A stretch of 64,000 nucleotides of DNA, taken from Psammoneis japonica. Taxonomy: Eukaryota. Both the position numbers and the translations under genes were made by a program. Shown piece after piece: positions 1 to 64,000 of the stretch. Positions within the stretch are counted from its first letter, which is position 1. Every line of letters begins with the position of its first letter. Location of the stretch: positions 62,001 through 126,000 of the forward strand of contig QPGO01000070.1 of assembly GCA_008632985.1 (NCBI GenBank). The letters run 5' to 3'. The notes under the pieces are model-generated. The model saw only the letters and a program-made list of their open reading frames with translations, ran no database searches and was not told the DNA's origin.

Positions 1-444
1 CAGTAAAAAGACCTTCCACAAACATGCGTGCGTTCTCGCTTTCATTGTGAGGAGCACGTTGCGCTACGTCATCCGCTGATTTACAATTGTCTTGAGATAT
101 CAAATCGCAATATTGTTTCCAAGAAGTAGGCCTCAGAAATGTTTCAGCCATCTTTCTTCGATACTTTTCTCCCTGCATACCCAGATACGTGCCAAGCGTA
201 GGGTCTCGCTCCAAAGTGAACTTTGGTACATGCCAACCTTCCTGTGCAAAGATCCCCAGAGCTTGCGGATTCTCAAGCTGGCCCTCTATTACCAACTCGC
301 GAAACTCGGGCACATTGGTATCCCATCCCTCAGGAATCACATGGGCACAGGCCTGATAGCTTGTAGGGTCCCGGTTCACCAGTCGGCAATCCTCCACCTC
401 GGTAGCCATGGCCAGTACATCCCAATGGTTTGTCGCACCGTAAT
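1..444 (-). CDS. Partial exon of a receptor-type guanylate/adenylate cyclase-like ectodomain (periplasmic-binding-like); runs off the window start; possibly a 5'-truncated pseudogene
   Basis: Manual translation of the minus strand (absent from the ORF track): NYGATNHWDVLAMATEVEDC...LGIFAQEGWHVPKFTLERDPTLGTYLGMQGEKYRRKMAETFLRPTSWKQYCDLISQDNCKSADDVAQRAP...MFVEGLFT. It resembles, from recall, the N-terminal region of expanded diatom receptor-cyclase families. An in-frame TAA lies just upstream, and normal composition ends abruptly at ~480. Confidence 0.6.
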
Positions 445-3049
445 TTTAATCAATAACGTACATGTGTATCTATTCAGACAAATGCATCCTGCAAGCTGCA
501 CAGCAGCTTCAACAAAAAAATGAAGTGGAAATAAAAAATGGAAAACAGACAGAGATTTGGCAAGAGAAGGCAAATGTTTCAGTGCACGTGTGCCAACAAC
601 AACGCAACTTTTGACCGCACAGTGACTGCACCATGGACTCGGTCGCATGCAAATTGAGGATGGATCCACGGTGGTGAGGGCGGATGTTTGGGGGCAACGA
701 ATTTCCCGCACTTTGCCGTGTCATTTGGACCTCTCTCGGAACACCCCCAAACACTTGTGTGTTCGACCAACCCTCATCAGGGCTGTTAGACCACTGTGAG
801 AGCTGCATGTCTGAAGCTTCAAATGCCACTTGTCGGCCTGTGCCCTGTTGCTGCATTGAAGCTGCCGCTAAATTTCGCCAAAATCGCGGCGCAGTTGTGC
901 AGACAAGCGCCACAACTTTCCAGGAAATGCCGACCATTGGCATTTGACTGGCCACAGACACATCTGCAGTTGTTGAGCTGGAGATCACGCATGGTCATGA
1001 CCATCGCCAATGCACTTTGTGATGTCCCAGATGTGAACAAAGTTCGACCCATTGCTGGAATTTATTTTGGCGAATGCGTGTGCATTTTGTGCGATGAATT
1101 CGGGTTGTTTGCAAAAAATTGATGGGTCCACAAATGTCTGCCATCACCCCCATGGATCCATCGTCAACCGAAACTAGACTGGCAAGCGCTGAGTGTTTGT
1201 GTGGCACCACAAGGCAACAACATGAGGGTGCGCAGCCAGTCTGACGGCGTTGTTTGTTTTTTCATCGTCAGGGCCAAGGCAAATGGTGTGCTCCATTTCT
1301 GATGCATTCAGACACAAGGATTTTTGCTTGATCATGTCCTTTCATGCCAAAATGTTGCAGCATCTTTTGTGATGTTTGCCACAGTGGCAAGTGCCAAAGG
1401 CGTGCAGCGGCATTGGCCAATGAGCAAAAAAGGTGACAGCAATCTTTTGCAATGTTTGTCAAAGTTGTGAGAGCCAAAGATGCGCAGTGCTGGGAAGTGA
1501 GCAAAAGGCCACAGCATTTTTTGTGATGTTTGTCACAGCAGCAAGCTGAAGATTCGCAGAGTTGGGAAAACAGCACATGCCTTTGATCCGCTGTTGGTGC
1601 TGTTTTTTGTTTTTGTTCCAACATTTCTGTGTTTCTTGCTTTTTCACACAGTTGAGGGTGATTTTTGCGTGCCACTTCACTGCTGAAAGAAGAGGTCACA
1701 GTTTTTTTTGCAGCAACACCAATGTGACAAGGAGGGCCTCCTCAGCAATGGTGACAGAGTGCTTTGGCACATTGTTGACCCCAGGTCTCTTGCACACCAT
1801 GCTGTTGCACCTTGACAGCTGTCAGCATGCGGGCAGCAGCAGCAACAACAAGATCAGCAGTGCAGCAGGTGACTGAGCAGCATCAGGGTCAGCAACAGCT
1901 TGTGGCAGTGGAGCCATGGTGATGAGAGTGAAAGAGAGCAGACAACCTTGATCTTGAAGCAGAAGCTGTTTGCTTTTTGTTCTTTCAGCTCTTTCAGACT
2001 TGGACTTGCTGTGTTGCTTGGCTGGCAATGGCTTGTGACTGCGCTGGGCCAACCTCATCTTGAAACTTGACAGTTGTGTGTTTTCTCCATTTGACGCTGA
2101 GCGCTCTGGTTGTTTGGTGACTCAAGTTCCTGCAATCAGTGTGTGATGTTGACCCTCTTCCCCACAAGAGGTCTTGATTTTCATCTTTGCTTTTGAATCT
2201 TTTGCAGCAGAGAAGACTGTGGTTGATGGCCAGCATCAGGCTTGTTGGGCTCTCTCATGAAAGTCTTGCTTGTCTCTCTTTCTTGCAAGAGATCTCAGTG
2301 TCTTTGTGTTCTTTGTTCTTGTTTTGAGTCTTTTGTGATGGAGAAGGTGTGTGGCAGTTTGGAGCTGCACCTGGCACAAAGTGGCAATGCAGTGACTTGA
2401 GTTTCTTGTCCCAGCCTTGGAAGTCCTTTTCCTTGGTGGAGGTGGCAGCTGTGTTTTTTCATCAGTGTGTGAGAACAGCTCCATCATTTGTTGGAAAAAG
2501 GCACACATGTTGGAGCCCCAGCAAGCAAGTTTGGCTGGTCTCACCTTTTGACAGAGGAAACAAGCCCAGAAACAGTTTGAAAACACCCAGCTGTCATTGT
2601 TGTTAAATGACCACAAGTCTGAAATTGTGGCTAAAAAGCAAGTGTCACAAATGACAACTCTGCAAGAACACAGCCAGTGACAGCATGACAGACCCTTTTG
2701 CAATTGACTGTTGAGGCTTGTTTGGTCTCCACCAACAATGCACAGCCACAAAAAAGCTTGTGCTGCAGTCCCTGCCATGCCCTGTGTTTGGCCAAACCAA
2801 ATGACTTGTGAAATTTGAATGCACGCTGAAATTCTGGCATGTGACCTCCGCATGACCACATTTCTGGCATGTGGAGAGTGTGAGCCAGGCACAGCACATG
2901 CTGCTTGGGAGGGCAAGATGTCATGTGTCAAGCTGCATGCTGCTGGTGGTGGTTGCACACAAGAATGCAGCTGGCAATGGAGCTGCAAGTGCAGATTTTG
3001 CCCTCTCTAGAGAGCTGGCATCTGATGATGCCAGTGTGCTGAGAAACAG

Positions 3050-3830
3050 GCTTTCCCAGATTTTCACCTCTCTGGCTGCATCAATGGAGCAGAGAGTGAA
3101 AGCAAGAGAGTGTCCATGCTGGAGCACTTGCGCTGCATGTGACTCAAGAGGTGGATGTTTTGGATGTTGACCACACTTGAGTTTCAGTTTGGACCCACCA
3201 TGACAGCATCTTTCTTGGTTGGACAAACAGCTTGTGCCATTCCATGATGACTTTCCTTGTGTCCACTTGTGGACATTCTGTGCACACTTTTTCACAAGCC
3301 TGTTTTGCTCATTCAAAGCAACTGCCACATTCTGCCTGCCAAAAAACAAGAAGAGATCTCATCAATGTGGTCATGTGAGTCAAGGCAGGAGTGACAAGGC
3401 ATTCCAACTAAATCCAGCTGAAGGCAGCAACAACAGCACATGGGAAGTGGGAAAATTCACAAAGCAGAGTTTCAGCCACACAGCTGAGCAAGTTGCTTGT
3501 GACTGATTTTGAGAAACACAAAGCTCAAATTTGTCAGTGCATGTTTTCAGAGCTTGCTGTTGCTCAATCACAACAATGTCCTCCTGCAAAGAGCTTGCCC
3601 AAAACATTTTGGTTTTCTGCAAGAAGGAAGACAGGGAAAAACTTGGCTGCACTGTGCAGCCAGACTTTGACAATCAGAGACGACAGTGATGGGCTGTGGC
3701 AAGCTGAAAAATTGACTCACACATGGAGCTGTCACAACCACCTTCACCGGACATGATGTTGTTTGCTTGCTGCTTGTTGTTAAAGCATGCTTTGGGTGGC
3801 AACTGGCAAGGCCATCATCACAGCAAAATG
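3050..3830 (-). pseudogene. Decayed paralogue of the 3' two-thirds of the neighbouring Rer1-fusion gene
   Basis: Collinear similarity to 4843-5590, e.g. ttccatgatgactttccttgtgtccacttgtgga vs ttccatgatgactgtcaagtctacttgtgga, and cacatgggaagtggga vs cacatgggaagtaggg. It carries stops and frameshifts. Confidence 0.8.
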
Positions 3831-4159
3831 AAGGTGCCAACAGCAGCACATTTGTGCAGGTTGGTCACATTCCATTGTTTGGGTTTGCCCGCCTCTGGAT
3901 GGATGAATGCATGAAAACCCAGCGGGTTGACACAGGGTGCATGTTGACAAAATTCTGTGCTGAGCACATTGACAAATCCAGCACCTCACAAATCACAAAA
4001 AAGCAAAAAAGCCCAAATTGTCATGTCACATTTTTTCCCCATTTTTAGCACCTTTTCAAAAATCGAGGACCTTCCTCATTTGGGGGGGTGCAACCTCCCC
4101 TGTTTGTTTCACATGATGTGCTTGTGGAAAGAGCCCAAAACAAGAAACCATGCTTTTGA

Positions 4160-4520
4160 TGAGTGGGACCTTGTGGTGTTGGACAGTGGTGTGGCAGAAC
4201 ACTTTTTTTGATCATGCAATGTGTGGTGCAAATGTTCACTTCTGCTTGTGCTTTTTTGCAAAAGTTGTTTTGCACACTCTGTTTTGCAAAGCCAAAGGAT
4301 TTCTGTTTTGGCTGTCCCGAGAACAAAACCAGGCTGGACATTTTCTTTGACACCTCAAGAAAACACCTGGGTGCACCACAAATGATTTGCTTCATGAGTT
4401 TGTTTGTGATCCCAAAATTGCCTCTTTTGTTTCTGTTGGCAATTGTTGATTTGTTCATCACCTGACAACTTTGCTGCAGAGCTTGAGTGCAGCACTCTGC
4501 AGGCCCAACATCACATGGCC
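4160..4520. mobile_element. Fully decayed copy of MITE family A
   Basis: Matches the interior and right end of the 21607-22005 copy (ctgttttgcaaagccaaagg; aaaattgcctctttt; ctctgcaggcccaacatcacatgg). Termini are eroded. Confidence 0.7.
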
Positions 4521-4874
4521 CTCATTCATTCTAAAAAAAAGACCAGTCTGGTGTCTGAGTCTCTTGCAAGTTTGTTGACCTTGATGTGTCAGACAATCTT
4601 GCAAAGAAACTGGTTGGAAGCCGGGCTGTGCCTCCATTGAGCGCTCAACCAACGACATTTATTGCGCCTCACACTGTCGTGGTTGTTTTTTTGGGGTGCT
4701 GAGCACAGGCCGTGCGGCCTCGAAATGCAGAATTTTTGAAGGTGATGGAAATCTAGAACGGTGATGATTTTCTTTTGAAGTGCTGATAGGTGCTACATAT
4801 TGTAGCTATGTTGCTATATCGACGCTGAGAAGTGGGGTCTACCAGATTCTGCACCTCTCTAGCTGCATATAGTG

Positions 4875-5937
4875 TTAGAGATCGAGAGCGAGAGCATCCA
4901 TGCTAGAGCATTCATTATATGTGTGATCCAGAAGCGGATCTGTTGCGCTTGTGTTTGGATTTGGACCCGTCTCAGTGTCTTTCTCGGTTGTTCGAACTTC
5001 AACGACCAGTTTCCACCGTTCCATGATGACTGTCAAGTCTACTTGTGGATGTGCCGCATGCACTTCTTCACAGACCTGTTTCACTCGTTCGGAGCAACTA
5101 GTCCGTTCGGCCTGGTGAAGAATGTGAAGAGATCGCAAAAGTACTATCGTATAAATCAGCACAGGGACATTGCATGACAACCAAATCCAAAAGTAGCGGT
5201 GACATTCCCGATTTGGATTTGGCACACATGGGAAGTAGGGAGATTCATAGATCGGAGTGACAGCCACATGGCTGAGCATGTTGCTTATGAACAATTTCAA
5301 GCAGAAAGCCCAAGTTTGTTGGCGCAGACTCTGAGAGCACACCATTGCTCCTTCAATATCTTGTAAAAAGCTCATCCAGGAGGTTTGACTCATTTTCAAG
5401 AAGGGAGGGACAAACTTGATTGCGCTCCACGGTAGGATTTTAACAATCGAAAACGACGGCGAGCCTTGACGAATTGAGAGATGGATCAACACGGAACCAT
5501 CACAATCACCTTCACTGGGCACAATATGTGCTGCTCGTCGTTGAAGAATGGTTTGAATGGCAACTACCAAAGCCAGTATCGCAAAATACCCCAACAGAAT
5601 CTGCCAAAAGACAGGGACGTCAAATATGGAGAAAAATGTCATCACTAGCGAAACGACAATAGCTCTTGTGCTGTTGAACCAAAACGTGAATTCCGGCATT
5701 CGACGGGGCTGCTCGTCGGTTGTTGACGCCGTCCTGGGATCATTGAGGGGACTCCAAAACCAAGCGCCTTGTGCCATCAACACAACTCCCAAAGCGTACG
5801 CAACAACGTAGAAGCCGCCATGAAGTACCCAAAAGACGCGTGCCACAAACATTCCAAGCAAAAGCAAGGAAAACATCCAACGCGCAGTCACATAATTGGC
5901 AGTCTTATCTTTGATGCATTGATGGCAACGGCTGACT
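4875..5937 (-). CDS. Rer1-like ER-retrieval receptor domain fused to an unassigned ~200-aa C-terminal domain; upstream exon not identified
   Basis: Rer1 hallmarks DK...VTARW, GFYVVAYALG, RRMPEFTFW, FSIFDVPVFWQIL. The frame stays open upstream of the GTG to a likely acceptor (ctcacacag) at ~5937. Confidence 0.75.
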
Positions 5938-6249
5938 GTGTGAGTAGGAAGAAAGAAATGAACATCAATTTTCTATCGTGAGATCTGTGTCGGTTATATT
6001 TTAAAACGTGCCTTCAAAAAGAGTAGCTTCAATTTCCGCATGCACCTGAGTCTTCAACACGTTTTGAATACATGGTTACAAACACTCGTTCCATTCCTGC
6101 TCTGCTCGTCAGTGTTTCCAGTTTCGAAGCGCAACAATCAAAGCAACATATGAAATACCGTGCCTGCAAGCCTGCAGTAAGATCAATATGCCATGTGCAC
6201 TGGTACAAAAATCACGTAGATATTCTACGTAGAAAAAATTATAAAAATT

Positions 6250-6657
6250 AGGGTTTGGGCCGATTTTTTCTCCTGCTTCTACCGTGCTTCTCTGCTCCAC
6301 CGACGCCTCAAGGAATCGTTTTCCCCTGAAACCATTGACACTTTACAAGATGACTTTTACATAAGTAACACGATTCTGTGCGTGAACACTTCAAAATTCC
6401 ATTTTCAGAAATTCGATCAACACTTCACCACGGTACCACCACGGTAAACATTTTCCAATGATGGAATTTTGCCGAACGGTGGACATCGTCGTGTTTGTCA
6501 TCAAAAAGTAAGTACGCAAAGTGTCAACCGTTATGACTGAAATCGATTCCTTGAGGTCGTGGCCTATTTTTCGCAAAGCACGGGAAAAGCACGACGAACA
6601 AGATATTCTACGCGAATTTTCTACGTGAGTTTTGTACCAGAAATCGGCCCAAACCCT
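6250..6657. mobile_element. MITE-like element with 17-bp perfect TIRs
   Basis: agggtttgggccgattt (6250-6266) and aaatcggcccaaaccct (6641-6657). The subterminal segment ctggtacaaaa.tcacgtaga also occurs inverted at ~6200-6220. Non-coding. Confidence 0.6.
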
Positions 6658-6769
6658 GTTTTTCGGGACTCATAACCCCTGCACATGGCTTATCAAGTCT
6701 GTACGTCCATCCGATAGCAAGCAACTTTTTCTATTCGTCGAACGCAACTCTTGCTTCTCTCGTCGTGTT

Positions 6770-9450
6770 ACACCGCGATAAATCCCATGGCATTCTGTTG
6801 CATGCCAACCTTGTTGCAGCTGTCCTGCTCTTAGAGCGTTTTCAATGGCTCTTTTATTCTACTCCTGTTGGTGAGCTCTTCGCTGTCAACGCGACACTCT
6901 GCAAAGCATTGTGTGGTCAGTGTCCCAGAGAATCATGTGCTGCTGGTGCTCTCAGCTCTGAGTTGCAGCCAACAAAAAGACTCTGTGCATCCAATGAAAT
7001 GCTCTTTAAAGTGTGACAACTTTGTCTTGGTGACATGTGTGCCCAATCTTGGCTCTGGGTTGCACCCAACAGAAGTGTTCAGTGGGTTGAACAGAAAAAC
7101 ACTTCACAAAGTGTTGTGTTGGTGTCTTTCAGGGAATCACGCATTTCTGCCAGAGAATCTCGTGCACGACCATGCAGCAGACAGCAGCCACTGCTTGAGC
7201 AACTCCCACACAGAGAAACCCAGCACCCCAGCTGTGTTGTGGCTGCATTTTTGAGGAGTGCCTGACTCTGATCATCATTGAATTTTTTCAGTCTGGTCGC
7301 GTCCGTCTCTCTGGGCCAGCTTTTCTTGGGAAACAGTTCTTGTTTCCACCAATTTGAAGCAAATGCTCTTCAGACTCCTGTGCTTCATGCTGGCATCTGT
7401 GTGGCAGAGCAAGTTCTTCACCTGGCAGGCAATTGTCATGGTTGCTTTCCTGTTTTTGTGATGAAAAAATGCCGCGCATCTCCCCTGTTGTGGAAAGGAG
7501 GCAGCTGCGGTCAACACGCAGACCTGGAGGGGGGGGGGGGCTTGCTGATCTGGAAAATGAAGGTTCACACATTTTGTTTTTTTAGGAGCCAATGGCTGGC
7601 AACTCTGCATTGAGACCCGGGTGCATCTCACCAAAAAATGTGTGCACTTGTGGGTCGCCATCAGCAGGTGGGGTCAGGTTGGGGCTGCCACACTTGAAGC
7701 TTCCACAGCGGATGGCACAAGCATGTCAAGCTTGTCAGCTTTGAAGGTGCACCCTTGTTGTGGCACCTGTTTTAGCTCTGCTGTTTGTTGGCTGTGGCAG
7801 CTGTCTGTCTTGTGGGTGTGCTTTTTGCAGCGCACAGATGTTGGCCAGCAAAAGTCCCGCGCTGGCTGACCCAAGAATTGCTTGTCTTTTTCAACTTTCT
7901 CTTTGAAGCTTTTTGCTGTTTCCCAATGAAAACAAACTTGTTTCATCTTTTGTGAGCCACACATGTTTCACAACTTGGTGGAGCACCTTTGCATGGCTGG
8001 TTGAGCCATGCTCCAGCTCAGGGGGTGTGCCAGGACGATGCCAGGTGCATGTGTGGGAGAGTTCTGCACGTGAGCTCCACAGCTCATGTGTGCACCAGAT
8101 GACAAGCACTTCTGTTTTTGATGTTAAAACAAACAACCATTTTTTTCAGTGCTGTCATGCCTCTTGACAGTCAGATTTTTTGAAAAGCTGCATCAGAGAA
8201 TGACACAAACACATGAAAAAATGCCAAAAGTTGCTGAGTGCATTGCCCAACAAATGCACTGCAAACAAGAGCAAAACAAGTCAGAAGTTGCCAAAACATG
8301 CACTCTGAATTTTGCGCTGAGACTTCAAAAAATGTTGGTGCCACAGCTCTGCCCCCTGCTGCAAAGCCCTGCCTGGAGCCAGAGTTCATGGAGTTTTGGG
8401 CAGGTTTGGTGCTGCTTTGTGTGTGCTTGTGGCTGAAACCCCTTCCATCTTAACCTCATCTCCTTTGTTCTCTCAGCTTGTCAGTTGAACAATTGGCTGG
8501 CAAGGTGCAAGCCTGTGTTCAAGGGCAGCACAGGATTGTGGGGCACACCATCCTGGAGAGCAAGGATGTTGTGCAAGGCACAAGCAAACAGGAACATCCA
8601 GTCACTTGGGATGGACACCATTTGACAACAATGACGCATGCTCTGGTTGGCTCTCACAACTGCTTTTCCCACATCTAAAAGATGGGTGCACCGGGAGTGT
8701 GGGGCCAGTTTCCCCTGTCAGAGGAGTTGCCATGGTCTTGATGCTGTTGTGGCTCTTGAACAACTGATTTTTGCCCAAAGCAAATTGGAGCAAATTCCAA
8801 CATTTGTTCAAAAGCCAATTTTGTGCCAGCATTGCTTGGGCTGTCCCACAAGCATGCTGTCTGGCAAGTTCATCATCTTGACATTGTCAGCATGTGTGCT
8901 GGGATGGGACTGGGCTGGCAACAATCCAGAACAAATGGCAGAGATCCAGTTGCAAGCAACTGGCAGCTGCAGGAGGAAAAGACAGCAAGGGCTGCCCAAG
9001 AGAGTGGTCAGAATGCAGAATTGTCTGCCCCACCAGGAAGCTGGCTGTTGCCCACCACTGCTGCATCTGCAGATGCTGAGCTCCATTCATGCAATGAAGA
9101 TGGCATCAAGTGGCATCAAGAATCTAGAGCAACAACAGTGCAAATGAGGAGAATGCAACAAACAACCACACTGCTTGTAATCAGAATGAGCCAGAGTTGG
9201 TTGGCCATCAGTTGGCAAGGATTCAATCCTCGAGGACAATGGCTTCCTTGGGCCATGCAGTTAAAAACATGGATTCCAGAGACTGCATGGACTGTCTCTT
9301 TCTCGAGAATGCTCTGATTTTTTTAGAGCACAAGCGACGTGCTCCCATGGCCAAATGAGGATGACATCAAGGAGCTCTGCCCAAAGCAATGAGGGGTGTG
9401 GGCAAAACTTTGAGGGGGGCAACGAAGTGCTGAGATTTGGTCAACACACA
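6770..9450. other. TpA/CpG-depleted block 2
   Basis: Same dinucleotide signature; all ORFs here are essentially Tyr-free and Cys/His/Gln-rich. Confidence 0.9.
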
Positions 9451-9570
9451 TGTTATTCTATTCATTGCGTTTGATCAAGCTACAAGAAAAAGTGTGCTGA
9501 GGGAATCAGCTGAACGGGAGACGGGCAATTCTTATTTTGAAGACTGAGTTTACGGAATAGAATTATCTTC

Positions 9571-12181
9571 CTATGCACCCCCAGCACAACCCGAGAGTTC
9601 CGGGCATTGGTTTTGACATACATCCGAAATCTTTTTTCCAGTAATTCGTTCCTTCAAATGACAGAATTTGTTGGGATTTTTGGCGATTCGAGAACATGGA
9701 ACTAACCTAATTGCATCAGGTGTTTGGCCCACACCTGTGTACTCTACGATAGTTGATGGAGAGTTGTCGCAGGTTGATGGTGTACTTTTTGATAAAGCTT
9801 TCGCCTTCTTAGCCGCCTTATCACCTCCCATGGGTGTTGCCTTTTTAGTGGGAGGTGGTGTTGCTTTTTGAGTGGGAGGTGGTGTAGGAGCTGGTGCCGC
9901 CTCTTTTTCACTACCAGCGCCACAGAATTTGGCGCATTGATTTGGACACACATCCAAGATCTTCTTGCCTGTGATTCGTTCCTTCAAATTACAGAATTTG
10001 TTAGGATTCTTGGCGATTCGAGCACATGGAACTAATCTGATTTCATGAGGGTCTTGGCCCACTCCAGTGTACTCGACCATAGTTGCTGGAGAATTATCGC
10101 AGCCCGAAGATAGACTTTTTGCCTTGATATTATTTGGCTTTTCACCTTCTCCAAGAAAGTCGACCTTGACAGTCATCGTGCTGCTCACTTCACCTACTTC
10201 AATGCTAATTCCGGTCCATTTTTCTACTCCTGTGGAGTACGCGTTGGTGTTTGGGTAGGGAGATTTCCCACCACCGTTCTTCGTGACTCCGTCGGGGCCG
10301 ATGCGATAAGCAGTTGCCGAACTTTTGCTGTGTGTGTGCGATGGATCGTACCTAAAGAGATCAGATTCGTCACCCCAGTTTTCATTCTTCTCGAGGTGAT
10401 ACATACCATCGCCTTGCAACAGCGCTAAACGGTAATGATGGTATGGGTACTTGGTGTCTTGCGGATGCCCTTGAGACTTGTGACTGATGTGCGACATCGT
10501 TCCTGTTTCATCCACGTGCCAAATTGCGATGCCACCCCTGTACATCTGAATGCCACTAGGATGATTGAGCTCAGCATCACATCCGCATGCATATCTGTGT
10601 TCGATGAGCAAGAATTCGCCCTTGGGCATGTTGTGTGTGATTTTGTACACCTTGTCGAACGAGCAAGACGGACCAACCTTGAGGACTGTGGACTTGGAAA
10701 CTGTTTCCACGTCAACCCAACGGAGTGCCATCTTGCCCCACGCACTAATAAGTGGCGGCATCAACTGGGTTCCTCCCCATCCCCATGCTTGTCCTAAAAC
10801 AAAAAGATAAAGTGATAAATACAGTTCATTGTGTCAGAAACAAGTTCTTGAGGAGAGCTTGAAGACTCGATAGACGGACTCACCCATCATATCGAAAGTC
10901 CCGACACCTTTTGAATCTGTGTCATATAGATCAGGCAAGCCCAGGAAATGACTACATTCAAGCACATCAAATGCTAATGAGAGAACCGGGGCTCGATAGG
11001 TGATACTGTGATGCCAATCGCGATACTTAACACTGAAACACTTACCTACACTCGTGCGTTATCACGCCTAAATCGTTCAAGCATAAACAGCTGATGAGAG
11101 AACCGATCTTGTCTAAACATCAGTGATTCCAATCACGACATTTCACTTTGAAACACTTACCAATGCGAGCTATATCCCATCGCTTTCCTTTCCCACCAGG
11201 AGCACAGTTACCCCAGAGTCCAGAAGCAACATAGTATCGGTCAATGGTTATTCCATCTTTGCTTTTGAAGAACTTGCCGTTGTGTGCGTGGGACCATATC
11301 CTATGCTCAGGGTCTTTCTTTGGATCCTCACAATCTACGCCGCCAAACTCCGATCCTGCGCCAGAGTGCATAATAACAACGGCATCAAAATACTTGTTCC
11401 CATCCCTATCAAACTTTCGCAAATCAATGTCGCGACTTGTGTCGAGATAGTTCATGGCTTCTCTCCATGTATCGAGAGTGCCTGGTCGTGCCAAACCCCT
11501 TCGATCACCGACGGTTTGCGCTTCCGTGCGTTTCACTGGTATCCACGGAGTTACAATGGTTTTCAGTTTGAACCTTCCATAGGAATTTTGCAGAAAGATA
11601 TCAGCAACCGAACCGGTAGGAGCGATGTTGCTTTTGCCCGTAGTCCCGCCAACCTTGTTAAACAACGTATCGTAATCGGTGGTTGTTGGCAAATCACGAG
11701 ACTTGTGATCAGAGAACCGCACCATCACGGCAAGGTTAATCAGCTCGCACGGATTGGTCTTTGAACTTTGAAAGTTACATAGTTTGCTTCCCGGGACCTC
11801 CAATAGCCCCCGACGTTCGATAGTATGATCAAATTCAGAGTATGGAGACTTGGTTCTCTCCATGTCATTTTTGCTGTCGTCCGTCAGATGAGGTTGTAAA
11901 CCAAGCTTTCTGGGATTCGATTTCCCAACTCGCGCCCCGCTGGACACAAGAGCGCCATCTTCTTTTCGAGCATACACGTACCATCCTCGCTCATCTCGAA
12001 TGACAGTGTATCCTTTTGGATCCTCTGTCCAGCTGTAGAACTCATCCCCGAGCAGCTGTAGAGGAGGGGTTTTGGATCCGTCGGGTTGCTCATATTTAGC
12101 AGGTTTCGGATTTGCGGAGATGGCATAGCAGCCACTGGCAAGAGCCGCTGCGAGAAAAAGCCGCAAGTAGATTCCTCTCAT
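9571..12181 (-). CDS. Secreted M6-family (immune inhibitor A-like) zinc metalloprotease; 4 exons: 12181-11161, 11067-11046, 10951-10884, 10793-9571
   Basis: Signal peptide; M6 propeptide motif (QPDG...GDEF); TGSVADIFLQNSYG; HSGAGSE; IWSH. Splicing at GT-AG sites rebuilds IGVITHECSHFLGLPDLYD...GTFDMMG (HExxH plus Met-turn). Two Cys-rich ~55-aa C-terminal repeats. Confidence 0.92.
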
Positions 12182-12776
12182 TGCCTCTCGCTGTTTTGCG
12201 AAAGCCTCTGACGATCGATCAGAGAAGCGTCAAGGAAAAATGTGACCCCGGGAAATTTTGCGTTGTTGTCGATGCACAAAGAGTGTGCCTTTCTCTCTTC
12301 TATCAGCACCTGCGGGAAATTTGAAAATTTGAAGAGCATGACCGACAATACTCCCTGATATTTTAGGGAAATGAATATCTCCATATTGTAGATGATTAAA
12401 AATATATTAATTTATATGCACGTGAATAAATCCAATGTCTTTGCTTCAGTGACTATGACCAAATGAAAAATATCTCTTATTACAAAAACGGTGTCCATCC
12501 GTTACCTATTGCCAAATCATGATAGTTCGTCATTCTTTTATTTTTAATATATATTTCATCATTAAAATATGAGTATGCAGGTATTTCAGTAGCAGACAGA
12601 ATTCGTAATGACCCGTGTTATTTGGTGATTTGTGAAAGACATTCTGTGACGCGTTTCGGGCGGGCGGCGGCTGGAGGGAATCAATCCTTTCTCCCCCCCC
12701 CGCCCGCAGCACCGCACCCGCAAAGAAAGCCCAAAAAATCTTCGACGTGTAGTGTGTGTTTTGTGTGCTATCGACG

Positions 12777-14055
12777 ATGGATTTCCTGCCGCTCCTGTTG
12801 GCACTGGTGATTGTCATTGCCACCACGTGTTACTTTGCAGTTATAAAGCGCAACGACAAGAGCAAGAAAGAGAGTTGTGAATCACAAGACAAAAAGGAGG
12901 ATTCATCATCGTCGTCTGCCCCCAAGAAGAAAAAATCAAAGCCAAAGCATTCGGCTTCTGCTGCTCATAAGAAAACTAAAGTCAAGGGCGCATCCGCTCC
13001 AAAAGCAAAAGCATCGTCTCATGCTCGATTCAAACGCAAATTTGGAGGTCACGGTTCTGGAAATGTCTTGGCCATGGCCATCTCACCCAATGGAGAATGG
13101 CTGGCTACCTTTGGAGACGACGGTCAGCTACGTATTGCAAGCACTCAAGATTCCAATGTATTTTTTCGTGCCAACATGACCAATCACGATCGCATCACCT
13201 CCTTTTCGTGGCAAGCCGACAATCGCACCATGGTTTGTGGTTTTCGTGATTCGGTAGAAGTTGCGTTTTTTCGCATGCGAAAAAAGCAGGGGACCGACAA
13301 TAATAAGAATAAGTTCCCATATGAACTCGTCGAGTTGGTGAAACGACGGTTTCCAGTCTCTGGCAAGTTGGATAGTATTGCGGCTTGTATCAATGATCAG
13401 GCTCACTCATCGTCACTGGATTTAGTCTTTACGAGTGGACGGAAAGGAACCAATAATTGCATCGCTGTTGCATGGGATGGTAAGAACGGTAATGCATTGG
13501 GTACAGCCAAGATTAGCGGCGAACGCATGCGGCTGTCATTGGATGGGAACTACTTGTGTGGTCGCGGGGAGGGCAATTCGCGAGAAGTAAAGATTTACGA
13601 AATACACCGGAAAAGGGTAAAGGATGAGCCTGAGCCAGTGTTGGACAAAATGACGCAAAAGTGTCTTGTATCGTCCAATGCAAAAGTGTTGGATATTGAC
13701 TTTTGCGGCAATGTGTGCGACCGAGCCGTTGCGTGTTGCCTCAATGGTGAGATTCAGGCGTGGACCTGATACGTCGGGACAGATTCTCAAGCCAATGTGT
13801 GCAACCAATCTTCAAAAGACATTTGTTTGCATGGCTGTGAGTTGTGATGGAAGTCGTGTGGCGGTTGCCACGGATGACGCTTCCTTGCATTTGTTGACAT
13901 TCTCCTCCACACCGGAACCGATCCTTTCATTAGACTTTTCTATTGAAGGTGCGCATACGGTGGGTGTTGGAGACATTCAATTCTGCCCTTCTGGAAATGT
14001 TTTGTACACGAGAGGTCTTGCTAGCAAAGAAGTATTCGCGTGGAATATTGAATAG
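12777..14055 (+). CDS. Membrane-anchored WD40 protein (TBL2-like) with an apparent frameshift at ~13765
   Basis: N-terminal TM segment, Lys-rich linker, WD repeats (GHGSGNVLAMAISPNGEWLATFGDDGQLR). The last blades continue in another frame (13666..14055 ORF), and no frame-restoring intron is evident. Confidence 0.75.
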
Positions 14056-14444
14056 GAAAGCAGTAAGGTGCGCATGCATTGCTAAAGAACAACTGTCTTG
14101 CTTGTGAACGTAGGGGCGCAAGTGCTAAGAGTGACAGTCTTAGGTGTGATAGGAACATCAGCCCAACCGATCGCTGTGGCTATCGTAACTCACGTATCAA
14201 AACAATCTATTGTACTTCCACCATTTTTCTACTGCATGCTTCGGAACTTGTCTTCGAAGAGCAGCATCAACAAAAACCACAAAACTTTGGAAAGGAGCCG
14301 AGGAGAAAGTGTTTCCAAACACCACAATGACCGATCGTCCTTCGCGCCCTCTGCTGTAACGAGAACATTCCAATCATGGGAGCCGTTACGTTTCGTTCTT
14401 GGCGTCCTCTTTGTGCCCCGCCATTATTTGATTACTGGGCTCCT

Positions 14445-17329
14445 TTACATCTCCTTCCCCTCCTCTTCAGCGTCTGAGAACGTGGCAGTGCCTTCGTCTC
14501 CTATGTTATCCGGGGTCGCTCGCGTCAGTAGACGCTCTAACAAGTTCACACGTTGCTGAAGCTTGTGACGCTCCTCACGTAGCTCCCTGTTGCTTTCTTT
14601 TAGTTCCTTCCGCAATCTTCCATTGTCAACAACCTTAATACCCCTATCATCCGGATCATCAGGCTGTGAAGACGCGTTTTCTGTCAACCCAGAAACAAAG
14701 GCACCGCTTCCGTCTGTCGACGGCATGGGAGAAGATCCAGCAGTGACATGTTTTGCAACAACGTGACTTGCTTTTTTGAAACCGCCGCGGCGATCGAAGA
14801 TCACCTTTGGCACAAAGATGAGTAACAGCACTGATATGGAGCACACGAACGCTAATATCATGAGCACAAAGTACCGTGCACTGGGGTCGTTCCAGGCGAT
14901 AATAAGCACGGGGATCCCATAGAGACAAGCTAACAGGAAAAGGCCAATAGCTCCGCCAATGTAATTGCTCTCAGAGAACTGAGAGGAGATATCTCGTGCG
15001 CGGTATGCCTGATAAGCCGCCACGATCAATGCCCCCATGTTGACAACGGCAAGCACGGCCACAAAAGCGCGTATTGCGTCCGACTCGCAACGTCCTTCCG
15101 TTTCCACTGTCTGCCCAAAGACGTCAACTCGGGTGATCTCCCGTTCCCATTTCAATGGGAACAATGCAGTCCAGAGAGAGAGAACAAGCACATTTACCAC
15201 TAGCAGAACAATCAAAGGCGCCATAACATCCCTTGGAGTTACTTTGATGCGCTTCAGGGCTGGATTAAAGAATATTCTGCATATACGCCACGTCTTGGCA
15301 AACAATGCAGCAAAGCAGAGAGCGAAGCCAATAGTAAACTACGGACACGGGGCGTTGCAAGGTAAGCTCCGCGGTTTTGTATTGTGATATATTTGGTTCC
15401 CAGAGATACTTACCAGCCACGGCGTGCTCATACAAGCAATGTCACAACCTCTCGAGCTAGCGATTTCGTCGTCGAAACTCAATGGGATAATGGCGGACCT
15501 ATTCGAATCGAACAATAAAAGGATGTCAGCAACATGTAAGCGTGGTCGCCGCTGGCATCATAAAACAATCCAAATGAACTAAACTCAACAACAGCGTACC
15601 CCATGAGCAAGACGCCTCCCCAAATCATATGCAGAAAAATGGGCTGAGAAGCATTGACGACTTTGCTTTCTCTGCGTCGGATCGTCCATGCAGCAAACCC
15701 AATCGAGAGCAAAATCACTAGGGCCGACAAGGCAAAGCCAGTGCCACGGAGCCCTGCTTTGATGTAGTTGTTATTCACCTCAACCACAGGCAGAGGCTTC
15801 GGCCGGTTGGTCGTTCCGTCGCTGTAAACATACGGTGTCAAACTCTCCCACTTGCCGTTTTGAAAGAGATCTGATTGCACCGCATCAAAGGTCACTTTAC
15901 CCGTTATTGGGTCTTGACGTTGCACAAAGTTGAGAAGCTGATACGCGGCCGAGGAGGCAATACGCGAGCTGGTGGTCGGATCAATCGCAATGCTTCCGGT
16001 AACACCGACAAAACTCGAGTTAACAATTCTATCGTAATGCATCTGCCCATCAAAGTATGTTGTGGGCTCCGTCACGGCACAAGCTGCCAACCCCATGGCG
16101 ATCGTCGAGTCGTACACGAACGCTGCATCGTTTCCGGGATCCCGGAACCGAAAGATTCTATCCACTTGAATCGGTTCGTAATCGGGCTCCCCCTCGTAGA
16201 CGGGGTGTTTGGACTGCAAAAAATCAAGATGATCCGGATGATTCTTCAACTCTTGAAAAGATGACACAAAGTTGTTAAAGGCTGGCGACCCTGGCACAGC
16301 CCACTGAATCTGCAAAAGGGAGCTTCCACGGGAAGCAATCGCAAGTGGATCCTCGGGAGACGTATAATTTCGATCTGTGATGACCTCTGGAAAAAGGGTG
16401 TCGCTATAGATCCAAACATAGTCGTCCCCTGCAATTCCCTGGCGGTATGCTTCTGTCATCAAACCCTCGTAGTTTTTCGTCCCTTCAACCATTGCGAAAA
16501 TGTAACGAAACTGAGTGTTTTTGAGAAATGAGACTGCGGTTTCGAGATCCTTTTGTGCGATAACGTTGATTGGAACATTGATGGACTGTATATTCATAGT
16601 GGGAGCAAATTGTGTAGCAGCCTTTTGAAGTGACGCCAAAAATGCATTGCCATATGCATTATTGCTGTGTACTACGGCGAGATGGTTTGTTTGGATGACA
16701 TCGCGAAGGTACAAGATGACAGGGATAGCTGTACCATCGTCCGAAGGTATCAGGCGACTGAACAGTCTGTACTGGGACCGATCGTCCAGTTCGCTTGAGG
16801 TTGATATCCCTGACATTTGTGGATATCCCATTTCACCAGTAAGGATAGACATGGCAATGGTCAGAGCAGAGCGTCCAGCGCCCAGAAAGGCACAGGGTTG
16901 AGCATGCTCTGCAGCAGTTTTGTTCGGTTCTCGATCCCTCAATTGCAATACACGATTGACTGCAGTGGTCTGATATGCCTCTGTATCAAAGAGCTCAAAT
17001 GTAAATCGAACCTTGCAGGTTTCATTCAGTGCCTGCACCTCGGGGACGATGCTTCCATCGCCCGTGTTGAGATGCATCATGGCCAGATGAGCCGCCGCCG
17101 CCCCCTCAAAAGGACCCTGGAAGTTAAACGGTTGTCGCGGTAGATTTGGGTCGTTAAAGAAGGAGAACGCATAAAAAAATGGTATGTGGCAGTAGCCGTA
17201 AGTAATACCCTGAGCTGTCGTTACCGCGTCGACATTGTTGATTCGCTCCACGGAGAACGCGCTTTGTCGAAGAACTTCAAAGTAGTCCGGCGGGAGGGAG
17301 AATGCACGCGACAATTTTTCGTCACTCAT
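14445..17329 (-). CDS. Class C GPCR (GABA-B receptor-like): Venus-flytrap domain plus 7TM; 3 exons: 17329-15600, 15498-15414, 15338-14445
   Basis: ANF-receptor-like motifs (GAGRSA, STSSELDDRSQYRLFSRLIPSD), VVNASQPIFL, spliced CDIACMSTPWL|FTIGFALCFAALFAKTWRI, SQFSESNYI, LIFVPK, C-terminal coiled coil; GT-AG introns keep the frame. Confidence 0.92.
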
Positions 17330-17666
17330 CGTCGACCTTTATTCTCGTGATTTCATTGAACACCAGGCGGGGACCTCATACAGCCTCTAGAGTCGATGTA
17401 CAGCCGCCGCCATGGGCATGCTTTCGGCGTTTTGGTTTATGTTGTGCTCACGTTGAAAGTGGCGCGGGAATAATCGGGAATAAGATGCGTGCAGCTAGCA
17501 TGTGTCACGCAGTCGTGCAGCAGCTATTTTTTTTAAGGGTGGTCGGTTGCTACTTTTTTTAGCTCGAATTCGGCCGAATAGCTCGTGTTTTGCATGATTT
17601 TTCCTGAATTTCACCGTGCTTCACCGTGGTGAAAACAACAAGCCATAAGTCTGTGACGGAGGTGGT

Positions 17667-17741
17667 CCGTCTACCAACTCTCATTTATTTTATGTTTGTT
17701 ATGTATCAAAGATTGTATATACATGAAAAGTTGGTAGACGG
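17667..17741. repeat. 75-bp inverted repeat (mini-MITE or hairpin) upstream of the GPCR
   Basis: ccgtctaccaact ... agttggtagacgg: 13-bp perfect arms, imperfectly extendable, with an AT-rich spacer. Confidence 0.6.
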
Positions 17742-18099
17742 CAAACTACGTTTTTGAGAAATATCGATGATTGTCATCATCGTCGTGCTTCGGTCGCGGT
17801 GGTGATGGTTCTCGTTTTCGTGCGCGATCGGGTGTGACTAGGGCCTATGAATAATTCTTGTATTCAAAAATAAACACTAAAAAAACCTTATTCAAATGCA
17901 ACGGTAATTTTAGGATAAACGCGGGGATGACCCCCCTTAATAGGTCTACTACCCTGTAGCACAGCCAGGACGCTCGATCAGGAAGTCCGTCCATGCATCC
18001 CTGTCCACCCCCCCCCTCCCCCCGACATCCGCTCATTGCCCGGTGACAGACATTCTCTCTCGATCGTTGCCCAAGAGCGACAGTCATAAACTCGGTTGT

Positions 18100-21000
18100 T
18101 TGCAGCAGCAACAACTGCATGCTTGGCTGAATGGCAGCATCTCATTGTCTTCATGAACTGAAGTGATCATTCAGAGCCATGATCTTTTTGTTGTGTTCTT
18201 TGTTGTCGGCTGGGTGCAGCACATGCTGTGCAACACACAGCACGAGGAGGGCTGAGCCAACCGGAGTTTGTCATTTTTGCACTTGACAACAGCAAGCTGA
18301 GCAATGTTGTCAACTGATGTGACAGCAGCTTGAACAGAGGGAGGAGTTTTTTCTGCTGTCCCACAAAAAAGCTGGCGCACCTTTTCATCATTTTCGCACG
18401 TGCACTTTCTCCAGCAAAGCTGGCTGCTTTTTTCGATTGTTTTGCCACCAGCAGCAGATGCCTTTGAACTTCAGGTTGTTGAGGTGGGATGGTTGCTCTG
18501 CTTGCTTTGTGTCAGCAGCAGCAGCTGCTGCACTGCATCGCTGCAAAGATCACAGGCAGAGCAGCAGCGCAACAAGTGAGCTCAGCTTCTTGTGAGAGCT
18601 CTGAAAGCCCGCAAGAGAGTGCTGTGTGGCCCAAAATGGCACTGAGAGAACAGAGTTGGAAGGCACAAAAAAAGAGCTCCAGGGAGGATTGTTGAATGAA
18701 AGAATGGCCCCATTGCCCCAACAACTCTTGGGCTGCAAAGGCAGCTGGGTTTGTGCTTCTTTCTCTGGCTCTGCAGTCAAAGTTAGAGAGAGGCTCAGTT
18801 TGAGAAGCTAAAAGCTTGACAACAGGGGAAAACAAAGGGAGTGTGTCATTGGCAATGAGCAAGTTTTCTTGATCACAGCTGCTGGCTTGCTTCTCTGGCA
18901 GCACAACAAGAAGAGAAAGCATTGCTCAGGGTGCTCCTCCTGCTGCAAATGACTGTGCAAGTCTGGAGTTGAAATGCATTGAAAAGCTCAGATTTGGTGG
19001 GCTCTGGTTTTGTCAATCATTTGTGCTTGTGCATCATTTGGCTGTTTGTGTTTGAGGGGTTGAGAGGGGGGGGGGGGGCAGGAAACAACTGCATCTTTGC
19101 GAGCTCTGCATGCTTGCATGCTTCAAAATGTGAGTGCACAAAACTTTGTCAAATTTGAAAAATTGAAGGCAGGCACTCTCTCAACCATTCTTGGTGTGTT
19201 TGCAATTGCTTGCAACTGTGCATGTGAAATGCGTGAAGGGCAAAAAATGGCATGCTCTTGTTTGCAAAAGTTGCCCATGAGAGGCGAAAATCTACGAAGC
19301 AGTTGGTGGGTGTTGGAAACATTTTTTGCACATGGGGGACAAGGGTTCTGCCAGGTCTCTGATGTGGCTTGTGAAAGTCATTTTGTGGCCCCTTGTGCAC
19401 AACAAGATTGCTTGCCTGGCCACTCATTTGCCCACTTTCCTGATGGCCGCTCAGCTCTTGTTGAGAGCTCTGTGGCAGACACACCAGCAGCGCTTCTGCA
19501 CGTGACACCAGCGCGCTGCTGGTCTTCCCACTGGCAACACTTCACTGAGATTGGGTGGCTGTTGTGACACAGTTGCTCTCAGTGAGTTGTGCCTCCAGAA
19601 CTGCTGTGCACCTCTCATTTCAACAAAAATGTCCAAATGGCCAGCAGCACCTTGAGTCTGACCTCATTGCTGAATGTCCCCCCCCCCAGCTTGCAAGAGA
19701 AAGCGCAACAAGAAATGCCAAACAAGTGTGTCAACTGCCAAGTTCTTCTCCCTTGGCATCACCTTCCACAGACACAGCACACAAATGACATCATGAAAAG
19801 GCACAATCCCCAAAAATGACAACTCACGTTGTCATCCCCTCAAGTGCAACAGTGTCAACAGATGATCGCGCGAGAGGGACATGCCAGCATTGTGACTCCA
19901 AATGAGTCATCCCCCAACTGTCAGTCGCGAAGCTCAAGAATCCCCAAAGTTTTGGTGGCGGATTTCTTCATTCTCAACTTCCGCGTGAATTTGCGCAAAA
20001 TTGTGGTTGGCGATGTTCTTTGTCAAAAAGAATGGTGTTGAAGCTTGTTTTTTGTTTTTCTCAGAGAAGCACTCATTCAAACAGCGAGGACAGGACTGGC
20101 ACAACACACTGTGATGCTTTTTCTGGGTTGCCAGATGTCCTGTGTTGAGTTGTGCTCCTCGAGCGGTGCAAATTTTTGATCAGAGTCGATCGGATCAATT
20201 TTTCCACATTGACAGTTTTGTTCACTGAGCATTTTAGAGTCACAATTTTTGCTCTCATTTTTTTGTTCCTTTGCCAAGGAACTTGCTTCAATTGTTTTTG
20301 TGAGCTGCCTGGTCCATCATTGTGGAGTTCAGCTCCTCTTTCACAGAGGTGTTTCTGCTGCTGTGGTCACGCGACCGTGTGTGATTGCTGTCAGAGCATT
20401 GTATTTTTGGGTCTCTTTCAGAGCCACCCTTGCACTCTTTTGCTGGTTTGTTTTTAGAATGGCTTCAATCCATGACACAGGTGTTCTTTTTTCAAAGATG
20501 GCACCTTTTGTTCACTTTGGATTGTTCAGGTGCCATGCAGGAGACCATTTTTGGAACCAAACTTGGAGCCATTTTGGTTTTGAAGCTGACCTTGCCATCA
20601 GAGTCTGATTTGATGTGCGCTCTTGTCACAGGCATCATCAACAACCTCCAGACGACTCAAAACTCAATCAGCTCTCATCACAGGCACGTTCCAGCAATTC
20701 AACGTTTCGGACAGTCGACTGATGCCGCCATCCTTGCGGTGCGAGACATGGCTGACAGCTCAGTGCTTGGTTTCCCATTGGATTCAACTTAGAATTGATC
20801 GGAGGGTCATGTGGACACTCATCAATGACCTCTTGGGTCCAGCAGAGGCTTTCTTGCTGACTGCCAAGCTGCTCTGGTTTCTTCAGATCATCTCGAAAAT
20901 GACAACTCTGATTCTGAAGTGCATTTCCTCAGAAGACATGAGTTGAGAGACACTTGGAGTGCTTTTCAGCAATTCCTTCTTGCTCTTTGGACTTGAGGCT

Positions 21001-22400
21001 CATCGATTTGGTCTCTAAAAACTCTGCAACATCAACAGTCTCTCCTTGCATGGCAGGTGCATTTCTCGGATCTTGTCGACTCGAAACTTGACATTCCATC
21101 CAACTGTGACTTGGTGTAGATTTTTTGACAATGCAGCATGCTTGTGGAGTCTTTGATCCTGAGGTGCTTGGAGTGGGTTGTGTTGGAACAAACCCCCTTG
21201 ACAGACAGACAAAAAACAGTGTTCCATCTTGAGGCATTGCTCGGATTGCGGTTCTCTTCCACTCGGAAATCGACTCCAGCAGAACTGACACGATTTGTTC
21301 CTGTTTGTGGAAGAATTTGCAAAGGCACATTAGTTGAAATTTTCATTTTCTGTGTTTTTGCCTTCTGTGGTGTGCACACACAATGCACTGTGCTTGAAGT
21401 GTGAGCATGAACAAAAGCAGAACAAAGCACGAAAAGTGGAAATTGTGAGTGTAAATTTTGCTCTGTAATTTTTGGATTCTCCGAACAAGTTCTCAATGGC
21501 CCAAAGCTTTTGTGCTGCCGGAGGCATGTGAATGGCAGCAAACTTTTTTTCAGGATTGCCTCACAGACCCCAAGACCCACATGTTGGTGGAAAGCTCTCG
21601 ACGAGCAACGCGTTCCAGCTCTAGAGGTGGGACCTCGCACTGCTGCACTGTGACATCAACAGTTTTTTGGATCGCGTCGCATGTCGCGCACGCACATTTC
21701 TGTGTGTTGCATTCTACGAAATTGTTTCATGCTCCCTGTTTTGCGAAGCCAAAGGCTTTCTATTTTCAACATTCATGAGAATGAAAACACGCTGGGCACA
21801 TTCTTCAATGTCTGAAGAACACACCCGGGCAAACTGTTGATCATGTGCTCCAAGCATGCAGGAGGAGATGCGTTCATAAAATTGCCTCTTTTTCTGTTGG
21901 CGATCATGTGAATTTTCATTGCAGTGTAAATTTACTACAGAGCTCGCACGCAGAATTCTGCGGGCCCAATGTCACATGGAGTCCCACCCAGGACTGGAAC
22001 CCATCGAGCTGAACAAGGTCAAATGCATGTTGCATCGGTCGGAGTGAGCGGAAAGCAAGTGTTTGTCATTGAAAATTTGGCATTTATTTAAGAAAAAACA
22101 ATGGTCACATTTGCCTTTTTCCAATTGATTTTTGTGTTTGTGTTCAGTCATTGCTCGCATCATGAATTTGACATTTAATCCGGAGTTCCGAAATTTTGTT
22201 CAGGATTGCATGCCGCACAAATTGCTTGTGGGACACCTTGTTTCTATGCTTTGCTCTTACTCTGCAGCTCTTACAACTGAAGATGTCGAAAAAAGGCTTT
22301 CGTCAGTCGCTGCAACTGGGTGTGTTTTAGTGACTGACGAAAGCCGATTTTCGACAAGCATTTTTGGTGTCGAGATTTTTCAACGGCAAAAACAACTTCG
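18100..22400. other. TpA/CpG-depleted block 3 (decayed repeats)
   Basis: Same signature; CpG is partly retained from ~19830 onward. Confidence 0.88.
21607..22005. mobile_element. MITE family A, partially mutated copy, 4-bp TSD gagc
   Basis: Ends (a)acgcgttccag...ggtgggac / gtcccacccaggactggaacccatc match 46637-47026; gagc at 21603-21606 and 22006-22009. Confidence 0.85.
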
Positions 22401-23024
22401 CTGCTGTTTACATGCCTCCGGCAGTCCTACAGACTAAAAGGCCTTTCGGATAATATGATCATGACAACAGATTGTTCGGATACGATTGCTGTTGACACGT
22501 AAGATGTCAACATCGTCAATCGATCGTATTTGCAATTTTCGACATCCGATCAACTCTGTGTGATCGTTCTGTCCTTCGTACGCATCCACGACTGTGGTAC
22601 GATTGACATGTATAAAATATATATAATTATATATATGCATATAACAGTCGCATGCTGCATCGAAATCGGCGCGCCAATGGATTTGGAGCTGACAGTAAGT
22701 ATAGTACCCAGTAAACAGACACTGCCAATGAACTACCAGTTTAGAATGCTAAGATGACTTGGAAGGAAGTGTCTTCCGCTTTTCTTAAATCGTTGCTTCG
22801 CTTTTCCGTCGGAACGAAAGAAGCTCTGCCTGGGCTCCAATAGCTACACTTGTTTGACCATGTTAATGTTCCCCATGTTTCTTGTCCTCAAATATGAAAT
22901 GAAGAACGACACATCTCCGGTGCTAATTTGCAGTTCGTGGCTGCATGGGGCTGCTTGAGATTTGCTTTTGAATCATGCATCGTCGTCGTGTGTTCAACTA
23001 CTATTTCATCATAATGATGCCTTG

Positions 23025-23450
23025 CTATCCATCCATCACCACTGGCTTGCTGTAGACATCGAGTTCCGTTTCCTCTCTTTCACGAACATCATCATAATCA
23101 CGACAAAATTGTTCATATTGAGCCTTGTACTCCGGTGTCGAATTCTCCAGTTTGCGATTCGGTATCCAATACTGTTGTCCGTGAATGAGAATCATGGAAT
23201 TATGCCATGGTGAATCATGAAATTGAATACTCCTAGCTTCTTCGTTTTCTCTTTCGTAGCATGCAAAACATTCTTCACTCTTGGCGCGCGCTGCTTCCAA
23301 CGAAAAAGCACCATCAGTGCCGTACTTTACCAAAGTCCATGCCATGAGGGCTCGACAAATACGCAAACGCTTTATATACTCAGACTCAGAGTAAGAGTCC
23401 TCACTATCACTACTACAAGAGCTATTGTGTGGCTTATCTTCATTCGCCAT
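23025..23450 (-). CDS. Hypothetical protein, 141 aa
   Basis: ATG-initiated ORF in normal-composition DNA, with Tyr/Glu-rich protein-like composition; no recognised domain. Confidence 0.5.
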   Translation of the reverse strand: MANEDKPHNSSCSSDSEDSYSESEYIKRLRICRALMAWTLVKYGTDGAFSLEAARAKSEECFACYERENEEARSIQFHDSPWHNSMILIHGQQYWIPNRKLENSTPEYKAQYEQFCRDYDDVREREETELDVYSKPVVMDG

Positions 23451-23838
23451 GTTGAGGTTTGAGGTTCCAGATTCTGCCTGCGCACCCGCAGCACATTGAA
23501 CATGATACGATGGCGGGGGACCGATCGACCACGCACTGACGTTCCGACGTTCCTGCGATACCGTAGTCTACGAGCATCGTCTTTTGCCCCGTCTCTCTCC
23601 GGCGGAGAGGGGGGGGGGGGGCACAGCCAGACGGATGATTCTGATTGGCCGAAAAGCGAAATTGAAATTTTCGTACGCGGTGCAGGCACTTACGGTACTC
23701 GACGATGGTGCTGCTTCCGTTCGCCAGCCGTTTACGGCGTGGCAACTCCCACCATCACAACATGTCGTGTCAAGTCGTTTCCCATAACACCCATTGTTTT
23801 GGCAAAGTGAAATATTTTACATACGCACTACAAAAAGC

Positions 23839-26800
23839 ATGTACCGCAACGAAAGCCCCGATGATGACGGCAAGATTGAGCGCTTTCGTGCACGGTTTGG
23901 CCGGAGCTTTACAGAGCATCATGAGCGCTTGTTGGATATTTGTATTGGTCGAGTCAAGCCCTGTGTGCAAGACTTAAAGCCGCTGGAGGACGGAGAGCGA
24001 TTGGGGAGCGCTGATCTGATGAACCTCCAGCTAATGGTGGAGGTGGAGTTTGCTGCTTCCGTTGCCAAAGAAATGGCCGAGCCTGAAGATTATATATCCA
24101 CAAGTCCTGCCGAACCTCATGCTTACGACGTCTTTCTTATGGAAAGAACCATGGATCGTTCAGACATGCGACTAGCCGTCTGCATTCCGGTCAGCAAGAC
24201 AGATGATCTCGTGTGGTACAATGGCTTCACTAACACGTGGGAACTGGACCCACCTTCTCACAAGTGGCGCGTCGCTTCTCTTTCAGGAGCAGCTCGAGTT
24301 TTGGAGGCTCTGTCTTGTAATCCGTACGATCACCCTTTAATGCAGGCGGCCATGAATCGAAGTCTCATCTTTGATGTCGCGGATGAAGATGGGAGCGACA
24401 ACTCCACCTCTGACGTGCGCGGTTCTTTTGGGCAGTTCCTTACCGCTTTTGGGAGGAGTAGACACGAAGACAGCTTTGTTTGCCAGTCCATCATGGAGCA
24501 GTTGAATGTATCGCAACGTCGCGCGGTACAGACAGTTGTCAGTCCTGAGTTTGACTCGGGGTTCTTTGTCATTCAAGGACCTCCAGGCTGTGGAAAAACA
24601 ACCACGTTGGTGTCAATGCTCCTCGCAGCGTTACAGCAGCAGCAGCAAGATACCAAAGACAAGAGGAGTTTGTTGGTGCTTGCCCCGTCGAATGCTGCTG
24701 TGGCAAATGCTGCCTTGAAGTTTTGGTCTCGAGTACGAAGCTTATCGAATTTCGATATTTCTTGGGCTGATATTCTGGTGCATGGCGAAAACTGCGATCC
24801 TTCAGTACGGTTCCTGAATCCTCAGCACCGTGGAGACAATTTCTCAAAGGTATGCAAACGTCTCGAGGATGCTGCAACACAGCCCATACTACAGGAGAAG
24901 TTGCGACAAGAGTTTCTTACTTGGATGCATGCAGAAGAACATAGCGAGGATCTCTCCATGTCAGACCTGGCATGCATCTGTCCTTACATTGATACATCCA
25001 CACGCCAAGGCCGAGCCTATTACGCCAACGCTGTATCCCAAGCGAACGTGATCTTTTGTACACTCAATTCGGCAGGGTCAATGGCACTGCAGCTCAATGC
25101 CAAGGTTTCTACATGTATGCTTGATGAAGCCGGGCAGTGCACCGAGGCTGAGTTCCACGTTGCCACGACTTTTCCTCGCTTAGAAAGAATGGTGGTCATG
25201 GGTGATCCAAAGCAGCTACCCTCAACAGTGATTGATCCCAGTTGTAAAGCGGCAGGTTATGGAAGGTCTTGGCTGGAAAATGTGTTCAAGCTTCATCCTC
25301 GCAAGGTTCATTTGCTCGATACGCAATATCGAATGCACCCACAGATTCTAAAGTTTCCGAATCGTGCCTTTTATCAAGATCGAATCCAGTCGGGTGACAA
25401 TGTCCTGATGCGGGAACCGTATGTCGCCACCCCCTTTTTGTTTGTAGACACCGACCGAAAAGGACATGAAGAAATTGAAGATTTTTCGAGGCACAATGTT
25501 TTTGAAGTTACAGTGATCAAGTCTCTGCTGTTCAATGACCAAGACATTGTTCGTTTGTTGCGGGAGAAGGAAGATGCCCGAGTAATTATTATATCACCCT
25601 ACAAAGCCCAGGTTAAGCTGTTGCGTCAACACTTGAAGTTACCATATCGCCGGCAACTGGAAATCGCAACAGTTGACTCGTTTCAAGGTCAAGAGGGAGA
25701 TATTGTGATTGTTTCGACCGTCCGGACACACCGTGTTGGTTTCGTAGACGACCCACAGCGTCTGAATGTGGCGTTGACACGAGCCAAACGTATTCTACGT
25801 GTCGTTGGGGACGCCTCGTTTTTCCAAAGTCTTCGTCCTCCTTCAACGTTGCGCAACCTAACCCGCTTTGCCAAGAGACGCGAGGGAGGACTAGTGAAAA
25901 CAAAAATAAGCAGTACTCCGTGGAGTCGCCCGAACTGGAAACAGACCACTCTTTGGAAACCCACCATGTCTCAGCGTTTTGTAGGCTGCTTGAACAGAAT
26001 GAGTCAGAGGAACAAAAATATCTGCCTAAACACCCTGTTTGCAGTTGCCAGAGGCGATAGTGCGTCCCTGTGCGGTCGTGTCCCACCAAAGGACAAGCCC
26101 TCCTGGTACATGTCTTGTTTGAGAGGGTATCACGATGAGTTACGTATTGTCTGGGTTGCCAAGATGCTTGATAAGCAAGCAATTGAGGCGTCATTTGCTG
26201 GAACATACAGAGAGTGCTTGCGTTTCCTACAGATGAATGTTGTTGTGCCCACGGAAGCTTGCATTGTTCGCCCCGACTTGAGCGGAATCCTTAGTAAACC
26301 TGTGAAGGAAGGAACTGGCACAGGAGAGTTAGTTATATCCTGGCCTGTAACCAACACGATGCAGCATGTGCTTGTTTCTGGTCTGCAGCTTCCCCTAGGT
26401 AGCGTGCAGCTGGACAATTTCCAGGAACAAGTGGCCCGAATGAAGCCTCCATTGATTGTTGAGTCACGATCGGGAACTGGCAAAACCCTCGTGCTTTTGC
26501 AGCATGCTGCTTATTTTACAGACTCTAAAGACAACCGACCCGCGTGCTTCGTGACTGTTTCATTTCGTCTTCGTAATGAGTTGGAGCAGCGTTACGTGGC
26601 GATCAATCAGGCAGAGAATCTTGGGCTACGGGATACGATGTTTTTCACCTTTGAAGATCTATTGGGTGACTTGCTGCAGCTCATGCGCATCTCGGACTTC
26701 AAAGGACAAGGTCGTTGCACGTACCTTGGTTTTGAAGACTCAAAACGGTCCCATGAGCGTTCCATCATTGAGCCACACGTTGTTGAGAATGAGATCGGGG

Positions 26801-29800
26801 GCGTGATAACTGGATCATTGGAAGCTGCCATGCAGAAGGCTCCGTTGTCAAGAGAGCAATATCTTGTGAATTTGCGGAGCAACATTGGCTACAAAAGTGA
26901 TCAAGATCGCTCGAAGCGTCATCAAGTATTCACGGAATATGAGAAATACTACGAATGGAAGCGTGACTCAAATAAATTTGATATTGGCGATGTCGTTCTG
27001 AGGTTGCTGCAAGAAGAGTGGAGTCAGCGATTTTCATCAGGTGCGATTATATCATCAAGAGGCACCATGTTTTTGAAAGCTTTCTTATCATCTGACTCGT
27101 GTTCAAATCAATGCTTTTGTTATAGCATACTTGGATGAGATACAAGACTTGTCGTACGCATCAATTTACTTGCTCTGTAAATTGGCTGGAAAGGACGACC
27201 TTCGGTGGGTATGTGCCGGTGATCCCGCCCAGATGATCTCACCTGGATGTTCTTTCACTTTTGATGGACTGAAACAGACTCTTCTAGCTGTACAGAACGG
27301 AATCGAATCCCGCCTATCACAGGTGGCGCACTTCTTGGTCAACTATCGAACATCAAAGGATATCCTTCTTCTAGCAAACCAAGTGCTTGCAGTTGCTCGC
27401 CGGGAATTTCCTGGAGCGATTCCCTTTGCTCGAAAGGAGGTGGCCAAGAAGGATCTGGGGCTTAAAGTAGTTCTATGCGACTGGAACACAGCCTTGAAGC
27501 AAGATGTGAAGCTAGGCACAAATCAAGCAATTGTGTATTCATCGAATGCTCCCGAGGATCTTGAAGCGACCCTTACGAACTGGGTCGGCAACCACCCATT
27601 CATTGTCTCTTCTATTCAGTCCAAAGGACTAGAATTTGACGATGTAATCGTGGTTTTCGATCACGACCGTAAGACGTGGAATGTTGCCGGTAAGCGCGAA
27701 GCTTCACTTCGAATGCTTCGTGAGCTGTATGTCGCAGTCACGCGTGCTCAACAACGTGTAGTCATCCTTGTGAAGAAGGCTGTTCCTGAAATGCGCAGAT
27801 TCTATGAGGAATTAGAATGCGAATTTCTTGTGGAAGGTGCAGAACTTGTTCTGAGAGACTTCCACACCGTTTCATCCTCTGACGATTGGTTGAAGCGGGC
27901 TAATGATTTCTTCAATAATAAAGAATTTCAGATGGCAGCTCGGTGCTACGACATTGCTGGGGACCAAGGATGGTGTCACTGGGCATCCGGCAAGTATTGG
28001 GAAGCAAAAGGTGCAGACGTTCAAGCTGCAGATCAGTATCTTATTGCTCTAGAGAAGTTCGCGGAGAGAAAAGAATATGAGCTTGTCTTGGACATTAGCG
28101 TGGCTCTTGCAGCACCATCCATTGCATCAAAAGTGGGATGGGACAAGAGCAAAGACGGTGCTATCGAGGAAGCTATTGCCCGCCGCCCAGACCATCTCAA
28201 AAAGTTTGACCTGGTGCGCCTTTCTTTGCTCCGCGACGCGTGGGACAATATTTCTACCGAAGAGCTGAAGGACTCGTCCCTTGCGAACCTCTTTGTCGTT
28301 TATAGGAAACACCCGCCACTAAAGAGGATCATCCTCGATGCCAGTGCCATTGATAGAAAGGCAATCGAAAGCGTTCTACCTCTTGTTGTTGGGGATTTTT
28401 ACTTGGACAGATTAGCCTATGCGGAAGCTGTTCGTGTCTTTCTTTCATGTAACAGCGTCCCAGAAGCCACGAATGCAACACACGTCGCTGTGCGTGACGC
28501 CCGAGCTGGAAAAAGGCAAGAAGAGCTCCCCAGGGTTGTGGAATGCTGGACGGGAAGCTCAAAAGAATCTAGTGACCCAGTCGTGTCACATTTGATCGGT
28601 CTCTTTCAGTCGCCATTGAGAGCAGCGGAGACCCACGGCAAAGACTGCCTTCATTACGTGGGATGCCCTGTTGTAATTTTTGCAGTGGACACTATTCTTC
28701 AGGATCGCACGTTCCTACATGAATTCAGTCAGGATGCATTTCGGCTTCAGGTTACGGAGGCTCTTGCTACTCGGTACAAGGAAGATCATGTCAACGTTGT
28801 TCGGTGGTTTCTCGAGAAAGAAGACGTGGAATCTGCACTCGCTTTCGTGCACAAGAGGCTCAGGCAATGGACAGATCACGAGTTCTTGCGTGTCGTCGAA
28901 ATTGTTGGTACGAGACCCAAATGGCTTTTCGATGAGATTGGGAGGAGGAGGCTTGTTGCGAAGTCGGTTTTAGTGGTGCTTGGTTCCTCCCAGCTACAAC
29001 CTAGTGACATGTTTGCCTTTATCAAGAGCCTCTCGGCAAATTGCCACGAGTTTCAACTTGATGAGGAAGAACAAGGTCATTTGTATGTCTCAATCGCGTG
29101 GGCCTTGAACGAAGCTGCATCCGAAATTGCAGGTAAAAAGAAGAACCAATCAAAGGCGTCGAAGAAGAAAGGGAAGAATGCGAATCATTCGGAGGTGTTG
29201 TCGAGCAGCCTGCTTACTCTTTGGCCTGAAGAGAGTGAAACCAGTAACAAAGCGGACGCCGAAGGCAAATTCGTTGTTTCAGAGTCTCTCTGCAAAAATC
29301 TATTGGTGTTGGCTTATGGAACTTGCAACGGAAAAAAGGCGCTGGTGCAGTCCTTAGGAGAGAATAAAATGGCAACAAAAGCATGTACAGAGATCCTCGG
29401 TTTGGCATTTAACCAAAAGATGAGTTCTACGGCTATCGAGGTAACACGGACTGCGTTTCGATCCAAGGATTTGGGCGTCAAGCAGCTATGGGATATTTTG
29501 AGCACTTGGTCGCATTTGGCATGCATTGAAGACGCTCTTGCAATCATGAGTCAAGTGCTGGAGTCGAAAAAGACAACGATGAAGCAACGAAAAGGCATCA
29601 TCAATCTCATGCCGAAAGTTGTTCACTTTAGCTTGAGTCGAGATGGAGGTGACATAGGAACGACTTTCTCGACAACATGCAGTGTCGCTAGACTGAAATT
29701 GACGGACGCAACAGGTATCTTTAATATTTTGACGTCATGGGATAAGTGGGCCAGCGATGAGGCCGGTGAGGGTGGCATGTTCCCGACTGCAGAGGCGGTT

Positions 29801-30463
29801 GTGTCATTTTTGCTCATTCTTGTCGCAAACAAGTCAGACGTTGGCCTATTAGAACATGATGATGAAGACGACCACTCTCTGTTGCTTTCATCGTATGGTG
29901 GCTCGATTTTTACGTGGACAAGACGGCTTATGAGTCTAAAGCGTCACGAAGAAGTCTTGAACGAGGCATTCTTCGTTTCCGCAATTGATCATCAGAAAAA
30001 GTTCGACACAATGATTAGATTGAAAGGCGCGTCCATCGACAGACGCGTGATCAAGAATGATGCGCAAAGTATTAAGAAACATAAAAGAGCAGGCGAAAGG
30101 AGGCCGCCAGCGGCACGGAACCAAAACGACGGCAGCGCTATGATTGGCTCGACAGGCAAGCCATTTGACAAACAAGTCAACAAGGACAACACGAAAAGGA
30201 GGAATGGGCCAATTACAAATCAGGACATATTGGCAGTTGCTGGCGAAAGTAGTAGGCCGGACGACACGTTGCAATTAGTTTCGTCGAAGGCTGCGTCAAC
30301 GAATCCGTCATCAAATCTCAAGCAAATGCCGCAACTCACGAGCACGCCGGATAATGTTGATTTTTTGACACTCCAGGAAAAGAAGGCTCCACAACCACAG
30401 ACAACTACAAATTCGAAGAAGAAACGAAAGAACAACAAAAAGAAAAGGCGGGGCAAAAAGTGA
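23839..30463 (+). CDS. ~2180-aa double SF1 helicase (Upf1/SEN1-like plus UvrD-like) with TPR-like region, TRANK1-like; exons 23839-27040 and 27126-30463
   Basis: Helicase 1: QGPPGCGKT, DEAGQ, GDPKQL, QYRMHP, VDSFQGQE, RLNVALTRAK. Helicase 2: ESRSGTGKT, spliced AYLDEIQD, AGDPAQMI, NYRTS, SKGLEFDDV, ELYVAVTRA. An 85-nt GT-AG intron joins the two ORFs in frame. Basic C-terminal tail. Confidence 0.92.
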
Positions 30464-30779
30464 TTTGCACCGTGGAAACGATCGATTGCTGGTTTCGTTC
30501 ATAACAGTACTTTAAGATCCTTGGAACTAACCCATTTCTACTATAGGCATCCACGACAAAACTTCCGGTTGCTCGTTGTCTCTCGTCTCTCTGGGAATGT
30601 TTACTGTCTGTTCGAGAGAAGCAGTTTCTGCAAGTGCTATAGCTAGAGGCTTCAGTTCGAGTGGTACAACATTTATGTGTTCTGAACATAAGCTGTGCTT
30701 CCTCTCTGGAGAGCATGGCAAGCGTCACACGCTGGAAATGCAAAGGTGTGAAATTGTTTGAGTGGAACTAGGATTCTAC

Positions 30780-33000
30780 TCTCTGGCACAATCTACAGTG
30801 TGCAAGCAGAGCCCATGTGTCTTTGGCCTCCTGGCCACTGTGGCCCAGTGGACTGGAGTGCCACACAGTGCTCCACCAGCAAGTCTGATGCTTCCACTGG
30901 TGTGAATGAACTCTGCTGCAACCCCTTGATTCATGGGAGAATTGCCTCAATTGCTCAACTGGTCACAAAGGCTCAATTGTGCACAAAACACAGTCCACAG
31001 ATGATGGTGAAGCAATGACACACCATCTGCTGTGCAGCTCCACTGGATTGCCCTGAGTTGTCACATGCACAAGCATCTCAAGGATCACCTGGAGGAACAC
31101 CCCACTCAAAATGTGAGCTAATCTCCTGAAGCCACAGTGACACAGCAGAGCATTCACACTCTTCAAAGGAATTTGTGGCAGGGCAACAAATCCCATGCTT
31201 TTTTGTGTGTGGGATGGCTTGTTCTGTGCAAGCAAGACACTCATGTCAGCAGCAACAGGGGAGAAATGACACATCTTCTCCAGAATGGCTGTGTGCACTG
31301 AAAACCCCAACACAGATTTCAACATGGGGTGCTGCATTGTTTGGGAGTGCACAGATCAACCACATCTTTCTCCTGCTGTGTCAGCAAAAACTGCAGAGCA
31401 GCAGCTGAATTGTGCCTCCTGTCAGCAGAGGTGCCATGACAGGAGTGAGTGGGGCATCTGAACACCATCCTTGGAACCTCGACATCTCCACTGGCGCCAT
31501 TTCTGTGCAGTGATCAACAGCTCCAGCTCCTTTTTCAGCATGTGCTCGTGATGGGAAGCTTCTTCAGATGAAGTGATGGCATCTCTGAGTGGCCACATGT
31601 TGGAAAGCAGCAGTGGCAACAAAATGCCCAAAGGAAGCATTTGTCAAACCAATGAACTTTTCCCTCCTCACCTCAGCCACACCAGAAACTTGTTTGTGGA
31701 CATCTGCCAAGGGGTGCGCCATTTCCTCTCTGACCACAGTTCCAACCAGGCCTCAGAAACTCATCACACTTCCAGGTGTGTTGTGTCATCATTGCTGTGA
31801 GTTGGTCCATGTGCCACTGAGCCAGCTGCTGCTGTGGCTTGATCTGACTGAAAGACTTGATCAAGCAACCCGCCCATCTGTGTCTTCCAGTCCCTGCATC
31901 TGACTCTCGTCCACCAAAAAGCCCAAGCTGGTGAGCTCTAAGATCTTGACCTTTTCAGGGTGAGCAAGCTTTGCTCTTGCCTCTCGTGTGCTTCTTGTTT
32001 TTTCCAAGCCATCTTATCAATGCAAAAATGCCCTTTGTTGCAGCTGACATCACATGGAGCCTTGGGGTCCAAGTTTGAGGCAAACACTGAGCCATGAGTC
32101 CTCAAACAGGTGAGGTCCCCTCTGCACCATTTTGCATCCTGCAAGAGCAGCTGATGTGGCAAGTGGCTGTCACAGCCCCCCCTCACAACCACCATTGACA
32201 ATGTCTTGAACCCACAAGTGCAAAGCTGCATGTTGGGTCATCTCCTGAACCAAATGTCACACACAAGAAACGTGACTTGACCAAGAGATCTTGCTGTTGT
32301 CAGCAACAGATGTGCCCAACTCACCAAGGAAGCTCTTGGGTGTTGAAGCCCCAGTTTGCCAGGGCTGTGCACACCCTTTCCTTTGCTTTTGATCAACACA
32401 GCTCCCTGTGTGCATCCACCAAGCAAGCCAAAAAATCCAGCACAATCTGCTGGCTGATGCCTTTGCTGATGAGACGGTGTTTCTGCAGCCAATGGGAGAG
32501 CACACAATGCGCTCAATTGTTGCAGAGATTCTTGTTGACACTGCTGGAGTGAGGCTGCAAAAAAGCACAAAAACAATGGCTGACAAGCAACAATGTTCTG
32601 CTTGACCATCTTGAAATCCAACATCATGTGCACTCTTGAAAAGTCTGTTGGGGGGCTCTGCACATTGATGTGTGTTTGTGTGATTCACTTGACTCTCATT
32701 TGTCACCATCTGAACCTGGGCATGTGGACACAGCATGGGGGCTTGTGTGCACTGTGGGGAAATGTGCCACCCGTTCCCAGCACTCTCCACCCCTGCCTGC
32801 TGTGTGATTGTCTCTTTCTCCTGGTGGCACTGCCCCGCGGCCGAGCACCAGTGTGCACCACCACCAGGGAAAAGCAGTGCACTTTTGTGCAGGATGGTTC
32901 ATTTGCACAGGTGCTCCAACAACAGCCAGTTGTGTCACATTGGTTTTAGCTCGCTGCAGAATAGAGAGTGAGGGCATGCGACCAACTGCCAACAATGTTG
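30780..33000. other. TpA/CpG-depleted block 4
   Basis: Near-total loss of both dinucleotides; the ancestral sequence is not identifiable by eye. Confidence 0.9.
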
Positions 33001-33255
33001 TAGCACGGCACCCCGGTTCTTTCATGATCGCAATTCCGCATGTTGTCTGTTGGATCTTGGTTGGCGTGTTCTCGTGTCTCCCTTCGTCTTTTTGATGTCT
33101 GTCAGCATTTTGAAAGAACATACAATATTCAAGCTTTTATAATTATGAATGATATGATTTCATCAATACATGAGAGATCATTAAACCACAAAGATGGCGC
33201 GCAAAACAATCTTTCGGCGCAAGCCATCATCACTCGCACACACACATACAACGCC

Positions 33256-36200
33256 ATGGAGGGGCGTGGTTGTTGTTCTAGCATTGCCTCTTATTTTTGT
33301 TGTTCCACCACCATGCTGAGTCAAATTGCCAACAAGGTGAGACGAAGACACGATGCTCGTCGTCAGAAAAAACAGCGGCAAGAAACTGTGCAGAACAACG
33401 AGGAATTTACCGTAGTACTTGCGGCAATCCAAGGAGAAGAAGAAGAAAACGATCCGTCGCAACAACAACAACAACAACAACAACAAGAGTTGTTTCTAGA
33501 TGATGATGAAGAAAGCCAATTAACGCTGGATCAAGTCATGGATGGTGAAGACAAAGGAAACAGCTCGTTCTTTTTGGACGATGATTCAAACGAGGACTCG
33601 TCGTCGTTGGGCGATCAAACTACAGAATCATCATCATCGAGAATTCAACACGTATTGATTTCACCGCCTGAAAAAGAGATGTCGCGCCTTGACGAAAACG
33701 ACGACATGTGGAGTAGCACGAGCGAAGACGAAGGAACGGAAGATATGGAACCGCGAGGCTTGTTGGATCAGTTTGACTTGCATGAGTACAACAAAAGAAC
33801 GTCTGTGTTTCCTACAGTTGTGACGCAGAAACAGAGCATTGCAGTCGTATCACCAGAAGAATCAGCAAAGGCTGTAAAGCGCGAAGAAAAAAGCAATCAT
33901 GATACACAAAGCGCTCAGAGCGATTTCAAGGTTGATAACGAAACGGTTCCAGTAGTTGAAGACACGCAGACTTCTGCCGAGCATAGCGCGGTCCGAGAGG
34001 AAAGCAGCAACGAGAAGAAGCAGCCACTCGGCGTTTCAGAAACCTTGGAGTGTGTTCAAGACAATACAGCTACGACAACAACTGCTTCAGCACTCTTGTC
34101 TGGGTCGTGGGATGACTTTGGAATTGAAGTTCCATCCTTTGCTACAGAAAAGGCTACAAGTGAAACGGTACAGGCTCAGGAGACTACCGAGAAAGATTCA
34201 CTCTGCAGCAACGAGAACAAGCAGCCGCTTGGTGTTCTAAAAGCTTTGCAAGGAGAAAATATTCCGCCGGCAGCCGTACCCGAGGCACAAGACAAGCCAG
34301 CGACGCTTCCAAGTACGACGAGTACCCTTTCAGACAACAGTGATAAGGAGAATGCCTCTAGATCTTCTTCGCCTGCATTTCGGAATCTGAACGAATTACG
34401 GTCGAGTCCATCACCCGAACGTCGCTTGACGGCGGCCCGAGCCAAACTTCGATTGGACGATGCATTGGATTCCATGGAGCGCAACATTAAACAAGCTCAA
34501 GCCGCCTTGGACGAGGCCCGCCATAATCTAGCAGAAGCGGCTCGGGAATACGCTCTCCAATCCCAAGAAGAGTATCAGGCCCGCGTCATTTACGATGAAC
34601 GAGATGAAGCACAAGATGACTTTGTTCGGACGCACCTGATCCAATACTATGAGTACGCGGTGGAAAAGCAAGAGGAAGCCCGAGTGAAAAAAGAACAGTG
34701 CCACGCGGCTCTGGCGGATTGCAAGGTATCTTATGAACAAGTGGTACGCGATTCTATCAAGGCTATTGATGAAGCACGCGACGCCAAGATCCAGGCAGAT
34801 GCTCCAGTTGCCATGAAACAAGACCGTGAAAAGAAGCGTACGGCTCAGGACGTGAAGGAAAATGAAATTGAGAGTATTAACAATGACTCGCCAGCGGAGA
34901 TATCTCATGGGGCAAATTTGCCACCAGACACCAACGAAGCGCCGCCATCGCCTCTAGAGAAATATGTGGCGGTTGTGGGGGAATCAAAGTCACTGGAAAA
35001 GCCGCATGCTTTCGAGAAATCGCCCAAGCCACACGGTAATACCGAAATGAGCGCTCCAGTCACAAAAGCGCCGCAGTCTCTAGAGACAACCAGTGCTCTT
35101 GTTGATGAGAAGGTGACAAAATCTCCAGAAAAGTCGAATGCACAAGAAAGGGAGGCTGAATCTGTAGGGACTCCAAAGAAATCCAATGTCACCGAGGCTA
35201 AAAAGGTTGATCCGAACGAACCGCCCCTAGAGACTACTGACAACGTCGAATGTGAGGCTGAGGACGACTCTAGCAAAGGTCAAAGTTTGGAGACGCAGAA
35301 AGAGTGTAATGAAAAAGAGCCCGAGTCGCACGAGCACGACGACAGGGAATCTACCAAAGAAGAACCTAGCAACGACTCGGACTATGATGAGGGCTTGTAC
35401 GCAAACCAACTCTTGGAAGAACTGAACGAAATGCCGTCTCCTACAGTGAATGACTCGGTCGAATGCAGCGATTCGGACGACGACGAAGAGCATCCTCATC
35501 GCATGTTTGGAACCTTTAGTGCCAAGGAGTATCAAGAGCAAATGCTGGATTCGGCTGGAACGGATATTGACAGTGATGATGAGTCGTATTGTGTGTCACC
35601 TTGCAGCAGCAAAGACGACGACGAAGACAATGAGGAGCAAAAGCAAGAACTGATGAAAATGTTTGAAAACGATCAATTGCTCCACATGTCCATGGATGAA
35701 GCACAACAGTATCTCAAAAATATGGAACAAGCGCTTGTCGATCAGAGGGAACGTAAGATTGAAAAACAAGAGTTTGAAAGGACAACGACCGTCGTCACGG
35801 ACGATGACACTGTAGCAGCAGCATATTTAGAAGAGAAAAAAGACGAGGAAATTATCGAAGAGGAGGTGTCGCAGCACACGACAAGTACTGACGAGGAGTC
35901 GTCTACAACATTTTCAGCTGAAGAAGAAAAGGAGCTTGCCAAGGTGTTTGAGCACGACGGATTGCTAGAAATGTCTCCGGACGAGTATCTGAAAAAGATG
36001 GAGCAAGCCGCCAAGGACGGTATTGCGACGGGTCAAAATGCCTTTGTCAAGGCTGATAGCAATGAGAACGAGAAGGCTGATAGCAGTGAGGACGAGAAGG
36101 TCGAATTCTCTGAGGCTGATCAAGACGATAGTTTGCAAAATCAGGGATCAGATGAACTCCTTCGAGAGGATACGAGCGAGCCACAAGCGACGAAAGTTAA

Positions 36201-37113
36201 TGATGAAACTGGTGACTCTGCAGATTACCTAATTAATGCCTTCAAGGGTCACTACAAGGCAGCTCGAGTCTGTTCTGTTGCTTCGTTTGGCAAGAATCGG
36301 TTTTTGGCTGGATCGGAAAACGGAATTGTACAGTTGTTTGATGTGTCGACTGGTGAATACTGTGGTTTGTTTCAAGGACACTCGGATAGTGTATATTCGC
36401 TTACTCGACTGGATGACGAGCGCTTCATATCTGCATCGGACGATGAAACGGTTCGATTGTGGAATGTAGAGCACAACGAATGCCTTTGCACCTATAGTGG
36501 TCACAGCGATCGAGTAACGTCGGTGGCGTCCTTTGCACACGACGCTTTCGAGACGATTGCGTTGCGAGAGGATCGCTTTCTTTCTGGTTCTAACGATGCC
36601 ACGATTCGTTTGTGGAGCATTGCGAAACGAAAATGCATCAAACTGTACAACGCACAGGGTAGTGTAAAATCGCTTGCTGTCTTGAGCAATGGGCGGTTCT
36701 TGTCGGGTGCTGACGACGGCATGATTCGATTGTGGGTCTTGTCCATGGGCAGGCCCGTCAAAAAGTTTGCGCAGGCATCTGTTTTGTCCATTCATGTATT
36801 GGAGGATGGCAATCGATTCCTTTCCAGTTCTTTGGACAAGTCCATCAAGGTTTGGGATACAAAGGGCTCTCAAGAGGAAGCCGTTTTGGAGGGCCATGAA
36901 GCGGGCGTTTGGTCCGTTGCCCAATTAGACAATCGTCGCGTTGTGTCGGGGTCATCGGATGGAACAATTCGTGTGTGGGATTTGGAATCCGGAAAATGTG
37001 TGCAGTCCATGGAAAGCGGCTACGGAGTCGTGACCTCTGTAGCAGCCATGGGCAACGAAATCATTAGTGCGGGGGCGCTGGACGGCACCGTGTACATGTG
37101 GAGAACAAAGTAA
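33256..37113 (+). CDS. Large acidic low-complexity/coiled-coil protein with a C-terminal WD40 propeller
   Basis: Uninterrupted ORF; about 7 WD repeats (GHSDSVYSL...SASDDETVRLWN; GHEAGVWSV...SGSSDGTIRVWD); poly-Q from (CAA)n. Start codon uncertain. Confidence 0.88.
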   Translation: MEGRGCCSSIASYFCCSTTMLSQIANKVRRRHDARRQKKQRQETVQNNEEFTVVLAAIQGEEEENDPSQQQQQQQQQELFLDDDEESQLTLDQVMDGEDKGNSSFFLDDDSNEDSSSLGDQTTESSSSRIQHVLISPPEKEMSRLDENDDMWSSTSEDEGTEDMEPRGLLDQFDLHEYNKRTSVFPTVVTQKQSIAVVSPEESAKAVKREEKSNHDTQSAQSDFKVDNETVPVVEDTQTSAEHSAVREESSNEKKQPLGVSETLECVQDNTATTTTASALLSGSWDDFGIEVPSFATEKATSETVQAQETTEKDSLCSNENKQPLGVLKALQGENIPPAAVPEAQDKPATLPSTTSTLSDNSDKENASRSSSPAFRNLNELRSSPSPERRLTAARAKLRLDDALDSMERNIKQAQAALDEARHNLAEAAREYALQSQEEYQARVIYDERDEAQDDFVRTHLIQYYEYAVEKQEEARVKKEQCHAALADCKVSYEQVVRDSIKAIDEARDAKIQADAPVAMKQDREKKRTAQDVKENEIESINNDSPAEISHGANLPPDTNEAPPSPLEKYVAVVGESKSLEKPHAFEKSPKPHGNTEMSAPVTKAPQSLETTSALVDEKVTKSPEKSNAQEREAESVGTPKKSNVTEAKKVDPNEPPLETTDNVECEAEDDSSKGQSLETQKECNEKEPESHEHDDRESTKEEPSNDSDYDEGLYANQLLEELNEMPSPTVNDSVECSDSDDDEEHPHRMFGTFSAKEYQEQMLDSAGTDIDSDDESYCVSPCSSKDDDEDNEEQKQELMKMFENDQLLHMSMDEAQQYLKNMEQALVDQRERKIEKQEFERTTTVVTDDDTVAAAYLEEKKDEEIIEEEVSQHTTSTDEESSTTFSAEEEKELAKVFEHDGLLEMSPDEYLKKMEQAAKDGIATGQNAFVKADSNENEKADSSEDEKVEFSEADQDDSLQNQGSDELLREDTSEPQATKVNDETGDSADYLINAFKGHYKAARVCSVASFGKNRFLAGSENGIVQLFDVSTGEYCGLFQGHSDSVYSLTRLDDERFISASDDETVRLWNVEHNECLCTYSGHSDRVTSVASFAHDAFETIALREDRFLSGSNDATIRLWSIAKRKCIKLYNAQGSVKSLAVLSNGRFLSGADDGMIRLWVLSMGRPVKKFAQASVLSIHVLEDGNRFLSSSLDKSIKVWDTKGSQEEAVLEGHEAGVWSVAQLDNRRVVSGSSDGTIRVWDLESGKCVQSMESGYGVVTSVAAMGNEIISAGALDGTVYMWRTK

Positions 37114-38199
37114 CAAAAAGCAAACCTTAAATGAAAAAATATTCAAAAGCTGACCTCCATCGACAGATCTCAGAACAGTCCAGTGATTTCGTCTCAGTTT
37201 ACGAAACTACAGCTGCGGGTGGTGGGTGGTGACCGTCAATCACAATGTCAATGACATGAGTATTGATGTTCCTCACAAACCAGCTGCTGGCCATTGCCCC
37301 CCCTTACTAGAGAGACAGAAATGTAGCAGATATGAGCCATGCCAATCTGCTGCCAATTTCAACAATATCTTAAGAGTGTGTAGTGTGTAACCAGTGGGTG
37401 CTCTTCGTGGAATGTGAAGTAACTCTTCCCGGAGTTGGTAGCTATACAACACTTGAAAACTATAGAGTAGAGTGCGAGGGACTCATTCCAGAGACAAGCT
37501 CTGTAGGGCCAACTGCCGCATATGCCTATTCGTGCGTCAACTTTCCTCTAGAGTAGAACTTTGTATTACTTGGGCAATATTATAGTATGAGTCAGTCGGT
37601 ACAGGAATCCTGCCAATAAAAAGGGGGTTTGAAAATTTCCAGCATTGCTGCGGAGCGCAGACCCACAGCTGCATACTTGCTAAACCATGCCATTGCCATT
37701 CAGAGCATGCCTTTACCACCGATATGAATTCTTCGCCCGTGTTGGCAGAGCAGGACTGTGAGCAGCTCTTCTGGCTTTCTCTTTCTTGAGTGTACATTTG
37801 TGGACTACCCACTCTCATGATGACTTACATTTCGTGAATCGCAATCCACACTGCGACAATGGTGATCCTTGTCAACCACGGCGGCGGTTGTCCGCAGCTG
37901 GACCATCGGCAGCTCGTGGGTTTGCAATGTTTTCAGCATCTTCATCCATCGTCCGAGCCTCGATTTCGCCGGCCAGGGAATCTTCACCAGAACTCGACTC
38001 ACTGATGGGAACAGTTGAGCGCTTCCTGATTGAGTCGTGAATAGCGAATCATGACCGCGTCAATGTTGTCACCACCTATTTGAAAGGCATTCAATCGGCG
38101 AGCACGGTCGTTGTCGTGGTCTCCAACACCATCCAAGTCGAAAAGATAATCGACAGTGACACAGGAGAACCAAAAAGGTTTCCTTCGTTCGACTCTGCA

Positions 38200-39450
38200 C
38201 TTCGGCCCTGGCTGCTGTTGCTGCTGGCGTGACCTTGCTCCTTGCTTTGATCGCTGGTCCTCGTCTTCCCAATTCAAAGCCCCAAAGTGAACGTGCTTCG
38301 TGACAACAAATGACAGCGGCCTTTGGATCAGAAACTCCGTTTGGCGTTTGCGTTGTCTTGCCATTGTTTTGGGCTGACCGTGTCCCATGACACCGTGTGA
38401 TTCTCCTCTCTTGAGTCATCATGACTTCACGATTGCATCTGCAAGCAGCAGGCATCAGCAATTGCCTCCAATGATGTCATTGTTGGAGAACACCAGCTTC
38501 TTTTGCTGTCACAATCATTTGCAGCACAGACAAAACTTCGTGTCAGAAACACATGGTCTCAAATGCACCTTAGAACCATGCCTCCACATCACATTTTTCT
38601 CTGCCATGTGACAACAGCTCCTGGCCACACATGGGGGTTGTGGCAGGCTTGGTTGTTGTCAAGAGTGAAGAGAGCGCAACAATTTTGTGTTGCAAGCTGG
38701 AGCTGCTGAAACTCATCTTGTGGTGGAGGGCCGGTCAACCAAGTGACCAAGACCACAACAAAACACCACCAAAATGTGCCATGCACTTGTGGGCACAGCC
38801 CACATGTTGTGCACATCATCATCGCACCAGATGCCAGCAGAGGCCAAGGGTCGGCAACAAAAAACAACAGTGGAAAGTCAAGGCAGATTTTCTCTGTTTG
38901 CAGCAAAATGATGGCTGATTTGACAATTCTGGGATGGCACAGATCAGCCAATCAAGTCAAACCATGAGATCTAAAAAAGCCAAAAACACAGACAGGAGAG
39001 TGCAAAAACAGGAGCACACCACCACAAAATGGGAGAAAAATGGCGTTTTCTCAGCACACTCTGCTGCTGACATGTGCCTCAGGTTGCTGAAACTCTGACC
39101 TCACCCCATGCTGCTGATCATCTGTCAAGAACAACAAGGAGGGAACTCATGGCTGGCCTCATCATCTCTTGTCTGTCTGCACCACTCTGTCCTGCTTCAT
39201 GATGCTGCTGGTGTCCAAAAACCCTTTCTCCCCGGCAGCCTCTCCAGTTGTGCGTGGCACCACACCTCTCCATGTCATCATGGCTGCAAAGAGGGAAAGC
39301 TCACATGTGTCTCTGCTTGCCTTTTGTGGTGAGCTTGATTTTGCATGTGAAGAGAGCACTCGGAGTGCAGAGGGGAGGGGGGGCGTTGTGAAGGGCTTTG
39401 GAGCGTTGTTCGCCCCAACAAAAACTAACTCTTTCTCTCAGACATGAAGT
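38200..39450. other. TpA/CpG-depleted block 5
   Basis: Same signature, with CpG retained at the left margin. Confidence 0.85.
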
Positions 39451-39645
39451 GACCGCCTGAAAACGATAGCAAGAAATTTATTCTCTTATCCATTCATTAG
39501 TATAGGTATTTGAAATTATCCTTAATGTATGAAGTAAAATTTATCATGCCACGCTGGCACTGCTTTTTGGCATTGCATGTGTGTGAAATTCAAAAATCGA
39601 CCCGCCATCAAAACAACACAACAGCAAAACAAACAGCGTCTAACC

Positions 39646-40511
39646 ATGTTGATCTCCAGAGTATCACGAAAGCTCAAGAAAAAGTCCAAAAGTAGGGACC
39701 TGAGGGATGTTACAAACCGTCATGATCAAGAACCGACAAGAAGCAATGTGCAAACAAAGCAAGCATTGACGACTACTCCACCAAGTCAATCACCTCCGAA
39801 CGTCCTATTATAACTCCTGAAACGAAGAAGAAGATTATAACTCCAGAAGCAACCAAGACGCCGCTCAAAACTCCAATCAAACAGTCTCCAATCAAGCAAC
39901 AGTCTCCTCCCAAGACACCGACCATTTCCTTGGAACAAGCACGCGAGGAACTCGAGCGGGTGTTGAAAGATGCCTATAAGGGTATTGAGCACGCCCAAAA
40001 GGAAGAATCCGTTGCCGCGTCCGAACTCGAACGCATTTCCAAGGAGGAAGTACAAGCCCGCAGTATTTACGAGACTGCCGATCCCACCACCATGGAACGC
40101 TTTGTCCGCTCCTCTCTCAAGCAGTATTGGCGCTTGGCTCAAAAACGCGAAAAGGCGGCCCATCGGACGTTACAAGCCTCCAAGCGTGCCGTGGATGAAG
40201 CCAAGGATGTCTTTGAGTGGACACTGGTGGGGGCGTTGGAACAAGTGCAGCGTGCGAAATTGCAACAACAACAAAAAGATGAAAACGAAAATCAAGACGA
40301 TAACGACGACGATGCATCGACACTCTCGACCGAGGAGGAATCACGCACGCCGTCTCCCAGCTACCTTGCCAACTATGGAGGAGGAGAAGAGGAAGAACGC
40401 CCGAGCCGCATGTTTGGCATGTTTGATGCCAAAGAGTATCTTCAGAAAATGGAAATTGAAGCCTCTGAAGTGGAGAGTGGAGACGAAATGACGCCGTATG
40501 AGCGATACTAA
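39646..40511 (+). CDS. Short coiled-coil paralogue of the 33256 gene lacking WD40; apparent 1-nt frameshift at ~39800
   Basis: MLISRVSRKLKKK...SPP continues as RPIITPE...LEQAREEL if one base is added in ccgaacgt. Shares EEVQARSIYE/EEYQARVIYD and RMFGMFDAKEY/RMFGTFSAKEY with the upstream gene. Confidence 0.7.
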
Positions 40512-41138
40512 TGGTATATCAGGGAAACGTCTGTACTGTAGTGCTGTAGTTTTCGGGTCCACGGGGGGAGTCGAAAAGCAGAACGAATTCAGCCAAGGCG
40601 TCTTTTGAAATCGGAGAGGGATTCATGACTGTTTCATCTCAAGATAGATCGAGTAGTAACCTACTTATTTAGATCATGTGTATGTTTCAAATCACTTCCG
40701 ACATACTTAAAGTCTTGTACAAGATTTAGGATGCGCCAAAAAGTAGAGGCGAGAACTCAATATCTACTTCTTAATTAGCACAACAAGATTGACGTACAAT
40801 ACCGTAAGAAAGTAGAAGAATTGTTATGCCTGCGCATAGAAAGAATCACCGTAAGCTTGTTCTAGAGGGGAAAAAAGCATCACGGGGGTTGCAAGAGTGT
40901 GCTAGCAACGTGTAACTAGCGCTGTTTATGCTCTCACTCGAGACTGCGACAGGTAAGTATATTCTCAAACACCTCTCTGTTTTCGTTCGTTTGGTGCATT
41001 TAATAAATGGTCGTCATTGGCTTAAACAACACAAGACATGCAGCAACGTGTACAACTAAGTTTTAGCTCTCGAGACTTTATACAGGCATATTCGTCCAAA
41101 CGGCCAGTCCAAAGTAGTCTCTCTCTCTCGACTTCGTT

Positions 41139-42674
41139 TTAGAGTCCATAAACATGGTCATCATCACTACTCGTATTCCATAGCTTGATGGTTTCATCCA
41201 TGCTGGCAGAACAAAATCCATCTTGGGCTGAAGCTACAGAAACGACATTGGCCTCGTGATGTCCCTCCAATTCTTGCGACACATCCGTCCACAAATTCCA
41301 CAATCTCAGCGATGATCCGTGTGCAATGACAACCATGCTGCTACTTTTCGCTCCCACTAGAGCAACCGAGGTTGGTACATCTTGTTGTTGTTGCTTGAGT
41401 GTTCGAATGGTTTTTCCAGATGCGACATCCCACAACCGAACCGTGCCATCACGAGAGCACGAGACAAAGCGCTCGGCATCCAAAACAACAAGACTGTGAA
41501 TGGCGTCCGTGTGGCCCTTGAATTTCTTGATGCACTTGCCCGTCATCAAATTGTAAAGACGAATCACCTTGTCACTGCCAGCTGCCAAAACACGATCTTG
41601 GTCGTCCAGAGTGGCAACGGTATAAAGTTCGGTATGATGTTGTCCCCGGATGGTGCGAACGCACGTGTTGTTCGATAGCGACCATATCTTGAGGGTCTTG
41701 TCGATACTGGCGGAACAAAAGTGATTTTCGTCAAGACAAGCCAAAGATGTGACTTGATCTTGGTGACCAATAAACGTAAAAAGACAATCATCCGTCGCTA
41801 TATTCCATAGCTTGCACGTGCCATCGTTGGATGCCGTAACGAATAATGATTGATCTTGATTTTTCTCTAGAATGAGTATAGCATTGACTTTGGCCGAATG
41901 TCCATTGTTGTAGGTACGGACACAGCCACCCGCCTCGACGCTCCAACACTGTACCGTCCCATCCATGGATCCAGAAATGATCAAGTCGTTGTTGAGACAT
42001 GCCACGGCACTGGCGGCCACATCGTCTTCAAAGGTTTCTTTCACAGAAACGCTTGCCAAGCACTCGGTCGCCACGGAAAGAGCATCATCATCATCATTAT
42101 CATCTTGGAGCTGCTGTAGGTATTGACGAGATTGTTGTACTTGTTGTGTAGCATTTTTTAATTCATAATCACACACGGCCTTTTGTTCTCGTGCTTGATC
42201 CAACTCATCCAGAGCTTGTTGGAGAGACGTTTCAAACAAGTCCCGTTCCTGCTCGAGTTCGAGTTTGGCTTGTTTCTGAGCTGCCGACGCGGCGTTTTCC
42301 TTGGCCGTGGCGGTTGCGTGGTACTTTGCGGCAATAAAGTTACTCTCCTTGAGATACAAACACGCCTCGTGTTCGTCTTGTGTGGCTTGATTTAATATTA
42401 GGGTAGAGGCACTCAGAACTTGTTTCGATCGATCGAGCTGTGTTTGACGTTCTATGTAGGTTTGTAGTAGAAATTCGCGAGCGTCCTTGATTTCGTGTGC
42501 GGCGGCTTGGGCGTTGCACTTGGCGGTATGCTTGACACCACACGCCAGAGAGTGATAATCCTTGGCAACTTGAGCTGCAAGAATTGCAGTCGAGTCGTCA
42601 CTGTTTCTCGTTAGACTCGGCGGGAGAACAAAACTCGGCTTGTTCTTACGTGACTTTAGAGACAATTGCTTCAT
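41139..42674 (-). CDS. Coiled-coil plus WD40 repeat protein, 511 aa
   Basis: Clear WD repeats (GHQDQVTSL...SASIDKTLKIWS; GHTDAIHSL...SCSRDGTVRLWD); N-terminal helical region similar to the two neighbours. Confidence 0.9.
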   Translation of the reverse strand: MKQLSLKSRKNKPSFVLPPSLTRNSDDSTAILAAQVAKDYHSLACGVKHTAKCNAQAAAHEIKDAREFLLQTYIERQTQLDRSKQVLSASTLILNQATQDEHEACLYLKESNFIAAKYHATATAKENAASAAQKQAKLELEQERDLFETSLQQALDELDQAREQKAVCDYELKNATQQVQQSRQYLQQLQDDNDDDDALSVATECLASVSVKETFEDDVAASAVACLNNDLIISGSMDGTVQCWSVEAGGCVRTYNNGHSAKVNAILILEKNQDQSLFVTASNDGTCKLWNIATDDCLFTFIGHQDQVTSLACLDENHFCSASIDKTLKIWSLSNNTCVRTIRGQHHTELYTVATLDDQDRVLAAGSDKVIRLYNLMTGKCIKKFKGHTDAIHSLVVLDAERFVSCSRDGTVRLWDVASGKTIRTLKQQQQDVPTSVALVGAKSSSMVVIAHGSSLRLWNLWTDVSQELEGHHEANVVSVASAQDGFCSASMDETIKLWNTSSDDDHVYGL

Positions 42675-43002
42675 AGTAGCAACGGTAGCAAGCAGAGAGT
42701 ATAGGTATGATACAGTAAGTTGTTGTCAATGGCATCAGCAACAACAACAACAACAATGATGACAACACCGTTGCCGTTGCGTATATCTTTTTCGAAAAAT
42801 GATGGTAACCCGGACACTGGCCGGCGAAAGATTTGAATTTGAACATTGATTTATTCGCGGTTATTTACAAGTTATTTAAATGACGTTATTACCGTTAATC
42901 TAACGGAGGGTCAAAGCGCACAACCACCGAAAATCGATAGAGGAAAAAGCAACAAACTCTCTTTGCTTTTTTGCCACAACGAACAACGAAACGCCAGCAA
43001 CC

Positions 43003-44162
43003 ATGACGAACAAGAAGCGAAGCAATTCCAATGAACTAAACGATGCTTCTCCCACAAAGAGACTCACCATGGCCGAGGAGGATGCATTGGAACGGAGTCA
43101 GTCCACGAAAGGACGTCGACGATCGAGTCGGCAATTGAATGTATGTAGAATTCAACTCAGAACGCACCGCTGCTGCTTTTTCGTGTAAATCTCATGCACT
43201 TTTTTCTTTTAATCAACTTTTGCAGCGCATTCCAACCGGTGGTATGAGACGATTGCACGAATTATTTGGAAGGACGACTCTCTGTATGACAGTGACGTGA
43301 AAACGACGATGAAGACTCTTGTTGCAGTAGTGATGCTGATGATACTTCCAACAATGCTGTTGTTTTGAATTTTGGAAAACGCTCTCGCTGGAAACGCATT
43401 CACGATTCGCCTCACATTTATGTCATGGACGACTTTTTGAATGAATCGGAAATTCAATACTGCCAAGAGCGCATCCTCAAAACCAAGTTCCAGACATCTG
43501 TCGTGGACAAGTTTGATGATTCTCTGGAAGTAGATCAAGAACAACGAACGTCGACCTTTGTGCATTTTGGTAAAATGCAGCATTCCAAAATCGCCGCCAT
43601 GGAAACGCGAGTTGCCGATTTGTTGGGATTTACCGTCCAACAGCTGGAACCCTTGCAGATTGTACGATACAAGGCGGGACAATTCTTTGGAACGCATCAC
43701 GACATGGGAGTCTTGTACGAGGATGGGAGTGTCGAACTGCCGACCAAGTCGTCGTGTACACCACCACGACGGCTCGTGACGGTTTTTTGTTATCTCAATA
43801 CCGTGGCGAATGGTGGATGCACGTACTTTCCAACACTCAATTTACGAGTACAACCGAAACGAGCACGGGCTGTGCTCTTTTGTAACATTGACAAGTTTGG
43901 CATGCCGGATCCACGAACCGTTCATGCGGGAGAACCCGTTGTTTGGACTGAACCTGATTCGATAGAGACGGATGATTCAACAGCAGCAGAGAACAATTCT
44001 ACAGAGACTGATTCATCAGAGAATGAAGCGCGAAAGGACAGCGAAAAGAAAAGGAAGGATGCCAAGAAGAAGCCTTCGAAACAACGAGATGACGACGAAT
44101 GCAAATCTCTTTTGAATCCCAATGTCAAGTACGGAATCAACATTTGGGCCTGTGAAGACTAA
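43003..44162 (+). CDS. Prolyl 4-hydroxylase-like 2OG-Fe(II) dioxygenase; 5' structure uncertain (intron 43141-43225, then apparent frameshifts)
   Basis: PHIYVMDDFLNESE, RTST, EPLQIVRY, HHD (HxD), RLVTVFCYLN, GGCTYFP, VHAGEPV, KYGINIW. Confidence 0.85.
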
Positions 44163-44503
44163 CAGTCTCTCTCTCTAGAGAGAATAAATGATGGGGGCAA
44201 TCGATGAGTCGGGGCGAGTTGGGTAAGTACCTAGAGAGCTAGAGCATAATCTCCTGCAGACGTTGGGTGTTATGACGAGTACTAATCTTTACTACCTCCC
44301 AATGTTGATTCTACGATATTATTATGTATAACTCGATAGATGTTTCGGGGGCGTTGTCGTGGAAGACCCGCATTGTGAGTTTGGGAGCATATCTCGCCAC
44401 GCGATTGTCCGTTAATCACAAGAAAACCTGAAGCATGGCTGGTGCGCATTTCATGCCTCATTTTGGTACACTGCAGCATATCACAACCGCAATTGCTTAT
44501 ACG

Positions 44504-45328
44504 ATGATAATGATTGACGTTGTGATTGTCCTTGGCCTGGTTGCGAGAGGAGCCCAAGGGTTCATTAGGCCTCTTCTTCCTCACGTTTTGTCGCCTTTGA
44601 AGGCCGTCCAACAAAAGGTTGCAGTGCAGCAAAACCTCGAGCTATATTCATCCTTGTCGGGTAATCAAGATGACGACAAGATGGATAAGTTTATTAATGT
44701 GATGCGAAATACCCTTGAGGGAGGAGTGAATGAAAAAGTTGGGTGCATTCGTGAGCATACGAAAGCGCTGATTGGTGCCACAATCGAATCCTTCGAGACG
44801 GCATATGACTGGTGGATTGATAACGGCACACATGCCACTGGCTACCATGGCTTTGTTTACGGCTGTTGTAGTGATGGCTTCTTGAATCCGGAAGATGACG
44901 ATCTCGAGCCTTATTGGATTCCCAATGACGACTTGCCTTTTCGTCTTTTTTGTGGTGGCGAACGATTTCTAGAAATTGAATGGAGGGATTTCGGCAGACT
45001 GTTTCTATCGAATGAGGCTATGGTACCCAAAGAGGAAATCAAGGACACAAAGATTGACAAAGTTGAAACAAGTCAAACACAACATTTGGAATGGACTCGC
45101 TGGAATCAAGTCGAGGAAATGGACACTTTGATTGGCAGGGAGATTCGGGCGGCTTATCTGGGATGCTGTGCAAATTACTTTTCCACCTCTAGTGTGAGTC
45201 TGAGCGCTTGGAACATCCTAATTTTTGATCTTGGTGATTGCTGGCTCGAGGTTTCCTGTGGCCTGGATGAGAACTATTGCGAAGTACACAACGAGAAACC
45301 CAACTTTCACATGATCAAGTGTGCTTGA
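44504..45328 (+). CDS. Hypothetical protein with possible bipartite (signal plus transit) presequence
   Basis: Intronless ORF in normal DNA; hydrophobic N-terminus ending GAQG|FIRP, resembling the diatom ASAFAP cleavage motif. Confidence 0.65.
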   Translation: MIMIDVVIVLGLVARGAQGFIRPLLPHVLSPLKAVQQKVAVQQNLELYSSLSGNQDDDKMDKFINVMRNTLEGGVNEKVGCIREHTKALIGATIESFETAYDWWIDNGTHATGYHGFVYGCCSDGFLNPEDDDLEPYWIPNDDLPFRLFCGGERFLEIEWRDFGRLFLSNEAMVPKEEIKDTKIDKVETSQTQHLEWTRWNQVEEMDTLIGREIRAAYLGCCANYFSTSSVSLSAWNILIFDLGDCWLEVSCGLDENYCEVHNEKPNFHMIKCA

Positions 45329-45449
45329 CGCAGGCAGACGACAAACAGTGATGCACGGCGGATGAAGTCCATGAAGCTTGATCGTGACTACATTGCTGCA
45401 AACAGTTGCATTTTGCTCGGCGCAGCGATGACAAATAAACCCAAGTGCA

Positions 45450-47397
45450 TTCATCCGATTTGTCTCCTCCAATGTCTTCCGAAAGACGCGCTCTAGCCCT
45501 CTCCACCCTTGCTCCTTGCTGCACCTTTTCTCTCATCCAGGCGCCGTGCAACACGCAACCTCTAGAGAGAGTGTCATGCCAGCTCGCCTTGAGCTTGCCA
45601 TCTGCACCAGCACTGGGGATGCATTCACAATGACACAAGACTGCATGCTTTTGCATTGCCATTGGTCATGCATGCAGCAAAAGCATGAGCTCGGTGGTGC
45701 AGTGTGATGTGTCCCCTCAATTTTAGGATCCGACCCTTGGCACCCACTCATTTCTGTGAGACCACGTCAAAACAATGCAATGATGGTGCACTGTGCTGAA
45801 GCCCTGATGCATCCTTGGCTTTGTGAGGTGGGATCAGGCAGCAGATCTGTGATCATTGCAACAGGCAGGATCATCCTTGGGCTTGGACATGGATTGATGG
45901 CTTCCTGTGCTTTCTCATGGTTGCTGGACTGTTGGTGATCAGTGATTTGATTGTCTGCTGGGTCAAGCCACTGCCAGTGGTTTGTGGCATCTCTGCACAC
46001 AAGAGGAGGCAAGGGGGCACCTGGGGCAAAAGAAGAGGTCTCCACCTCTTCCTTTTGCCAAGAGTGAACAGTCCAGACTCTCCCAGCTGCGCTGCCAATC
46101 ATGCCCCAGACAACTGGAACAAGAATGTGGGTGGCTGTAAAGTGGGAAGAAAGGGTGCCAACAAAGTGACCAGAGGTGCCTGGGCACAAAAAAGTGGTTC
46201 AGACAAGGCATGCAGCATGCAGCAGGTTTTGTCAAAGCAACTGCAAAACTCAAGTGACCATGTTGTGCTCACAGGGGTGCCCTCTTTTGACTCTGTGCAT
46301 CAAGTCTGTCTGAAAAATGCCAATGTCACAAGCATCCCCAAGGCTCTGCCTCATGTTGTTTCACTCAGAACAGAACAGAATTAGAAGGGGTGCACTTTTC
46401 AGAAACTGCAATGGCAAAATGTGACACACCACAATTGAAAGCTGCTGAGCAAGATGACCCTCTGTGAGAAGCAAGTCAAGAGTGTCACAAATCCCCAAAA
46501 GCACACTGTGAATTTTTTGCCAAAAAGCATGTTGAGTGGAAGCAAGTGTGCAAAAATCTCAGACTCCTTTGGTGGCACAAGCAATGTGAAAGATGTGCCA
46601 ATGTCACAGAGCCAGCAGCCAACCACATGCACACAAGACGCGTTCCAGGTCTAGGTGGGACCTCGCACTACTGAACTGTGACATCGATAGTTTTTTGAGT
46701 CTCGTCGTATGTCGCGCACGTAGATTTCTACGTGATTTTTTCGATATTTTGTGTCATTTTACGGTACACTTATTGAGCGATCCGTCCAACAACTTTTGAC
46801 ATTTTTTGTTACAGCGCGATTCTACAATGTCTTAAGAATCGCGTAGGGCAGGCGAAGTTGCAAAAACGTCGAGTGGTAAGAGGCATAATTGTACCACAAA
46901 CTTGGCCGTTTATTTGATGTTGAAGATAAATATATCCATTAATTAAATTCTCGTACTACGGAGCTCGCACGTAGAATTCTACGGGCCCAATGTCACAAGG
47001 AGTCCCACCTAGGGCTGGAACGCGTCACAAGAGGATGGCCAGGCCAGCCAACAATTTTCAAGCTGCGAGAGCAAAGCCCAACAGCAGCAATCTTCAGCAA
47101 GCATGGGCAAAAGGGCTGGGATGAAACAATCTAGTCACAAGATGAGGCTCATGTGCAATTGTGTTGTGCCAGCTTGTGCACTGCAACCAAAGCCATTGGC
47201 AGAAAGCGAAAACAAGTCAGCACACCAAGCAGCATCTTTGCTGTGACAGTGTCACAAGCAAATCAAGACCCCTCTTGAAAAATGTGTCAACCCCACAGCG
47301 TTTGCTGTGGTGAGATGCATCAAAGTGCAGTGTGCATTTTTGATGCAAAATTGGAGCGGTCAGTTGAGTGTTGAGTCGAGCTGAGGCAGCGAGTGTG
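45450..47397. other. TpA/CpG-depleted block 6, interrupted by a pristine MITE
   Basis: Signature present on both sides of 46637-47026. Confidence 0.88.
46637..47026. mobile_element. MITE family A, pristine 390-bp copy, ~25-bp TIRs, 4-bp TSD acaa
   Basis: gacgcgttccaggtctaggtgggac ... gtcccacctagggctggaacgcgtc; acaa at 46633-46636 and 47027-47030; rich in TpA and CpG. Confidence 0.92.
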
Positions 47398-47756
47398 GAC
47401 GGGTTCCAGTCCTAGGTGGGACTCCGTTTGACATTGGGCCCGTAGAATTCTACGTGCGAGCTCCGTAGTACGAGAATTTAATTAATGGATATATTTATCT
47501 TCAACATCAAATAAACGGCCAAGTTTGTGGTACAATTATGCCTCTTGCCACTCGACGTTTTTGCAAATGCGCCTGCCCTACGCGATTCTCGAGACATTGT
47601 AGAATCGCGCGGCAACAAAAAATGTTAAAAGTTGTTGGACGGATCGCTCAATAAGTGTACCGTAAAAAGACACAAAATATCGAAAAAACACGTAGAAATC
47701 TACGTGCGCGACATACGACGTGATTCAAAAAACTGTCGATGTCACAGTTCTGTAGG

Positions 47757-47965
47757 TACGCGCCCTGTGCACTTATGGAGCCCGACGAGGAGGGTTCGGC
47801 CCCGCCGAACCCGACGAGAAGGGTCCAAGCAACGAGGTGGAGACCGACGAGGCGGGTTGTTAGCCCTCCTCGTCGTCCACACGACAAGCTGTGGGTCGTT
47901 CTCGCCATTGTGCAACCCAACGAGAAGGTCGTAACCGAGGCGCGTTGAGTGCACACGGGAGCGTA
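47757..47965. mobile_element. Small GC-rich MITE (family C) nested in MITE A
   Basis: TIRs tacgcgccctgtgcact / agtgcacacgggagcgta; internal ccgacgag repeats; flanks tgtagg / tatagg. Confidence 0.65.
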
Positions 47966-47969
47966 TATA

Positions 47970-49534
47970 GGGTCTCCCGCTGTGAGGATTTTATATATAT
48001 AATTCGACCGTTAACTACTTAGGGAGCGCTTTCATGTGCAAGACTGAAGTACCAAAGTATTGCAAAGAGTACTTTTGTACTGCAGGTTTACTTATTGGCG
48101 ACGGTTTTTGGTGCCGACTGGCAGTCGCGCAATCATTCAAAATTATAAACGGTATATATGATATTTAATTCAAACTTATGATATATATTATATTCATCTC
48201 AGCACCTAAAGCCGTTATTACGATCGAAATTCAAAAACGTTGGTGGGATTGATTCAAATCGACCACGTAGAATTATACATATTGGTATAGTTTAACGGCA
48301 GAATCCTTGTAGTCTACATAGAGACAGTAACGGTTCTACTTACAACCCTTCTACACGATTTTTATACTGACGTACATTTGTGTACATTTTGTACCGAGAA
48401 ATTTTGTTCGACTCCGAACGGTGCGCGGTCGAGTTGATGGCTCATAATTTTTCCGAGCGGCCGATCGACAACCACCGCTCCCTCCGACAATGGCGCTTTT
48501 GGCCGATTTGACCGGTACGACACCGCCTACCGACCCCTACCTTGCTTGCTAGTGTTGCAAACCATTGGGTCGTGCCATGTGAGTGAGCCGCGGCTCTAGA
48601 ATGGGTCAGAATGACTCAAAATGTGGTGAGTTCTGATTCTCGCGGAATCAAGTCTCGTTTTCCCCCGTTCTCGTTCGCAATGGCGCTCACCTTGAACCTC
48701 CTTGTCCCGCATCTTGATGTGTGGGACTCTGAGATGGGGACATCGAAGTCCATGGGTGTGCGCCGTCGCCGTCACCGTTTTTGGCTCCGTCACCGTTCCA
48801 CCATGGTGTGCTGCTTCTGCTCCGGTCCACGCCGTCCTGCCATGGCGCTGCCTCCGTTCTCCAGGCCACTGCCACGACTTTCATGGACTGGACGAGTCAC
48901 TCGATCCCAAGTGCCAACTTTCTGCCATTGCTCGTGCCGATCCACCACCTGCTTTTGTCGTCCTGCTCCGTGGAACCAGCAGACTCTCTTTCATCTGTCG
49001 TTCCTCCCGCCGTTGACGATCCAGGCACCCCAAGTTTTGACCCTGCTGGTGAGTTTCCATTCGTCGTTTGCTCGTTGTTGCTTTGCATTTGTAGAAAGCA
49101 TTCGCAGAAAAGTGTGTTCTCACCTCCTTGTGTTGTTCCATGTCACCGCAGATGTGGTCATTCTGCAGGCGCTGGTGCCATGCTTCTTTGTGCAAAAGTT
49201 TTTGTGCATGCCAATGTCTTCTTGCTTTGTTCTTTTTGTTGAAGACATGGCACTAACTCAAACAGATCTTTTCTCTCTTTTGCGCCCTTGCGGTGTTGTT
49301 GGATTGCTCTCCTTGCGTCTCTCTCCGGCACTTGCATCATTGTCGGTCTCTTCGCTCGTGCTTTGCTCGCGTCGTCTCTTCTCCACGCTCGTTTCCCTTA
49401 ATTTTTGTACGCACGTAATTTCCACACAAATGCCTCATGTGCAGAGTGCCAAAATGCTGCCAAATTGCACAGCAACGGCCGTCAACGGTTTTTAGAATTA
49501 CTTGGGCCCACCCACACTCGAGCAGTGGGAGTCC
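47970..49534. mobile_element. ~1.56-kb non-autonomous insertion (element B) nested in MITE A
   Basis: Imperfect TIRs gggtctcccgctg / cagtgggagtcc; bounded by tata and tgca; interrupts MITE A. Confidence 0.6.
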
Positions 49535-50232
49535 TGCAGTGCGAGGTCCCACCTTCCTAGACCTGGAGCTCGTCTGTGTTTTTGCTGTGGCTGCAGCCAT
49601 TGACACACACCAGCAGGTCATGGCTGGTGGTGGCATGGCACAAAGTTTGTGCTCAAACACACGTGCTCTATTGCCTTGCTCACCAATGCCAGTTTTGTGA
49701 CAATCCTTGAGTTTGTGTGCACTTGCTTTGGAAAAATTGTTGCCCCAACAACAACGCTGCGCACACCACACATCCGTTTCAGGGAACGAGATTGCATTTT
49801 TTCTTTGAGGTGTCTGTCTTCAAGCAAAAAAAGTTGAGTGGAGGACAACATGCACTCATCTGCACTGTCTGGTTGCTGGCAGAAATGGCATGGGCACTCC
49901 CTGCTGCTGGCACAGAAGTTTCAAGTCTTCAGTGGAGAAGTTGGTGTGCACACCTCAGATGAGATTCAGATGTGATTAAAAGGTTTAGTCACATGAGTCG
50001 ACGATTTGGTTACGTTCAAAATTCCAAAATCACACAAGTATGAGAAAAGGATGTGCTGTGCTGTTGTTGAGAGTTTAGATCTTTTTCCTTCGCCCATGGC
50101 ATCGCCGTCTTCTCTCACTTCTTCGTTGCTTCCTCTTATTACAAAGCGTATCCAACATAAACTTTACCATACGTAACAATATCAAGTAAGGAAGAAAAGC
50201 TTCCGCAAATCGCTCAAGTTTGAATACAGTAG

Positions 50233-50994
50233 ATGAAGAGTCTCGAGTACGAGTACACGAGCGTGAAGCCATCATCATCAAGCAATGATGGACCGCGTCA
50301 ATATCCTCGGAGAAGGCGTGTATTGATACAGCTCACTAGAAGGCAGCGCCAGCTCTTGTATGTGATTGGTTTGATCCTTGTCGTGTGCATCTTGGTGGTG
50401 ATTCAGAAGCGAAAAGGATCCTCTTCTTCTGCTTCACCCTCGTCGGCACAATCCAAAACCGCGGACAGCAAGAACGACGACAACAACATGGCAACAACAA
50501 CCAATGCTCCCACAGTTATTTCGCCTGCTACGCACAAGCCTGCAAAACCTACTCCGTCACCGAAACCAAAGCCAAAACCATCACAAAAACCGTTTGAATG
50601 CCAGACAGATCGGCTCGGACATGCGACACGATTGGAATCCGGTCATGCCATTTGCAACCACGAGTACATGTTTGGGCTGACCCAGGAGGGCGTATTTCAG
50701 TGGCAAAACACAATAACCAACGAAACCAAGATATTTTACAATGGTATCGCTGGAGACTATTTCGTCATGGATCCAGATGCGTCTTTTAATGTATTCCTTC
50801 GAAATGAAACACGGGTGTGGCGAGAGGAATGCAACAAAAAAGTCAAATTCTATTCCCAATGTCTATCCGGGCCAGTCCTGGACTGTCCCTATCTTCATTT
50901 ACACAAGGATGGAGTTGTTGTACTGAATTGGATTGATGGGGGGTGGAACGAGAGGAATATCAAAAAGGTTTACCCACAATTGTTTGGCAAATAA
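50233..50994 (+). CDS. Type II membrane protein with Pro/Lys stalk and bulb-type-lectin-like C-terminal domain; the intact member of a three-copy family
   Basis: 253-aa ORF with a single TM segment; RLESGHAIC..YMFGLTQEG..YFVMDPDASF..YLHLHKDGVVVL resembles a degenerate B-lectin repeat (inference). Confidence 0.8.
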   Translation: MKSLEYEYTSVKPSSSSNDGPRQYPRRRRVLIQLTRRQRQLLYVIGLILVVCILVVIQKRKGSSSSASPSSAQSKTADSKNDDNNMATTTNAPTVISPATHKPAKPTPSPKPKPKPSQKPFECQTDRLGHATRLESGHAICNHEYMFGLTQEGVFQWQNTITNETKIFYNGIAGDYFVMDPDASFNVFLRNETRVWREECNKKVKFYSQCLSGPVLDCPYLHLHKDGVVVLNWIDGGWNERNIKKVYPQLFGK

Positions 50995-51792
50995 TGGTTA
51001 AAATGTGGCACCGTGTGTGTGTGCTGTCGGCGAGCAATCGCGAACAGATTGTAGCAACCATGGTCGACCTAAAAAATCATGATCAAAATGAGTTTACCCC
51101 GAATATCCCTTTTCTGTTTTAAAAACTATCATGACGGACGATCCCAATGCTGTGAAAAGGCATTGTCCTTGTTCGTTGGTGATGCGTTCCTTGCCTGAAA
51201 ATAGTATGGATAACCTGCCGCGTTTCTCTTGTGTTGGGTTTAGAGTAAACCTAGAGTAGGATTGTCACGTCCCTTTGCCTCGCCACGAGAAATATGCCAA
51301 CGCCTCTGTACTTCTAGAAAAGAAGATAAAAAGAGGTATAGCTTGGATACCGAAAGGCAGGGTTTATTATCAACTGTGCGTTCGTCGTTTTATGAGGCTA
51401 ACGTAGCGATTGAAGATAGTGTGGAACGCGTCTTTCACGAGGGCGATGCACCTGATGCATCTGCTGTAGTGGTTGCTCCGTCCCAAATAGACCTGTGGCA
51501 CCGGTTCCAGAACAGTCGCCAACGACGCAAGCGGAGTGATGGAAACGCTCAAACATGAAGTAAAAGAAAAGTAATGGCACAACGGATGACATTATACTGT
51601 AGGGAAGCACATGACCTCGATTGTTAAATAATAGTTTTGAAAGAAGTGATACCACGTTCTTTGTTCTTTTGAGGCGGAAACGACGAATGTTCAGACTCGT
51701 GGACTTTTGGAAGAAGACCGGTGAAGCAATGCCTGCGGGACGCCAGCACATAATGTTAATGGCGCAATTAACTAGATAGAAAGACTCTCTAG

Positions 51793-52780
51793 CTACTCTT
51801 CGTATTGATAGATGTTCCAATTTGGATTTTGCGTGTAAACTTTCTCATCTTCGCCGTATGGTTTTGGTCCACAGCAACGACACCCCCAGTCGTACGAATA
51901 ACCACTCCACATGATTTCGATCCCTCTACAACTTCTATCTTTGCGAGCTGCATCGCCACACTCATCAGGAGTTTCGAACCTAGTTCCAAGGTTCTTATCC
52001 TGGAAATTGTCGCACCCGTACCCAGGTAAGCGCAGAAATGTGCTCGGACATGAGTTGCCAAAGGCCGTTGCCTCTTCATGTTGGAACGCGTCGCCGCTGG
52101 CACCTACGTTGTTGTTGTAGAAAACCTGGTAGCCACCGGAGTCCGAAATAGTGAACTCGTACTGTCCAGGGTCCATGCATTGCTTGTGAACGTACTCATG
52201 GTGTGCCTTTTCGTACTTTCCACCAGTGATCGTTTCAGCAGATTCATCGCATATGCTAGTGAGGGACCACGTGGTCTCTACCGGGAAAGAGTCAGTTTTG
52301 ATTCTTATTTCGATTTGCGCCTTGTCAGTAGGACAAACTTTCTCGGGCGGTACAGACATGGAAACACCAGCACCTCCTGTGTCCTCCCAGACCTCATAGT
52401 GCGGAGAATCTGGAAAAGCTTCTTGGTTCGTCATGGCTGCAGGCTTTTTGGCGCAACACATGCACTCCTACAAGACAAAGTAGACAACACCGACACAACA
52501 TTTTAGAATGCTCACCAACCGGACAAAAAGCTACCCAGTGACAGACATTGAGACGTACTGAGGATCTTGTTCTAGTGCTGTGTGCGTACATGATTTCTGT
52601 TCCTGTACAGTCGCGGTCAAGAGTCGAAGCTTCTCCACAAGATTGTGGGTTGCTGAACGACCTTCCCAAACTCTTGATTGCAATTGGAGAACATGATTGA
52701 GATCTGTACTTCCGTTTGAACTCGCCACGGGCTACCTCTAGACAAAGGAATAGGAACAAAATAGCGCGGTAATGACACAT
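51793..52780 (-). CDS. Secreted Cys-rich protein; exons 52780-52559 and 52467-51793
   Basis: Signal peptide; phase-0 GT-AG intron; two PAN/apple-like repeats (LGRSFSNPQSC...EIMY...CMCC and LGTRFETPDEC...EIMW...CRCC) flanking an IKTDSFPVETTW...YEFTISDS beta-domain. Confidence 0.8.
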
Positions 52781-55700
52781 AGTGGCACGTTGTACGATGC
52801 TTTGTGGTTGTGGTTGGCTCGCGTTTTTATGATGGTGGCTTCGCGTTGCAAACGACGGCGCGGCCGCTGGGCGGGGATAATTTTTTGTCATCTATGCCCC
52901 ACTCAGAAAGCAACGACCAATGACCATGGCATTTTCTCGCAACTTGAGGTTTCGTTGTTCCACACAGTGGCTGCTGCCTGCAGTTGGATGCACCTGGAAA
53001 GAGCAGATTGAGTTTTCATAAAGTCTCTGGGTTGTCAGTCACATTTCTGAAAAAGAGTGATGTTCTCTCTGTGTCCTTTGCAAGTTTTTGCATGCCGGTG
53101 TGTTTGAAAAACCTCGGCAGCGATGGTGAGCACCCAGCAGAGCTTGGAGCAGAAGCGGGAGCTCGCCCTTGGTGCAAGCTGCCGGCCAGAAAAATGAGAA
53201 AATGGGTGTGTTTGTGGAGGGCTGTTGAGCCAGAGCTGCCACCCAAAAAGCTTGGTGTGCCTCTCTTTGCCCATCAAACAAGCCTGAAAAGCAAGAGCAA
53301 ACTTGTTTCTGCAGAAAAACCTTGCGCTGCTGCTCTCACACACAGGCTGGGCCTGGGAACAAGGCACTTGCCAAAGAAAGAAGAGCCAGCCCTCACACTT
53401 GCACCTGCTTCCTCTTGCCAGGCTTTGACTTTTTCTCACCTGTTGCTCTTTTAAAAAGCTGGTGTGCTTTGCCAGGCAGGGTTGTGCCTCAGAGCACAGT
53501 GAGAGCCAATGATTCTTGGCGCCACCGCCTCAGCTGGGCTCTGCAACCTCAACAATGCCCCATGACACAGCTGCTGAGTGGCAGCAACAGCTGGCTCACC
53601 AGTGTGTTTGTGTGCAGAGCACAAAAAAGTGCACATCTTTGTTGCCACAGGTTGCCCCATTGTCGCTGGCTGCTTGCCAAGATCATTGTCATTTGTTCAC
53701 CACCCAGCACCTTTTTCTGTGTGCTGCCATTGCACAGCAACTCCAAGAGCTTGGCTGCCTGCAAGTGTCCTCATGCATGGCCTGCCATCTTGACTGCAAG
53801 AGGCACAGGTTCCCAGCCACCACTGCCTCAGCTGCTGGGCTGCAACAACCTCAACAACATGCAACAGCACACAGCTGCCAAGTTGCCACAACAATCAATG
53901 CAAGTTGACACATCCAATGCTTGAAACACACACAAGCACCACACACACTCATTCATTGCTGCTTTGCAGCAGCGGCCAGAAAATGAAGCACAATTTTTCA
54001 CACCTGACTCTGTCAACTTTGTCCAGCAGCAATTCTGTGCAAGCAAGCTGTTCAGCTGCTGCTGCTGCTGCACTGTCCAAAGTGTGGTGTGGTGCATGCC
54101 CACATTTTCAGAGAGCCAGTGGTGGAGCCAGCTGGCAACAAGAAAAAAATGGTGGAGTTGAAGCAAAAACTCACAGCTCATGAAGCAAGGCAACAACAAG
54201 GAGTCCATGCCCAAAATGGGGGCTTGCATGCCACAAACTGGGCAGAAGAATGTCTCCTTGTTGGAAGGTGATGTGCTTCAGCTCTGTCAGGTGAGACCTT
54301 GCACTGCTGGACTTTGATGTGAACTTTTTTGTCACACATTGCATGCATCATGTGCTCACACTGCTGCATGACTTTGGTGGCATTTTGCATCATTTTACAG
54401 TGCAGTTGCTGGGGGCTGTCTGTTCAACAACTTTTGACATCATTTTGCTTGCACTGCACCATTCTCAAACATGTCAAGAGTGGTGCAGAGCAGGCATTTT
54501 TTCAAAAAGCTGCAAGCAATGAGAGGCACAAGTGCACTGCAAACTTGGTTGTTGTTTGCATGCACATCCACTGACTGAAGTTTTTTGCACTGCAGAGCTT
54601 TTGCATGCAGAGTTCTGTGGGCCCATTTCACCTGCAGTGTGGGGCTGGAATGTGCCTGGCAGTGTCTCAGAAACACACAACTGAGCTGCCAGCTCTCATG
54701 TCCACACTCTAGAGACAAAACAAGAGAACAAAATTTCAAAATTGTTTTGAAAAACCAGAGAAGATGGAGCATGGCTGCAGAGCCAACAATGTCAAGTTCC
54801 TTGAGCACACCACAAAAGCAACAGGCAATGGCCCACCACCAGCAGCACAACAAGAGCTGAGTGGATTTTGTGTTGAAACTCATCAGCACCCACATCAAGA
54901 GGACATGTCAACCATTTTCTAATGGACTCTTTGTCCTTGACTGGGTGAAATTTGTGCAGCTTCAAGACAGTTTCACACACATCTTTTCTGTGTCCTTTGA
55001 AGAAACTGGCTGGACATGACCACCCACCAGCTGACAAAGAGACAGCAAGTTGTGGCACCCTCCTTACAACCCCAGATCTGGACAAAAAGTGCTCAGTCAT
55101 GCAGCATGTGGGGCAAGTCAGGCCAATTCTAGTGCACCTTTGCAAAGATTCAGAGCGAGCCTCTCTTTTTTTCTGCTGTTGATCACACCATTTCTTTTTG
55201 AGTGTGCTGTTGACCCACATCCAGGCAACAGAGTCAACAAGAGTTGACAAACACATTGGTGTCATAAAAACAACAGCACAGCTGACAATCTCAATCTGAG
55301 CATCAGTGGGAGAGCATCCAAAAGCAGGTCTCGTTCAGGAAATTCAGGCATGGACTTGCTGGGATCAACTTTCCAGCCTGTTGCACTCACCCTTGAAGAT
55401 GGTTGCTGCAGAACAAGCAGATTTGGTGCCAACCTCCTGCATGAGCACACAACAGCCTGCATCTGGGTTGGCAGAAAGGGCCGCACATTTGACGACACCT
55501 CAGCTTCTGCCAGCATCTGCGGAGCTAAATTGCTCACAAAGATTTGGCATCAAAACACATTGTTCAAACTCTTTCTTGATGCTCACTGAGGTTTGGCACC
55601 AAGCCACATTGTCTCAACTGTTTCTTTGTGAACTTGAGAAGCTTGCCCAACTTTGTGGCATCAGATTTGTGTCTGTGATGACAGAGTTGTGCAAACAGCC

Positions 55701-56194
55701 AATAAGACAGAGAAAAAAATTGGCAACATCTGCCATCATGTGCCAGAACACTGTGTTTTTGAAATGCAGTTATTTGCAGTTGGTGGCTGTGCTCTGAAAG
55801 CTTCTCCATGAGCATCTCTGACAGATCATTCAAACCCCATTTTGCACACTTGGCAAACTTGAAAACAGTGGGTCCACTCACTGCACACACAAGCTGTTCC
55901 AAGTGTGCTGGGGTCTGCTGCACAGGGGCACCAGCAGCAACTTGGAAAATGGCTGAGAGGAGATTGGATGCAGCAGCTCTTGACTCAGGTGAAAAGCAAA
56001 AAGATGTTTCTAAAATGGCTGAGCAACACAAATGATGGAGCAAAGAAGGTGAGGGTCAGTCTGGCAGTGAGACATGCAATCCACCAGCCAGCTCAGCTCA
56101 CTTGCCAAATGCTTGCTTGGCAAGTCAAAACCAAGCCAAACATGTGGGCACAAAGTGCGCACCACCATGTGCATGAGATGACAAATGCTGGCCC

Positions 56195-57140
56195 TGAGGC
56201 CAACCCCAGCCGAGCGAAAAAAGAAAATGAAAAAGAGCCAACCTCAACTCTTTTTTCGTTTTGTCGTTTTGGTGACCCAACCGGCGTGAAAATTAAAAAG
56301 CTAAACATCCGGGTGTCTTGGGCATGCTGATGACAAGCAAAGCGAGAGGCCTCACACGACAATGAAGATGACGACCATGACGGCATTTGAAGTTCTACCT
56401 TATGACAATGAGAACAACACCATTAGAACCTCCATTTTTTTCTTAATCTGTGGGTGCTATTTCTTTTTTTGTTCAGTGCAAATGCAACAGGCTTGTGGGA
56501 TGACTTAAGTGGTTGTCAAGTGGAAAGTTTTTGTGCACTTCTCAGGCCATTTCGAGCCCCCAATCTAAAATCAAACAACACAAGAATAGCACCATTGAAC
56601 AAGTCGCATCTAAATTAGTCAGCATGGTCATTTCTGTGTCATGCAGATCTGCTTTAGGGACCTTGTGTGTCGACTTTCTATGATGCACATCAAAACCGGC
56701 AACATCATTTGAAGACAAAAAAAAGGTCTGTTGTAGAAGAACTGCAACATGCTTCACCAATTCCCTCAAGACACATGTCACATCTACTTCAAATCATCAA
56801 TTGGTGTTACTTCGTCAGTCATGACATTGAAAGAAGTCATCAAAAACAATCACAGACCACCATGGTAACTTGATGATGCCATGCGTGAGGCGAACTTTGG
56901 ATTGCTTTGCTGGTGTCCTACGCAAACCAAGATGCATGTACGAAATGCATGATGGCATGTGGCCCACATCACTCTTTTCTCTTTTTTCATGCTTCTGGGT
57001 TTGTGAAAAAAGAGTTGGACTCTTTTTTCATTTCGGCCGAGTTGAAAAAGAGTCCAGGGTGAAAATCCCGGTAAGTTCGAGCTTTTCGAGCTATTTCGTC
57101 TTTTTCATTTTCTTTTTTCGCTCGGTTGGGGTTGGCCTCA
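56195..57140. mobile_element. ~945-bp non-autonomous TIR element, partially converted
   Basis: ~41-bp TIRs tgaggccaacccca(g/a)ccgagcgaaaaaagaaaatgaaaaaga with one mismatch; no clear TSD; retains more CpG/TpA than its flanks. Confidence 0.8.
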
Positions 57141-58404
57141 CAGCAAGTCTTNAAAGCAGCAGAGCAATTTTGGCAACCACATGCCACACCATTGTCAGAA
57201 TGTGGTGCACCCTAACCACCAGGTTCTCTGTTGCTGCAGTTGAAAAAAAGATCCAACTGCCCAGATCTGCACCCAGCAACTCACCAGCACTTTCCACAAA
57301 GACAGAGAAACCAACCAAGATGAGCTCAGAGACAACACAAGCTCAAGCAAGTTCACTGCAGCACAGCTGAGAGAGTTTGGTTGAGCACAGAGCCAGCAGC
57401 AGACTTGTGGGCTCCAAAGCATGAGATGTGAAAACCAAATCTTGCAACGACGGTGGTTGCTGCCACAAAGCCCACTTGCATCTCCAACTCTTCTTTGGCG
57501 TCGCAAATCACACGGCACAATGGCTCCAATCCTCAAGACCCACAGGCCAGCAAGCCACCCTAAGATGTCACAAAACATGCCAGAGAGATCTCTTCAAAGA
57601 GAACATCTAAAGCCAGAGTCTGGCGCAGATGTGGCAGAGGACAAGCGAACTTTTGCCCTCCAAATGATGGGTGACAGGTGATGAAAAAGCTTGGTTGGAA
57701 CCTGCTCAAAGATTTGGCAGATGTGCTGAGCAGCATGGCAACAAACAACAAGCAGCTGAGTTTGCCCAAAGTGTGTTTGCACTGCAAAGAACCAGCAATG
57801 GACAGAATGACAAGGCCAGGTGTGAAACTCTAAGAGACCAAGCAACAAAAACAGGTTCAAAACAAAACAGATGATCCATTTGAGACTCAACCACACAAAG
57901 CCACCAAAAGCTTGTCATCAAATTTGCAGCCAAAACATGCCAGTCACCAGAGCTCTTGTGTTGTGCTCTCAGCCCCACAGCCTTTGAAGCTGCAAAAGCA
58001 AAAGATTGAACTTTTCAAGGCTCAGGCTGCCAGGGATTTAACAACATGGAAAACCCTTTCTCAAACATTTGTGTGGCCTTGGAGCAAATTAAAGTCCATG
58101 CCATCTCCTCCACCACTTTCAGCAAGAATGAAGGAGCCCACAAAGATCCATGCCACATGTCGGGATCACTGGACACAAATGATCCCTGCAACAAACACAC
58201 CCACTCAAAACAACAGAGCCTCCTTCACTGGCGCCATTGTGCAGGAAGTCAGACTTCCAAGGAGGCAGCAAAACATGAAAAAAACAGGGTGCACAGATGT
58301 GAAATTTTGATGAAGGTTGTCCTTGCCAAGTGGCTTGTCCAACTGAGACCTGACCCAATCCAAAATGTTAAGATCTCCCCCCCTTGCACATCACAGCATC
58401 ACCA

Positions 58405-59250
58405 TCTTCTCTCACTTCTTCTCAGCCCTCTTGTGACAAGGTGTGCCCAACATCAATTTCACCACATGCAACAAACACCAAGCAAAGTGAAGAAAAAGAG
58501 CTTTTCTGAGTCTGAAGTTTGAACATGTGAAGAGTCTCAAGAAATTGTGGACTGGTGCACCAATGTTCTCCTCAGAGAAGGCATGCATTGGCACAATTTG
58601 CCAGTGTGTGGTTGGTTTCATCCTTGTCATGCATGCATTGTGATGGCAACTTAGAGGTGAAAAGCACCCTCTTCTTCTTTGCCCCAGTTGGCCTGATCCA
58701 ATGATGACAACATGGCAGCAACAACAACAACAACAACAACAACAACAACCAAAGCTCCCACACTCAGTTCACCTGCCATCATGCACAAGCCTGCAAGTTG
58801 CGCTGCACCAAAAACTGACCACAAAACAAAAATCTTTTAAATGCCAGACAGATCAACTTGGTCATGTGACACGATTGGAGAGCTTGGCTGCACTGTCAGT
58901 TTTGGCCACAAGCACATGTTTGGAGTCTCACCCAGGACAGCAAACTTCAGTGGCAAAACACACCAATGATGCAAAGGCATTTCACAATGGCACCATGGTG
59001 GGAGACTGTTTTGTCGTGGATCCAGATGCATCCTTTCATTCACATCTTCAGAGCAAAAGATGTGCACAGCAAGAAGAATGTTGCCAAGAAGTCAATCTTC
59101 ATTCTTGGTGTCCATCTGGGCCTGTCCTGGACTGCCCCTGTCTTCATCTGTGCAAGGATGGAGTTGTTTTAGGGCCTTCTGGATTGGATTGATGGGGGGT
59201 GGAATGCAAGGAACATCAAACAGGTTTTCCCACAATTGTTTGGCAAATGA
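58405..59250 (+). pseudogene. Decayed copy A of the 50233 lectin-like gene, including its upstream region
   Basis: Collinear with ~50110-50994; translated remnants FKCQTDQLGHVTRLES, GDCFVVDPDASF, SGPVLDCPCLHLCKDGVV. Confidence 0.93.
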
Positions 59251-61433
59251 AAGTTGCAGCATGGCATTGTGCATGCCTGTTGGCAAGCAACAATCACAAA
59301 CAAGTTGCAGCAACAAGACAAGCAAGATCAAACTGAGCTCAACCAAGAGCACCCCTTTTAATTTTTGGCAATTGTTGCAATGCAAGTTAAGGAAACTGCA
59401 ACATCCACAATGAACATGAAAAGTGCAGTCATTGTTGCCAGCCCAACAACTGCAATGCCATCTGCGACAACTGCTCCATGTGTGCAGAGAGCTGCAAGGA
59501 TTCCAGCACCAATTTTGTGGAGCTGACCCAACATCACCACCAATGGTGCACTTGCCAGTTTCGCCACACCCACAACAAAAAAAAAACACACACACACGCA
59601 AGGCTGAGAAAAAGCACACAAGCAAACTTTGTGCAAAATCCAACATCACACTGTGGCCCTCTTGCCCTGCAAGGAATTGCTTGATTTGTGCAGCCAACAA
59701 GTCTCACAACAAATGGGTTGTTTCCCATTCCACACAATTTGGGCCATGGTTTCCAAATGAATTGCACAAACTGGCAAAAACACCAAACAACACAACTGCT
59801 GCAGAAACACCATGGACAAGTTGTGCACTGTCACGATGGAACTTTGCCATGGGTGGCTTTGGTTTGTCCATTGACCCCATTGCAATTGGGTTGGTTGCCT
59901 TTTCATCCAGCTTGCAGGTGTGTTGTAATGTCAAATCTTGTGCCACTTGCAATTTCTCTTGTGCCATTTTTTCCATGCTTGCCAAAAGTTCCATGGCTTG
60001 TTGTTGTGCCACCTCTTCTGCCAAGACTGTCTTTTGGAGGGCAGCTGTTTTTTGAATTTTGGATGTGTTGTTGTTTTGTGACACAATTTCAACCTCTTGG
60101 CGACAACCCAAAATTAAGTTTTCTAAATTGCCCTGCTTGGCTTGGGCAGCCCACAAAACACTTGGGCCACCACGCAATTGGCCAAATTCTCCATCAAGTC
60201 TCAAGCACATTGCTTCATTTTGTCCATCATGATGACAGATGATTTCAGCACCATTGTGGCCCTTGAAAAGACACTGTTGTTGTCATCATGGTCATTTCAT
60301 TCATTGCATGAGAATGTTCTGGAAAACCTGCCATGTTTCTTGGATGTTGGGGCCACAGCAAAACTGACATTGTCGCACTCCTTTGCCTGGCTGCAGGAAA
60401 ATGTGCTGCCACCTCTGCAACCAGCACAGATGAAAAGATGAAAACATTGTGGTTTGGGGCTCAGATTTGCTGCACAGCAGCCCCACACCACTCTGTCTTG
60501 CTGCACAGAAGTTGAAAAACATGACAGACATGGTGGGATTGTCAGGTGAGGGCCAGAGTCTCTGCCCTGAAGAGCATCTCTGCTGCACAGATTTAACTCA
60601 AGAACAAAGATGGGTGCAAGAGACTCAGGCAGCTGTGCAAGAAAGTGCAAAAGAGCTTGCTGCAGCAATGTCATCCACCACTCAGATGTTGCCCACACTG
60701 TTCTGTGTCAGCAACTCAGCATCACAAACAATGAGGCCAGCGCTGTGTGCCTCAACTAAGAACGCGCCCCACAAACAGGAGAAAACCAAACCAGAGCACA
60801 CCAGCCTCTTCATCACAATGTTGGAAAAAGTCCCTGTCAAAAACAATCACAGCAACAGGCATCAAAGAGTGCAATGTGCCACTTTTGACACAAAGTTGGG
60901 GCCAGTTCAGGGAGTCCAGTCAAGCCACCCATGCCTCTCTTGCTTTGCCACATGATCAAAACTCTCAACCATTGATGCTGGGTCCAGTTGAGGCCAATGG
61001 TGGCATGTCACAAAAATGTTGCACAAGCTTTGTGCTCAAGCACACATGGTTTTTGACCTCGCTCACTGATGGCACCTTTGTGACACTTCTTGAGTTGGCA
61101 GCACTCAGTGCACTTGGGAGAATTTGTCCCTCCCTGTCTGAAAGCTCACAGCCCATTCTTTCAGGGAGGGGGCACTGCTCTGCTCATCACTGAGGCATCT
61201 GTTTTCAAGCAAAAGAAGTCAAGTGAACAATTTGCACTCATCTGCACCATCAACTGCCAGGGACTCAGGATGATGGCATTGTCGCCCCCCCCCCCACTCC
61301 TGACACAGAAGTTTCAAGTCTCAGTCAAGAAGTTGTTCTTCACAACTCAGATGAATGAAAGTTTCAGTTGCAGGAGTCAATGATTTGATGACATGCAACA
61401 TTCCAAAGTTCTGAAAATCCAAAATCAAAAAGG

Positions 61434-62345
61434 TTCTCTCACTTCTTTGTTGCTCCCTCCTCTTGTGACAAAGTGTGCCCAACATCAATTTTGCCATGTG
61501 CAGCAGCTGTCAAACAAGAAGAAAACCTTCCGTGAATTGCTCAAGTTTGAACATGTCACAAAGAGTCTCAAGTGTGAGTTCATGAGTGTGGCACCCCCTC
61601 ATCATCAAGCAATGACAAAGTGTGTCAGCATCCTTGGAGAAGATGCACATTGACGCAACTCACTTGAAGGCAATGCCAGCTCTTGCATGTCATTGGTTTG
61701 ATCCTTGTCATGTGCATCTTGGGGGTGCTTCAGAAGTGAAAAGCATCCTCCTTTTCTTCTGCTTCACCCTCATTGGCCCAGTCAAAAACTGCAGACAGCA
61801 ACAAAAATGAAAAAAAACATGGCAACAACAACAGAAACCAATGCTCCCACAGTCATTTTGCCTGCTGCACAGAAGCTTGCAAAACCCACTCTGTCACCAA
61901 AACCAAAACCCAAGCACCACAAAAACCACTTGAGTGCCAGACGGGCTGGCTTGGCCATGTGACACAAGCAATTGGAATCCTGTCACACCACTTGCAACCA
62001 CAAGCACATGTTTGGACTGACCCAGGATGGTGTGTCTTCCAGCAGGAAAGTGCAGTGGCCAATGAGACAAAAGAAGCGTTTTGCAGTGGTGCCACCAGAG
62101 ACTGTTTTGTCATGGATCCAGGTGCACACTTTGATGCATGTCCACGAAACAAAAAATGAGTGTGGGGAGAGAAGAAGGAAACCAAAAAGTTAAACTCTGT
62201 TCTCAGTGTCTGTCCGGGCTGGTTCTGGACTGTCCCCATTTTCATTTGCACAAGGGTGGTGGAGTTGTTGTGCTGATGAATTGGACTGATGGGGGGTGGA
62301 ACAAGAGGAGTGTCAAAAAGGTTTGCCCGCAATTGTTTGGCAAAC
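61434..62345 (+). pseudogene. Decayed copy B of the 50233 lectin-like gene
   Basis: Remnants CNHKHMFGLTQDG, DCFVMDP, KVKLCSQCLSGLVLDCPHFHLHKG, DGGWNKRSVKKVCPQLFGK; frameshifts. Confidence 0.93.
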
Positions 62346-64000
62346 AAAGGTTGCGCAGCACATTGTGTGTGCCTGCTGCAACATTGGCAAGCAACAAACA
62401 CAAAAAGCACAGCCATTGCTGTTGCCAACCCAACTGCAAGGCCATCCACAACAACTGCCCCATGTGGGGAGAGCCACAAGGATTCCATCACCAACTTTGT
62501 GGAGTTGATGACCCAACACCACCATCGGTGCCCCACTTGCCAGTTTCACAAAACACCTGTGTCACAAAATGCACACACACACACACACACATGCATCAAG
62601 GCTGAGAAAGTGCACACAAGCAAACTCCTGAGAAAAATCCAACACTGCACTGTGGCCTTCAGTCCACAAGGAATTGGTTGTTGTGTGCACAGTCAAGTCT
62701 GCCAACAAATGGGCTGTTTCCCAAACCTTGCCATCTGGCCCATGCTTTCCAAACAAATTGCACAAATTTGCAAAATCACCAAACACAACAACTGCTGCAA
62801 AAACACCAATGACAAGGTTTTGGTTTGTCCATTGATCCCACCACAATCAGGTTGGCACTGATTGCCATTTCATCTAATTTGCAGGCACAATGCAAAATGG
62901 AAACTTGCGCCACATGCAATTTCTACATTGCCATTTTTCCACAATTGCCACCCAACCCCAACACTTGGCCTGGGCTCCCATGTGATTGTCTGATTTCTCC
63001 ATCAAATCTTGAGCACATCATTTTGTTTTATCTTTCATGACAGATGATTGCAGCGCCGTTGTGGCCCTTGAAAAGACATCATCCTTGTTGCCGTTGTTGT
63101 GGTCATTTCACAAAAATGTTCTAGAAAACCTGCCACATTTCTTGAAGATTGAGGCCAGAGCAAAACTGGCATTGTCACATTCCTTTGCATCATCATGAGA
63201 AAATGCACTGCCACCTCGCTCCATGATTGCAAGGAAAAAGATGAAACCATTGTGAGTCAGATGCACCGTGCAGGGGCCACCCTGCTCTCTTTTTCTGCAC
63301 AGAAGTTGAACAACATGATGCACCTTGGGATTGTCAGCTGAGGAGCATGACAAAAGTCTCTGTCCTGAAGTGCATTTCTGGACCCACTGCATGAGCCCAA
63401 TGCAAGAAAAGCAAAGGTGGTTGCAAGATGCTTCATTGTGCAAGAAGGTGCTGCAGCCAGAAAGAGCTTGCGCTGTGGCAACATTGTCGGCTGCTCAGAT
63501 CTTGCCAACATGTTGCTGCCTCAGCAATTGAGCAATGCAAATGACAAGGCAAAGTGCCACAGTTTCCACAACCAAGAAAGTGCCCCCCACACAGGAGAGG
63601 AAACCAAACCAGAGCACACCAGCCTCTTCATCACAACATTGGAAAAAAAAGACCTTCTTCATGAAAAACATGGCAAGATGTGTCAAAGCACAATGTGCCA
63701 CTTTTGACATGAAATCAGGCTGGTTCATGGAGTCTGGTCAAGCCACGCATGCCACTCTTTCTTTGCCACATGATGAAAATTGTCAGCCATCGATGCTGGG
63801 GTGGGGCCAGTTTTGAGGCCGCTCTTGGTGGCGCACTGCAAAGTTGTCGCACAAAGTTGGTGCTCAAGCACACACACTTCTTGACCTCACTCACTGACAG
63901 CACCTTTGTGGCACTTCTTGAGTTGGCACTGTGCTGCATGCTTTGGGCAACTTTGGGAGAAAAAAATTGTTGCCCCCCGTCCGCAAGCTCAGAGCCCACT

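Follow-up and report, generated by a model that had tools for sequence, protein, structure and literature searches.

Analysing a 64,000-nt stretch of the Psammoneis japonica genome (contig QPGO01000070.1, positions 62,001 to 126,000; hereafter the window), we found that TA-poor blocks lose their TA dinucleotides through a directional change that obeys a 5'-TAY-3' rule, and that this process acts regionally and in place, the state of a transposon copy being the state of the DNA around it. Our data support a loss of TA preceding that of CG, with RTAY sites disappearing first, TAY sites susceptible on one strand next and CpG last, YTAR sites being largely spared.

The strings on which the earlier note had built a decay series come from a MITE, a non-coding transposon of 388 nt with inverted repeats, of which this organism carries very many copies. 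The 31-nt string was confirmed as quoted in copy A (46967), copy B (21946) and copy C (4485), as was the second quoted pair (copy A at 46703, copy B at 21677), and two copies absent from that note, A' and D, were added:

46638..47025, + strand: MITE copy A, unconverted (TA rho 0.92, CG rho 1.55)
46632-46637 and 47026-31, flanks of A: target duplication CACAAG of copy A
47398..47755, - strand: MITE copy A', unconverted (TA rho 0.84, CG rho 1.67), 95% like A, left terminal repeat truncated
21608..22004, + strand: MITE copy B, most TA gone, most CG retained (TA rho 0.26, 0 RTAY, CG rho 0.80)
4148..4518, + strand: MITE copy C, fully converted (0 TA, 1 CG), B subfamily, right terminal repeat missing
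54271..54655, + strand: MITE copy D, fully converted (1 TA, 0 CG), A subfamily, both terminal repeats present

The inverted ends of copies A and B start with ACGCGTTCCAG and finish with GGTGGGAC, and the element is bordered by a 6-nt target duplication, CACAAG on both sides of A and CGAGCA / CGAGCT around B. Inspection of the flanks of copy D revealed no recognisable target duplication, although both its terminal repeats are present, and copies C and A' each lack one end. The short, non-coding element is highly repeated, with 2886 contig pieces of the public run X1 at least 80% like it, 400 of them at least 99% like copy A; its conserved cores returned no match in scans of metagenome contigs and viral contigs. 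Alignment established the homology of copies A, B, C, D and A' over their whole length, their middle parts separating two subfamilies (A/A'/D versus B/C), with a 25-nt insertion common to B and C. Since B and C share a subfamily, copy B is not simply copy A half converted. The proposed series of pristine, half-converted and fully converted copies is real in its strings and states, but B and A belong to different subfamilies and B lies in a TA-lost fringe.

The direction of change was read from pairs of homologous sequences. Relative to gene 50110-51058, TG or CA now stands at 29/37 TA and 40/47 CG sites of its copy at 61434, and at 29/37 TA and 32/42 CG sites of its copy at 58396; the Rer1 gene piece and its copy at 3038 gave 19/24 TA and 24/27 CG. 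Within the MITE family, the same products occupy 6/7 TA and 14/15 CG sites from B to C, and 21/24 TA and 21/26 CG sites from A to D. Leaving B to C aside, CG became TG or CA at 21-40 of 26-47 reference sites per pair, in the direction of CpG decay, and one ancestral site can yield TG in some copies and CA in others. No strand clustering of TG versus CA products was detected in five pairs (P 0.06-0.93), leaving no sign of long one-strand tracts at the present saturated stage of conversion. The sequence rule emerges from what remains: the 98 TA left in the TA-poor blocks (27.9 kb) comprise 65 YTAR, 31 one-strand-susceptible and 2 RTAY sites, compared with 228 YTAR, 754 one-strand-susceptible and 456 RTAY in normal DNA (36 kb). 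Among the variant places listed for run X1, all T>C (14/14) and all A>G (13/13) fall within TA, many TA sites carrying T>C in some contigs and A>G in others; 22 of these 27 changes fit TAY (contexts read by eye), and the five exceptions have shares of 0.07-0.18.

Copies were then compared with A in their reliably aligned ends, a TA or CG dinucleotide being counted as changed when it carried a transition. Copy B is changed at 8/11 TA, 5/17 CG and 11/118 other positions, copy C at 9/10 TA, 13/15 CG and 32/94 other positions, and copy D at 11/11 TA, 16/17 CG and 31/113 other positions. These TA and CG differences among copies are beyond chance; for copy B alone, 8/11 TA versus 5/17 CG is borderline (P 0.051). 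Copy A' shows transitions at 5/56 TA positions, 0/54 CG positions and 7/264 other positions, corresponding to about 4-6/28 TA and 0/27 CG converted. Transversions at other sites amount to 6/209 in A', 8/118 in B, 12/94 in C and 16/113 in D. The earlier note held that conversion accumulates with age. Conversion does rise with this divergence across A', B, C and D, as a trend only, drawn from four copies of two subfamilies in which divergence from A mixes copy age with subfamily history.

That TA goes before CpG, also proposed there, was borne out on three scales. All ten TA-poor blocks of the window are depleted in TA (TA rho 0.02-0.12), with CG rho ranging from 0.10 to 0.69. In bins of 250 nt, 28 had lost TA while keeping CG fully or partly, against one of the reverse type, with low CG and normal TA (37251-37500; binomial P 1e-7); among the 28, two of the 10 bins that lost TA and kept CG fall in genes and are borderline in TA. 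Finally, in run X1 contigs at least 80% like copy A, a change is listed at 19/28 TA sites versus at least 3/29 CG sites (Fisher P 9e-6), 40 of the 67 variant places being listed and up to 12 more being C>T or G>A. The mean listed share is 0.33 at TA and 0.036 at CG, these shares being summed word depths of short contig pieces and not copy counts; some high values may reflect subfamily differences, A departing from the majority at 46688, 46699, 46855 and 46857, and run X1 may be the same data as the assembly source. Runs X2 and X3, with 1 and 17 matching pieces, were too small for use. RTAY is nearly gone and CG mostly kept both in copy B (0 RTAY) and in a second element at 56188-57147 (1 RTAY).

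The regional character of the process becomes apparent when the copies are placed back into their neighbourhoods, for which the following features (none with an assigned strand) are relevant:

47027..47397: converted spacer between A and A' (1 TA, 6 CG)
47756..48597: unconverted non-coding block X beside A', inside TA-poor territory (TA rho 1.10, CG rho 1.38)
48598..49600: TA-lost, CG-kept block (TA rho 0.16, CG rho 0.84)
56188..57147: second element, with 49-nt inverted ends, intermediate (TA rho 0.28, with 1 RTAY, 12 one-strand and 9 YTAR; CG rho 0.64)
57106..63997: largest fully converted block (TA rho 0.05, CG rho 0.13)
21600..22399: fringe of the TA-poor block 17960-21875, covering B and 400 nt of its right flank

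The flanks of C and D are in the same converted state as the copies themselves. Around B, the fringe is devoid of RTAY, retains some one-strand TAY and is near normal in CG: successive 200-nt steps from 21600 hold 0, 0, 0 and 0 RTAY, followed by 5 and 10 from 22400, with 13, 6, 7 and 9 CG over the fringe. The 400 nt of non-element DNA right of B contain 0 RTAY, versus about 5 expected, at a CG rho of 0.96. By contrast, A, A' and X stand unconverted inside a TA-poor territory of 4.7 kb, with no gene block closer than 1.3 kb; the 400 nt left of A hold 1 TA and 0 CG, which indicates that A inserted into DNA converted beforehand. Neighbouring genes are spared, gene blocks having a TA rho of 0.5-0.6, without any gradient from the border towards the genes. 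The largest block consists of two ~3 kb tandem units, each with a converted copy of gene 50110-51058. None of the 93 reading frames (at least 100 aa) of the TA-poor blocks matched Pfam, so that, in the window, MITEs and duplicated pieces of host genes are all that can be recognised in these blocks, which are shown to be transposon DNA no further than that. Neither Rfam nor tRNA scans detected RNA genes in the window. The frame 48587-49495 has a translation without tyrosine and looks like non-protein.

The reading we favour, as a probable one, is that the differences between copies arise in place, from two directional mutation processes at work on silent blocks. The first and faster process would replace the A of 5'-TAY-3' by G, whichever strand carries the motif, TA becoming TG or CA; it would strike RTAY first, as these sites are susceptible on both strands, leave YTAR such as CTAG or TTAA largely unharmed, and run near completion up to a sharp outer border. 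The second and slower one would convert CG to TG or CA, graded between blocks and set back from the border of the first, towards the inside, by up to about 800 nt. Copies A and A' and block X would then be recent insertions into converted DNA, still untouched, while B would sit in a TA-lost, CG-kept fringe and C and D in old, fully converted DNA. Chemically, the first process may rest on an enzyme that deaminates adenine in DNA, as has been proposed in Bigelowiella natans, and the second may be deamination of methylated cytosine; we likewise infer the time axis of the series.

A purely spatial account, in which the TAY process simply extends a few hundred bases beyond CpG methylation and TA-lost, CG-kept DNA is a stable unmethylated fringe devoid of time information, appears unlikely but is the strongest competitor. 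Such DNA lies mostly at block edges: within 0-200 nt of the TA border CG rho is 0.49, dropping to 0.08-0.20 past 800 nt, whereas TA remains level over these distances (2.6-5.6 per kb). The loss of CG thus trails that of TA by up to about 800 nt from the border inwards, and at these fringes the effects of time are mixed with those of position. Copy B sits in one of them, and several fringe blocks have lost no CG (rho 0.84-1.08). However, A, A' and X are unconverted within a TA-poor interior, implying that recency matters, and the 3.4-kb interior of block 17960-21875 is intermediate in CG (rho 0.33; other cores, 0.04-0.14). Furthermore, the CG dinucleotides of B carry transitions at 5/17, versus 3 transitions at 118 other positions, which argues that they are decaying and not stable.

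The kinetics bear on whether the two losses are one. Residual TAY-type sites climb from 0.44 to 4.60 per kb with rising CG kept (Spearman 0.37, P 6e-5), and even in bins with intact CG 86% of TAY-type sites are lost. A single two-rate exponential model was rejected, TAY being 86% lost at intact CG and then declining about as slowly as CG; the loss ratio between TAY and CG residuals is not fixed. YTAR density does not track CG, staying flat at 2.1-2.9 per kb across CG classes, and its use as a second slow clock was dropped on that account. Taken together, the regional state, the CG lag and the unfixed loss ratio suggest that TA and CG are lost through separate processes of differing kinetics, and they speak against the single conversion with an internal clock that had been put forward. 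A clock in the conversion series is plausible, albeit an uncalibrated one; the state being regional, the series gauges how long a stretch has been exposed to the processes and not simply how old a copy is.

The same data weigh on the idea of one deaminase editing both the A in TAY and the C in CG, more efficiently on TAY, which we consider improbable. Both changes give the same products and occupy the same blocks, and ADAT2, as cited by the Bigelowiella preprint (Mettrop et al., bioRxiv 10.64898/2026.01.13.699255), edits A and C in DNA. However, the footprints of TA and CG loss differ and their ratio is not constant, the main text of that preprint describes no CpG component of the process in B. 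natans ('CpG' occurs 0 times), and CpG methylation of diatom transposons, as described in PMC9998398, would already account for CG decay.

Inheritance of a converted subfamily, B being a fixed variant that transposed in its present state, is very unlikely. B and C do form their own subfamily, and some TA changes of run X1 reach a high share on one strand only (e.g. 46886 T>C, 0.68); yet at many TA sites some contigs carry T>C and others A>G, and the 400-nt right flank of B, which is not part of the element, bears the same signature as the copy. Misreading of modified bases, with TA and CG still present in the cell, was raised by the motif-specific and regional signature and found no support, and it can practically be dismissed, as converted copies also differ by numerous further substitutions and indels, one and the same territory contains both intermediate and unconverted copies, and independently built contigs of the public run (which may be the same data) hold 0.73 of the sampled words of 43000-49000.

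Set beside known systems, the two processes we favour share some traits with each. Repeat-induced point mutation (RIP) of Neurospora and other ascomycetes changes C to T at CpA and thereby makes TpA. Here too, directional dinucleotide-specific transitions ruin repeated or silent DNA in blocks, as RIP does while it can spill into neighbouring DNA; but TpA is destroyed (A to G), the opposite direction, and one copy per duplicated gene remains unconverted. In primate Alu elements, CpG decay of methylated repeats provides a fast clock beside non-CpG divergence. A fast-mutating dinucleotide class in repeat copies is likewise set against slower background divergence in the window, with the difference that a faster TAY class runs ahead of CpG and that the regional state mixes copy age with block age.

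The closest parallel comes from Bigelowiella natans, where the DNA of integrated giant viruses and virophages undergoes TpA hypermutation, measured directly in mutation-accumulation lines, in which it arises de novo at a raised rate (Mettrop et al., bioRxiv 10.64898/2026.01.13.699255). As described in the preprint's main text, transitions there are confined to TpA, giving TpG or CpA, as they are here (all 27 listed T>C and A>G changes of run X1 in TA; 19-29 of 24-37 TA per pair), and in both cases they are restricted to silent or foreign regions, with long-term depletion of TpA and enrichment of TpG and CpA. By contrast, the lineage is unrelated, and the affected regions of B. natans keep TpA at 3.3% of dinucleotides (10.64898/2026.01.13.699255), whereas TAY is here almost totally depleted and followed by a slower CpG loss. 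The targets also differ, being here MITEs, duplicated gene pieces and intergenic blocks, and viral targets of the B. natans type were not found among the 93 block reading frames compared with Pfam. CpG, diatoms and a trinucleotide rule are never mentioned in the main text of the preprint, whose supplements may hold context tables. Diatom transposons are CpG-methylated in the species studied (PMC9998398), and our full-text literature search yielded no publication describing TpA-directed mutation in diatoms, nor one that orders such mutation relative to CpG loss.

The sole report that we found of TpA-directed hypermutation of silent DNA thus concerns an unrelated alga and, in its main text, TpA only, with neither a sequence rule nor a link to CpG. 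An abundant MITE offers many replicate probes of one process, and it is these probes that expose the TAY rule, the order of site classes and the regional action in place. What was a compositional oddity now becomes measurable, and could give access to relative rates from copies, to the dates at which blocks were silenced and to a precise expected signature against which candidate enzymes might be held. In practice, as the state of a copy mirrors its neighbourhood, any clock must be read together with the flanks. More speculatively, and with little confidence at present, TAY editing could be the first act of a diatom genome defence, in which a DNA adenine deaminase would quickly hit newly silenced or inserted DNA, removing the majority of TAY sites (86% in bins still keeping CG) ahead of any CG loss, and methylation-driven CG decay would follow. 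If so, silent stretches would carry a two-hand clock, TAY being the fast hand and CpG the slow one, and thousands of MITE copies, serving as replicate probes, could date the silencing of each stretch.

The window is a mosaic of TA-poor blocks and normal DNA, as delimited over its whole length by a two-state model on TA alone. The 10 TA-poor blocks, totalling 27.9 kb, have a TA observed/expected ratio (rho) of 0.02–0.12 and an almost twofold increase of TG and CA. Gene blocks, with Rer1, a family-3 GPCR, an SF1 helicase and WD40 proteins, display TA rho of 0.5–0.6 and CG rho of about 1. The stops TAA and TAG are erased in the TA-poor blocks, leaving long overlapping open frames on both strands; none of the 93 frames of at least 100 aa in these blocks matched Pfam, so gene finders would be misled there. 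One 198-nt tandem duplication (9594–9791 and 9924–10121, 81% identical) falls within an unannotated 420-aa minus-strand frame.

An earlier note had read one MITE family of this region as a time series of decay. The five strings it quoted all occur at their positions: three versions of one segment, starting at 46967 (copy A), 21946 (copy B) and 4485 (copy C), and a pair for a second segment, at 46703 (A) and 21677 (B). Two further copies, A' and D, emerged from a search across the whole window, and the following elements are considered here:

4148–4518, plus strand: MITE copy C
21608–22004: MITE copy B, with 6-nt target duplications CGAGCA and CGAGCT
46638–47025: MITE copy A, 388 nt, with target duplication CACAAG on both sides
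47398–47755, minus strand: MITE copy A', 95% like A, left end truncated
47756–48597: block X, 842 nt, non-coding, beside A'; TA rho 1.10 and CG rho 1.38, above genes
54271–54655: MITE copy D
56188–57147: intermediate-state element, CG rho 0.64, bounded by 49-nt inverted ends that are 92% complementary

The inverted ends of A and B start with ACGCGTTCCAG and finish with GGTGGGAC. Copies are very numerous: in the public sequencing run X1, 2886 contig pieces match A with at least 80% likeness, and 400 of these reach at least 99%. Inverted ends, 6-nt target duplications and high abundance therefore justify the name MITE. The middle parts define two subfamilies, A/A'/D and B/C, the latter with a common 25-nt insertion. 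Thus B is not a half-converted A, as the series had implied, and belongs with C.

Comparison of unconverted with converted copies set the direction of change, TA and CG of the former becoming TG or CA in the latter (hereafter conversion):

gene 50110–51058 and its copy at 61434: TA 29/37, CG 40/47
gene 50110–51058 and its copy at 58396: TA 29/37, CG 32/42
Rer1 gene piece and its copy at 3038: TA 19/24, CG 24/27
MITE A and D: TA 21/24, CG 21/26
MITE B and C: TA 6/7, CG 14/15

Only 1 kb separates the intact Rer1 gene from the converted partial copy of its region (3038–3829 against 4824–5587, 64% identical). Segments 58396–61407 and 61434–63928, related to 49638–51058, are tandem repeat units roughly 3 kb long, and both are fully converted; a Ser/Thr/Pro-rich frame at 50233–50994 sits in normal DNA and has a copy in each unit.

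Change at TA is governed by a three-letter rule, A to G at 5'-TAY-3', under which RTAY is susceptible on both strands, other TAY sites on one strand, and YTAR is largely spared. The 98 residual TA of the TA-poor blocks comprise 65 YTAR, 31 one-strand and 2 RTAY sites, against 228, 754 and 456, respectively, in normal DNA. Among the changes listed for X1, all 14 T>C and all 13 A>G fell within TA, and 22 of these 27 fitted the rule on either strand (contexts read by eye), the five exceptions having shares of 0.07–0.18. In gene blocks the three classes keep the proportions found in unconverted elements, and the lower TA of genes therefore does not stem from the TAY process. CG survival in the TA-poor blocks also varies with context, GCGC being best retained (52 versus 96 in normal DNA, ratio 0.54) and ACGT least (13 versus 117, ratio 0.11).

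The proposed order of loss, TpA before CpG, held in blocks, in 250-nt bins and at family sites in X1. Every one of the 10 TA-poor blocks has had its TA erased, with CG rho values of 0.10, 0.13, 0.13, 0.18, 0.26, 0.27, 0.37, 0.39, 0.53 and 0.69. Both dinucleotides are lost in 80 bins; TA is lost with CG intermediate in 18 and with CG kept in 10 (two of the latter being gene bins with borderline TA), against a single bin with CG lost and TA kept (37251–37500) and none with CG lost and TA intermediate (binomial P = 1e-7). In X1 pieces at least 80% like A, at least 19 of 28 TA sites (mean share 0.33) and at least 3 of 29 CG sites (mean share 0.036) were changed among the changes listed (Fisher P = 9e-6), sites without a listed change being counted as zero. 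These changes come from 40 of 67 variant places (totals A>G 21, T>C 17, C>T 10, G>A 7), and because up to 12 more C>T or G>A places lie beyond the 40, the CG count is a minimum; the likeness filter acts equally on both dinucleotides because A has 28 TA and 29 CG sites. RTAY sites are lost first: B and its flanks have none, though one-strand sites and most CG persist, and the intermediate element at 56188–57147 keeps 1 RTAY, 12 one-strand and 9 YTAR sites.

Conversion had also been proposed to accumulate with age, and the copies agree insofar as transversions, TA and CG conversion rise together, albeit over only four points drawn from two subfamilies:

A': transversions at non-target sites 6/209, TA converted about 4–6/28, CG 0/27
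B: transversions 8/118, TA 8/11, CG 5/17
C: transversions 12/94, TA 9/10, CG 13/15
D: transversions 16/113, TA 11/11, CG 16/17

For B alone, the difference between TA and CG conversion is borderline (P = 0.051). A, A' and X, with 0–1 TA per 400 nt in their adjoining flanks, stand unconverted inside 4.7 kb of TA-poor territory, and recent arrival therefore matters; X looks like another recent insertion into this territory.

A single internal clock is nevertheless not cleanly obtained. That B represents a subfamily transposed in its converted state is ruled out by its flank, RTAY being absent over 20800–22399, up to 400 nt past B's right end, while CG is near normal there. The state of a copy is instead regional, and B reports on its neighbourhood. 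Inside all TA borders, CG rho falls from 0.49 in the first 200 nt to about 0.3 up to 800 nt and 0.08–0.20 beyond, while TA stays flat with distance; the effects of time and of position therefore cannot be told apart at the fringes. Residual TAY-type sites climb with CG kept (0.44, 1.09, 2.29 and 4.60 per kb; Spearman 0.37, P = 6e-5; normal DNA 33.9), but TAY is 86% lost already where CG is untouched and declines only slowly afterwards, a course that misfits one process with a fixed TAY:CG rate ratio.

The TAY process may be an enzymatic adenine deamination of DNA, as Mettrop et al. (bioRxiv 10.64898/2026.01.13.699255) proposed for the TpA-only hypermutation measured in Bigelowiella natans lines. 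The CG process would correspond to deamination of methylated cytosine; in the diatoms studied, transposons are CpG-methylated, and many diatoms have a RID-related DNMT4 of unknown function (PMC9998398). No strand-run clustering of conversion products was found in the converted-copy pairs. A full-text literature search for TpA hypermutation returned only the Mettrop preprint, whose main text says nothing of CpG, of diatoms or of any trinucleotide rule. The mutation seen here is therefore of a kind already described in one preprint; what is new relative to that main text is that it hits MITEs, follows the TAY rule, precedes CpG loss and occurs in a presumed diatom. Two directional, context-specific transition processes have acted in place on this DNA, with distinct footprints and kinetics.

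What the first reader, a model, noticed from the sequence alone, without database searches (positions are those of the whole stretch)
48560..49500. TpA-free but CpG-rich zones: adenine mutagenesis is separable from CpG decay
Seen: ~48610-49080 has essentially no TpA but dense CpG (cgccgtcgccgtcaccg...), whereas the left third of the same inserted element (47970-48560) is full of TpA. Similar TA-less, CG-rich margins occur at 481-1250, 19830-21000, 38150-38400 and 45330-45560. Inference: the TpA process is not a by-product of completed 5mC deamination. It is faster or spreads ahead of it, with boundaries that can fall inside an element.
Basis: partly seen in the sequence, partly recalled or inferred. 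Interest (0 to 1): 0.7.

Follow-up and report, generated by a model that had tools for sequence, protein, structure and literature searches.

The report
TA mutation outpaces CG decay, diatom
In this diatom, half of one transposon copy has lost nearly all its TA letter pairs to TG or CA while most CG pairs survive, because a TA-specific mutation process acts on the same silenced stretches as ordinary CG decay but about ten times faster, and it can stop part-way through an element.

Summary
Observation holds: 48610-49080 has 0 TpA and 35 CpG. It lies in a 1.79-kb repeat (47750-49534) of a diatom. Intact copies carry 9-13 TpA there. Across 28 copies, 97 of 107 TpA sites show both TpG and CpA, so TpA is ancestral and was mutated copy by copy. 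In converted tracts 923/1138 TpA cells changed but only 220/1376 CpG (about 10-fold faster); outside, 27/765 and 22/808. The processes thus differ in speed, and TpA loss does not need CpG deamination, but they share tracts: CpG loss is about 6-fold higher inside. 'Spreads ahead' cannot be told from 'faster'. The border at 48516-48558 recurs in 6 of 7 similarly patterned copies. Target motif T-A-Y, both strands. Best reading: a chromatin-targeted adenine-editing process beside methyl-CpG decay; enzyme not found, and a thymine-side lesion is not excluded. Closest known: TpA hypermutation in Bigelowiella natans (2026 preprint). This scan noted the process many times on other DNA of this genome; the rate order and recurrent intra-element border are what this locus adds.

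The parts
47750..49534 (.). Element B: 1.79-kb non-autonomous repeat, no terminal inverted repeats, no target duplication seen; left end follows GTNC, right end GGGAGTCC; class undetermined
   Evidence: 41 matches, 30 fetched; ORF 48587-49495 has no Pfam hit and shifts frame between copies
47750..48545 (.). Unconverted left segment of B (AT-rich core 47961-48400); intact here and in several copies whose flanks are converted
   Evidence: 53 of 54 TpA and 47 of 50 CpG of L002 kept over 47860-48545
48516..48558 (.). Tract border inside B, recurring in L001, L006, L010, L016, L020, L026
   Evidence: TG/CA outcomes agree only 44-72% among these copies (median of all pairs 58%)
48558..49534 (.). Converted right segment of B: 31 TpA>TpG/CpA differences from L002, most CpG kept
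   Evidence: tract 32/39 TpA converted, 7/57 CpG lost
48610..49080 (.). Core zone: 0 TpA, 35 CpG; 10 of 10 TpA of L002 became TG (5) or CA (5), 30 of 33 CpG kept, no CpG made from TpA
46637..47026 (+). MITE-like element A, copy 1 (25-nt terminal inverted repeats, flanked by ACAA/ACAA), unconverted (28 TpA, 29 CpG)
47398..47749 (-). Element A copy 2, main part, unconverted (23 TpA); interrupted by B
49535..49575 (-). Displaced end of element A copy 2 on the converted side of B (1 TpA left); copy flanked by TGTG/TGTG
47027..47397 (.). Older DNA lacking both TpA and CpG (1 TpA, 6 CpG) enclosed in the unconverted island
49576..49976 (.). Older right flank lacking both (1 TpA, 5 CpG)
   Evidence: an independent contig matches 49511-49870 with 0 differences
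19950..21520 (.). Second repeat family at the margin of a block: 9 TpA / 36 CpG here against 89 TpA / 64-74 CpG in the most intact copies
481..1250 (.). Margin: TpA o/e 0.11, CpG o/e 0.68
38150..38400 (.). Margin: 0 TpA, CpG o/e 0.85
50233..50994 (+). Intact host gene used as an unmutated reference
58604..59314 (+). Decayed duplicate of that gene: 1 of 22 TpA and 1 of 31 CpG left
   Evidence: L058
61434..62352 (+). Decayed duplicate: 0 of 37 TpA and 3 of 43 CpG left (end state of both processes)
   Evidence: L057

Best explanation
The zone is an intermediate stage of a two-clock decay of silenced DNA in a diatom. When a stretch falls into a silent domain, two mutation processes act on it. A fast one turns TpA into TpG or CpA on either strand, best at 5'-T-A-Y-3', one site at a time over many generations, and nears saturation early. 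A slow one, ordinary deamination of methylated CpG, takes about ten times longer. Young tracts are therefore TpA-free and CpG-rich; old ones lack both. Tract extent is set per copy by local chromatin: it can begin inside an element, follows the state of the flank, and often stops at the AT-rich left segment of element B, which behaves as a protected, promoter-like or nucleosome-poor island. SHOWN: direction, rate order, shared tracts, motif, both strands, per-copy borders, effect on host-gene duplicates (about 0.9). INFERRED: that the tracts are methylated heterochromatin (DNMT5-type), that the lesion is adenine deamination to hypoxanthine by a TadA/ADAT-type enzyme recruited to that chromatin (about 0.55), that it serves genome defence, and that the left segment is a barrier.
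For: Direction: 97 of 107 sites show both TG and CA among 28 copies; 749 TG, 714 CA, 10 CG cells. Rate order: 923/1138 TpA vs 220/1376 CpG in tracts of 23 young copies; 250/280 vs 185/334 in 4 old copies; families 3 and 4 give 572/719 vs 93/641 and 162/169 vs 100/284. Nesting in the window plus 18 hand-picked 10-kb stretches: TpA-low/CpG-normal 41,162 nt, both low 60,257 nt, TpA-normal/CpG-low 1,213 nt. Shared tracts: private CpG losses 118/1274 in vs 10/796 out; higher inside in 8 of 11 mosaic copies. Motif: rate relative to TAA is TAC 2.6, TAG 1.2, TAT 3.1; at asymmetric sites 299 hits on the TAY strand vs 138. A>G in other contexts is also somewhat raised in tracts (AA 22/2578 vs 5/1566) while non-CpG C>T is not (23/5871 vs 11/3165). 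TadA-derived editors prefer TA and TAC (PMC8065034, passages). Flank dependence: right-end state follows the right flank (17 vs 8 copies, p 2e-4); family-3 terminus intact in the 4 of 8 copies with normal flanks. A Tudor + DNMT + SNF2 locus at G000:C76 fits DNMT5b (PMC9998398). Diatom TEs are CG-methylated islands with H3K9me/H3K27me3 (PMC9998398, passages).
Against: No methylation, chromatin or raw-read data were available. No dedicated DNA deaminase was found: PF00383 gave 9 matches, PF14437 5, PF02137 4, and those examined read as housekeeping. The TadA-like protein keeps the RNA-type Asp; the ADAT2-like one has Asn, but that residue is widespread in eukaryotic ADAT2. In 3 of 11 mosaic copies CpG loss is not higher inside tracts (L005 2/75 vs 1/32, L018 0/23 vs 4/73, L024 3/43 vs 5/46). 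CpG loss did not correlate significantly with transversion distance to the nearest copy (rho 0.24, p 0.27), so the age reading is only weakly supported. The amphioxus ADAT2 prefers GAA, not TA (abstract). Cells are not independent, since copies are related. No shared motif marks the protected segments.
Confidence: 0.6

Rival explanations
1. The lesion is on thymine, not adenine: T in TpA is modified (for example oxidised to 5-formyluracil, recalled to mispair with G) in silent chromatin and read as C.
For: TpA is palindromic, so every count here fits T>C in R-T-A equally well. No dedicated adenine deaminase was found.
Against: The T-A-Y preference resembles that of TadA-type enzymes, and the B. 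natans authors favour deamination. Neither is a test. TET/JBP-type genes were not searched.
Confidence: 0.2
2. The TpA process is independent of methylation and physically spreads ahead of it; methylation and CpG decay follow later.
For: TpA-low edges lie outside CpG-low edges at 24 of 28 edges, median 130 nt; simulated coincident edges give median 2 nt. L018 converted 28/45 TpA with 0/23 CpG lost; L005 44/54 with 2/75. In B. natans only 1 of 211 mutations in the large region was not A:T>G:C.
Against: CpG loss is already about 6-fold raised in young tracts. A tenfold rate difference alone would give the edge offset and the zero counts.
Confidence: 0.2
3. By-product of repairing deaminated 5mC: error-prone repair synthesis (polymerase eta/iota-like) restores the CpG and converts nearby TpA.
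For: It would explain shared tracts, kept CpG, both strands, and same-strand coupling at adjacent TATA sites (122/174, z 6.3).
Against: Conversion rises, not falls, with distance from CpG (rho +0.23, p 0.023, 93 sites). AA>AG is 0.9% against 81% for TA, unlike the WA motif of polymerase eta (recalled). Strand coupling is absent or marginal beyond 2 nt (|z| up to 2.3).
Confidence: 0.1
4. Mosaic copies made by gene conversion or recombination between a TpA-rich and an old TpA-poor master copy.
For: A border recurs at 48516-48558.
Against: Converted copies disagree on TG vs CA at the same sites (44-72% agreement among border-sharing copies; median 58% over 221 pairs), so there is no common TpA-poor donor. 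Repeated replacement of the left part by intact donors remains formally possible.
Confidence: 0.05
5. Ordinary composition or codon usage: the zone is GC-rich or coding and never had TpA.
For: Intact copies are already TpA-poorer on the right than on the left; a 302-aa open frame spans the zone.
Against: Intact copies have 9-13 TpA there and the window copy has 0; the frame has no Pfam hit and shifts between copies; GC-matched gene windows have at least 9 TpA.
Confidence: 0.02
6. Reverse direction: RIP-like CpA/TpG>TpA in the TpA-rich copies.
For: RIP targets repeats; the genome has many C5-methyltransferase matches (27).
Against: TpA-rich copies share the same TpA sites while poor copies split into TG or CA at them (97 of 107 sites); decayed duplicates of an intact gene have lost TpA.
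Confidence: 0.02
7. Base-calling or assembly artefact at modified bases.
For: The assembly's read type is unknown; run X1 may be the same sample, and only contigs were available.
Against: Separately assembled contigs match 49511-49870 with 0 differences and 52276-54000 with 7 substitutions, none restoring a TpA. No listed difference falls in 48560-49500, although several copies pile up there.
Confidence: 0.02

Closest known systems
TpA hypermutation of integrated NCLDV and virophage DNA in Bigelowiella natans (Mettrop et al., bioRxiv 10.64898/2026.01.13.699255; read parts 1-3 of 5: abstract to conclusion; methods, references and supplements not seen)
   Same: TpA>TpG/CpA on both strands, confined to regions, uneven in action, proposed ADAT-type deamination and defence role.
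   Different: Measured in a rhizarian over 3,132 generations on viral inserts, far from saturation (Rho TpA 0.45), with almost no G:C>A:T changes. Here: a diatom, transposons and host-gene duplicates, near-complete loss, tracts shared with slower CpG decay, a 3' pyrimidine preference and borders inside elements. The parts I read report none of the last three.
Repeat-induced point mutation (RIP) of fungi
   Same: Region-limited, dinucleotide-specific transition hypermutation of repeats.
   Different: Opposite direction (C>T; CpA>TpA recalled). RIP is triggered by homology; here 92%-identical gene duplicates and members of a 30+ copy family stay intact, and there are no long one-strand runs.
DNMT5-dependent CG methylation of diatom transposons (Hoguin et al. 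2023, PMC9998398, passages) with methyl-CpG decay
   Same: Explains the slow CpG>TpG/CpA clock and the island pattern; a Tudor-DNMT-SNF2 locus is present.
   Different: Does not produce TpA changes; 'deamination' does not occur in that paper's main text.
TadA/ADAT2 adenosine deaminases and adenine base editors (PMC8065034, PMC10354150, passages)
   Same: 5' T preference and TAC favoured (ABE7.10); a natural ADAT2/3 can deaminate A in DNA.
   Different: ABE7.10 prefers TA over GA only about 3-fold, against about 100-fold here; amphioxus ADAT2 favours GAA and hairpin loops; no enzyme is tied to this process.
Polymerase eta WA mutagenesis (recalled, no paper read)
   Same: A>G at TA during repair synthesis.
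   Different: AA is nearly untouched here and saturation is far higher.

Membership tests
B. natans-type TpA hypermutation | A:T>G:C transitions restricted to TpA | tested here: met
   81% of TpA cells vs 0.9-1.4% for AA, CA, GA in tracts
B. natans-type TpA hypermutation | Both outcomes (TpG and CpA), no strand bias | tested here: met
   749 TG vs 714 CA; window copy 17:15; 2 of 24 copies at p<0.05
B. natans-type TpA hypermutation | Confined to regions of foreign or mobile DNA, genes spared | tested here: met
   Gene blocks TpA o/e 0.55; tracts in four repeat families; also in dead host-gene duplicates. Transcriptional silence not tested.
B. natans-type TpA hypermutation | G:C>A:T not raised in the same region | tested here: not met
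   CpG loss 16% in tracts vs 2.7% outside; the time scales differ greatly from the mutation-accumulation experiment
B. natans-type TpA hypermutation | On/off activity between lineages | tested here: inconclusive
   Copy-to-copy on/off pattern seen; cell lineages not available
B. natans-type TpA hypermutation | Per-generation rate about 6e-7 per site | not testable with these tools
   needs mutation-accumulation lines
Fungal RIP | C:G>T:A, creating TpA | tested here: not met
   direction is TpA loss
Fungal RIP | Triggered by sequence homology between copies | tested here: not met
   gene 50233-50994 and L056 (92% identical) both intact; L002, L004, L013 intact in a 30+ copy family
Methyl-CpG decay in DNMT5-methylated TEs | CpG>TpG/CpA raised in repeats, other C>T not | tested here: met
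   5 of 7 strain or allele differences in 53041-53798 are CpG transitions
Methyl-CpG decay in DNMT5-methylated TEs | DNMT5-type gene | tested here: inconclusive
   Tudor, DNMT and SNF2 matches in order on one strand at G000:C76; gene model and phylogeny not built
Methyl-CpG decay in DNMT5-methylated TEs | 5mC present in the tracts | not testable with these tools
   no bisulfite or EM-seq data
TadA/ADAT-type DNA adenine deamination | 5'-T and 3'-pyrimidine context preference | tested here: met
   against PMC8065034
TadA/ADAT-type DNA adenine deamination | An enzyme shown to make deoxyinosine in this DNA | not testable with these tools
   only housekeeping-like candidates seen
Polymerase eta WA mutagenesis | AA hit at a rate comparable with TA (recalled) | tested here: not met
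   AA>AG 22/2578

The most novel reading that the evidence does not exclude
Diatoms and rhizarians share a dedicated natural DNA adenine editor, specific for T-A-Y on both strands, that is recruited to newly silenced chromatin and erases transposons and stray gene copies about ten times faster than methyl-CpG decay. The TpA/CpG ratio of a stretch would then date its silencing, and some elements would carry segments, such as B's left 800 nt, that act as barriers against it.
Probability: 0.35. Interest if true: 0.9.

Novelty: new variant of a known kind. Interest (0 to 1): 0.7.

Why it matters
The mutation type was reported only in 2026, in one unrelated alga, with no enzyme identified. This locus shows how it relates to DNA methylation: same territory, tenfold faster, not caused by CpG deamination. 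That narrows the mechanism to something recruited by silent chromatin and gives sharp test sites (the 48516-48558 border in six copies) for methylation, histone and accessibility maps. It also gives a two-step clock for when DNA was silenced, and warns that repeat ages and GC content in this lineage are distorted. A natural, strongly T-A-Y-specific DNA adenine deaminase would be a new kind of genome-defence enzyme and of interest for base editing.

Tried and rejected
Rejected: composition or codon usage; RIP-like reverse direction; CpG made by double conversion of TpA (0 of 34 in the core zone; 10 CG cells overall); transcription-linked one-strand damage (no strand bias); repair patches around CpG; long processive one-strand bursts. 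My idea that B carries flanking DNA along or induces conversion at its left side was not supported: 14 left flanks were not homologous to each other apart from element-A-like pieces, and the two tested are ends of other repeat families. A shared motif in protected segments: only one 8-mer common to three segments, which I judge chance-level without a formal test. Enzyme search: PF00383, PF14437, PF02137 gave housekeeping-like genes; endonuclease V is present; PF02245 (AAG/MPG glycosylase) gave no match, which does not show absence. AID/APOBEC-like, toxin-type deaminase and TET/JBP families were not searched. Uninformative: searches (phage search, no match; one weak homologue), (no earlier findings), no RNA holder listed. 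Literature searches for a diatom report found none; some searches returned the B. natans preprint. The library lacks most subscription journals, and the preprint's supplements were not seen.

Full report
Setting. The window is G000:C70:62001-126000 of a 91.4-Mb assembly in 597 contigs. Full-length silicon-transporter genes mark it as a diatom (24 matches, best 697 bits). Gene blocks (TpA o/e 0.55, CpG o/e 1.01) alternate with blocks in which both dinucleotides nearly vanish and TpG/CpA rise.

Observation. 48610-49080 has 0 TpA and 35 CpG in 471 nt; 47970-48560 has 54 TpA. GC-matched gene windows never come close (minimum 9 in 22 windows with GC >= 0.52). Of the four other margins, 38150-38400 holds, 481-1250 and 19830-21000 are TpA-poor with partial CpG loss, and 45330-45560 is not significant alone.

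Anatomy. The zone lies in a 1.79-kb repeat, element B, about 47750-49534. A search with its right part gave 41 matches (a lower bound); 30 were fetched. B has no terminal inverted repeats, follows a GTNC tetranucleotide, ends in GGGAGTCC and occurs head to tail at one locus. Its class is undetermined. Here it sits in the end of a 390-nt MITE-like element A (47398-47749 and 49535-49575). A second copy of A lies at 46637-47026, and both sit in older DNA that lacks TpA and CpG. The 302-aa frame across the zone has no Pfam match and shifts frame between copies.

Other copies differ. L002, L004, L009 and L013 have 9-13 TpA and 33-36 CpG in the core zone. Against L002 the window copy has 79 differences; 31 are TpA>TpG/CpA and all lie at or right of 48558, while CpG changes are balanced (6 losses, 7 in reverse). 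In the core zone 10 of 10 TpA changed (5 TG, 5 CA) and 30 of 33 CpG stayed; on the left 53 of 54 TpA stayed. Part of the visual contrast is inherited, since intact copies are AT-rich on the left.

Direction. I dropped L003 and L025 as near-duplicates of L002 and L024, leaving 28 copies. At 97 of 107 TpA-type sites both TG and CA occur among copies; only 10 cells are CG. TG and CA differ at two positions, so TpA is ancestral and each copy mutated separately. Family 2 (window 19950-21520; 13 other copies fetched) repeats this at 65 of 94 sites. Dead duplicates of the intact gene at 50233-50994 kept 0 of 37 and 1 of 22 TpA inside a block, while a 92%-identical duplicate outside kept 33 of 38.

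Speed and place. I kept 93 of the 107 sites (TpA in the intact copies) and called tracts per copy with a two-state model. In 23 young copies (L024 and L027-L030 set aside), 923/1138 TpA cells in tracts were converted against 27/765 outside; tracts are defined from these cells, so that contrast is partly built in. CpG loss, which did not enter the tract call, was 220/1376 inside and 22/808 outside. Four old copies had 250/280 and 185/334. The ratio of log survival is 9.7 (7.7-12.2, 19 copies), probably a lower bound because resistant contexts saturate. Counting only private CpG losses gives 118/1274 vs 10/796; 8 of 11 mosaic copies lose more CpG inside, with L005, L018 and L024 as exceptions; CpG loss did not track transversion distance significantly. 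Families 3 and 4 (8 and 7 copies) give 572/719 vs 93/641 and 162/169 vs 100/284 (some sites there were classed from mixed TG/CA alone). In the window plus 18 hand-picked 10-kb stretches, 41 kb is TpA-low with normal CpG, 60 kb low in both, and 1.2 kb the reverse; TpA edges lie outside CpG edges at 24 of 28 edges (simulation control). So TpA loss comes first and does not need CpG deamination, but both act in the same tracts. A tenfold rate difference would by itself give the edge offset, so spreading ahead of methylation is not shown.

Borders. Of seven copies with an intact left and converted right part, six change state within 48516-48558 (about 2e-5 after allowing for interval choice, post hoc and assuming independence). 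Their TG/CA outcomes agree no better than those of other pairs. Three kinds of evidence bear on what sets borders. The state of B's right end follows its right flank (17 converted vs 8 intact copies, p 2e-4; L010, L026 and L030 left out for lack of a true right flank), and the family-3 terminus is intact in just the 4 of 8 copies with normal flanks. L010 has an internal tract with normal DNA on both sides, so tracts can begin inside the element. L016 and L020 keep the left segment intact between converted flanks, though 13 copies are converted throughout. In the window, element A copy 2 is older than B's insertion yet unconverted in its main part, so age alone does not decide. I infer an often-protected, AT-rich left segment; its nature is unknown.

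Signature. The rate depends on the base 3' of the A: C 2.6, G 1.2, T 3.1 relative to A; sites with T-A-Y on both strands are 406/423 converted, on neither 72/117. The 365 surviving TpA in 87 kb of blocks are enriched for TTAA, CTAA/TTAG and CTAG. There is no strand bias, and same-strand coupling appears only between adjacent TATA sites. A>G in other contexts is about 2-3-fold raised in tracts and non-CpG C>T is not (the CA class may hide former TpA or CpG sites). Conversion is not higher near CpG.

Artefact check. Contigs of run X1, assembled separately but perhaps from the same sample, match 49511-49870 exactly and 52276-54000 with 7 substitutions. Five of these are CpG transitions and none restores a TpA, as expected if only the slow clock still runs in exhausted DNA. 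Contigs cannot show rare variants.

Machinery. A Tudor, DNMT and SNF2 locus at C76 fits DNMT5b as described in PMC9998398 (passages). That paper describes diatom TEs as CG-methylated islands with repressive histone marks. Deaminase searches returned a TadA-like gene with the RNA-type Asp, an ADAT2-like gene with the common Asn, two A_deamin loci and metabolic enzymes. Endonuclease V is present; no AAG/MPG match was found. None is tied to the process.

Comparison. The closest known case is TpA hypermutation of viral inserts in Bigelowiella natans (10.64898/2026.01.13.699255; parts 1-3 of 5 read; the lead came from earlier notes of this scan). It works like that process and meets its spectrum features, but differs in sharing tracts with CpG decay, in reaching saturation and in hitting transposons and host-gene copies. 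It is not RIP. My searches found no diatom report; PMC12344493 (passages) added only general support for 5mC in heterochromatin. Earlier notes of this scan describe the process and the T-A-Y motif on other DNA of this genome; they are unchecked and I do not count them as support.

Verdict. New variant of a recently reported kind; interest 0.7.

Noticed in passing
window 47750-49534; L011/L019 (G000:C193:8429-11314): Element B has asymmetric ends, follows GTNC, shows no target duplication, has a strong predicted hairpin region near its left end and a head-to-tail tandem junction. This recalls HUH (IS200/IS605-like, replitron-like) or recombinase elements (recalled, untested). No autonomous partner was sought.
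   Followed up: partly
L106-L112 left flanks: In 7 of 8 copies with an intact right end, B has TpA-free DNA on its left and normal DNA on its right; in the two tested, B abuts the very end of another repeat family. The orientation bias is unexplained.
   Followed up: partly
L036, L037, L038, L042, L092, L093 (G000:C297, C301): Repeated C5-methyltransferase genes, and an exonuclease/endonuclease/phosphatase frame on C301, lie in many kilobases of TpA-free but CpG-rich DNA; perhaps a young silenced mobile or virus-like element.
   Followed up: partly
L049 (G000:C79:87318-88790, minus strand): One open frame joins a guanine-deaminase-like domain to a DIOX_N/2OG-Fe(II) dioxygenase; probably metabolic.
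   Followed up: partly
G000:C38:226311-230342: A 1511-aa frame with three tandem silicon-transporter domains.
   Followed up: no
window 46637-47026, 47398-49575, 21608-22005, 54289-54562: Element A family: two intact copies with 4-nt flanking duplications and two decayed relatives in the window; the motif CACGTAGAA recurs in A and once in B's left segment.
   Followed up: partly
window 3223-3822 vs 5002-5583; 60163-61100 vs 62971-63928: Further internal duplications; the first pairs a TpA/CpG-free block with part of the Rer1-like gene.
   Followed up: no
L097 (G000:C34:43385-45776): A chromodomain-containing frame lies just upstream of a C5-methyltransferase frame on the same strand; may be a DNMT4-type gene with chromodomain.
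   Followed up: no

Follow-up and report, generated by a model that had tools for sequence, protein, structure and literature searches.

A single 64-kb window of the Psammoneis japonica genome, the whole 64,000-bp stretch that was analyzed and to which all coordinates refer, contains sharply bounded blocks in which TpA, together with CpG, has been converted to TpG and CpA regionally and independently of copy number. A two-state HMM applied across the window delimited ten such blocks, together 24,464 bp, with pooled observed/expected ratios (O/E) of 0.04 for TpA, 0.15 for CpG and 1.84 for TG/CA. The blocks contain 73 TA, 207 CG and 5,615 TG and CA combined, compared to approximately 1,650 TA and 1,400 CG that we estimate from base composition. 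A sequence-only reading had placed the signal at 50233..62345; the signal there was real, but proved to be far wider. Its expectation that RIP indices and scans for AT-richness would miss the signal was borne out, with G+C of 0.465-0.507 in the depleted blocks and 0.415-0.496 in the normal blocks. Such measures are blind because the TpA and CpG processes cancel one another in G+C. The blocks and associated features were as follows, with strand where assigned:

1267..4621: depleted block, holding a decayed copy of the neighboring Rer1-family gene
3094-3833, minus strand: decayed Rer1-family copy (TA kept 0/24, CG kept 1/27)
4875-5876: Rer1-family gene, the normal neighbor of its decayed copy in 1267..4621
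6893..9453: depleted block (TA O/E 0.06, CG 0.17)
18094..21598: depleted block (TA O/E 0.05, CG 0.32), TA gone and CG partly lost
30795..32946: depleted block (TA O/E 0.02, CG 0.10)
38395..39360: depleted block (TA O/E 0.03, CG 0.16)
45586-46638 and 47024-47356: depleted DNA, split by a young MITE
46639-47023: the young MITE insertion, of normal composition, inside depleted 45586..47356
52954..56210: depleted block (TA O/E 0.06, CG 0.09), holding a decayed MITE copy
54382-54548: that decayed copy of a high-copy MITE (TA kept 1/10, CG kept 0/10)
57124..64000: depleted block (TA O/E 0.05, CG 0.13, TG 2.00, CA 1.73)

Nearly all non-genic DNA within the window is depleted, and the block edges, sharp at 100-bp resolution, come within 62-331 bp of where the abutting ORFs end (block 30795..32946, for instance, stops 93 bp short of the ATG of ORF 33040-37113). 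The synonymous sites of genes are spared, with TA O/E of 0.57 and CG O/E of 0.89 at codon position 3-1 in 13 ORFs. Because codon position 3-1 was near normal in ORFs and the block edges were sharp, the depletion is a regional effect rather than one of selection on proteins. Most of the block DNA had no recognizable origin.

We considered whether the blocks could instead show the unrepaired spectrum of a genome in which TpA and CpG are hypermutable everywhere, with genes kept normal by transcription-coupled or gene-body-directed repair. Gene-body repair through mismatch repair guided by chromatin marks has been reported in humans and plants. The depletion of almost every non-genic stretch and the closeness of block edges to ORFs would be consistent with this, as would the dominance of transitions outside the hot contexts (302 transitions and 169 transversions in 2135 sites), which resembles unrepaired replication errors. 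However, young transposon insertions in depleted DNA retain full TA and CG, the short intergenic spacers at 9454-18093 are of normal composition, and the 77-fold context effect described below exceeds the repair-deficient spectra familiar to us. Furthermore, a preprint on the alga Bigelowiella natans reports that mutation is normal across its baseline genome, also between genes, and that only two regions are affected (Mettrop et al., bioRxiv 10.64898/2026.01.13.699255). We regard such protection of genes as unlikely, though deserving serious attention, and targeting and protection may perhaps be inseparable by sequence alone.

Gene A, its decayed copies and the direction of change

The strings quoted in the sequence-only reading, which compared an intact gene (gene A) with two decayed copies, all lie where it had placed them. 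The features of this region are:

49572..49976: depleted segment directly upstream of the gene A island, homologous to 61021-61407
49977..52953: normal-composition island by HMM (TA O/E 0.62, CG 0.99), edges sharp at 100 bp
50233..50994, plus strand: intact gene A, an ORF of 253 aa and the reference for the ancestral state
51793-52891, minus strand: spliced gene sharing the island with gene A
58396..59314, plus strand: decayed copy B of gene A (70.7% identity, 731 columns)
61434..62352, plus strand: decayed copy C of gene A (76.9% identity, 923 columns)

The gene A protein is type-II-membrane-like and belongs to a conserved diatom family, with 18 homologues at E<=1e-3, among them Cylindrotheca closterium and MMETSP transcripts, and a CPYLHLHK motif that is invariant in the family (alignment A1). 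No Pfam family was found for it. Homology of copy C continues into its flanks (upstream 61021-61407, downstream 63021-63246), and that of copy B resumes downstream at 60229-60441. Block 57124..64000, which extends beyond the window, is built of a tandem unit of ~3 kb (58396-61433, then 61434 to the window end), with unit-to-unit matches of 67-74%. Both copies have lost the ATG and carry indels, and tblastn gave two matches per copy, in different frames as read from their coordinates.

The reported systematic difference at TpA and CpG was readily confirmed. Copy C kept none of 38 gene A TA sites (18 became TG, 11 CA) and 3 of 42 CG sites (25 TG, 11 CA), while copy B kept 1/21 TA and 1/27 CG; the remaining 14 dinucleotides were kept at 44-80%. 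Three further normal/decayed pairs from elsewhere in the window behaved like the gene A pairs. When the five alignments were pooled, TA was kept at 2/97 sites (42 TG, 34 CA; Fisher p 1e-34) and CG at 5/117 (50 TG, 46 CA; Fisher p 3e-37), compared to 1448/2393 for all other dinucleotides. Gene A, the Rer1-like gene and the MITE, which are unrelated in sequence, had all left relics with the same conversion.

Polarity was assigned with a 16-sequence alignment of the gene A protein family. Tyr220 (TAT) is invariant in 16/16 homologues, where copy B has TGT and copy C CAT, and Arg127 (CGG) is likewise invariant in 16/16, where copy B has CAA and copy C TGG. At 15 gene A TA sites both copies had turned to TG or CA, and at nine of these their outcomes were discordant. 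Together, the outgroup codons and the discordant outcomes establish the direction as TA to TG/CA, as first proposed; the check for an ancestral TG/CA returned TAT and CGG as the ancestral codons instead. These same results contradict the idea of an intrinsic composition, in which foreign or selected block DNA has avoided TA and CG from the outset and gene A is the derived sequence that gained them. Such an origin would be in keeping with the unrecognizable nature of most block DNA, in which 0 of 147 ORFs had a credible Pfam family, viral or transposon, and with relics of only two of the window's gene families being found inside the blocks. However, gene A's TA- and CG-bearing codons are ancestral, the two copies carry different products, and three unrelated relics share one conversion, so that we find this idea scarcely credible.

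In the pooled pairs, the commonest changes of TG and CA were into one another (TG to CA at 30/194, CA to TG at 27/231), which represents cycling through TA or CG. Because of this cycling, and because so few TA and CG are left beside 5,615 TG and CA, the process is probably ongoing and not a single burst. If the blocks are at equilibrium, TA loss would be ~77-fold, and CG loss ~27-fold, faster than the transitions that recreate these dinucleotides.

It could be argued that the true sequence is ordinary and that modified bases at heterochromatic TA and CG were misread as TG and CA. The observed mixture of TG and CA would follow if either strand could be misread, and the library type of X1, the only sequencing run in which the stretch was found, is unrecorded. 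However, a k-mer assembly of X1 reproduced the blocks at an even depth of ~60, its contigs matching 53174-56206, 57153-58706, 58759-60115, 60789-62982 and 62985-63636 with 2-19 differing letters each. The depletion is not an artifact of the assembly only, although X1 may be the assembly's own data and its independence is uncertain. In addition, the copies are separated by indels and by differences at 15-26% of the columns that lie outside TA and CG, changes between TG and CA cannot be misread TA or CG, elements at intermediate decay exist, and the preprint reports the same type of mutation scored de novo in Illumina-sequenced B. natans lines. Misreading therefore appears very improbable.

Sequence context, copy number and the separation of TpA from CpG loss

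The T of TpA had changed to C at 82/189 sites, compared to 161/1204 outside TpA (RTB and YTB summed), consistent with the context dependence that had been predicted. By context, the counts were 60/117 for RTA, 22/72 for YTA, 117/570 for RTB and 44/634 for YTB. Among the TAs surviving in the blocks, 55/73 were YTAR, compared to 245/1478 in normal DNA (p 3e-28), and only one of 73 was RTAY. The extended motif of TpA loss is R-T-A-Y, with R-T-A-Y lost fastest and Y-T-A-R slowest.

As TpA is self-complementary, T>C and A>G at this site are indistinguishable, and damage to thymine has to be weighed. A TET/JBP-type dioxygenase might oxidize T at TpA in silent chromatin, the resulting 5-hydroxymethyl- or 5-formyluracil mispairing with G to give T>C, and a related activity on 5mC would link CpG. 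The symmetric outcomes (42 TG, 34 CA) would fit, as would the fact that each hot target is a 5-methylpyrimidine before a purine (5mC in CpG, T in TpA). T in TpA is also preferred by base J in kinetoplastid telomeres and by 5hmU in dinoflagellates. However, T was not unusually mutable before G (T>C at 65/415 NTG sites, compared to 82/189 NTA sites), and we know of no such thymine modification in diatoms. We consider thymine damage distinctly unlikely.

The proposal that the mutator acts on repeated or silenced DNA did not hold for repeated DNA as such. The repeats that bear on this are the MITE and the following:

48560..49400: segment of a ~50-copy family, TA lost and CG kept
56197..57137: TIR element with inverted ends of ~45 bp, within the depleted region, partly decayed

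The depth of X1 in the blocks was 56-72, as in single-copy genes. The MITE, at ~1,400-fold depth (X1 16,000-87,000), has TA O/E of 0.93 and CG of 1.51, and the ~50-copy family retains TA and CG, while the TIR element (X1 depth ~850-990) has TA O/E of 0.28 and CG of 0.69. From the MITE through the TIR element to the blocks (TA 0.04, CG 0.15), these form an age series. One copy of each duplicate was spared. Because young high-copy repeats are intact, the blocks are single-copy by depth and one duplicate is spared, the process is not repeat-induced; it is regional and independent of copy number.

TpA and CpG depletion correlated in 400-bp windows (r 0.81), and TA loss was everywhere at least as complete as CG loss. 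Fourteen windows had TA O/E of at most 0.10 with CG of at least 0.5, and none showed the converse. TpA loss is separable from CpG decay, being found without it and never the reverse, and the suggested second, A:T>G:C process specific to TpA stands beside CpG decay. Within 48560-49400 there are 4 TA (39 expected) and 53 CG (59 expected), and other genomic copies have TA at several of its TG/CA sites. At 19701-20300, in block 18094..21598, there is one TA (46.6 expected) and there are 17 CG (29.2 expected). In a pair of MITEs, ~5 of ~17 internal differences were between TA and TG/CA and none was CG to TG/CA.

The correlation, together with the higher mutability of TA than of the other WA motif in the somatic-hypermutation literature, could suggest that TpA loss is a by-product of repair, in which T:G mismatches from 5mC deamination provoke error-prone long-patch resynthesis that mutates nearby A:T. 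Errors of the Pol eta type are WA>WG. However, AA was not raised (56/444, compared to 65/415 for CA and 40/345 for GA), and transversions at TA were few (19/189). The 48560-49400 segment and the MITE pair, in which TA changed while CG did not, and the greater or equal completeness of TA loss everywhere also argue against it. We hold out little prospect for a repair by-product.

Candidate mechanism and comparison with known systems

Our preferred reading, which we favor at somewhat better than even, is a regional mutational regime in which a TpA-specific process and a CpG process act on silent non-genic DNA and spare transcription units. The two context-specific transition processes would act continuously or repeatedly up to saturation. 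The first would convert A:T to G:C at TpA (TpA to TpG/CpA) on both strands, most likely because an enzyme of the deaminase fold, of TadA/ADAT type or otherwise, is recruited to silent chromatin and deaminates adenine in its DNA. The second would convert CpG to TpG/CpA in the same domains, most likely through deamination of 5-methylcytosine. The contents of a domain, such as silenced duplicates of genes, old copies of transposons or spacer, would be irreversibly erased with G+C unchanged. For the enzyme, our best guess, drawn from the mutational signature and from analogy, is a DNA adenine deaminase that works on silent chromatin. Chromatin targeting, the chemistry and any role in defense are what we infer from the pattern, and the label "genome defense" is an interpretation, not a result.

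Like fungal RIP, which depends on RID/Dim-2, the process would inactivate duplicated or selfish DNA by irreversible context-specific transitions and leaves blocks with sharp boundaries and unusual dinucleotide content. However, RIP converts CpA to TpA with an AT-rich result, whereas the present process consumes TpA and yields CpA and TpG at constant G+C. RIP also needs repetition and hits both duplicates, whereas here one is spared and young high-copy repeats are untouched. Diatoms are reported to carry DNMT4 enzymes related to RID, of unknown function (PMC9998398). The CpG component resembles methyl-CpG decay by 5mC deamination, with CpG lost to TpG/CpA in silent DNA and genes that appear unmethylated (CpG O/E ~1), but methyl-CpG decay leaves TpA alone, whereas here TpA disappears no more slowly than CpG and can be lost by itself.

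Fossils of ADAR and APOBEC editing survive as A>G or C>T clusters where mobile DNA has been copied into the genome, and ADAR prefers U before the edited A and G after it. The present transition clusters are likewise recorded in genomic copies and share the preference for T/U before A. In contrast to those marks, which are one-stranded and derive from an RNA or cDNA intermediate, both strands are affected equally here, a pyrimidine follows the A, and the sequences affected are tandem duplications in the genome, promoter-side flanks included, rather than retroelement copies. TadA, ADAT2-3 and the derived adenine base editors convert A to I (read as G) and require T or U before the target, which matches the putative chemistry. 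Bacterial TadA recognizes U-A-C-G, and in most eukaryotic ADAT substrates a purine follows A34, so the T-A-Y preference fits bacterial TadA and not eukaryotic ADAT. We know of no natural TadA/ADAT-family enzyme for which it is established that it mutates genomic DNA in silent chromatin.

The closest likeness is to B. natans, in which a 2026 preprint, the one report of a TpA-specific mutator that we found, describes hypermutation of T/A>C/G type, restricted to TpA, in viral DNA that is integrated and silent (10.64898/2026.01.13.699255). Because of this report of TpA-only A:T>G:C hypermutation, the kind is no longer undescribed, and the earlier remark that no described eukaryotic equivalent was known has been overtaken. 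In the mutation-accumulation lines of that study, two silent integrated viral regions acquired 231 mutations, of which 230 were A>G or T>C; the GC-biased mutations of both regions were all at TpA, and one of the two regions was shown to be single-copy. Its authors propose an ADAT2-like DNA deaminase and cite ADAT2 activity on DNA. As the preprint describes it, that process and ours share TpA to TpG/CpA change on both strands, a restriction to certain silent, single-copy regions that does not depend on repetition, and long-term TpA depletion with CpA and TpG enrichment in clustered windows. The B. natans host is, however, a rhizarian unrelated to the present diatom. Its reported targets are NCLDV and virophage inserts, compared to host-gene duplicate relics, an old MITE copy and unidentifiable spacer here; with such targets and no credible Pfam family among the block ORFs, the "foreign DNA" logic of that system is not matched. 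Depletion there is mild (NCLDV Rho TpA 0.45, cluster cut-off 0.43), whereas here it is saturated, and the rate was measured directly there, whereas ours is derived from composition alone. The word CpG is absent from the preprint's main text, which reports no flank preference. What is new here is the diatom host, the saturation, the targeting of host-gene relics, the coupling to CpG decay in the same blocks and the R-T-A-Y flank rule.

Substitutions in decayed gene copies

Gene A retains an intact ORF of 253 aa. Its product is of a conserved family, for which the database search gave 18 relatives; those with a source name include one from Cylindrotheca closterium and two MMETSP transcripts. Two decayed duplicates of this gene, copies B and C, sit within a tandem unit of ~3 kb, and further pairs of normal and decayed sequence were identified by comparing the window with itself. 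The strings quoted in the sequence-only reading of this DNA were all found at the positions assigned to them.

Normal and decayed sequences in the window
50233-50994, plus strand: gene A, intact ORF
58396-59314: copy B, decayed, 70.7% identity to gene A over 731 columns
61434-62352: copy C, decayed, 76.9% identity to gene A over 923 columns
4824-5587: Rer1-family gene, normal; decayed counterpart at 3038-3829 (self-comparison)
21736-21979: normal; decayed counterpart at 4279-4518 (self-comparison)
46746-46905: high-copy MITE, normal; decayed counterpart at 54382-54548 (self-comparison)

In both B and C the ATG is gone and indels are present, and tblastn returned two hits per copy which, judged from their coordinates, are in different frames. 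Homology to gene A reaches ~600 bp upstream of the ORF and restarts downstream of it, where 51112-51331 aligns to 63021-63246 beside C (score 106; shuffled maximum 34) and to 60229-60441 beside B (score 102; shuffled maximum 30). As the homology takes in flanks on both sides, B and C are genomic duplicates and not retrocopies. An extra 0.7-1 kb is common to B and C and absent at the gene A locus.

With the intact copy of each pair as the reference, TA and CG were almost completely lost from the decayed copies. The remaining dinucleotides in B and C were 44-80% retained, and in the five pooled pairs the difference in retention was highly significant for both TA (Fisher p 1e-34) and CG (3e-37). 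Outside TA and CG contexts there were 302 transitions and 169 transversions in 2135 sites. The pooled TA products were even between strands; a strand rule was sought across loci, and the TG or CA outcome varied by locus, the TA and CG classes not varying together in any consistent way.

Dinucleotides retained in decayed copies
Copy C: TA 0/38 (18 now TG, 11 CA); CG 3/42 (25 now TG, 11 CA)
Copy B: TA 1/21; CG 1/27
Rer1-family pair: TA 0/24; CG 1/27
Pair 21736-21979/4279-4518: TA 0/5; CG 0/8
MITE pair 46746-46905/54382-54548: TA 1/10; CG 0/10
Five pairs pooled: TA 2/97 (76 now TG or CA: 42 TG, 34 CA); CG 5/117 (96 now TG or CA: 50 TG, 46 CA); all other dinucleotides 1448/2393

The direction of these changes could be read from sites at which the two copies differ. 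A protein alignment of 16 sequences shows Tyr220 and Arg127 of the intact gene to be invariant. Where the gene has TAT for this Tyr, B reads TGT and C reads CAT; where it has CGG for the Arg, B reads CAA and C reads TGG. At 15 TA sites both copies are now TG or CA, with the same product at 6 and different products at 9, and for CG the corresponding counts were 12 and 6; differing products at one site require that the ancestor was TA or CG. The outgroup-invariant codons and the discordant products together uphold the direction, TA to TG/CA, that had been proposed from the sequence. After removal of TA and CG columns, identity was higher for A-B (420/527) and A-C (450/527) than for B-C (390/527), indicating that the intact gene has evolved slowly and each copy fast.

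Tabulated by context, T>C was commoner in TpA (82/189) than outside it (161/1204, RTB and YTB counts added together), as the sequence-only reading had supposed. A purine 5' of the thymine raised its frequency both at TA (R-T-A 60/117 vs Y-T-A 22/72, p 0.006) and elsewhere (R-T-B 117/570 vs Y-T-B 44/634, p 5e-12). The TAs surviving in TA- and CG-depleted blocks of the window were of the opposite kind: 55 of 73 were Y-T-A-R, a class that makes up 245 of the 1478 TAs in normal DNA (p 3e-28), and only one was R-T-A-Y, compared with 458 of 1478. On the adenine strand the favoured site is T-A-Y. Oxidation of thymine at TpA would be a different origin for changes at these sites, and we hold it to be rather unlikely. 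Error-prone repair synthesis is a further candidate. Mutagenesis of the Pol eta type acts at WA, producing A>G at TA and AA alike; here AA (56/444) was not elevated over CA (65/415) or GA (40/345), a pattern that speaks against a polymerase signature of the WA type, and we judge this explanation improbable.

Extent and turnover of the depleted DNA

The decayed copies are the visible tip of a larger phenomenon. Over many stretches the observed/expected ratio (O/E) in 1-kb windows falls to 0.00-0.09 for TA and 0.00-0.39 for CG, with TG/CA at 1.3-2.2. A two-state HMM called 10 depleted blocks, which occupy 24,464 of the 64,000 bp (38% of the window). Pooled O/E values in the blocks were 0.04 for TA, 0.15 for CG, 1.84 for CA/TG, 0.73 for AT and 1.32 for GC, and in the rest of the window 0.54 for TA, 0.99 for CG and 1.21 for CA/TG. 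Base composition is alike in the two, with a G+C of 0.465-0.507 in blocks and 0.415-0.496 outside, so that the suggestion that the two losses offset each other in G+C stands. It follows from the unchanged G+C, and from TpA decay lying beside CpG decay, that this signal would escape standard RIP and AT-richness scans and also many repeat finders. That the blocks simply have this composition intrinsically is scarcely credible.

Block edges are abrupt at 100-bp resolution, and where a long ORF abuts a block its end is 62 to 331 bp from the edge; across position 4621, for example, TA plus CG per 100 bp ran 0, 1, 0, 0, 1 and then 9, 10, 11, 7, 7. The block contents that could be recognised were relics of gene A, of the Rer1-family gene and of the MITE. 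Among 147 stop-to-stop block ORFs of at least 80 aa there were two sub-threshold Pfam matches and no credible family, and tblastn with 45 ORFs from the normal DNA found relics of two gene families only. On the plus strand of block 57124-64000, CA (899) outnumbers TG (692), with A>T and C>G skews; in most other blocks CA and TG are near balance. One metagenome scan yielded four loci from relatives; at 1.1-1.9 kb each is too short for a block, and all four have normal composition.

Several other genes of the window were noted. Two same-strand long ORFs, 23839-27138 and 27233-30463, carry N-terminal (AAA_11/AAA_12 and UvrD-helicase) and C-terminal (UvrD_C) helicase parts and are probably one helicase gene of ~2,200 aa, split by a short intron or frameshift; its best named relative is from the diatom Amphora coffeaeformis (54% identity), and on this and the named relatives of gene A the organism is taken to be a diatom. 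On the minus strand, of 14445-15224 and 15479-17329, one ORF contains ANF_receptor and the start of 7tm_3 and the next the remaining 7tm_3, probably representing a single GPCR-like gene of family C that has an intron. ORF 9571-10761, which adjoins an M6-peptidase-like gene, contains a direct repeat (9604-9791 and 9934-10121, 82% identity over 188 bp) encoding two Cys-containing modules. Of the listed sequencing runs that contain this DNA, none is recorded as RNA, but X2 has RNA-like behaviour: two of its contigs are identical to gene A (0 differences), and one contig jumps 52467-52557. Cover of the blocks by X2 was near nil, and absence of cover was not counted for or against silence.

The loss of TA and CG is ongoing or repeated and not a single burst. 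The most frequent changes of TG and CA in the decayed copies were TG>CA (30/194) and CA>TG (27/231), each of which needs two transitions, as would be predicted if these dinucleotides cycle through short-lived TA or CG intermediates. The blocks contain 73 TA and 207 CG compared with 5,615 TG plus CA; if this state is near equilibrium, TA would be lost ~77 times and CG ~27 times faster than single transitions restore them.

Depletion of TA and of CG was correlated over windows (r 0.81), and the two are nevertheless separable. Fourteen 400-bp windows had TA at or below 0.10 with CG at or above 0.5, and none had CG at or below 0.15 with TA at or above 0.40. In the segment 48560-49400, TA was observed 4 times with 39 expected and CG 53 times with 59 expected, and several of its TG/CA sites read TA in most other genomic copies (40 of 554 variant rows listed). 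Similarly, ~5 of the ~17 internal differences in a 95%-identical MITE pair are TA vs TG/CA and none is CG vs TG/CA. These TA-only segments and windows show that TpA loss can proceed apart from CpG loss and at least equally fast, and accordingly the second, A:T->G:C mutator that had been postulated is TpA-specific and separable from CpG decay.

Location, copy number and age

Within genes, silent positions are spared: at the codon boundaries (position 3-1) of 13 ORFs, O/E was 0.57 for TA and 0.89 for CG. A genome-wide neutral bias hidden by selection on proteins was rejected on these values. Protection of the genes by directed repair is another account of a regional pattern; we consider it unlikely, if the least so of the alternatives.

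Location, not copy number, is the trigger. In X1, the only public run that contains the window DNA and one in which a depth of ~60 represents single-copy DNA, contig depth in the blocks was 56-72, equal to that of genes. By the same measure, depth was 16,000-87,000 for the MITE at 46639-47023 and 47398-47755 and 2,500-3,500 for the family at 48003-49336, and the two MITE copies kept O/E values of 0.93 and 0.84 for TA and 1.51 and 1.67 for CG. One copy of each duplicate pair was spared; gene A and the Rer1-like gene, each with decayed duplicate sequence alongside, are both intact. The earlier suggestion that repeated DNA is targeted as such does not survive these results.

The repeats of this region showed some further features. 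The MITE-like element is ~360-385 bp long and occurs here as two copies in opposite orientation (95% identity over 359 bp), between which lies a depleted segment of 333 bp; contigs of run X3 (47-154 letters, possibly small RNA) cover only 46636-46975. The family at 47756-49571 has ~50 copies by X1 depth; its left part has O/E values of 1.10 for TA and 1.41 for CG, its right part is TA-free, and no Pfam family was found in the 5 ORFs tested. One X2 contig aligns to 48732-49047 and to 49151-49391 (57 differences) and leaves out the gap between them, which would suit a transcribed and spliced paralogue. The element at 56197-57137 is set in depleted DNA and has terminal inverted repeats (TIRs) of ~45 bp (one mismatch) and an X1 depth of ~850-990; a single N follows just past it at 57153.

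Elements in and around the blocks form an age series: a young MITE within depleted DNA is normal in composition, the TIR element is intermediate (TA O/E 0.28, CG 0.69), and saturation is seen in an old MITE copy that lies within a block. This series supports a time-dependent regional process. It also bears on the possibility of an artefact, in which modified bases were misread. Contigs of X1, possibly the assembly's own data, of a library type not on record and hence weak as independent support, match 53174-56206, 57153-58706, 58759-60115, 60789-62982 and 62985-63636 with 2-19 letters differing in each. These differences, 2-19 letters per 0.65-3 kb within depleted blocks, are possibly alleles. 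Misreading does not fit the indels in the copies, the double changes, the intermediate elements or the 15-26% by which the copies diverge at positions other than TA and CG, and we regard it as very improbable.

The reading that we favour, by a modest degree, is of a chromatin-directed regime of double deamination. In silent domains bounded by transcription units, DNA adenine in T-A-Y would be deaminated, and 5mC in CpG would be deaminated in the same domains. Silent chromatin would then be the address of the process, and erasure of this kind may serve in defence.

Comparison with known mutational systems

RIP consists of C>T changes at CpA or other CpN and leaves a TpA excess and AT-rich DNA; it is triggered by duplication at a premeiotic stage, depends on a RID-type DNA methyltransferase, and mutates all copies. 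The process in the SPECIES window is not RIP: substrate and product are reversed, with TpA O/E in the blocks at 0.04, CpA/TpG at 1.84 and G+C unchanged. Also unlike RIP, one copy per duplicate is spared and the 95%-identical MITE pair is normal in TA and CG. The CG half of the pattern resembles methyl-CpG decay, CG going to TG/CA with an O/E of 0.15 in blocks and 0.99 outside. Diatom DNMT4 enzymes are described as related to RID and without known function (PMC9998398), and these could have a bearing on the CpG half.

Fossilised marks of ADAR-type editing in retrocopies are one-stranded A>G clusters with G preferred after the site. The changes observed here differ from these in falling on both strands (42 TG vs 34 CA), in the pyrimidine after the A (RTA 60/117 vs YTA 22/72) and in affecting tandem duplicates that carry both flanks.

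The closest parallel is a mutation-accumulation study of the chlorarachniophyte Bigelowiella natans (bioRxiv 10.64898/2026.01.13.699255). There, 231 of 302 nuclear point mutations fell within two integrated viral regions, and 230 of the 231 were A>G or T>C, all the GC-biased ones being on TpA; the rate was near 6e-7 compared with 3.5e-10 elsewhere, about 1000-fold, and 11 of 15 lines were affected (bioRxiv 10.64898/2026.01.13.699255). The giant-virus region was single-copy and transcriptionally silent, 124 clusters of windows poor in TpA and rich in CpA+TpG were reported, and the authors propose an ADAT2-like deaminase (bioRxiv 10.64898/2026.01.13.699255). In the main text of this study the words diatom and CpG are absent and no flank preference is given (bioRxiv 10.64898/2026.01.13.699255). 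This preprint takes precedence over the sequence-only reading, which had called the process undescribed. As far as the literature searched extends, in which most subscription journals were outside scope, TpA-specific hypermutation has been reported once, in this 2026 preprint on one chlorarachniophyte, and a description of it in diatoms was not found.

The A:T>G:C transitions here are also focused on TpA, giving TpG or CpA by strand (76/97); the target is also single-copy (block X1 depth 56-72) and lacks a repeat trigger; and the changes are also regionally confined, to ten sharp blocks, with codon boundaries in genes at 0.57 for TA and 0.89 for CG. The long-term footprint in B. natans is faint, and the window shows the same core signature saturated over 38% of its length. 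The process is therefore not confined to one alga; among SAR protists it may be of long standing or common. Nor is viral DNA its sole target, since silenced duplicates of host genes are erased too, which bears on gene-family turnover. The R-T-A-Y rule (R purine, Y pyrimidine) and the two distant hosts are handles for an enzyme search, and a natural mutator of adenine in genomic DNA would be of interest to mutation biology and the base-editing field. As several diatoms can be transformed, this question becomes testable.

More speculatively, a natural, chromatin-guided DNA adenine deaminase acting at R-T-A-Y might be present in diatoms and, B. natans included, perhaps in much of SAR. Together with methyl-CpG deamination it would form a two-armed "YpR eraser" that permanently and G+C-neutrally destroys silent-chromatin DNA, surplus duplicates included, and so decides duplicate survival, with over a third of the genome shaped by it. 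We offer this wider proposal tentatively, and think it more doubtful than the regime of double deamination proposed for the window.

There is thus one earlier description, a very recent one, of the kind to which the core signal belongs, and two features of the B. natans case do not recur. Its targets were giant virus and virophage DNA, whereas the blocks here hold host-gene and MITE relics and are not recognisably foreign. Its changes were almost purely AT>GC, whereas CG is also lost here (96/117 to TG/CA), although TA-only segments exist. What is new in the present case is the diatom host, the saturation, the targets, the coupling to CpG decay and the motif.

Follow-up and report, generated by a model that had tools for sequence, protein, structure and literature searches.

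We analysed a 64,000-base stretch of Psammoneis japonica DNA (GCA_008632985.1 QPGO01000070.1:62001-126000), hereafter the window, which contains both gene blocks and blocks nearly devoid of TpA (Table 1). A two-state HMM run on TA and CG counts assigns 23,650 of the 64,000 bases (~37%) to this converted state, with 70 TpA and 185 CpG inside. TpA stands at 0.04 of expectation (O/E) in the converted blocks and TG/CA at 1.85, while gene blocks have an O/E of 0.53 for TA and 0.98 for CpG. As CpG still reaches 0.98 there, a genome-wide bias is not the cause. The distribution of TA per 300 bp is bimodal, with 78 segments holding 0-2 TA, 17 holding 3-5 and the remainder more, and the edges of the converted blocks are sharp. 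TpA loss keeps to separate regions, and mutation outside them is normal. The data comprise this one 64-kb window, 70 residual TpA sites and ~2.8 kb of alignments.

Table 1. Converted and unconverted features of the window.
Feature	Interval	Strand	Basis and content
Converted block	1251..4600		HMM; 7 TA, 20 CG
Converted copy of adjoining unconverted 4824-5587	3038..3829		Alignment
Converted block	6901..9300		HMM; 9 TA, 22 CG
Converted block with two small CpG-retaining islands	18101..21450		HMM; TA nearly gone, CpG lost in part only
Converted block	30801..32950		HMM; 4 TA, 14 CG
Converted block	38401..39350		HMM; 2 TA, 9 CG
Converted block	45601..46600		HMM; 3 TA, 4 CG
TA-free but CpG-rich stretch in multi-copy element	48601..49300		2 TA, 40 CG
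Unconverted gene copy, reference state for two converted paralogues	50099..51058	+	ORF 50233-50991
Converted block, first part of the 52960-64000 interval	52951..56200		HMM; 12 TA, 18 CG in 3,250 bp; no Pfam family in its ORFs at E up to 0.01
Unconverted island within converted region	56195..57140		Segmentation; 22 TA, 28 CG
Converted block, second part of the 52960-64000 interval	57151..64000		Segmentation; 22 TA, 48 CG in 6,850 bp

The genes of the window form very long ORFs without interruption. Its Rer1 has no match above 39% identity in the protein collection searched, and its sole 2OG-Fe(II) oxygenase match (PF13640, 43296-44162) belongs to a generic family. No deaminase domain was detected in the scanned ORFs of the window (at least 90 amino acids in converted blocks, at least 100 in gene blocks). 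The 109 ORFs of the converted blocks yielded no Pfam family save one weak, chance-level match, and no recognisable viral gene in the same scan. These stretches are apparently non-coding and consist of duplicated genes in decay and of transposon remnants. Sources that can be identified are a duplicated host gene, a piece from next to Rer1 and what is left of a multi-copy element. The unconverted segment at 4824-5587 is the 3' part of the ORF bearing the Rer1 domain. The reference gene copy, whose ORF matches no Pfam family, aligns to 61423-62352 and 58396-59314 (BLAST and tblastn), and its non-coding flank is duplicated as well (49638-50028 matches 61021-61407). The terminal converted block holds two diverged tandem copies (~58396-61100 and 61434-63928), both carrying a converted version of this gene. 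Young repeats of the window are unconverted. The island that interrupts the last converted region is an element with 42-bp inverted ends (56195-56236 and 57099-57140, 97.6% identity by self-BLAST) and a summed word depth of ~10-20x the single-copy level.

Sequencing reads reproduce the converted sequence. A read-derived contig of 3,034 bases, ~60-fold deep, spans 53174-56206 and departs from the window by 19 letters and 7 gaps; the sequence is no assembly quirk, and because the contig is unambiguous over the block, the letters represent fixed substitutions rather than misread modified bases. A read contig also covers 45606-46659 with zero differences. For the multi-copy element at 48601-49300, reads carry TA where the window has CA/TG at 9 of the 40 variant places listed, and the reverse occurs at none of those 40.

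With the unconverted paralogues inside the window as polarity reference, ancestral TA is kept at only 1 of 103 sites in the converted copies; 43 sites became TG and 39 CA, single transitions thus making up 82 of the 103 outcomes. This bears out the context-specific A:T-to-G:C process centred on TpA that the initial annotation had proposed. Each of the two converted copies resolved its ancestral TA on its own (11 sites concordant, 11 discordant), CA and TG are ~50:50 in most blocks, and runs tests on the outcomes are non-significant (P=0.83, 0.15 and 0.83), indicating no strand coordination. A-to-G on one strand would leave the same letters as T-to-C on the other, so that a chemistry directed at thymine would suit the sequence just as well.

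The bases flanking TpA influence its loss. On polarised converted branches, A-to-G changes occurred at 47/260 NAY but 19/357 NAR positions (odds ratio 3.9, p=6e-7), which supports an effect of the 3' pyrimidine that is independent of the 5' T; the counts do not separate C from T. The A-to-G rate is 0.52 at TAY, near the ceiling, 0.29-0.33 at TAR and 0.03-0.26 in other contexts. In mixed contexts (YTAY to YTGY, RTAR to RCAR), the direction expected from a TAY target prevails 31 to 15 (p=0.026, 95% CI 0.52-0.80), so that TAY-to-TGY and RTA-to-RCA changes lead as had been claimed, but only moderately. The 31:15 ratio lies below the prediction of a pure single-strand TAY rule, and the base 5' of the T also counts. 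Both flanks matter: the 3' pyrimidine of the proposed TAY motif stands, but RTAY, which is its own complement, comes nearer to the motif observed.

The 70 residual TpA comprise 54 YTAR, 8 YTAY, 7 RTAR and 1 RTAY. YTAR accounts for 25/34 within 52960-64000 and 29/36 elsewhere, and for 42/53 when segmentation relies on CpG only. This confirms that leftover TpA is nearly always YTAR, against 17-35% under three nulls: 16.7% among gene-block TA (496/2970 strand-symmetrised counts, p=1.5e-28), 22.2% for the YTGR share of TG in converted blocks (p=2.2e-22) and 34.6% from a first-order Markov expectation (p=5.6e-13). Contexts are likewise uneven in the count of NTAN words, residual density relative to gene blocks being 0.50 for CTAA/TTAG, 0.39 for TTAA and 0.15 for CTAG, with the six remaining classes at 0-0.05. 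The examples cited earlier are all present, with TA at 3008 and 54710 (CTCTAGAG), at 2604, 8125 and 62191 (GTTAAA), at 4532 and 56011 (TTCTAAAA) and at 4046, 20235 and 59170 (TTTTAG). A T at position -2, found in 61 of 108 positions against 26.8% expected, adds further protection, and the consensus of surviving TpA is T-Y-T-A-R-A, the junction of a pyrimidine run and a purine run.

YTAR is a slow context rather than an immune one, which qualifies the original statement that it survives: all 10 ancestral YTAR sites lost their TA in the converted copies. Among seven residual TA aligned to the gene copy, five lie opposite CA/TG, one is retained and one is ambiguous; the five were therefore re-created and are not ancestral. 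Because residual TpA is mostly re-created, the YTAR skew reflects ongoing selective removal. Part of the skew is supplied by biased creation, as C-to-T occurs at YCA at ~2x the rate at RCA. Estimates of the flank effect disagree, being ~6- to 12-fold from residual abundance (partly a hand calculation) and 2- to 4-fold from direction bias and NAY/NAR.

CpG is lost from the converted copies as well, ancestral CG being kept at 5/120 sites, with 52 turned to TG and 48 to CA. In six segments (3.4 kb), the TA O/E is 0.02-0.08 while the CpG O/E is 0.51-0.83, and no part of the 64 kb has lost CpG with TpA kept. TpA loss can occur without CpG loss, and is either earlier than or independent of it. ApT, which the initial annotation took to remain abundant, is only mildly depleted but not untouched (O/E 0.72 vs 0.93).

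TpA-specific A:T-to-G:C hypermutation of silent inserted DNA has been described in Bigelowiella natans (Mettrop et al., bioRxiv 10.64898/2026.01.13.699255, 2026 preprint). According to the preprint, 231 of 302 mutations in mutation-accumulation lines fell inside two silent viral inserts; all but one of these 231 were A-to-G or T-to-C, the GC-biased ones all lay on TpA, the de novo rate was ~1e-7 to 1e-6 per site per generation, and an ADAT2-like candidate was proposed. We read the process in the window as probably one of the same kind. Both consist of A:T-to-G:C transitions that turn TpA into TpG/CpA, and both are restricted to discrete regions, at least one of which is transcriptionally silent in B. 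natans. The long-term footprint reported there is alike: TpA is depleted and CpA and TpG are in excess in clusters where unannotated, transposon and viral sequence is over-represented. An adenine deaminase is the proposed agent there too. In contrast, conversion is saturated here and takes up over a third of the window, compared with 124 clusters in ~95 Mb, and its identifiable targets are decayed host-gene duplicates and transposon relics, with no viral gene recognised among the ORFs scanned. CpG is co-depleted here, whereas the words CpG, flank, context and trinucleotide each occur zero times in the preprint text. De novo mutation was demonstrated in B. natans; here we infer it indirectly, from residual TA that is re-created and yet skewed in context.

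The best explanation, to which we assign a probability of roughly 0.5 as a whole, is a local, flank-dependent TpA mutator whose chemistry would be enzymatic adenine deamination. Such a mutator would act on discrete, sharply bounded stretches, striking every site independently and on either strand, and would change A:T to G:C at TpA to give TG or CA according to the strand struck. A slower decay of CpG to TpG/CpA would run in the same stretches. R-T-A-Y would be attacked fastest, sites with one favourable flank at an intermediate rate and Y-T-A-R slowest, T-Y-T-A-R-A especially. Ordinary C-to-T changes would steadily make fresh TpA out of CpA/TpG, and its rapid removal everywhere except in YTAR would explain why nearly all remaining TpA is YTAR. 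Of this account, the pattern of substitutions, with its polarity, its dependence on flanks and its restriction to certain regions, is shown by the data above, as is the loss of TpA in DNA that keeps CpG.

A DNA adenine deaminase is the best, albeit unproven, candidate for this activity. A TadA/ADAT2-like or other deaminase-fold protein, possibly directed to silent chromatin as proposed for B. natans, would convert adenine to hypoxanthine in DNA; cytosine methylation, or else a side reaction of this protein, may account for the CpG loss. tRNA adenosine deaminases target U33-A34, an A following a U, and this 5' U/T rule of TadA/ADAT is obeyed in the window, where A-to-G is highest at TA contexts. 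The substrate of bacterial TadA is U-A-C-G, whose 3' C would fit TAY; the tRNA substrates of eukaryotic ADAT2/3 mostly have a purine after A34. One animal ADAT2, the only ADAT2 shown to edit DNA, can deaminate A as well as C there, and its reported preferences (PMC10354150), GAA for adenine and TCG for cytosine, both differ from the RTAY observed here.

Thymine rather than adenine could be the modified base, which we consider unlikely but the strongest of the alternatives. T in R-T-A would be modified by an enzyme, for example a TET/JBP-type oxygenase that oxidises it to 5-hydroxymethyl- or 5-formyl-uracil, and would then mispair with G to give T-to-C. Some protists modify T preferentially in TpA, the pattern is strand-symmetric with independent sites, and because RTAY is self-complementary, the letters do not reveal which base of the pair was attacked. 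However, T-to-C is not raised at TpC (TC to CC at 12/172), and the only oxygenase match in the window is of a generic kind.

Slightly less probable is a process that involves no dedicated enzyme, in which the flexible TpA step would be prone, in some chromatin or replication state, to base opening and to spontaneous or repair-linked A:T-to-G:C change. Flank effects would then arise from DNA mechanics, alternating R-Y-R-Y opening easily and the T-tract/A-tract junction being stiff; this fits the fastest loss at alternating RTAY, the survivors at pyrimidine-run/purine-run junctions, and the independence and symmetry of the changes. It fits poorly with a TpA destruction ~20- to several-hundred-fold above re-creation by ordinary transitions (a hand calculation), more than the ~29-fold of CpG, with sharp borders and bimodal states, and with the B. 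natans process, which had switched on in no more than 11 of 15 lines (10.64898/2026.01.13.699255), a sign that the activity may be regulated.

Error-prone patch repair, in which T:G mismatches from methyl-CpG deamination would recruit a Pol eta-like polymerase and cause A-to-G at nearby WA, as in the second phase of antibody somatic hypermutation, appears improbable. TpA and CpG loss do share blocks, and TA is one of the two WA dinucleotides. The other is not hot: A-to-G at AAN amounts to 0.05, 0.11, 0.10 and 0.25, no higher than at CAN or GAN, and the Pol eta signature suggested by the initial annotation fails on this count. Pol eta yields many transversions, but single transitions prevail among the TA outcomes, and the B. 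natans hypermutation included just one mutation in 231 other than A-to-G or T-to-C. The six TpA-poor segments moreover retain much of their CpG, with no reverse case.

Far less probable still is A-to-I hyper-editing of double-stranded transcripts by an ADAR-like enzyme, followed by copying back into DNA. Both strands are affected, and ADARs favour a 5' U (10.64898/2026.01.13.699255, Discussion). Yet the converted copies are tandem duplicates made at the level of DNA, non-coding flanks included, conversion spares the inserted element at 56195-57140 and stops at its inverted ends, and the CpG loss would be left unexplained. ADARs prefer a 3' G, whereas a pyrimidine is favoured in that position here and TAG contexts belong to the slowest, with CTAG and TTAG persisting. 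An artefact or selection (modified bases read wrongly, simple repeats, or selection against TA and CG in functional DNA), suggested by so extreme a composition, can be practically dismissed given the reproduction of 3,034 block bases by reads, only three, trivial tandem repeats in 52960-64000, the point-by-point conversion of paralogous genes seen in alignments and the dearth of protein families in the ORFs.

The preferred TpA mutator resembles fungal RIP: both inactivate duplicated or mobile DNA regionally, through transitions only and at particular dinucleotides, and leave a strong dinucleotide footprint. The mutator runs in the reverse direction, RIP making TpA from CpA/TpG and the process here consuming TpA to yield CpA/TpG. 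Unlike in RIP, only some copies are converted, the gene copy and young multi-copy elements being intact, and outcomes lack strand coordination. A fungal RIP signature, with TpA excess and all copies affected, is ruled out by the near absence of TpA, the CpA/TpG excess and the coexisting unconverted copies. The methyl-CpG decay of vertebrate DNA and of methylated transposon DNA similarly turns CpG into TpG and CpA in equal measure, and here too only non-genic blocks are affected; it explains only half of the pattern, and TpA is lost faster and sometimes alone.

More tentatively, and with less confidence than in the mutator itself, we suggest a 'reverse RIP' genome defence, in which a chromatin-directed natural DNA adenine deaminase reading approximately R-T-A-Y would operate in at least two unrelated protist lineages. 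In P. japonica it would have rewritten a large share of the non-coding genome, acting first, with CpG methylation decay following. If this is true, the flank rule would be the recognition motif of the enzyme, and RTAY could be looked for directly among the de novo mutations published for B. natans. The flank preference narrows the search for the responsible enzyme.

The window comes from a eukaryote and is rich in genes. Its GC content is ~0.47 throughout, and its identifiable genes encode an SF1 helicase, WD40 proteins, a class C receptor, an open reading frame (ORF) with a Rer1 domain and a 2OG-Fe(II) oxygenase. It alternates between gene blocks and converted blocks, in which nearly all TA and most CG dinucleotides have been turned into TG or CA. 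The observed/expected (O/E) ratios of TpA, CpG and CpA/TpG are 0.53, 0.98 and 1.22 in gene blocks vs 0.04, 0.14 and 1.85 in converted blocks; base composition is the same in both states (A 0.26 vs 0.264). Segmentation with a two-state HMM places 23,650 of the 64,000 bases in converted blocks, where 70 TA and 185 CG remain. The number of TA per 300 bp has a bimodal distribution, and block borders are sharp. Converted blocks consist of complex sequence with no simple-repeat character, and their 109 ORFs with a length of 90 aa or more yielded no Pfam family except one weak match at chance level. RNA families and tRNAs were not found within the window.

Over 53174-56206, a contig of 3,034 bases built from reads (~60-fold word depth) departs from the assembly at 19 letters and 7 gaps, demonstrating that the letters are real and the block is single-copy. 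Read run X2 provided depth over gene blocks only, and its uncovered stretches (45000-46615 and 53080-56311) represent a cover gap and not evidence. Five other read contigs over 45000-53172 (3,289 bases in total) contain 0-3 differences each, 4 altogether, vs the 19 in 53174-56206. This excess may reflect a higher polymorphism of the converted block, reminiscent of the hypermutable region of Bigelowiella natans.

To establish polarity, we aligned unconverted copies with converted paralogs: 50099-51058 with 61423-62352 and 58396-59314, 4824-5587 with 3038-3829, and three shorter pairs. In six aligned pairs, a single one of the 103 TA of the unconverted copy was kept, while 43 became TG and 39 became CA; CG behaved similarly (5 of 120 kept, 52 to TG, 48 to CA). 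Within the three-way alignment, ancestral TA had concordant outcomes at 11 sites and discordant outcomes at 11 sites in the two converted copies. Such independence implies that conversion occurred later than duplication. A second check compared the window's copy of a multi-copy element with reads at 40 listed variant places. The window carries CA or TG where reads have TA at nine places, and the opposite (TA in the window, TG or CA in reads) at none. For CpG, the window has TG or CA against CG in reads at seven places and CG against TG or CA at six; the remaining 18 are other changes.

The TA still present in converted blocks are strongly skewed in context. The initial annotation had reported that they almost always lie in YTAR; every example site it listed is present in the sequence, and the counts, far from an even spread, confirm the observation: 54 of 70 lie in YTAR, eight in YTAY, seven in RTAR and one in RTAY. 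YTAR accounts for 25 of 34 within 52960-64000, 29 of 36 elsewhere, and 42 of 53 when blocks are delimited by CpG alone. The expected YTAR share is 16.7% from gene blocks (p=1.5e-28), 22.2% from the TG and CA contexts of converted blocks (p=2.2e-22) and 34.6% under a first-order Markov model (p=5.6e-13). Relative to gene blocks, TA density in converted blocks is 0.50 for CTAA/TTAG, 0.39 for TTAA, 0.15 for CTAG and 0-0.05 for the other six context classes. A T is found two bases before the T of YTAR at 61 of 108 strand-symmetrised positions vs 26.8% expected (p=1e-10), giving a persistent form of approximately T-Y-T-A-R-A.

The further claim that YTAR survives holds for where TA is found today, but not for the ancestral sites: TA was lost in converted copies at all ten YTAR sites of the unconverted copies, and YTAR is therefore not immune. 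In gene-to-converted alignments, five of seven residual TA face a CA or TG in the gene copy, one is retained (54396) and one is ambiguous; at 58652, 58838 and 62191, the other converted copy likewise has CA or TG. It follows that residual TA are mostly new, having arisen by ordinary C-to-T changes at CpA/TpG, and are not survivors. Because the re-created TA are so strongly skewed in context, removal must still be acting once the original TpA is gone. The ratio of TA to its TG and CA sources, derived from context counts, is 0.045 for YTAR, 0.0052 for mixed contexts and 0.0008 for RTAY (one site only). C-to-T creation is biased towards YCA only about twofold; the YTAR excess goes beyond this, so removal must be several-fold to tens-of-fold slower at YTAR.

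The direction of change follows the flanks as well. On certainly converted branches, A-to-G is found at 47 of 260 A before a pyrimidine vs 19 of 357 before a purine (odds ratio 3.9, p=6e-7). TpA plays no part in this effect, which makes it independent support for a favored pyrimidine on the 3' side. Where the contexts are mixed, changes on the predicted strand outnumber those on the opposite strand by 31 to 15 (p=0.026, 95% CI 0.52-0.80): YTAY yielded 19 TG and 10 CA, and RTAR yielded 12 CA and 5 TG. A pure one-strand TAY model requires, from small counts, a rate ratio of ~6 (decay fit) to ~12 (equilibrium), whereas the direction bias and the 3' pyrimidine effect give 2- to 4-fold, likewise from small counts. 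The simplest reconciliation is that the base 5' of T matters too, and the self-complementary R-T-A-Y is the best description: RTAY is fast, YTAR is slow and T/A tracts are protective. RCGY is overrepresented among residual CpG (124 of 370 strand-symmetrised counts), with GCGC making up 68 of the 370 vs 5% in gene blocks, which is what A-to-G changes at CAY would create.

Runs tests along the copies gave no indication of strand-coordinated bursts (P=0.83, 0.15 and 0.83), and CA and TG are about equally frequent in most converted blocks. No replication or transcription strand bias was found, save for a mild CA excess in 57151-64000 (56.5%). Sites are thus attacked singly and on both strands, unlike the coordinated bursts of RIP or APOBEC. 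Flips between CA and TG (27 of 232 CA sites, 32 of 197 TG sites) fit a passage via transient TA or CG intermediates. Six segments totaling 3.4 kb are TA-free (O/E 0.02-0.08) but retain CpG (O/E 0.51-0.83), and the opposite state, CpG lost with TpA kept, is absent from every 400-bp window. TpA loss accordingly either precedes CpG loss or does not depend on it, which points to two processes that are separable or run in a fixed sequence.

Features of the window with a bearing on conversion
Feature	Coordinates	Size or structure	Remarks
Converted blocks around 52960-64000	52951-56200; 57151-64000		Parted by the unconverted element 56195-57140
Unconverted element within converted region	56195-57140	946 bp, 42-bp inverted ends	Borders coincide with change of state
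Inverted repeat pair	46668-47026; 47398-47755	359 bp, 95% identity	Unconverted; related pieces at 21608-22005
TpA-lost, CpG-keeping segments	601-1400; 18001-18400; 19701-20300; 20701-21100; 38101-38600; 48601-49300		
Tandem duplication in converted region	58396-61100 vs 61434-63928	~3 kb, 67-74% identity	Copies converted independently afterwards

Young repeats are unconverted, as seen for two of them. The element at 56195-57140 has a summed read word depth ~10-20 times that of single-copy DNA, and position 57152, 12 bases beyond its right end, is a lone N. The inverted repeat at 46668-47755 reaches a summed depth of up to ~170,000 vs ~60 for single-copy DNA and probably represents a small element of foldback or MITE-like type present in very many copies; a converted, decayed relic of it is found at 54382-54548. 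Among the genes, two long ORFs at 23788-30463 (+) of 1116 and 1128 aa, overlapping at 27077-27138, seem to form a single SF1 helicase gene of very large size, with AAA_11/AAA_12 and the N- and C-terminal domains of UvrD; its best named relative is in a diatom transcriptome (54% identity). The stop-to-stop ORF at 4878-5972 (-) has its Rer1 domain at residues 11-141, followed by more than 200 further residues; it is this extra region, and not the Rer1 domain, that is duplicated and converted at 3094-3833. A protein search with a trimmed Rer1 query gave four matches of at most 39% identity. A first metagenome scan found no relative. At 80 metagenome loci around helicase relatives (13-sequence alignment A1), no 500-bp stretch had two or fewer TA at an AT content above 40%, and metagenome contigs may under-sample such DNA.

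Any mechanism would have to account for the established pattern: regional, site-by-site, strand-symmetric and flank-dependent A:T-to-G:C change at TpA, plus CpG decay. The simplest route would be the deamination of adenine to hypoxanthine, which has also been proposed in the literature for B. natans, the closest parallel. A natural enzyme that deaminates adenine of chromosomal DNA for defence is not known. The sequence alone is also compatible with a modification directed at thymine instead, which we consider unlikely. The neighbor preferences of ADAR are at odds with the slow TAG. The context-specific lesion proposed in the initial annotation is partly borne out and has been sharpened; its Pol eta-like candidate fails: A following A is not hot, contrary to the WA signature of that polymerase.

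The closest published precedent is the alga B. natans. The window probably derives from a different organism: the genes of B. natans are intron-rich, whereas the ORFs of the window are very long and uninterrupted, and its Rer1 has no match above 39% identity. In the literature searched, the B. natans preprint (10.64898/2026.01.13.699255) is the only report of TpA-specific hypermutation. It describes mutation-accumulation lines in which 231 of 302 mutations fell within two integrated viral regions; with a single exception, these were A-to-G or T-to-C, and every GC-biased one was on TpA. Hypermutation occurred in some lines only, and an ADAT2-like candidate is put forward. The genome is reported to contain 124 TpA-poor, CpA+TpG-rich clusters in ~95 Mb, compared to at least four in 64 kb here. 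The terms flank, context, trinucleotide and CpG do not occur in the preprint's main text, and its supplementary mutation list could contain flank data. Amphioxus ADAT2 is described as deaminating DNA at TCG and GAA (PMC10354150), and the function of diatom DNMT4 is given as unknown in PMC9998398.

We conclude that the phenomenon is a variant of a type for which a preprint is the sole description to date, and that the window displays the end state of such hypermutation, with TpA near-totally erased. Three aspects go beyond the preprint text: the flanking-base rule, with its fast RTAY, slow YTAR and protective T/A tracts; the order of events, with TpA lost before or without CpG; and the range of targets, which includes decayed host-gene copies and transposon relics, not viral inserts alone. 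The rule makes a specific prediction that can be checked cheaply in mutation-accumulation data already available, and it offers a biochemical fingerprint for testing candidate deaminases. If true, a motif-defined natural DNA adenine deaminase would be of interest to base editing.
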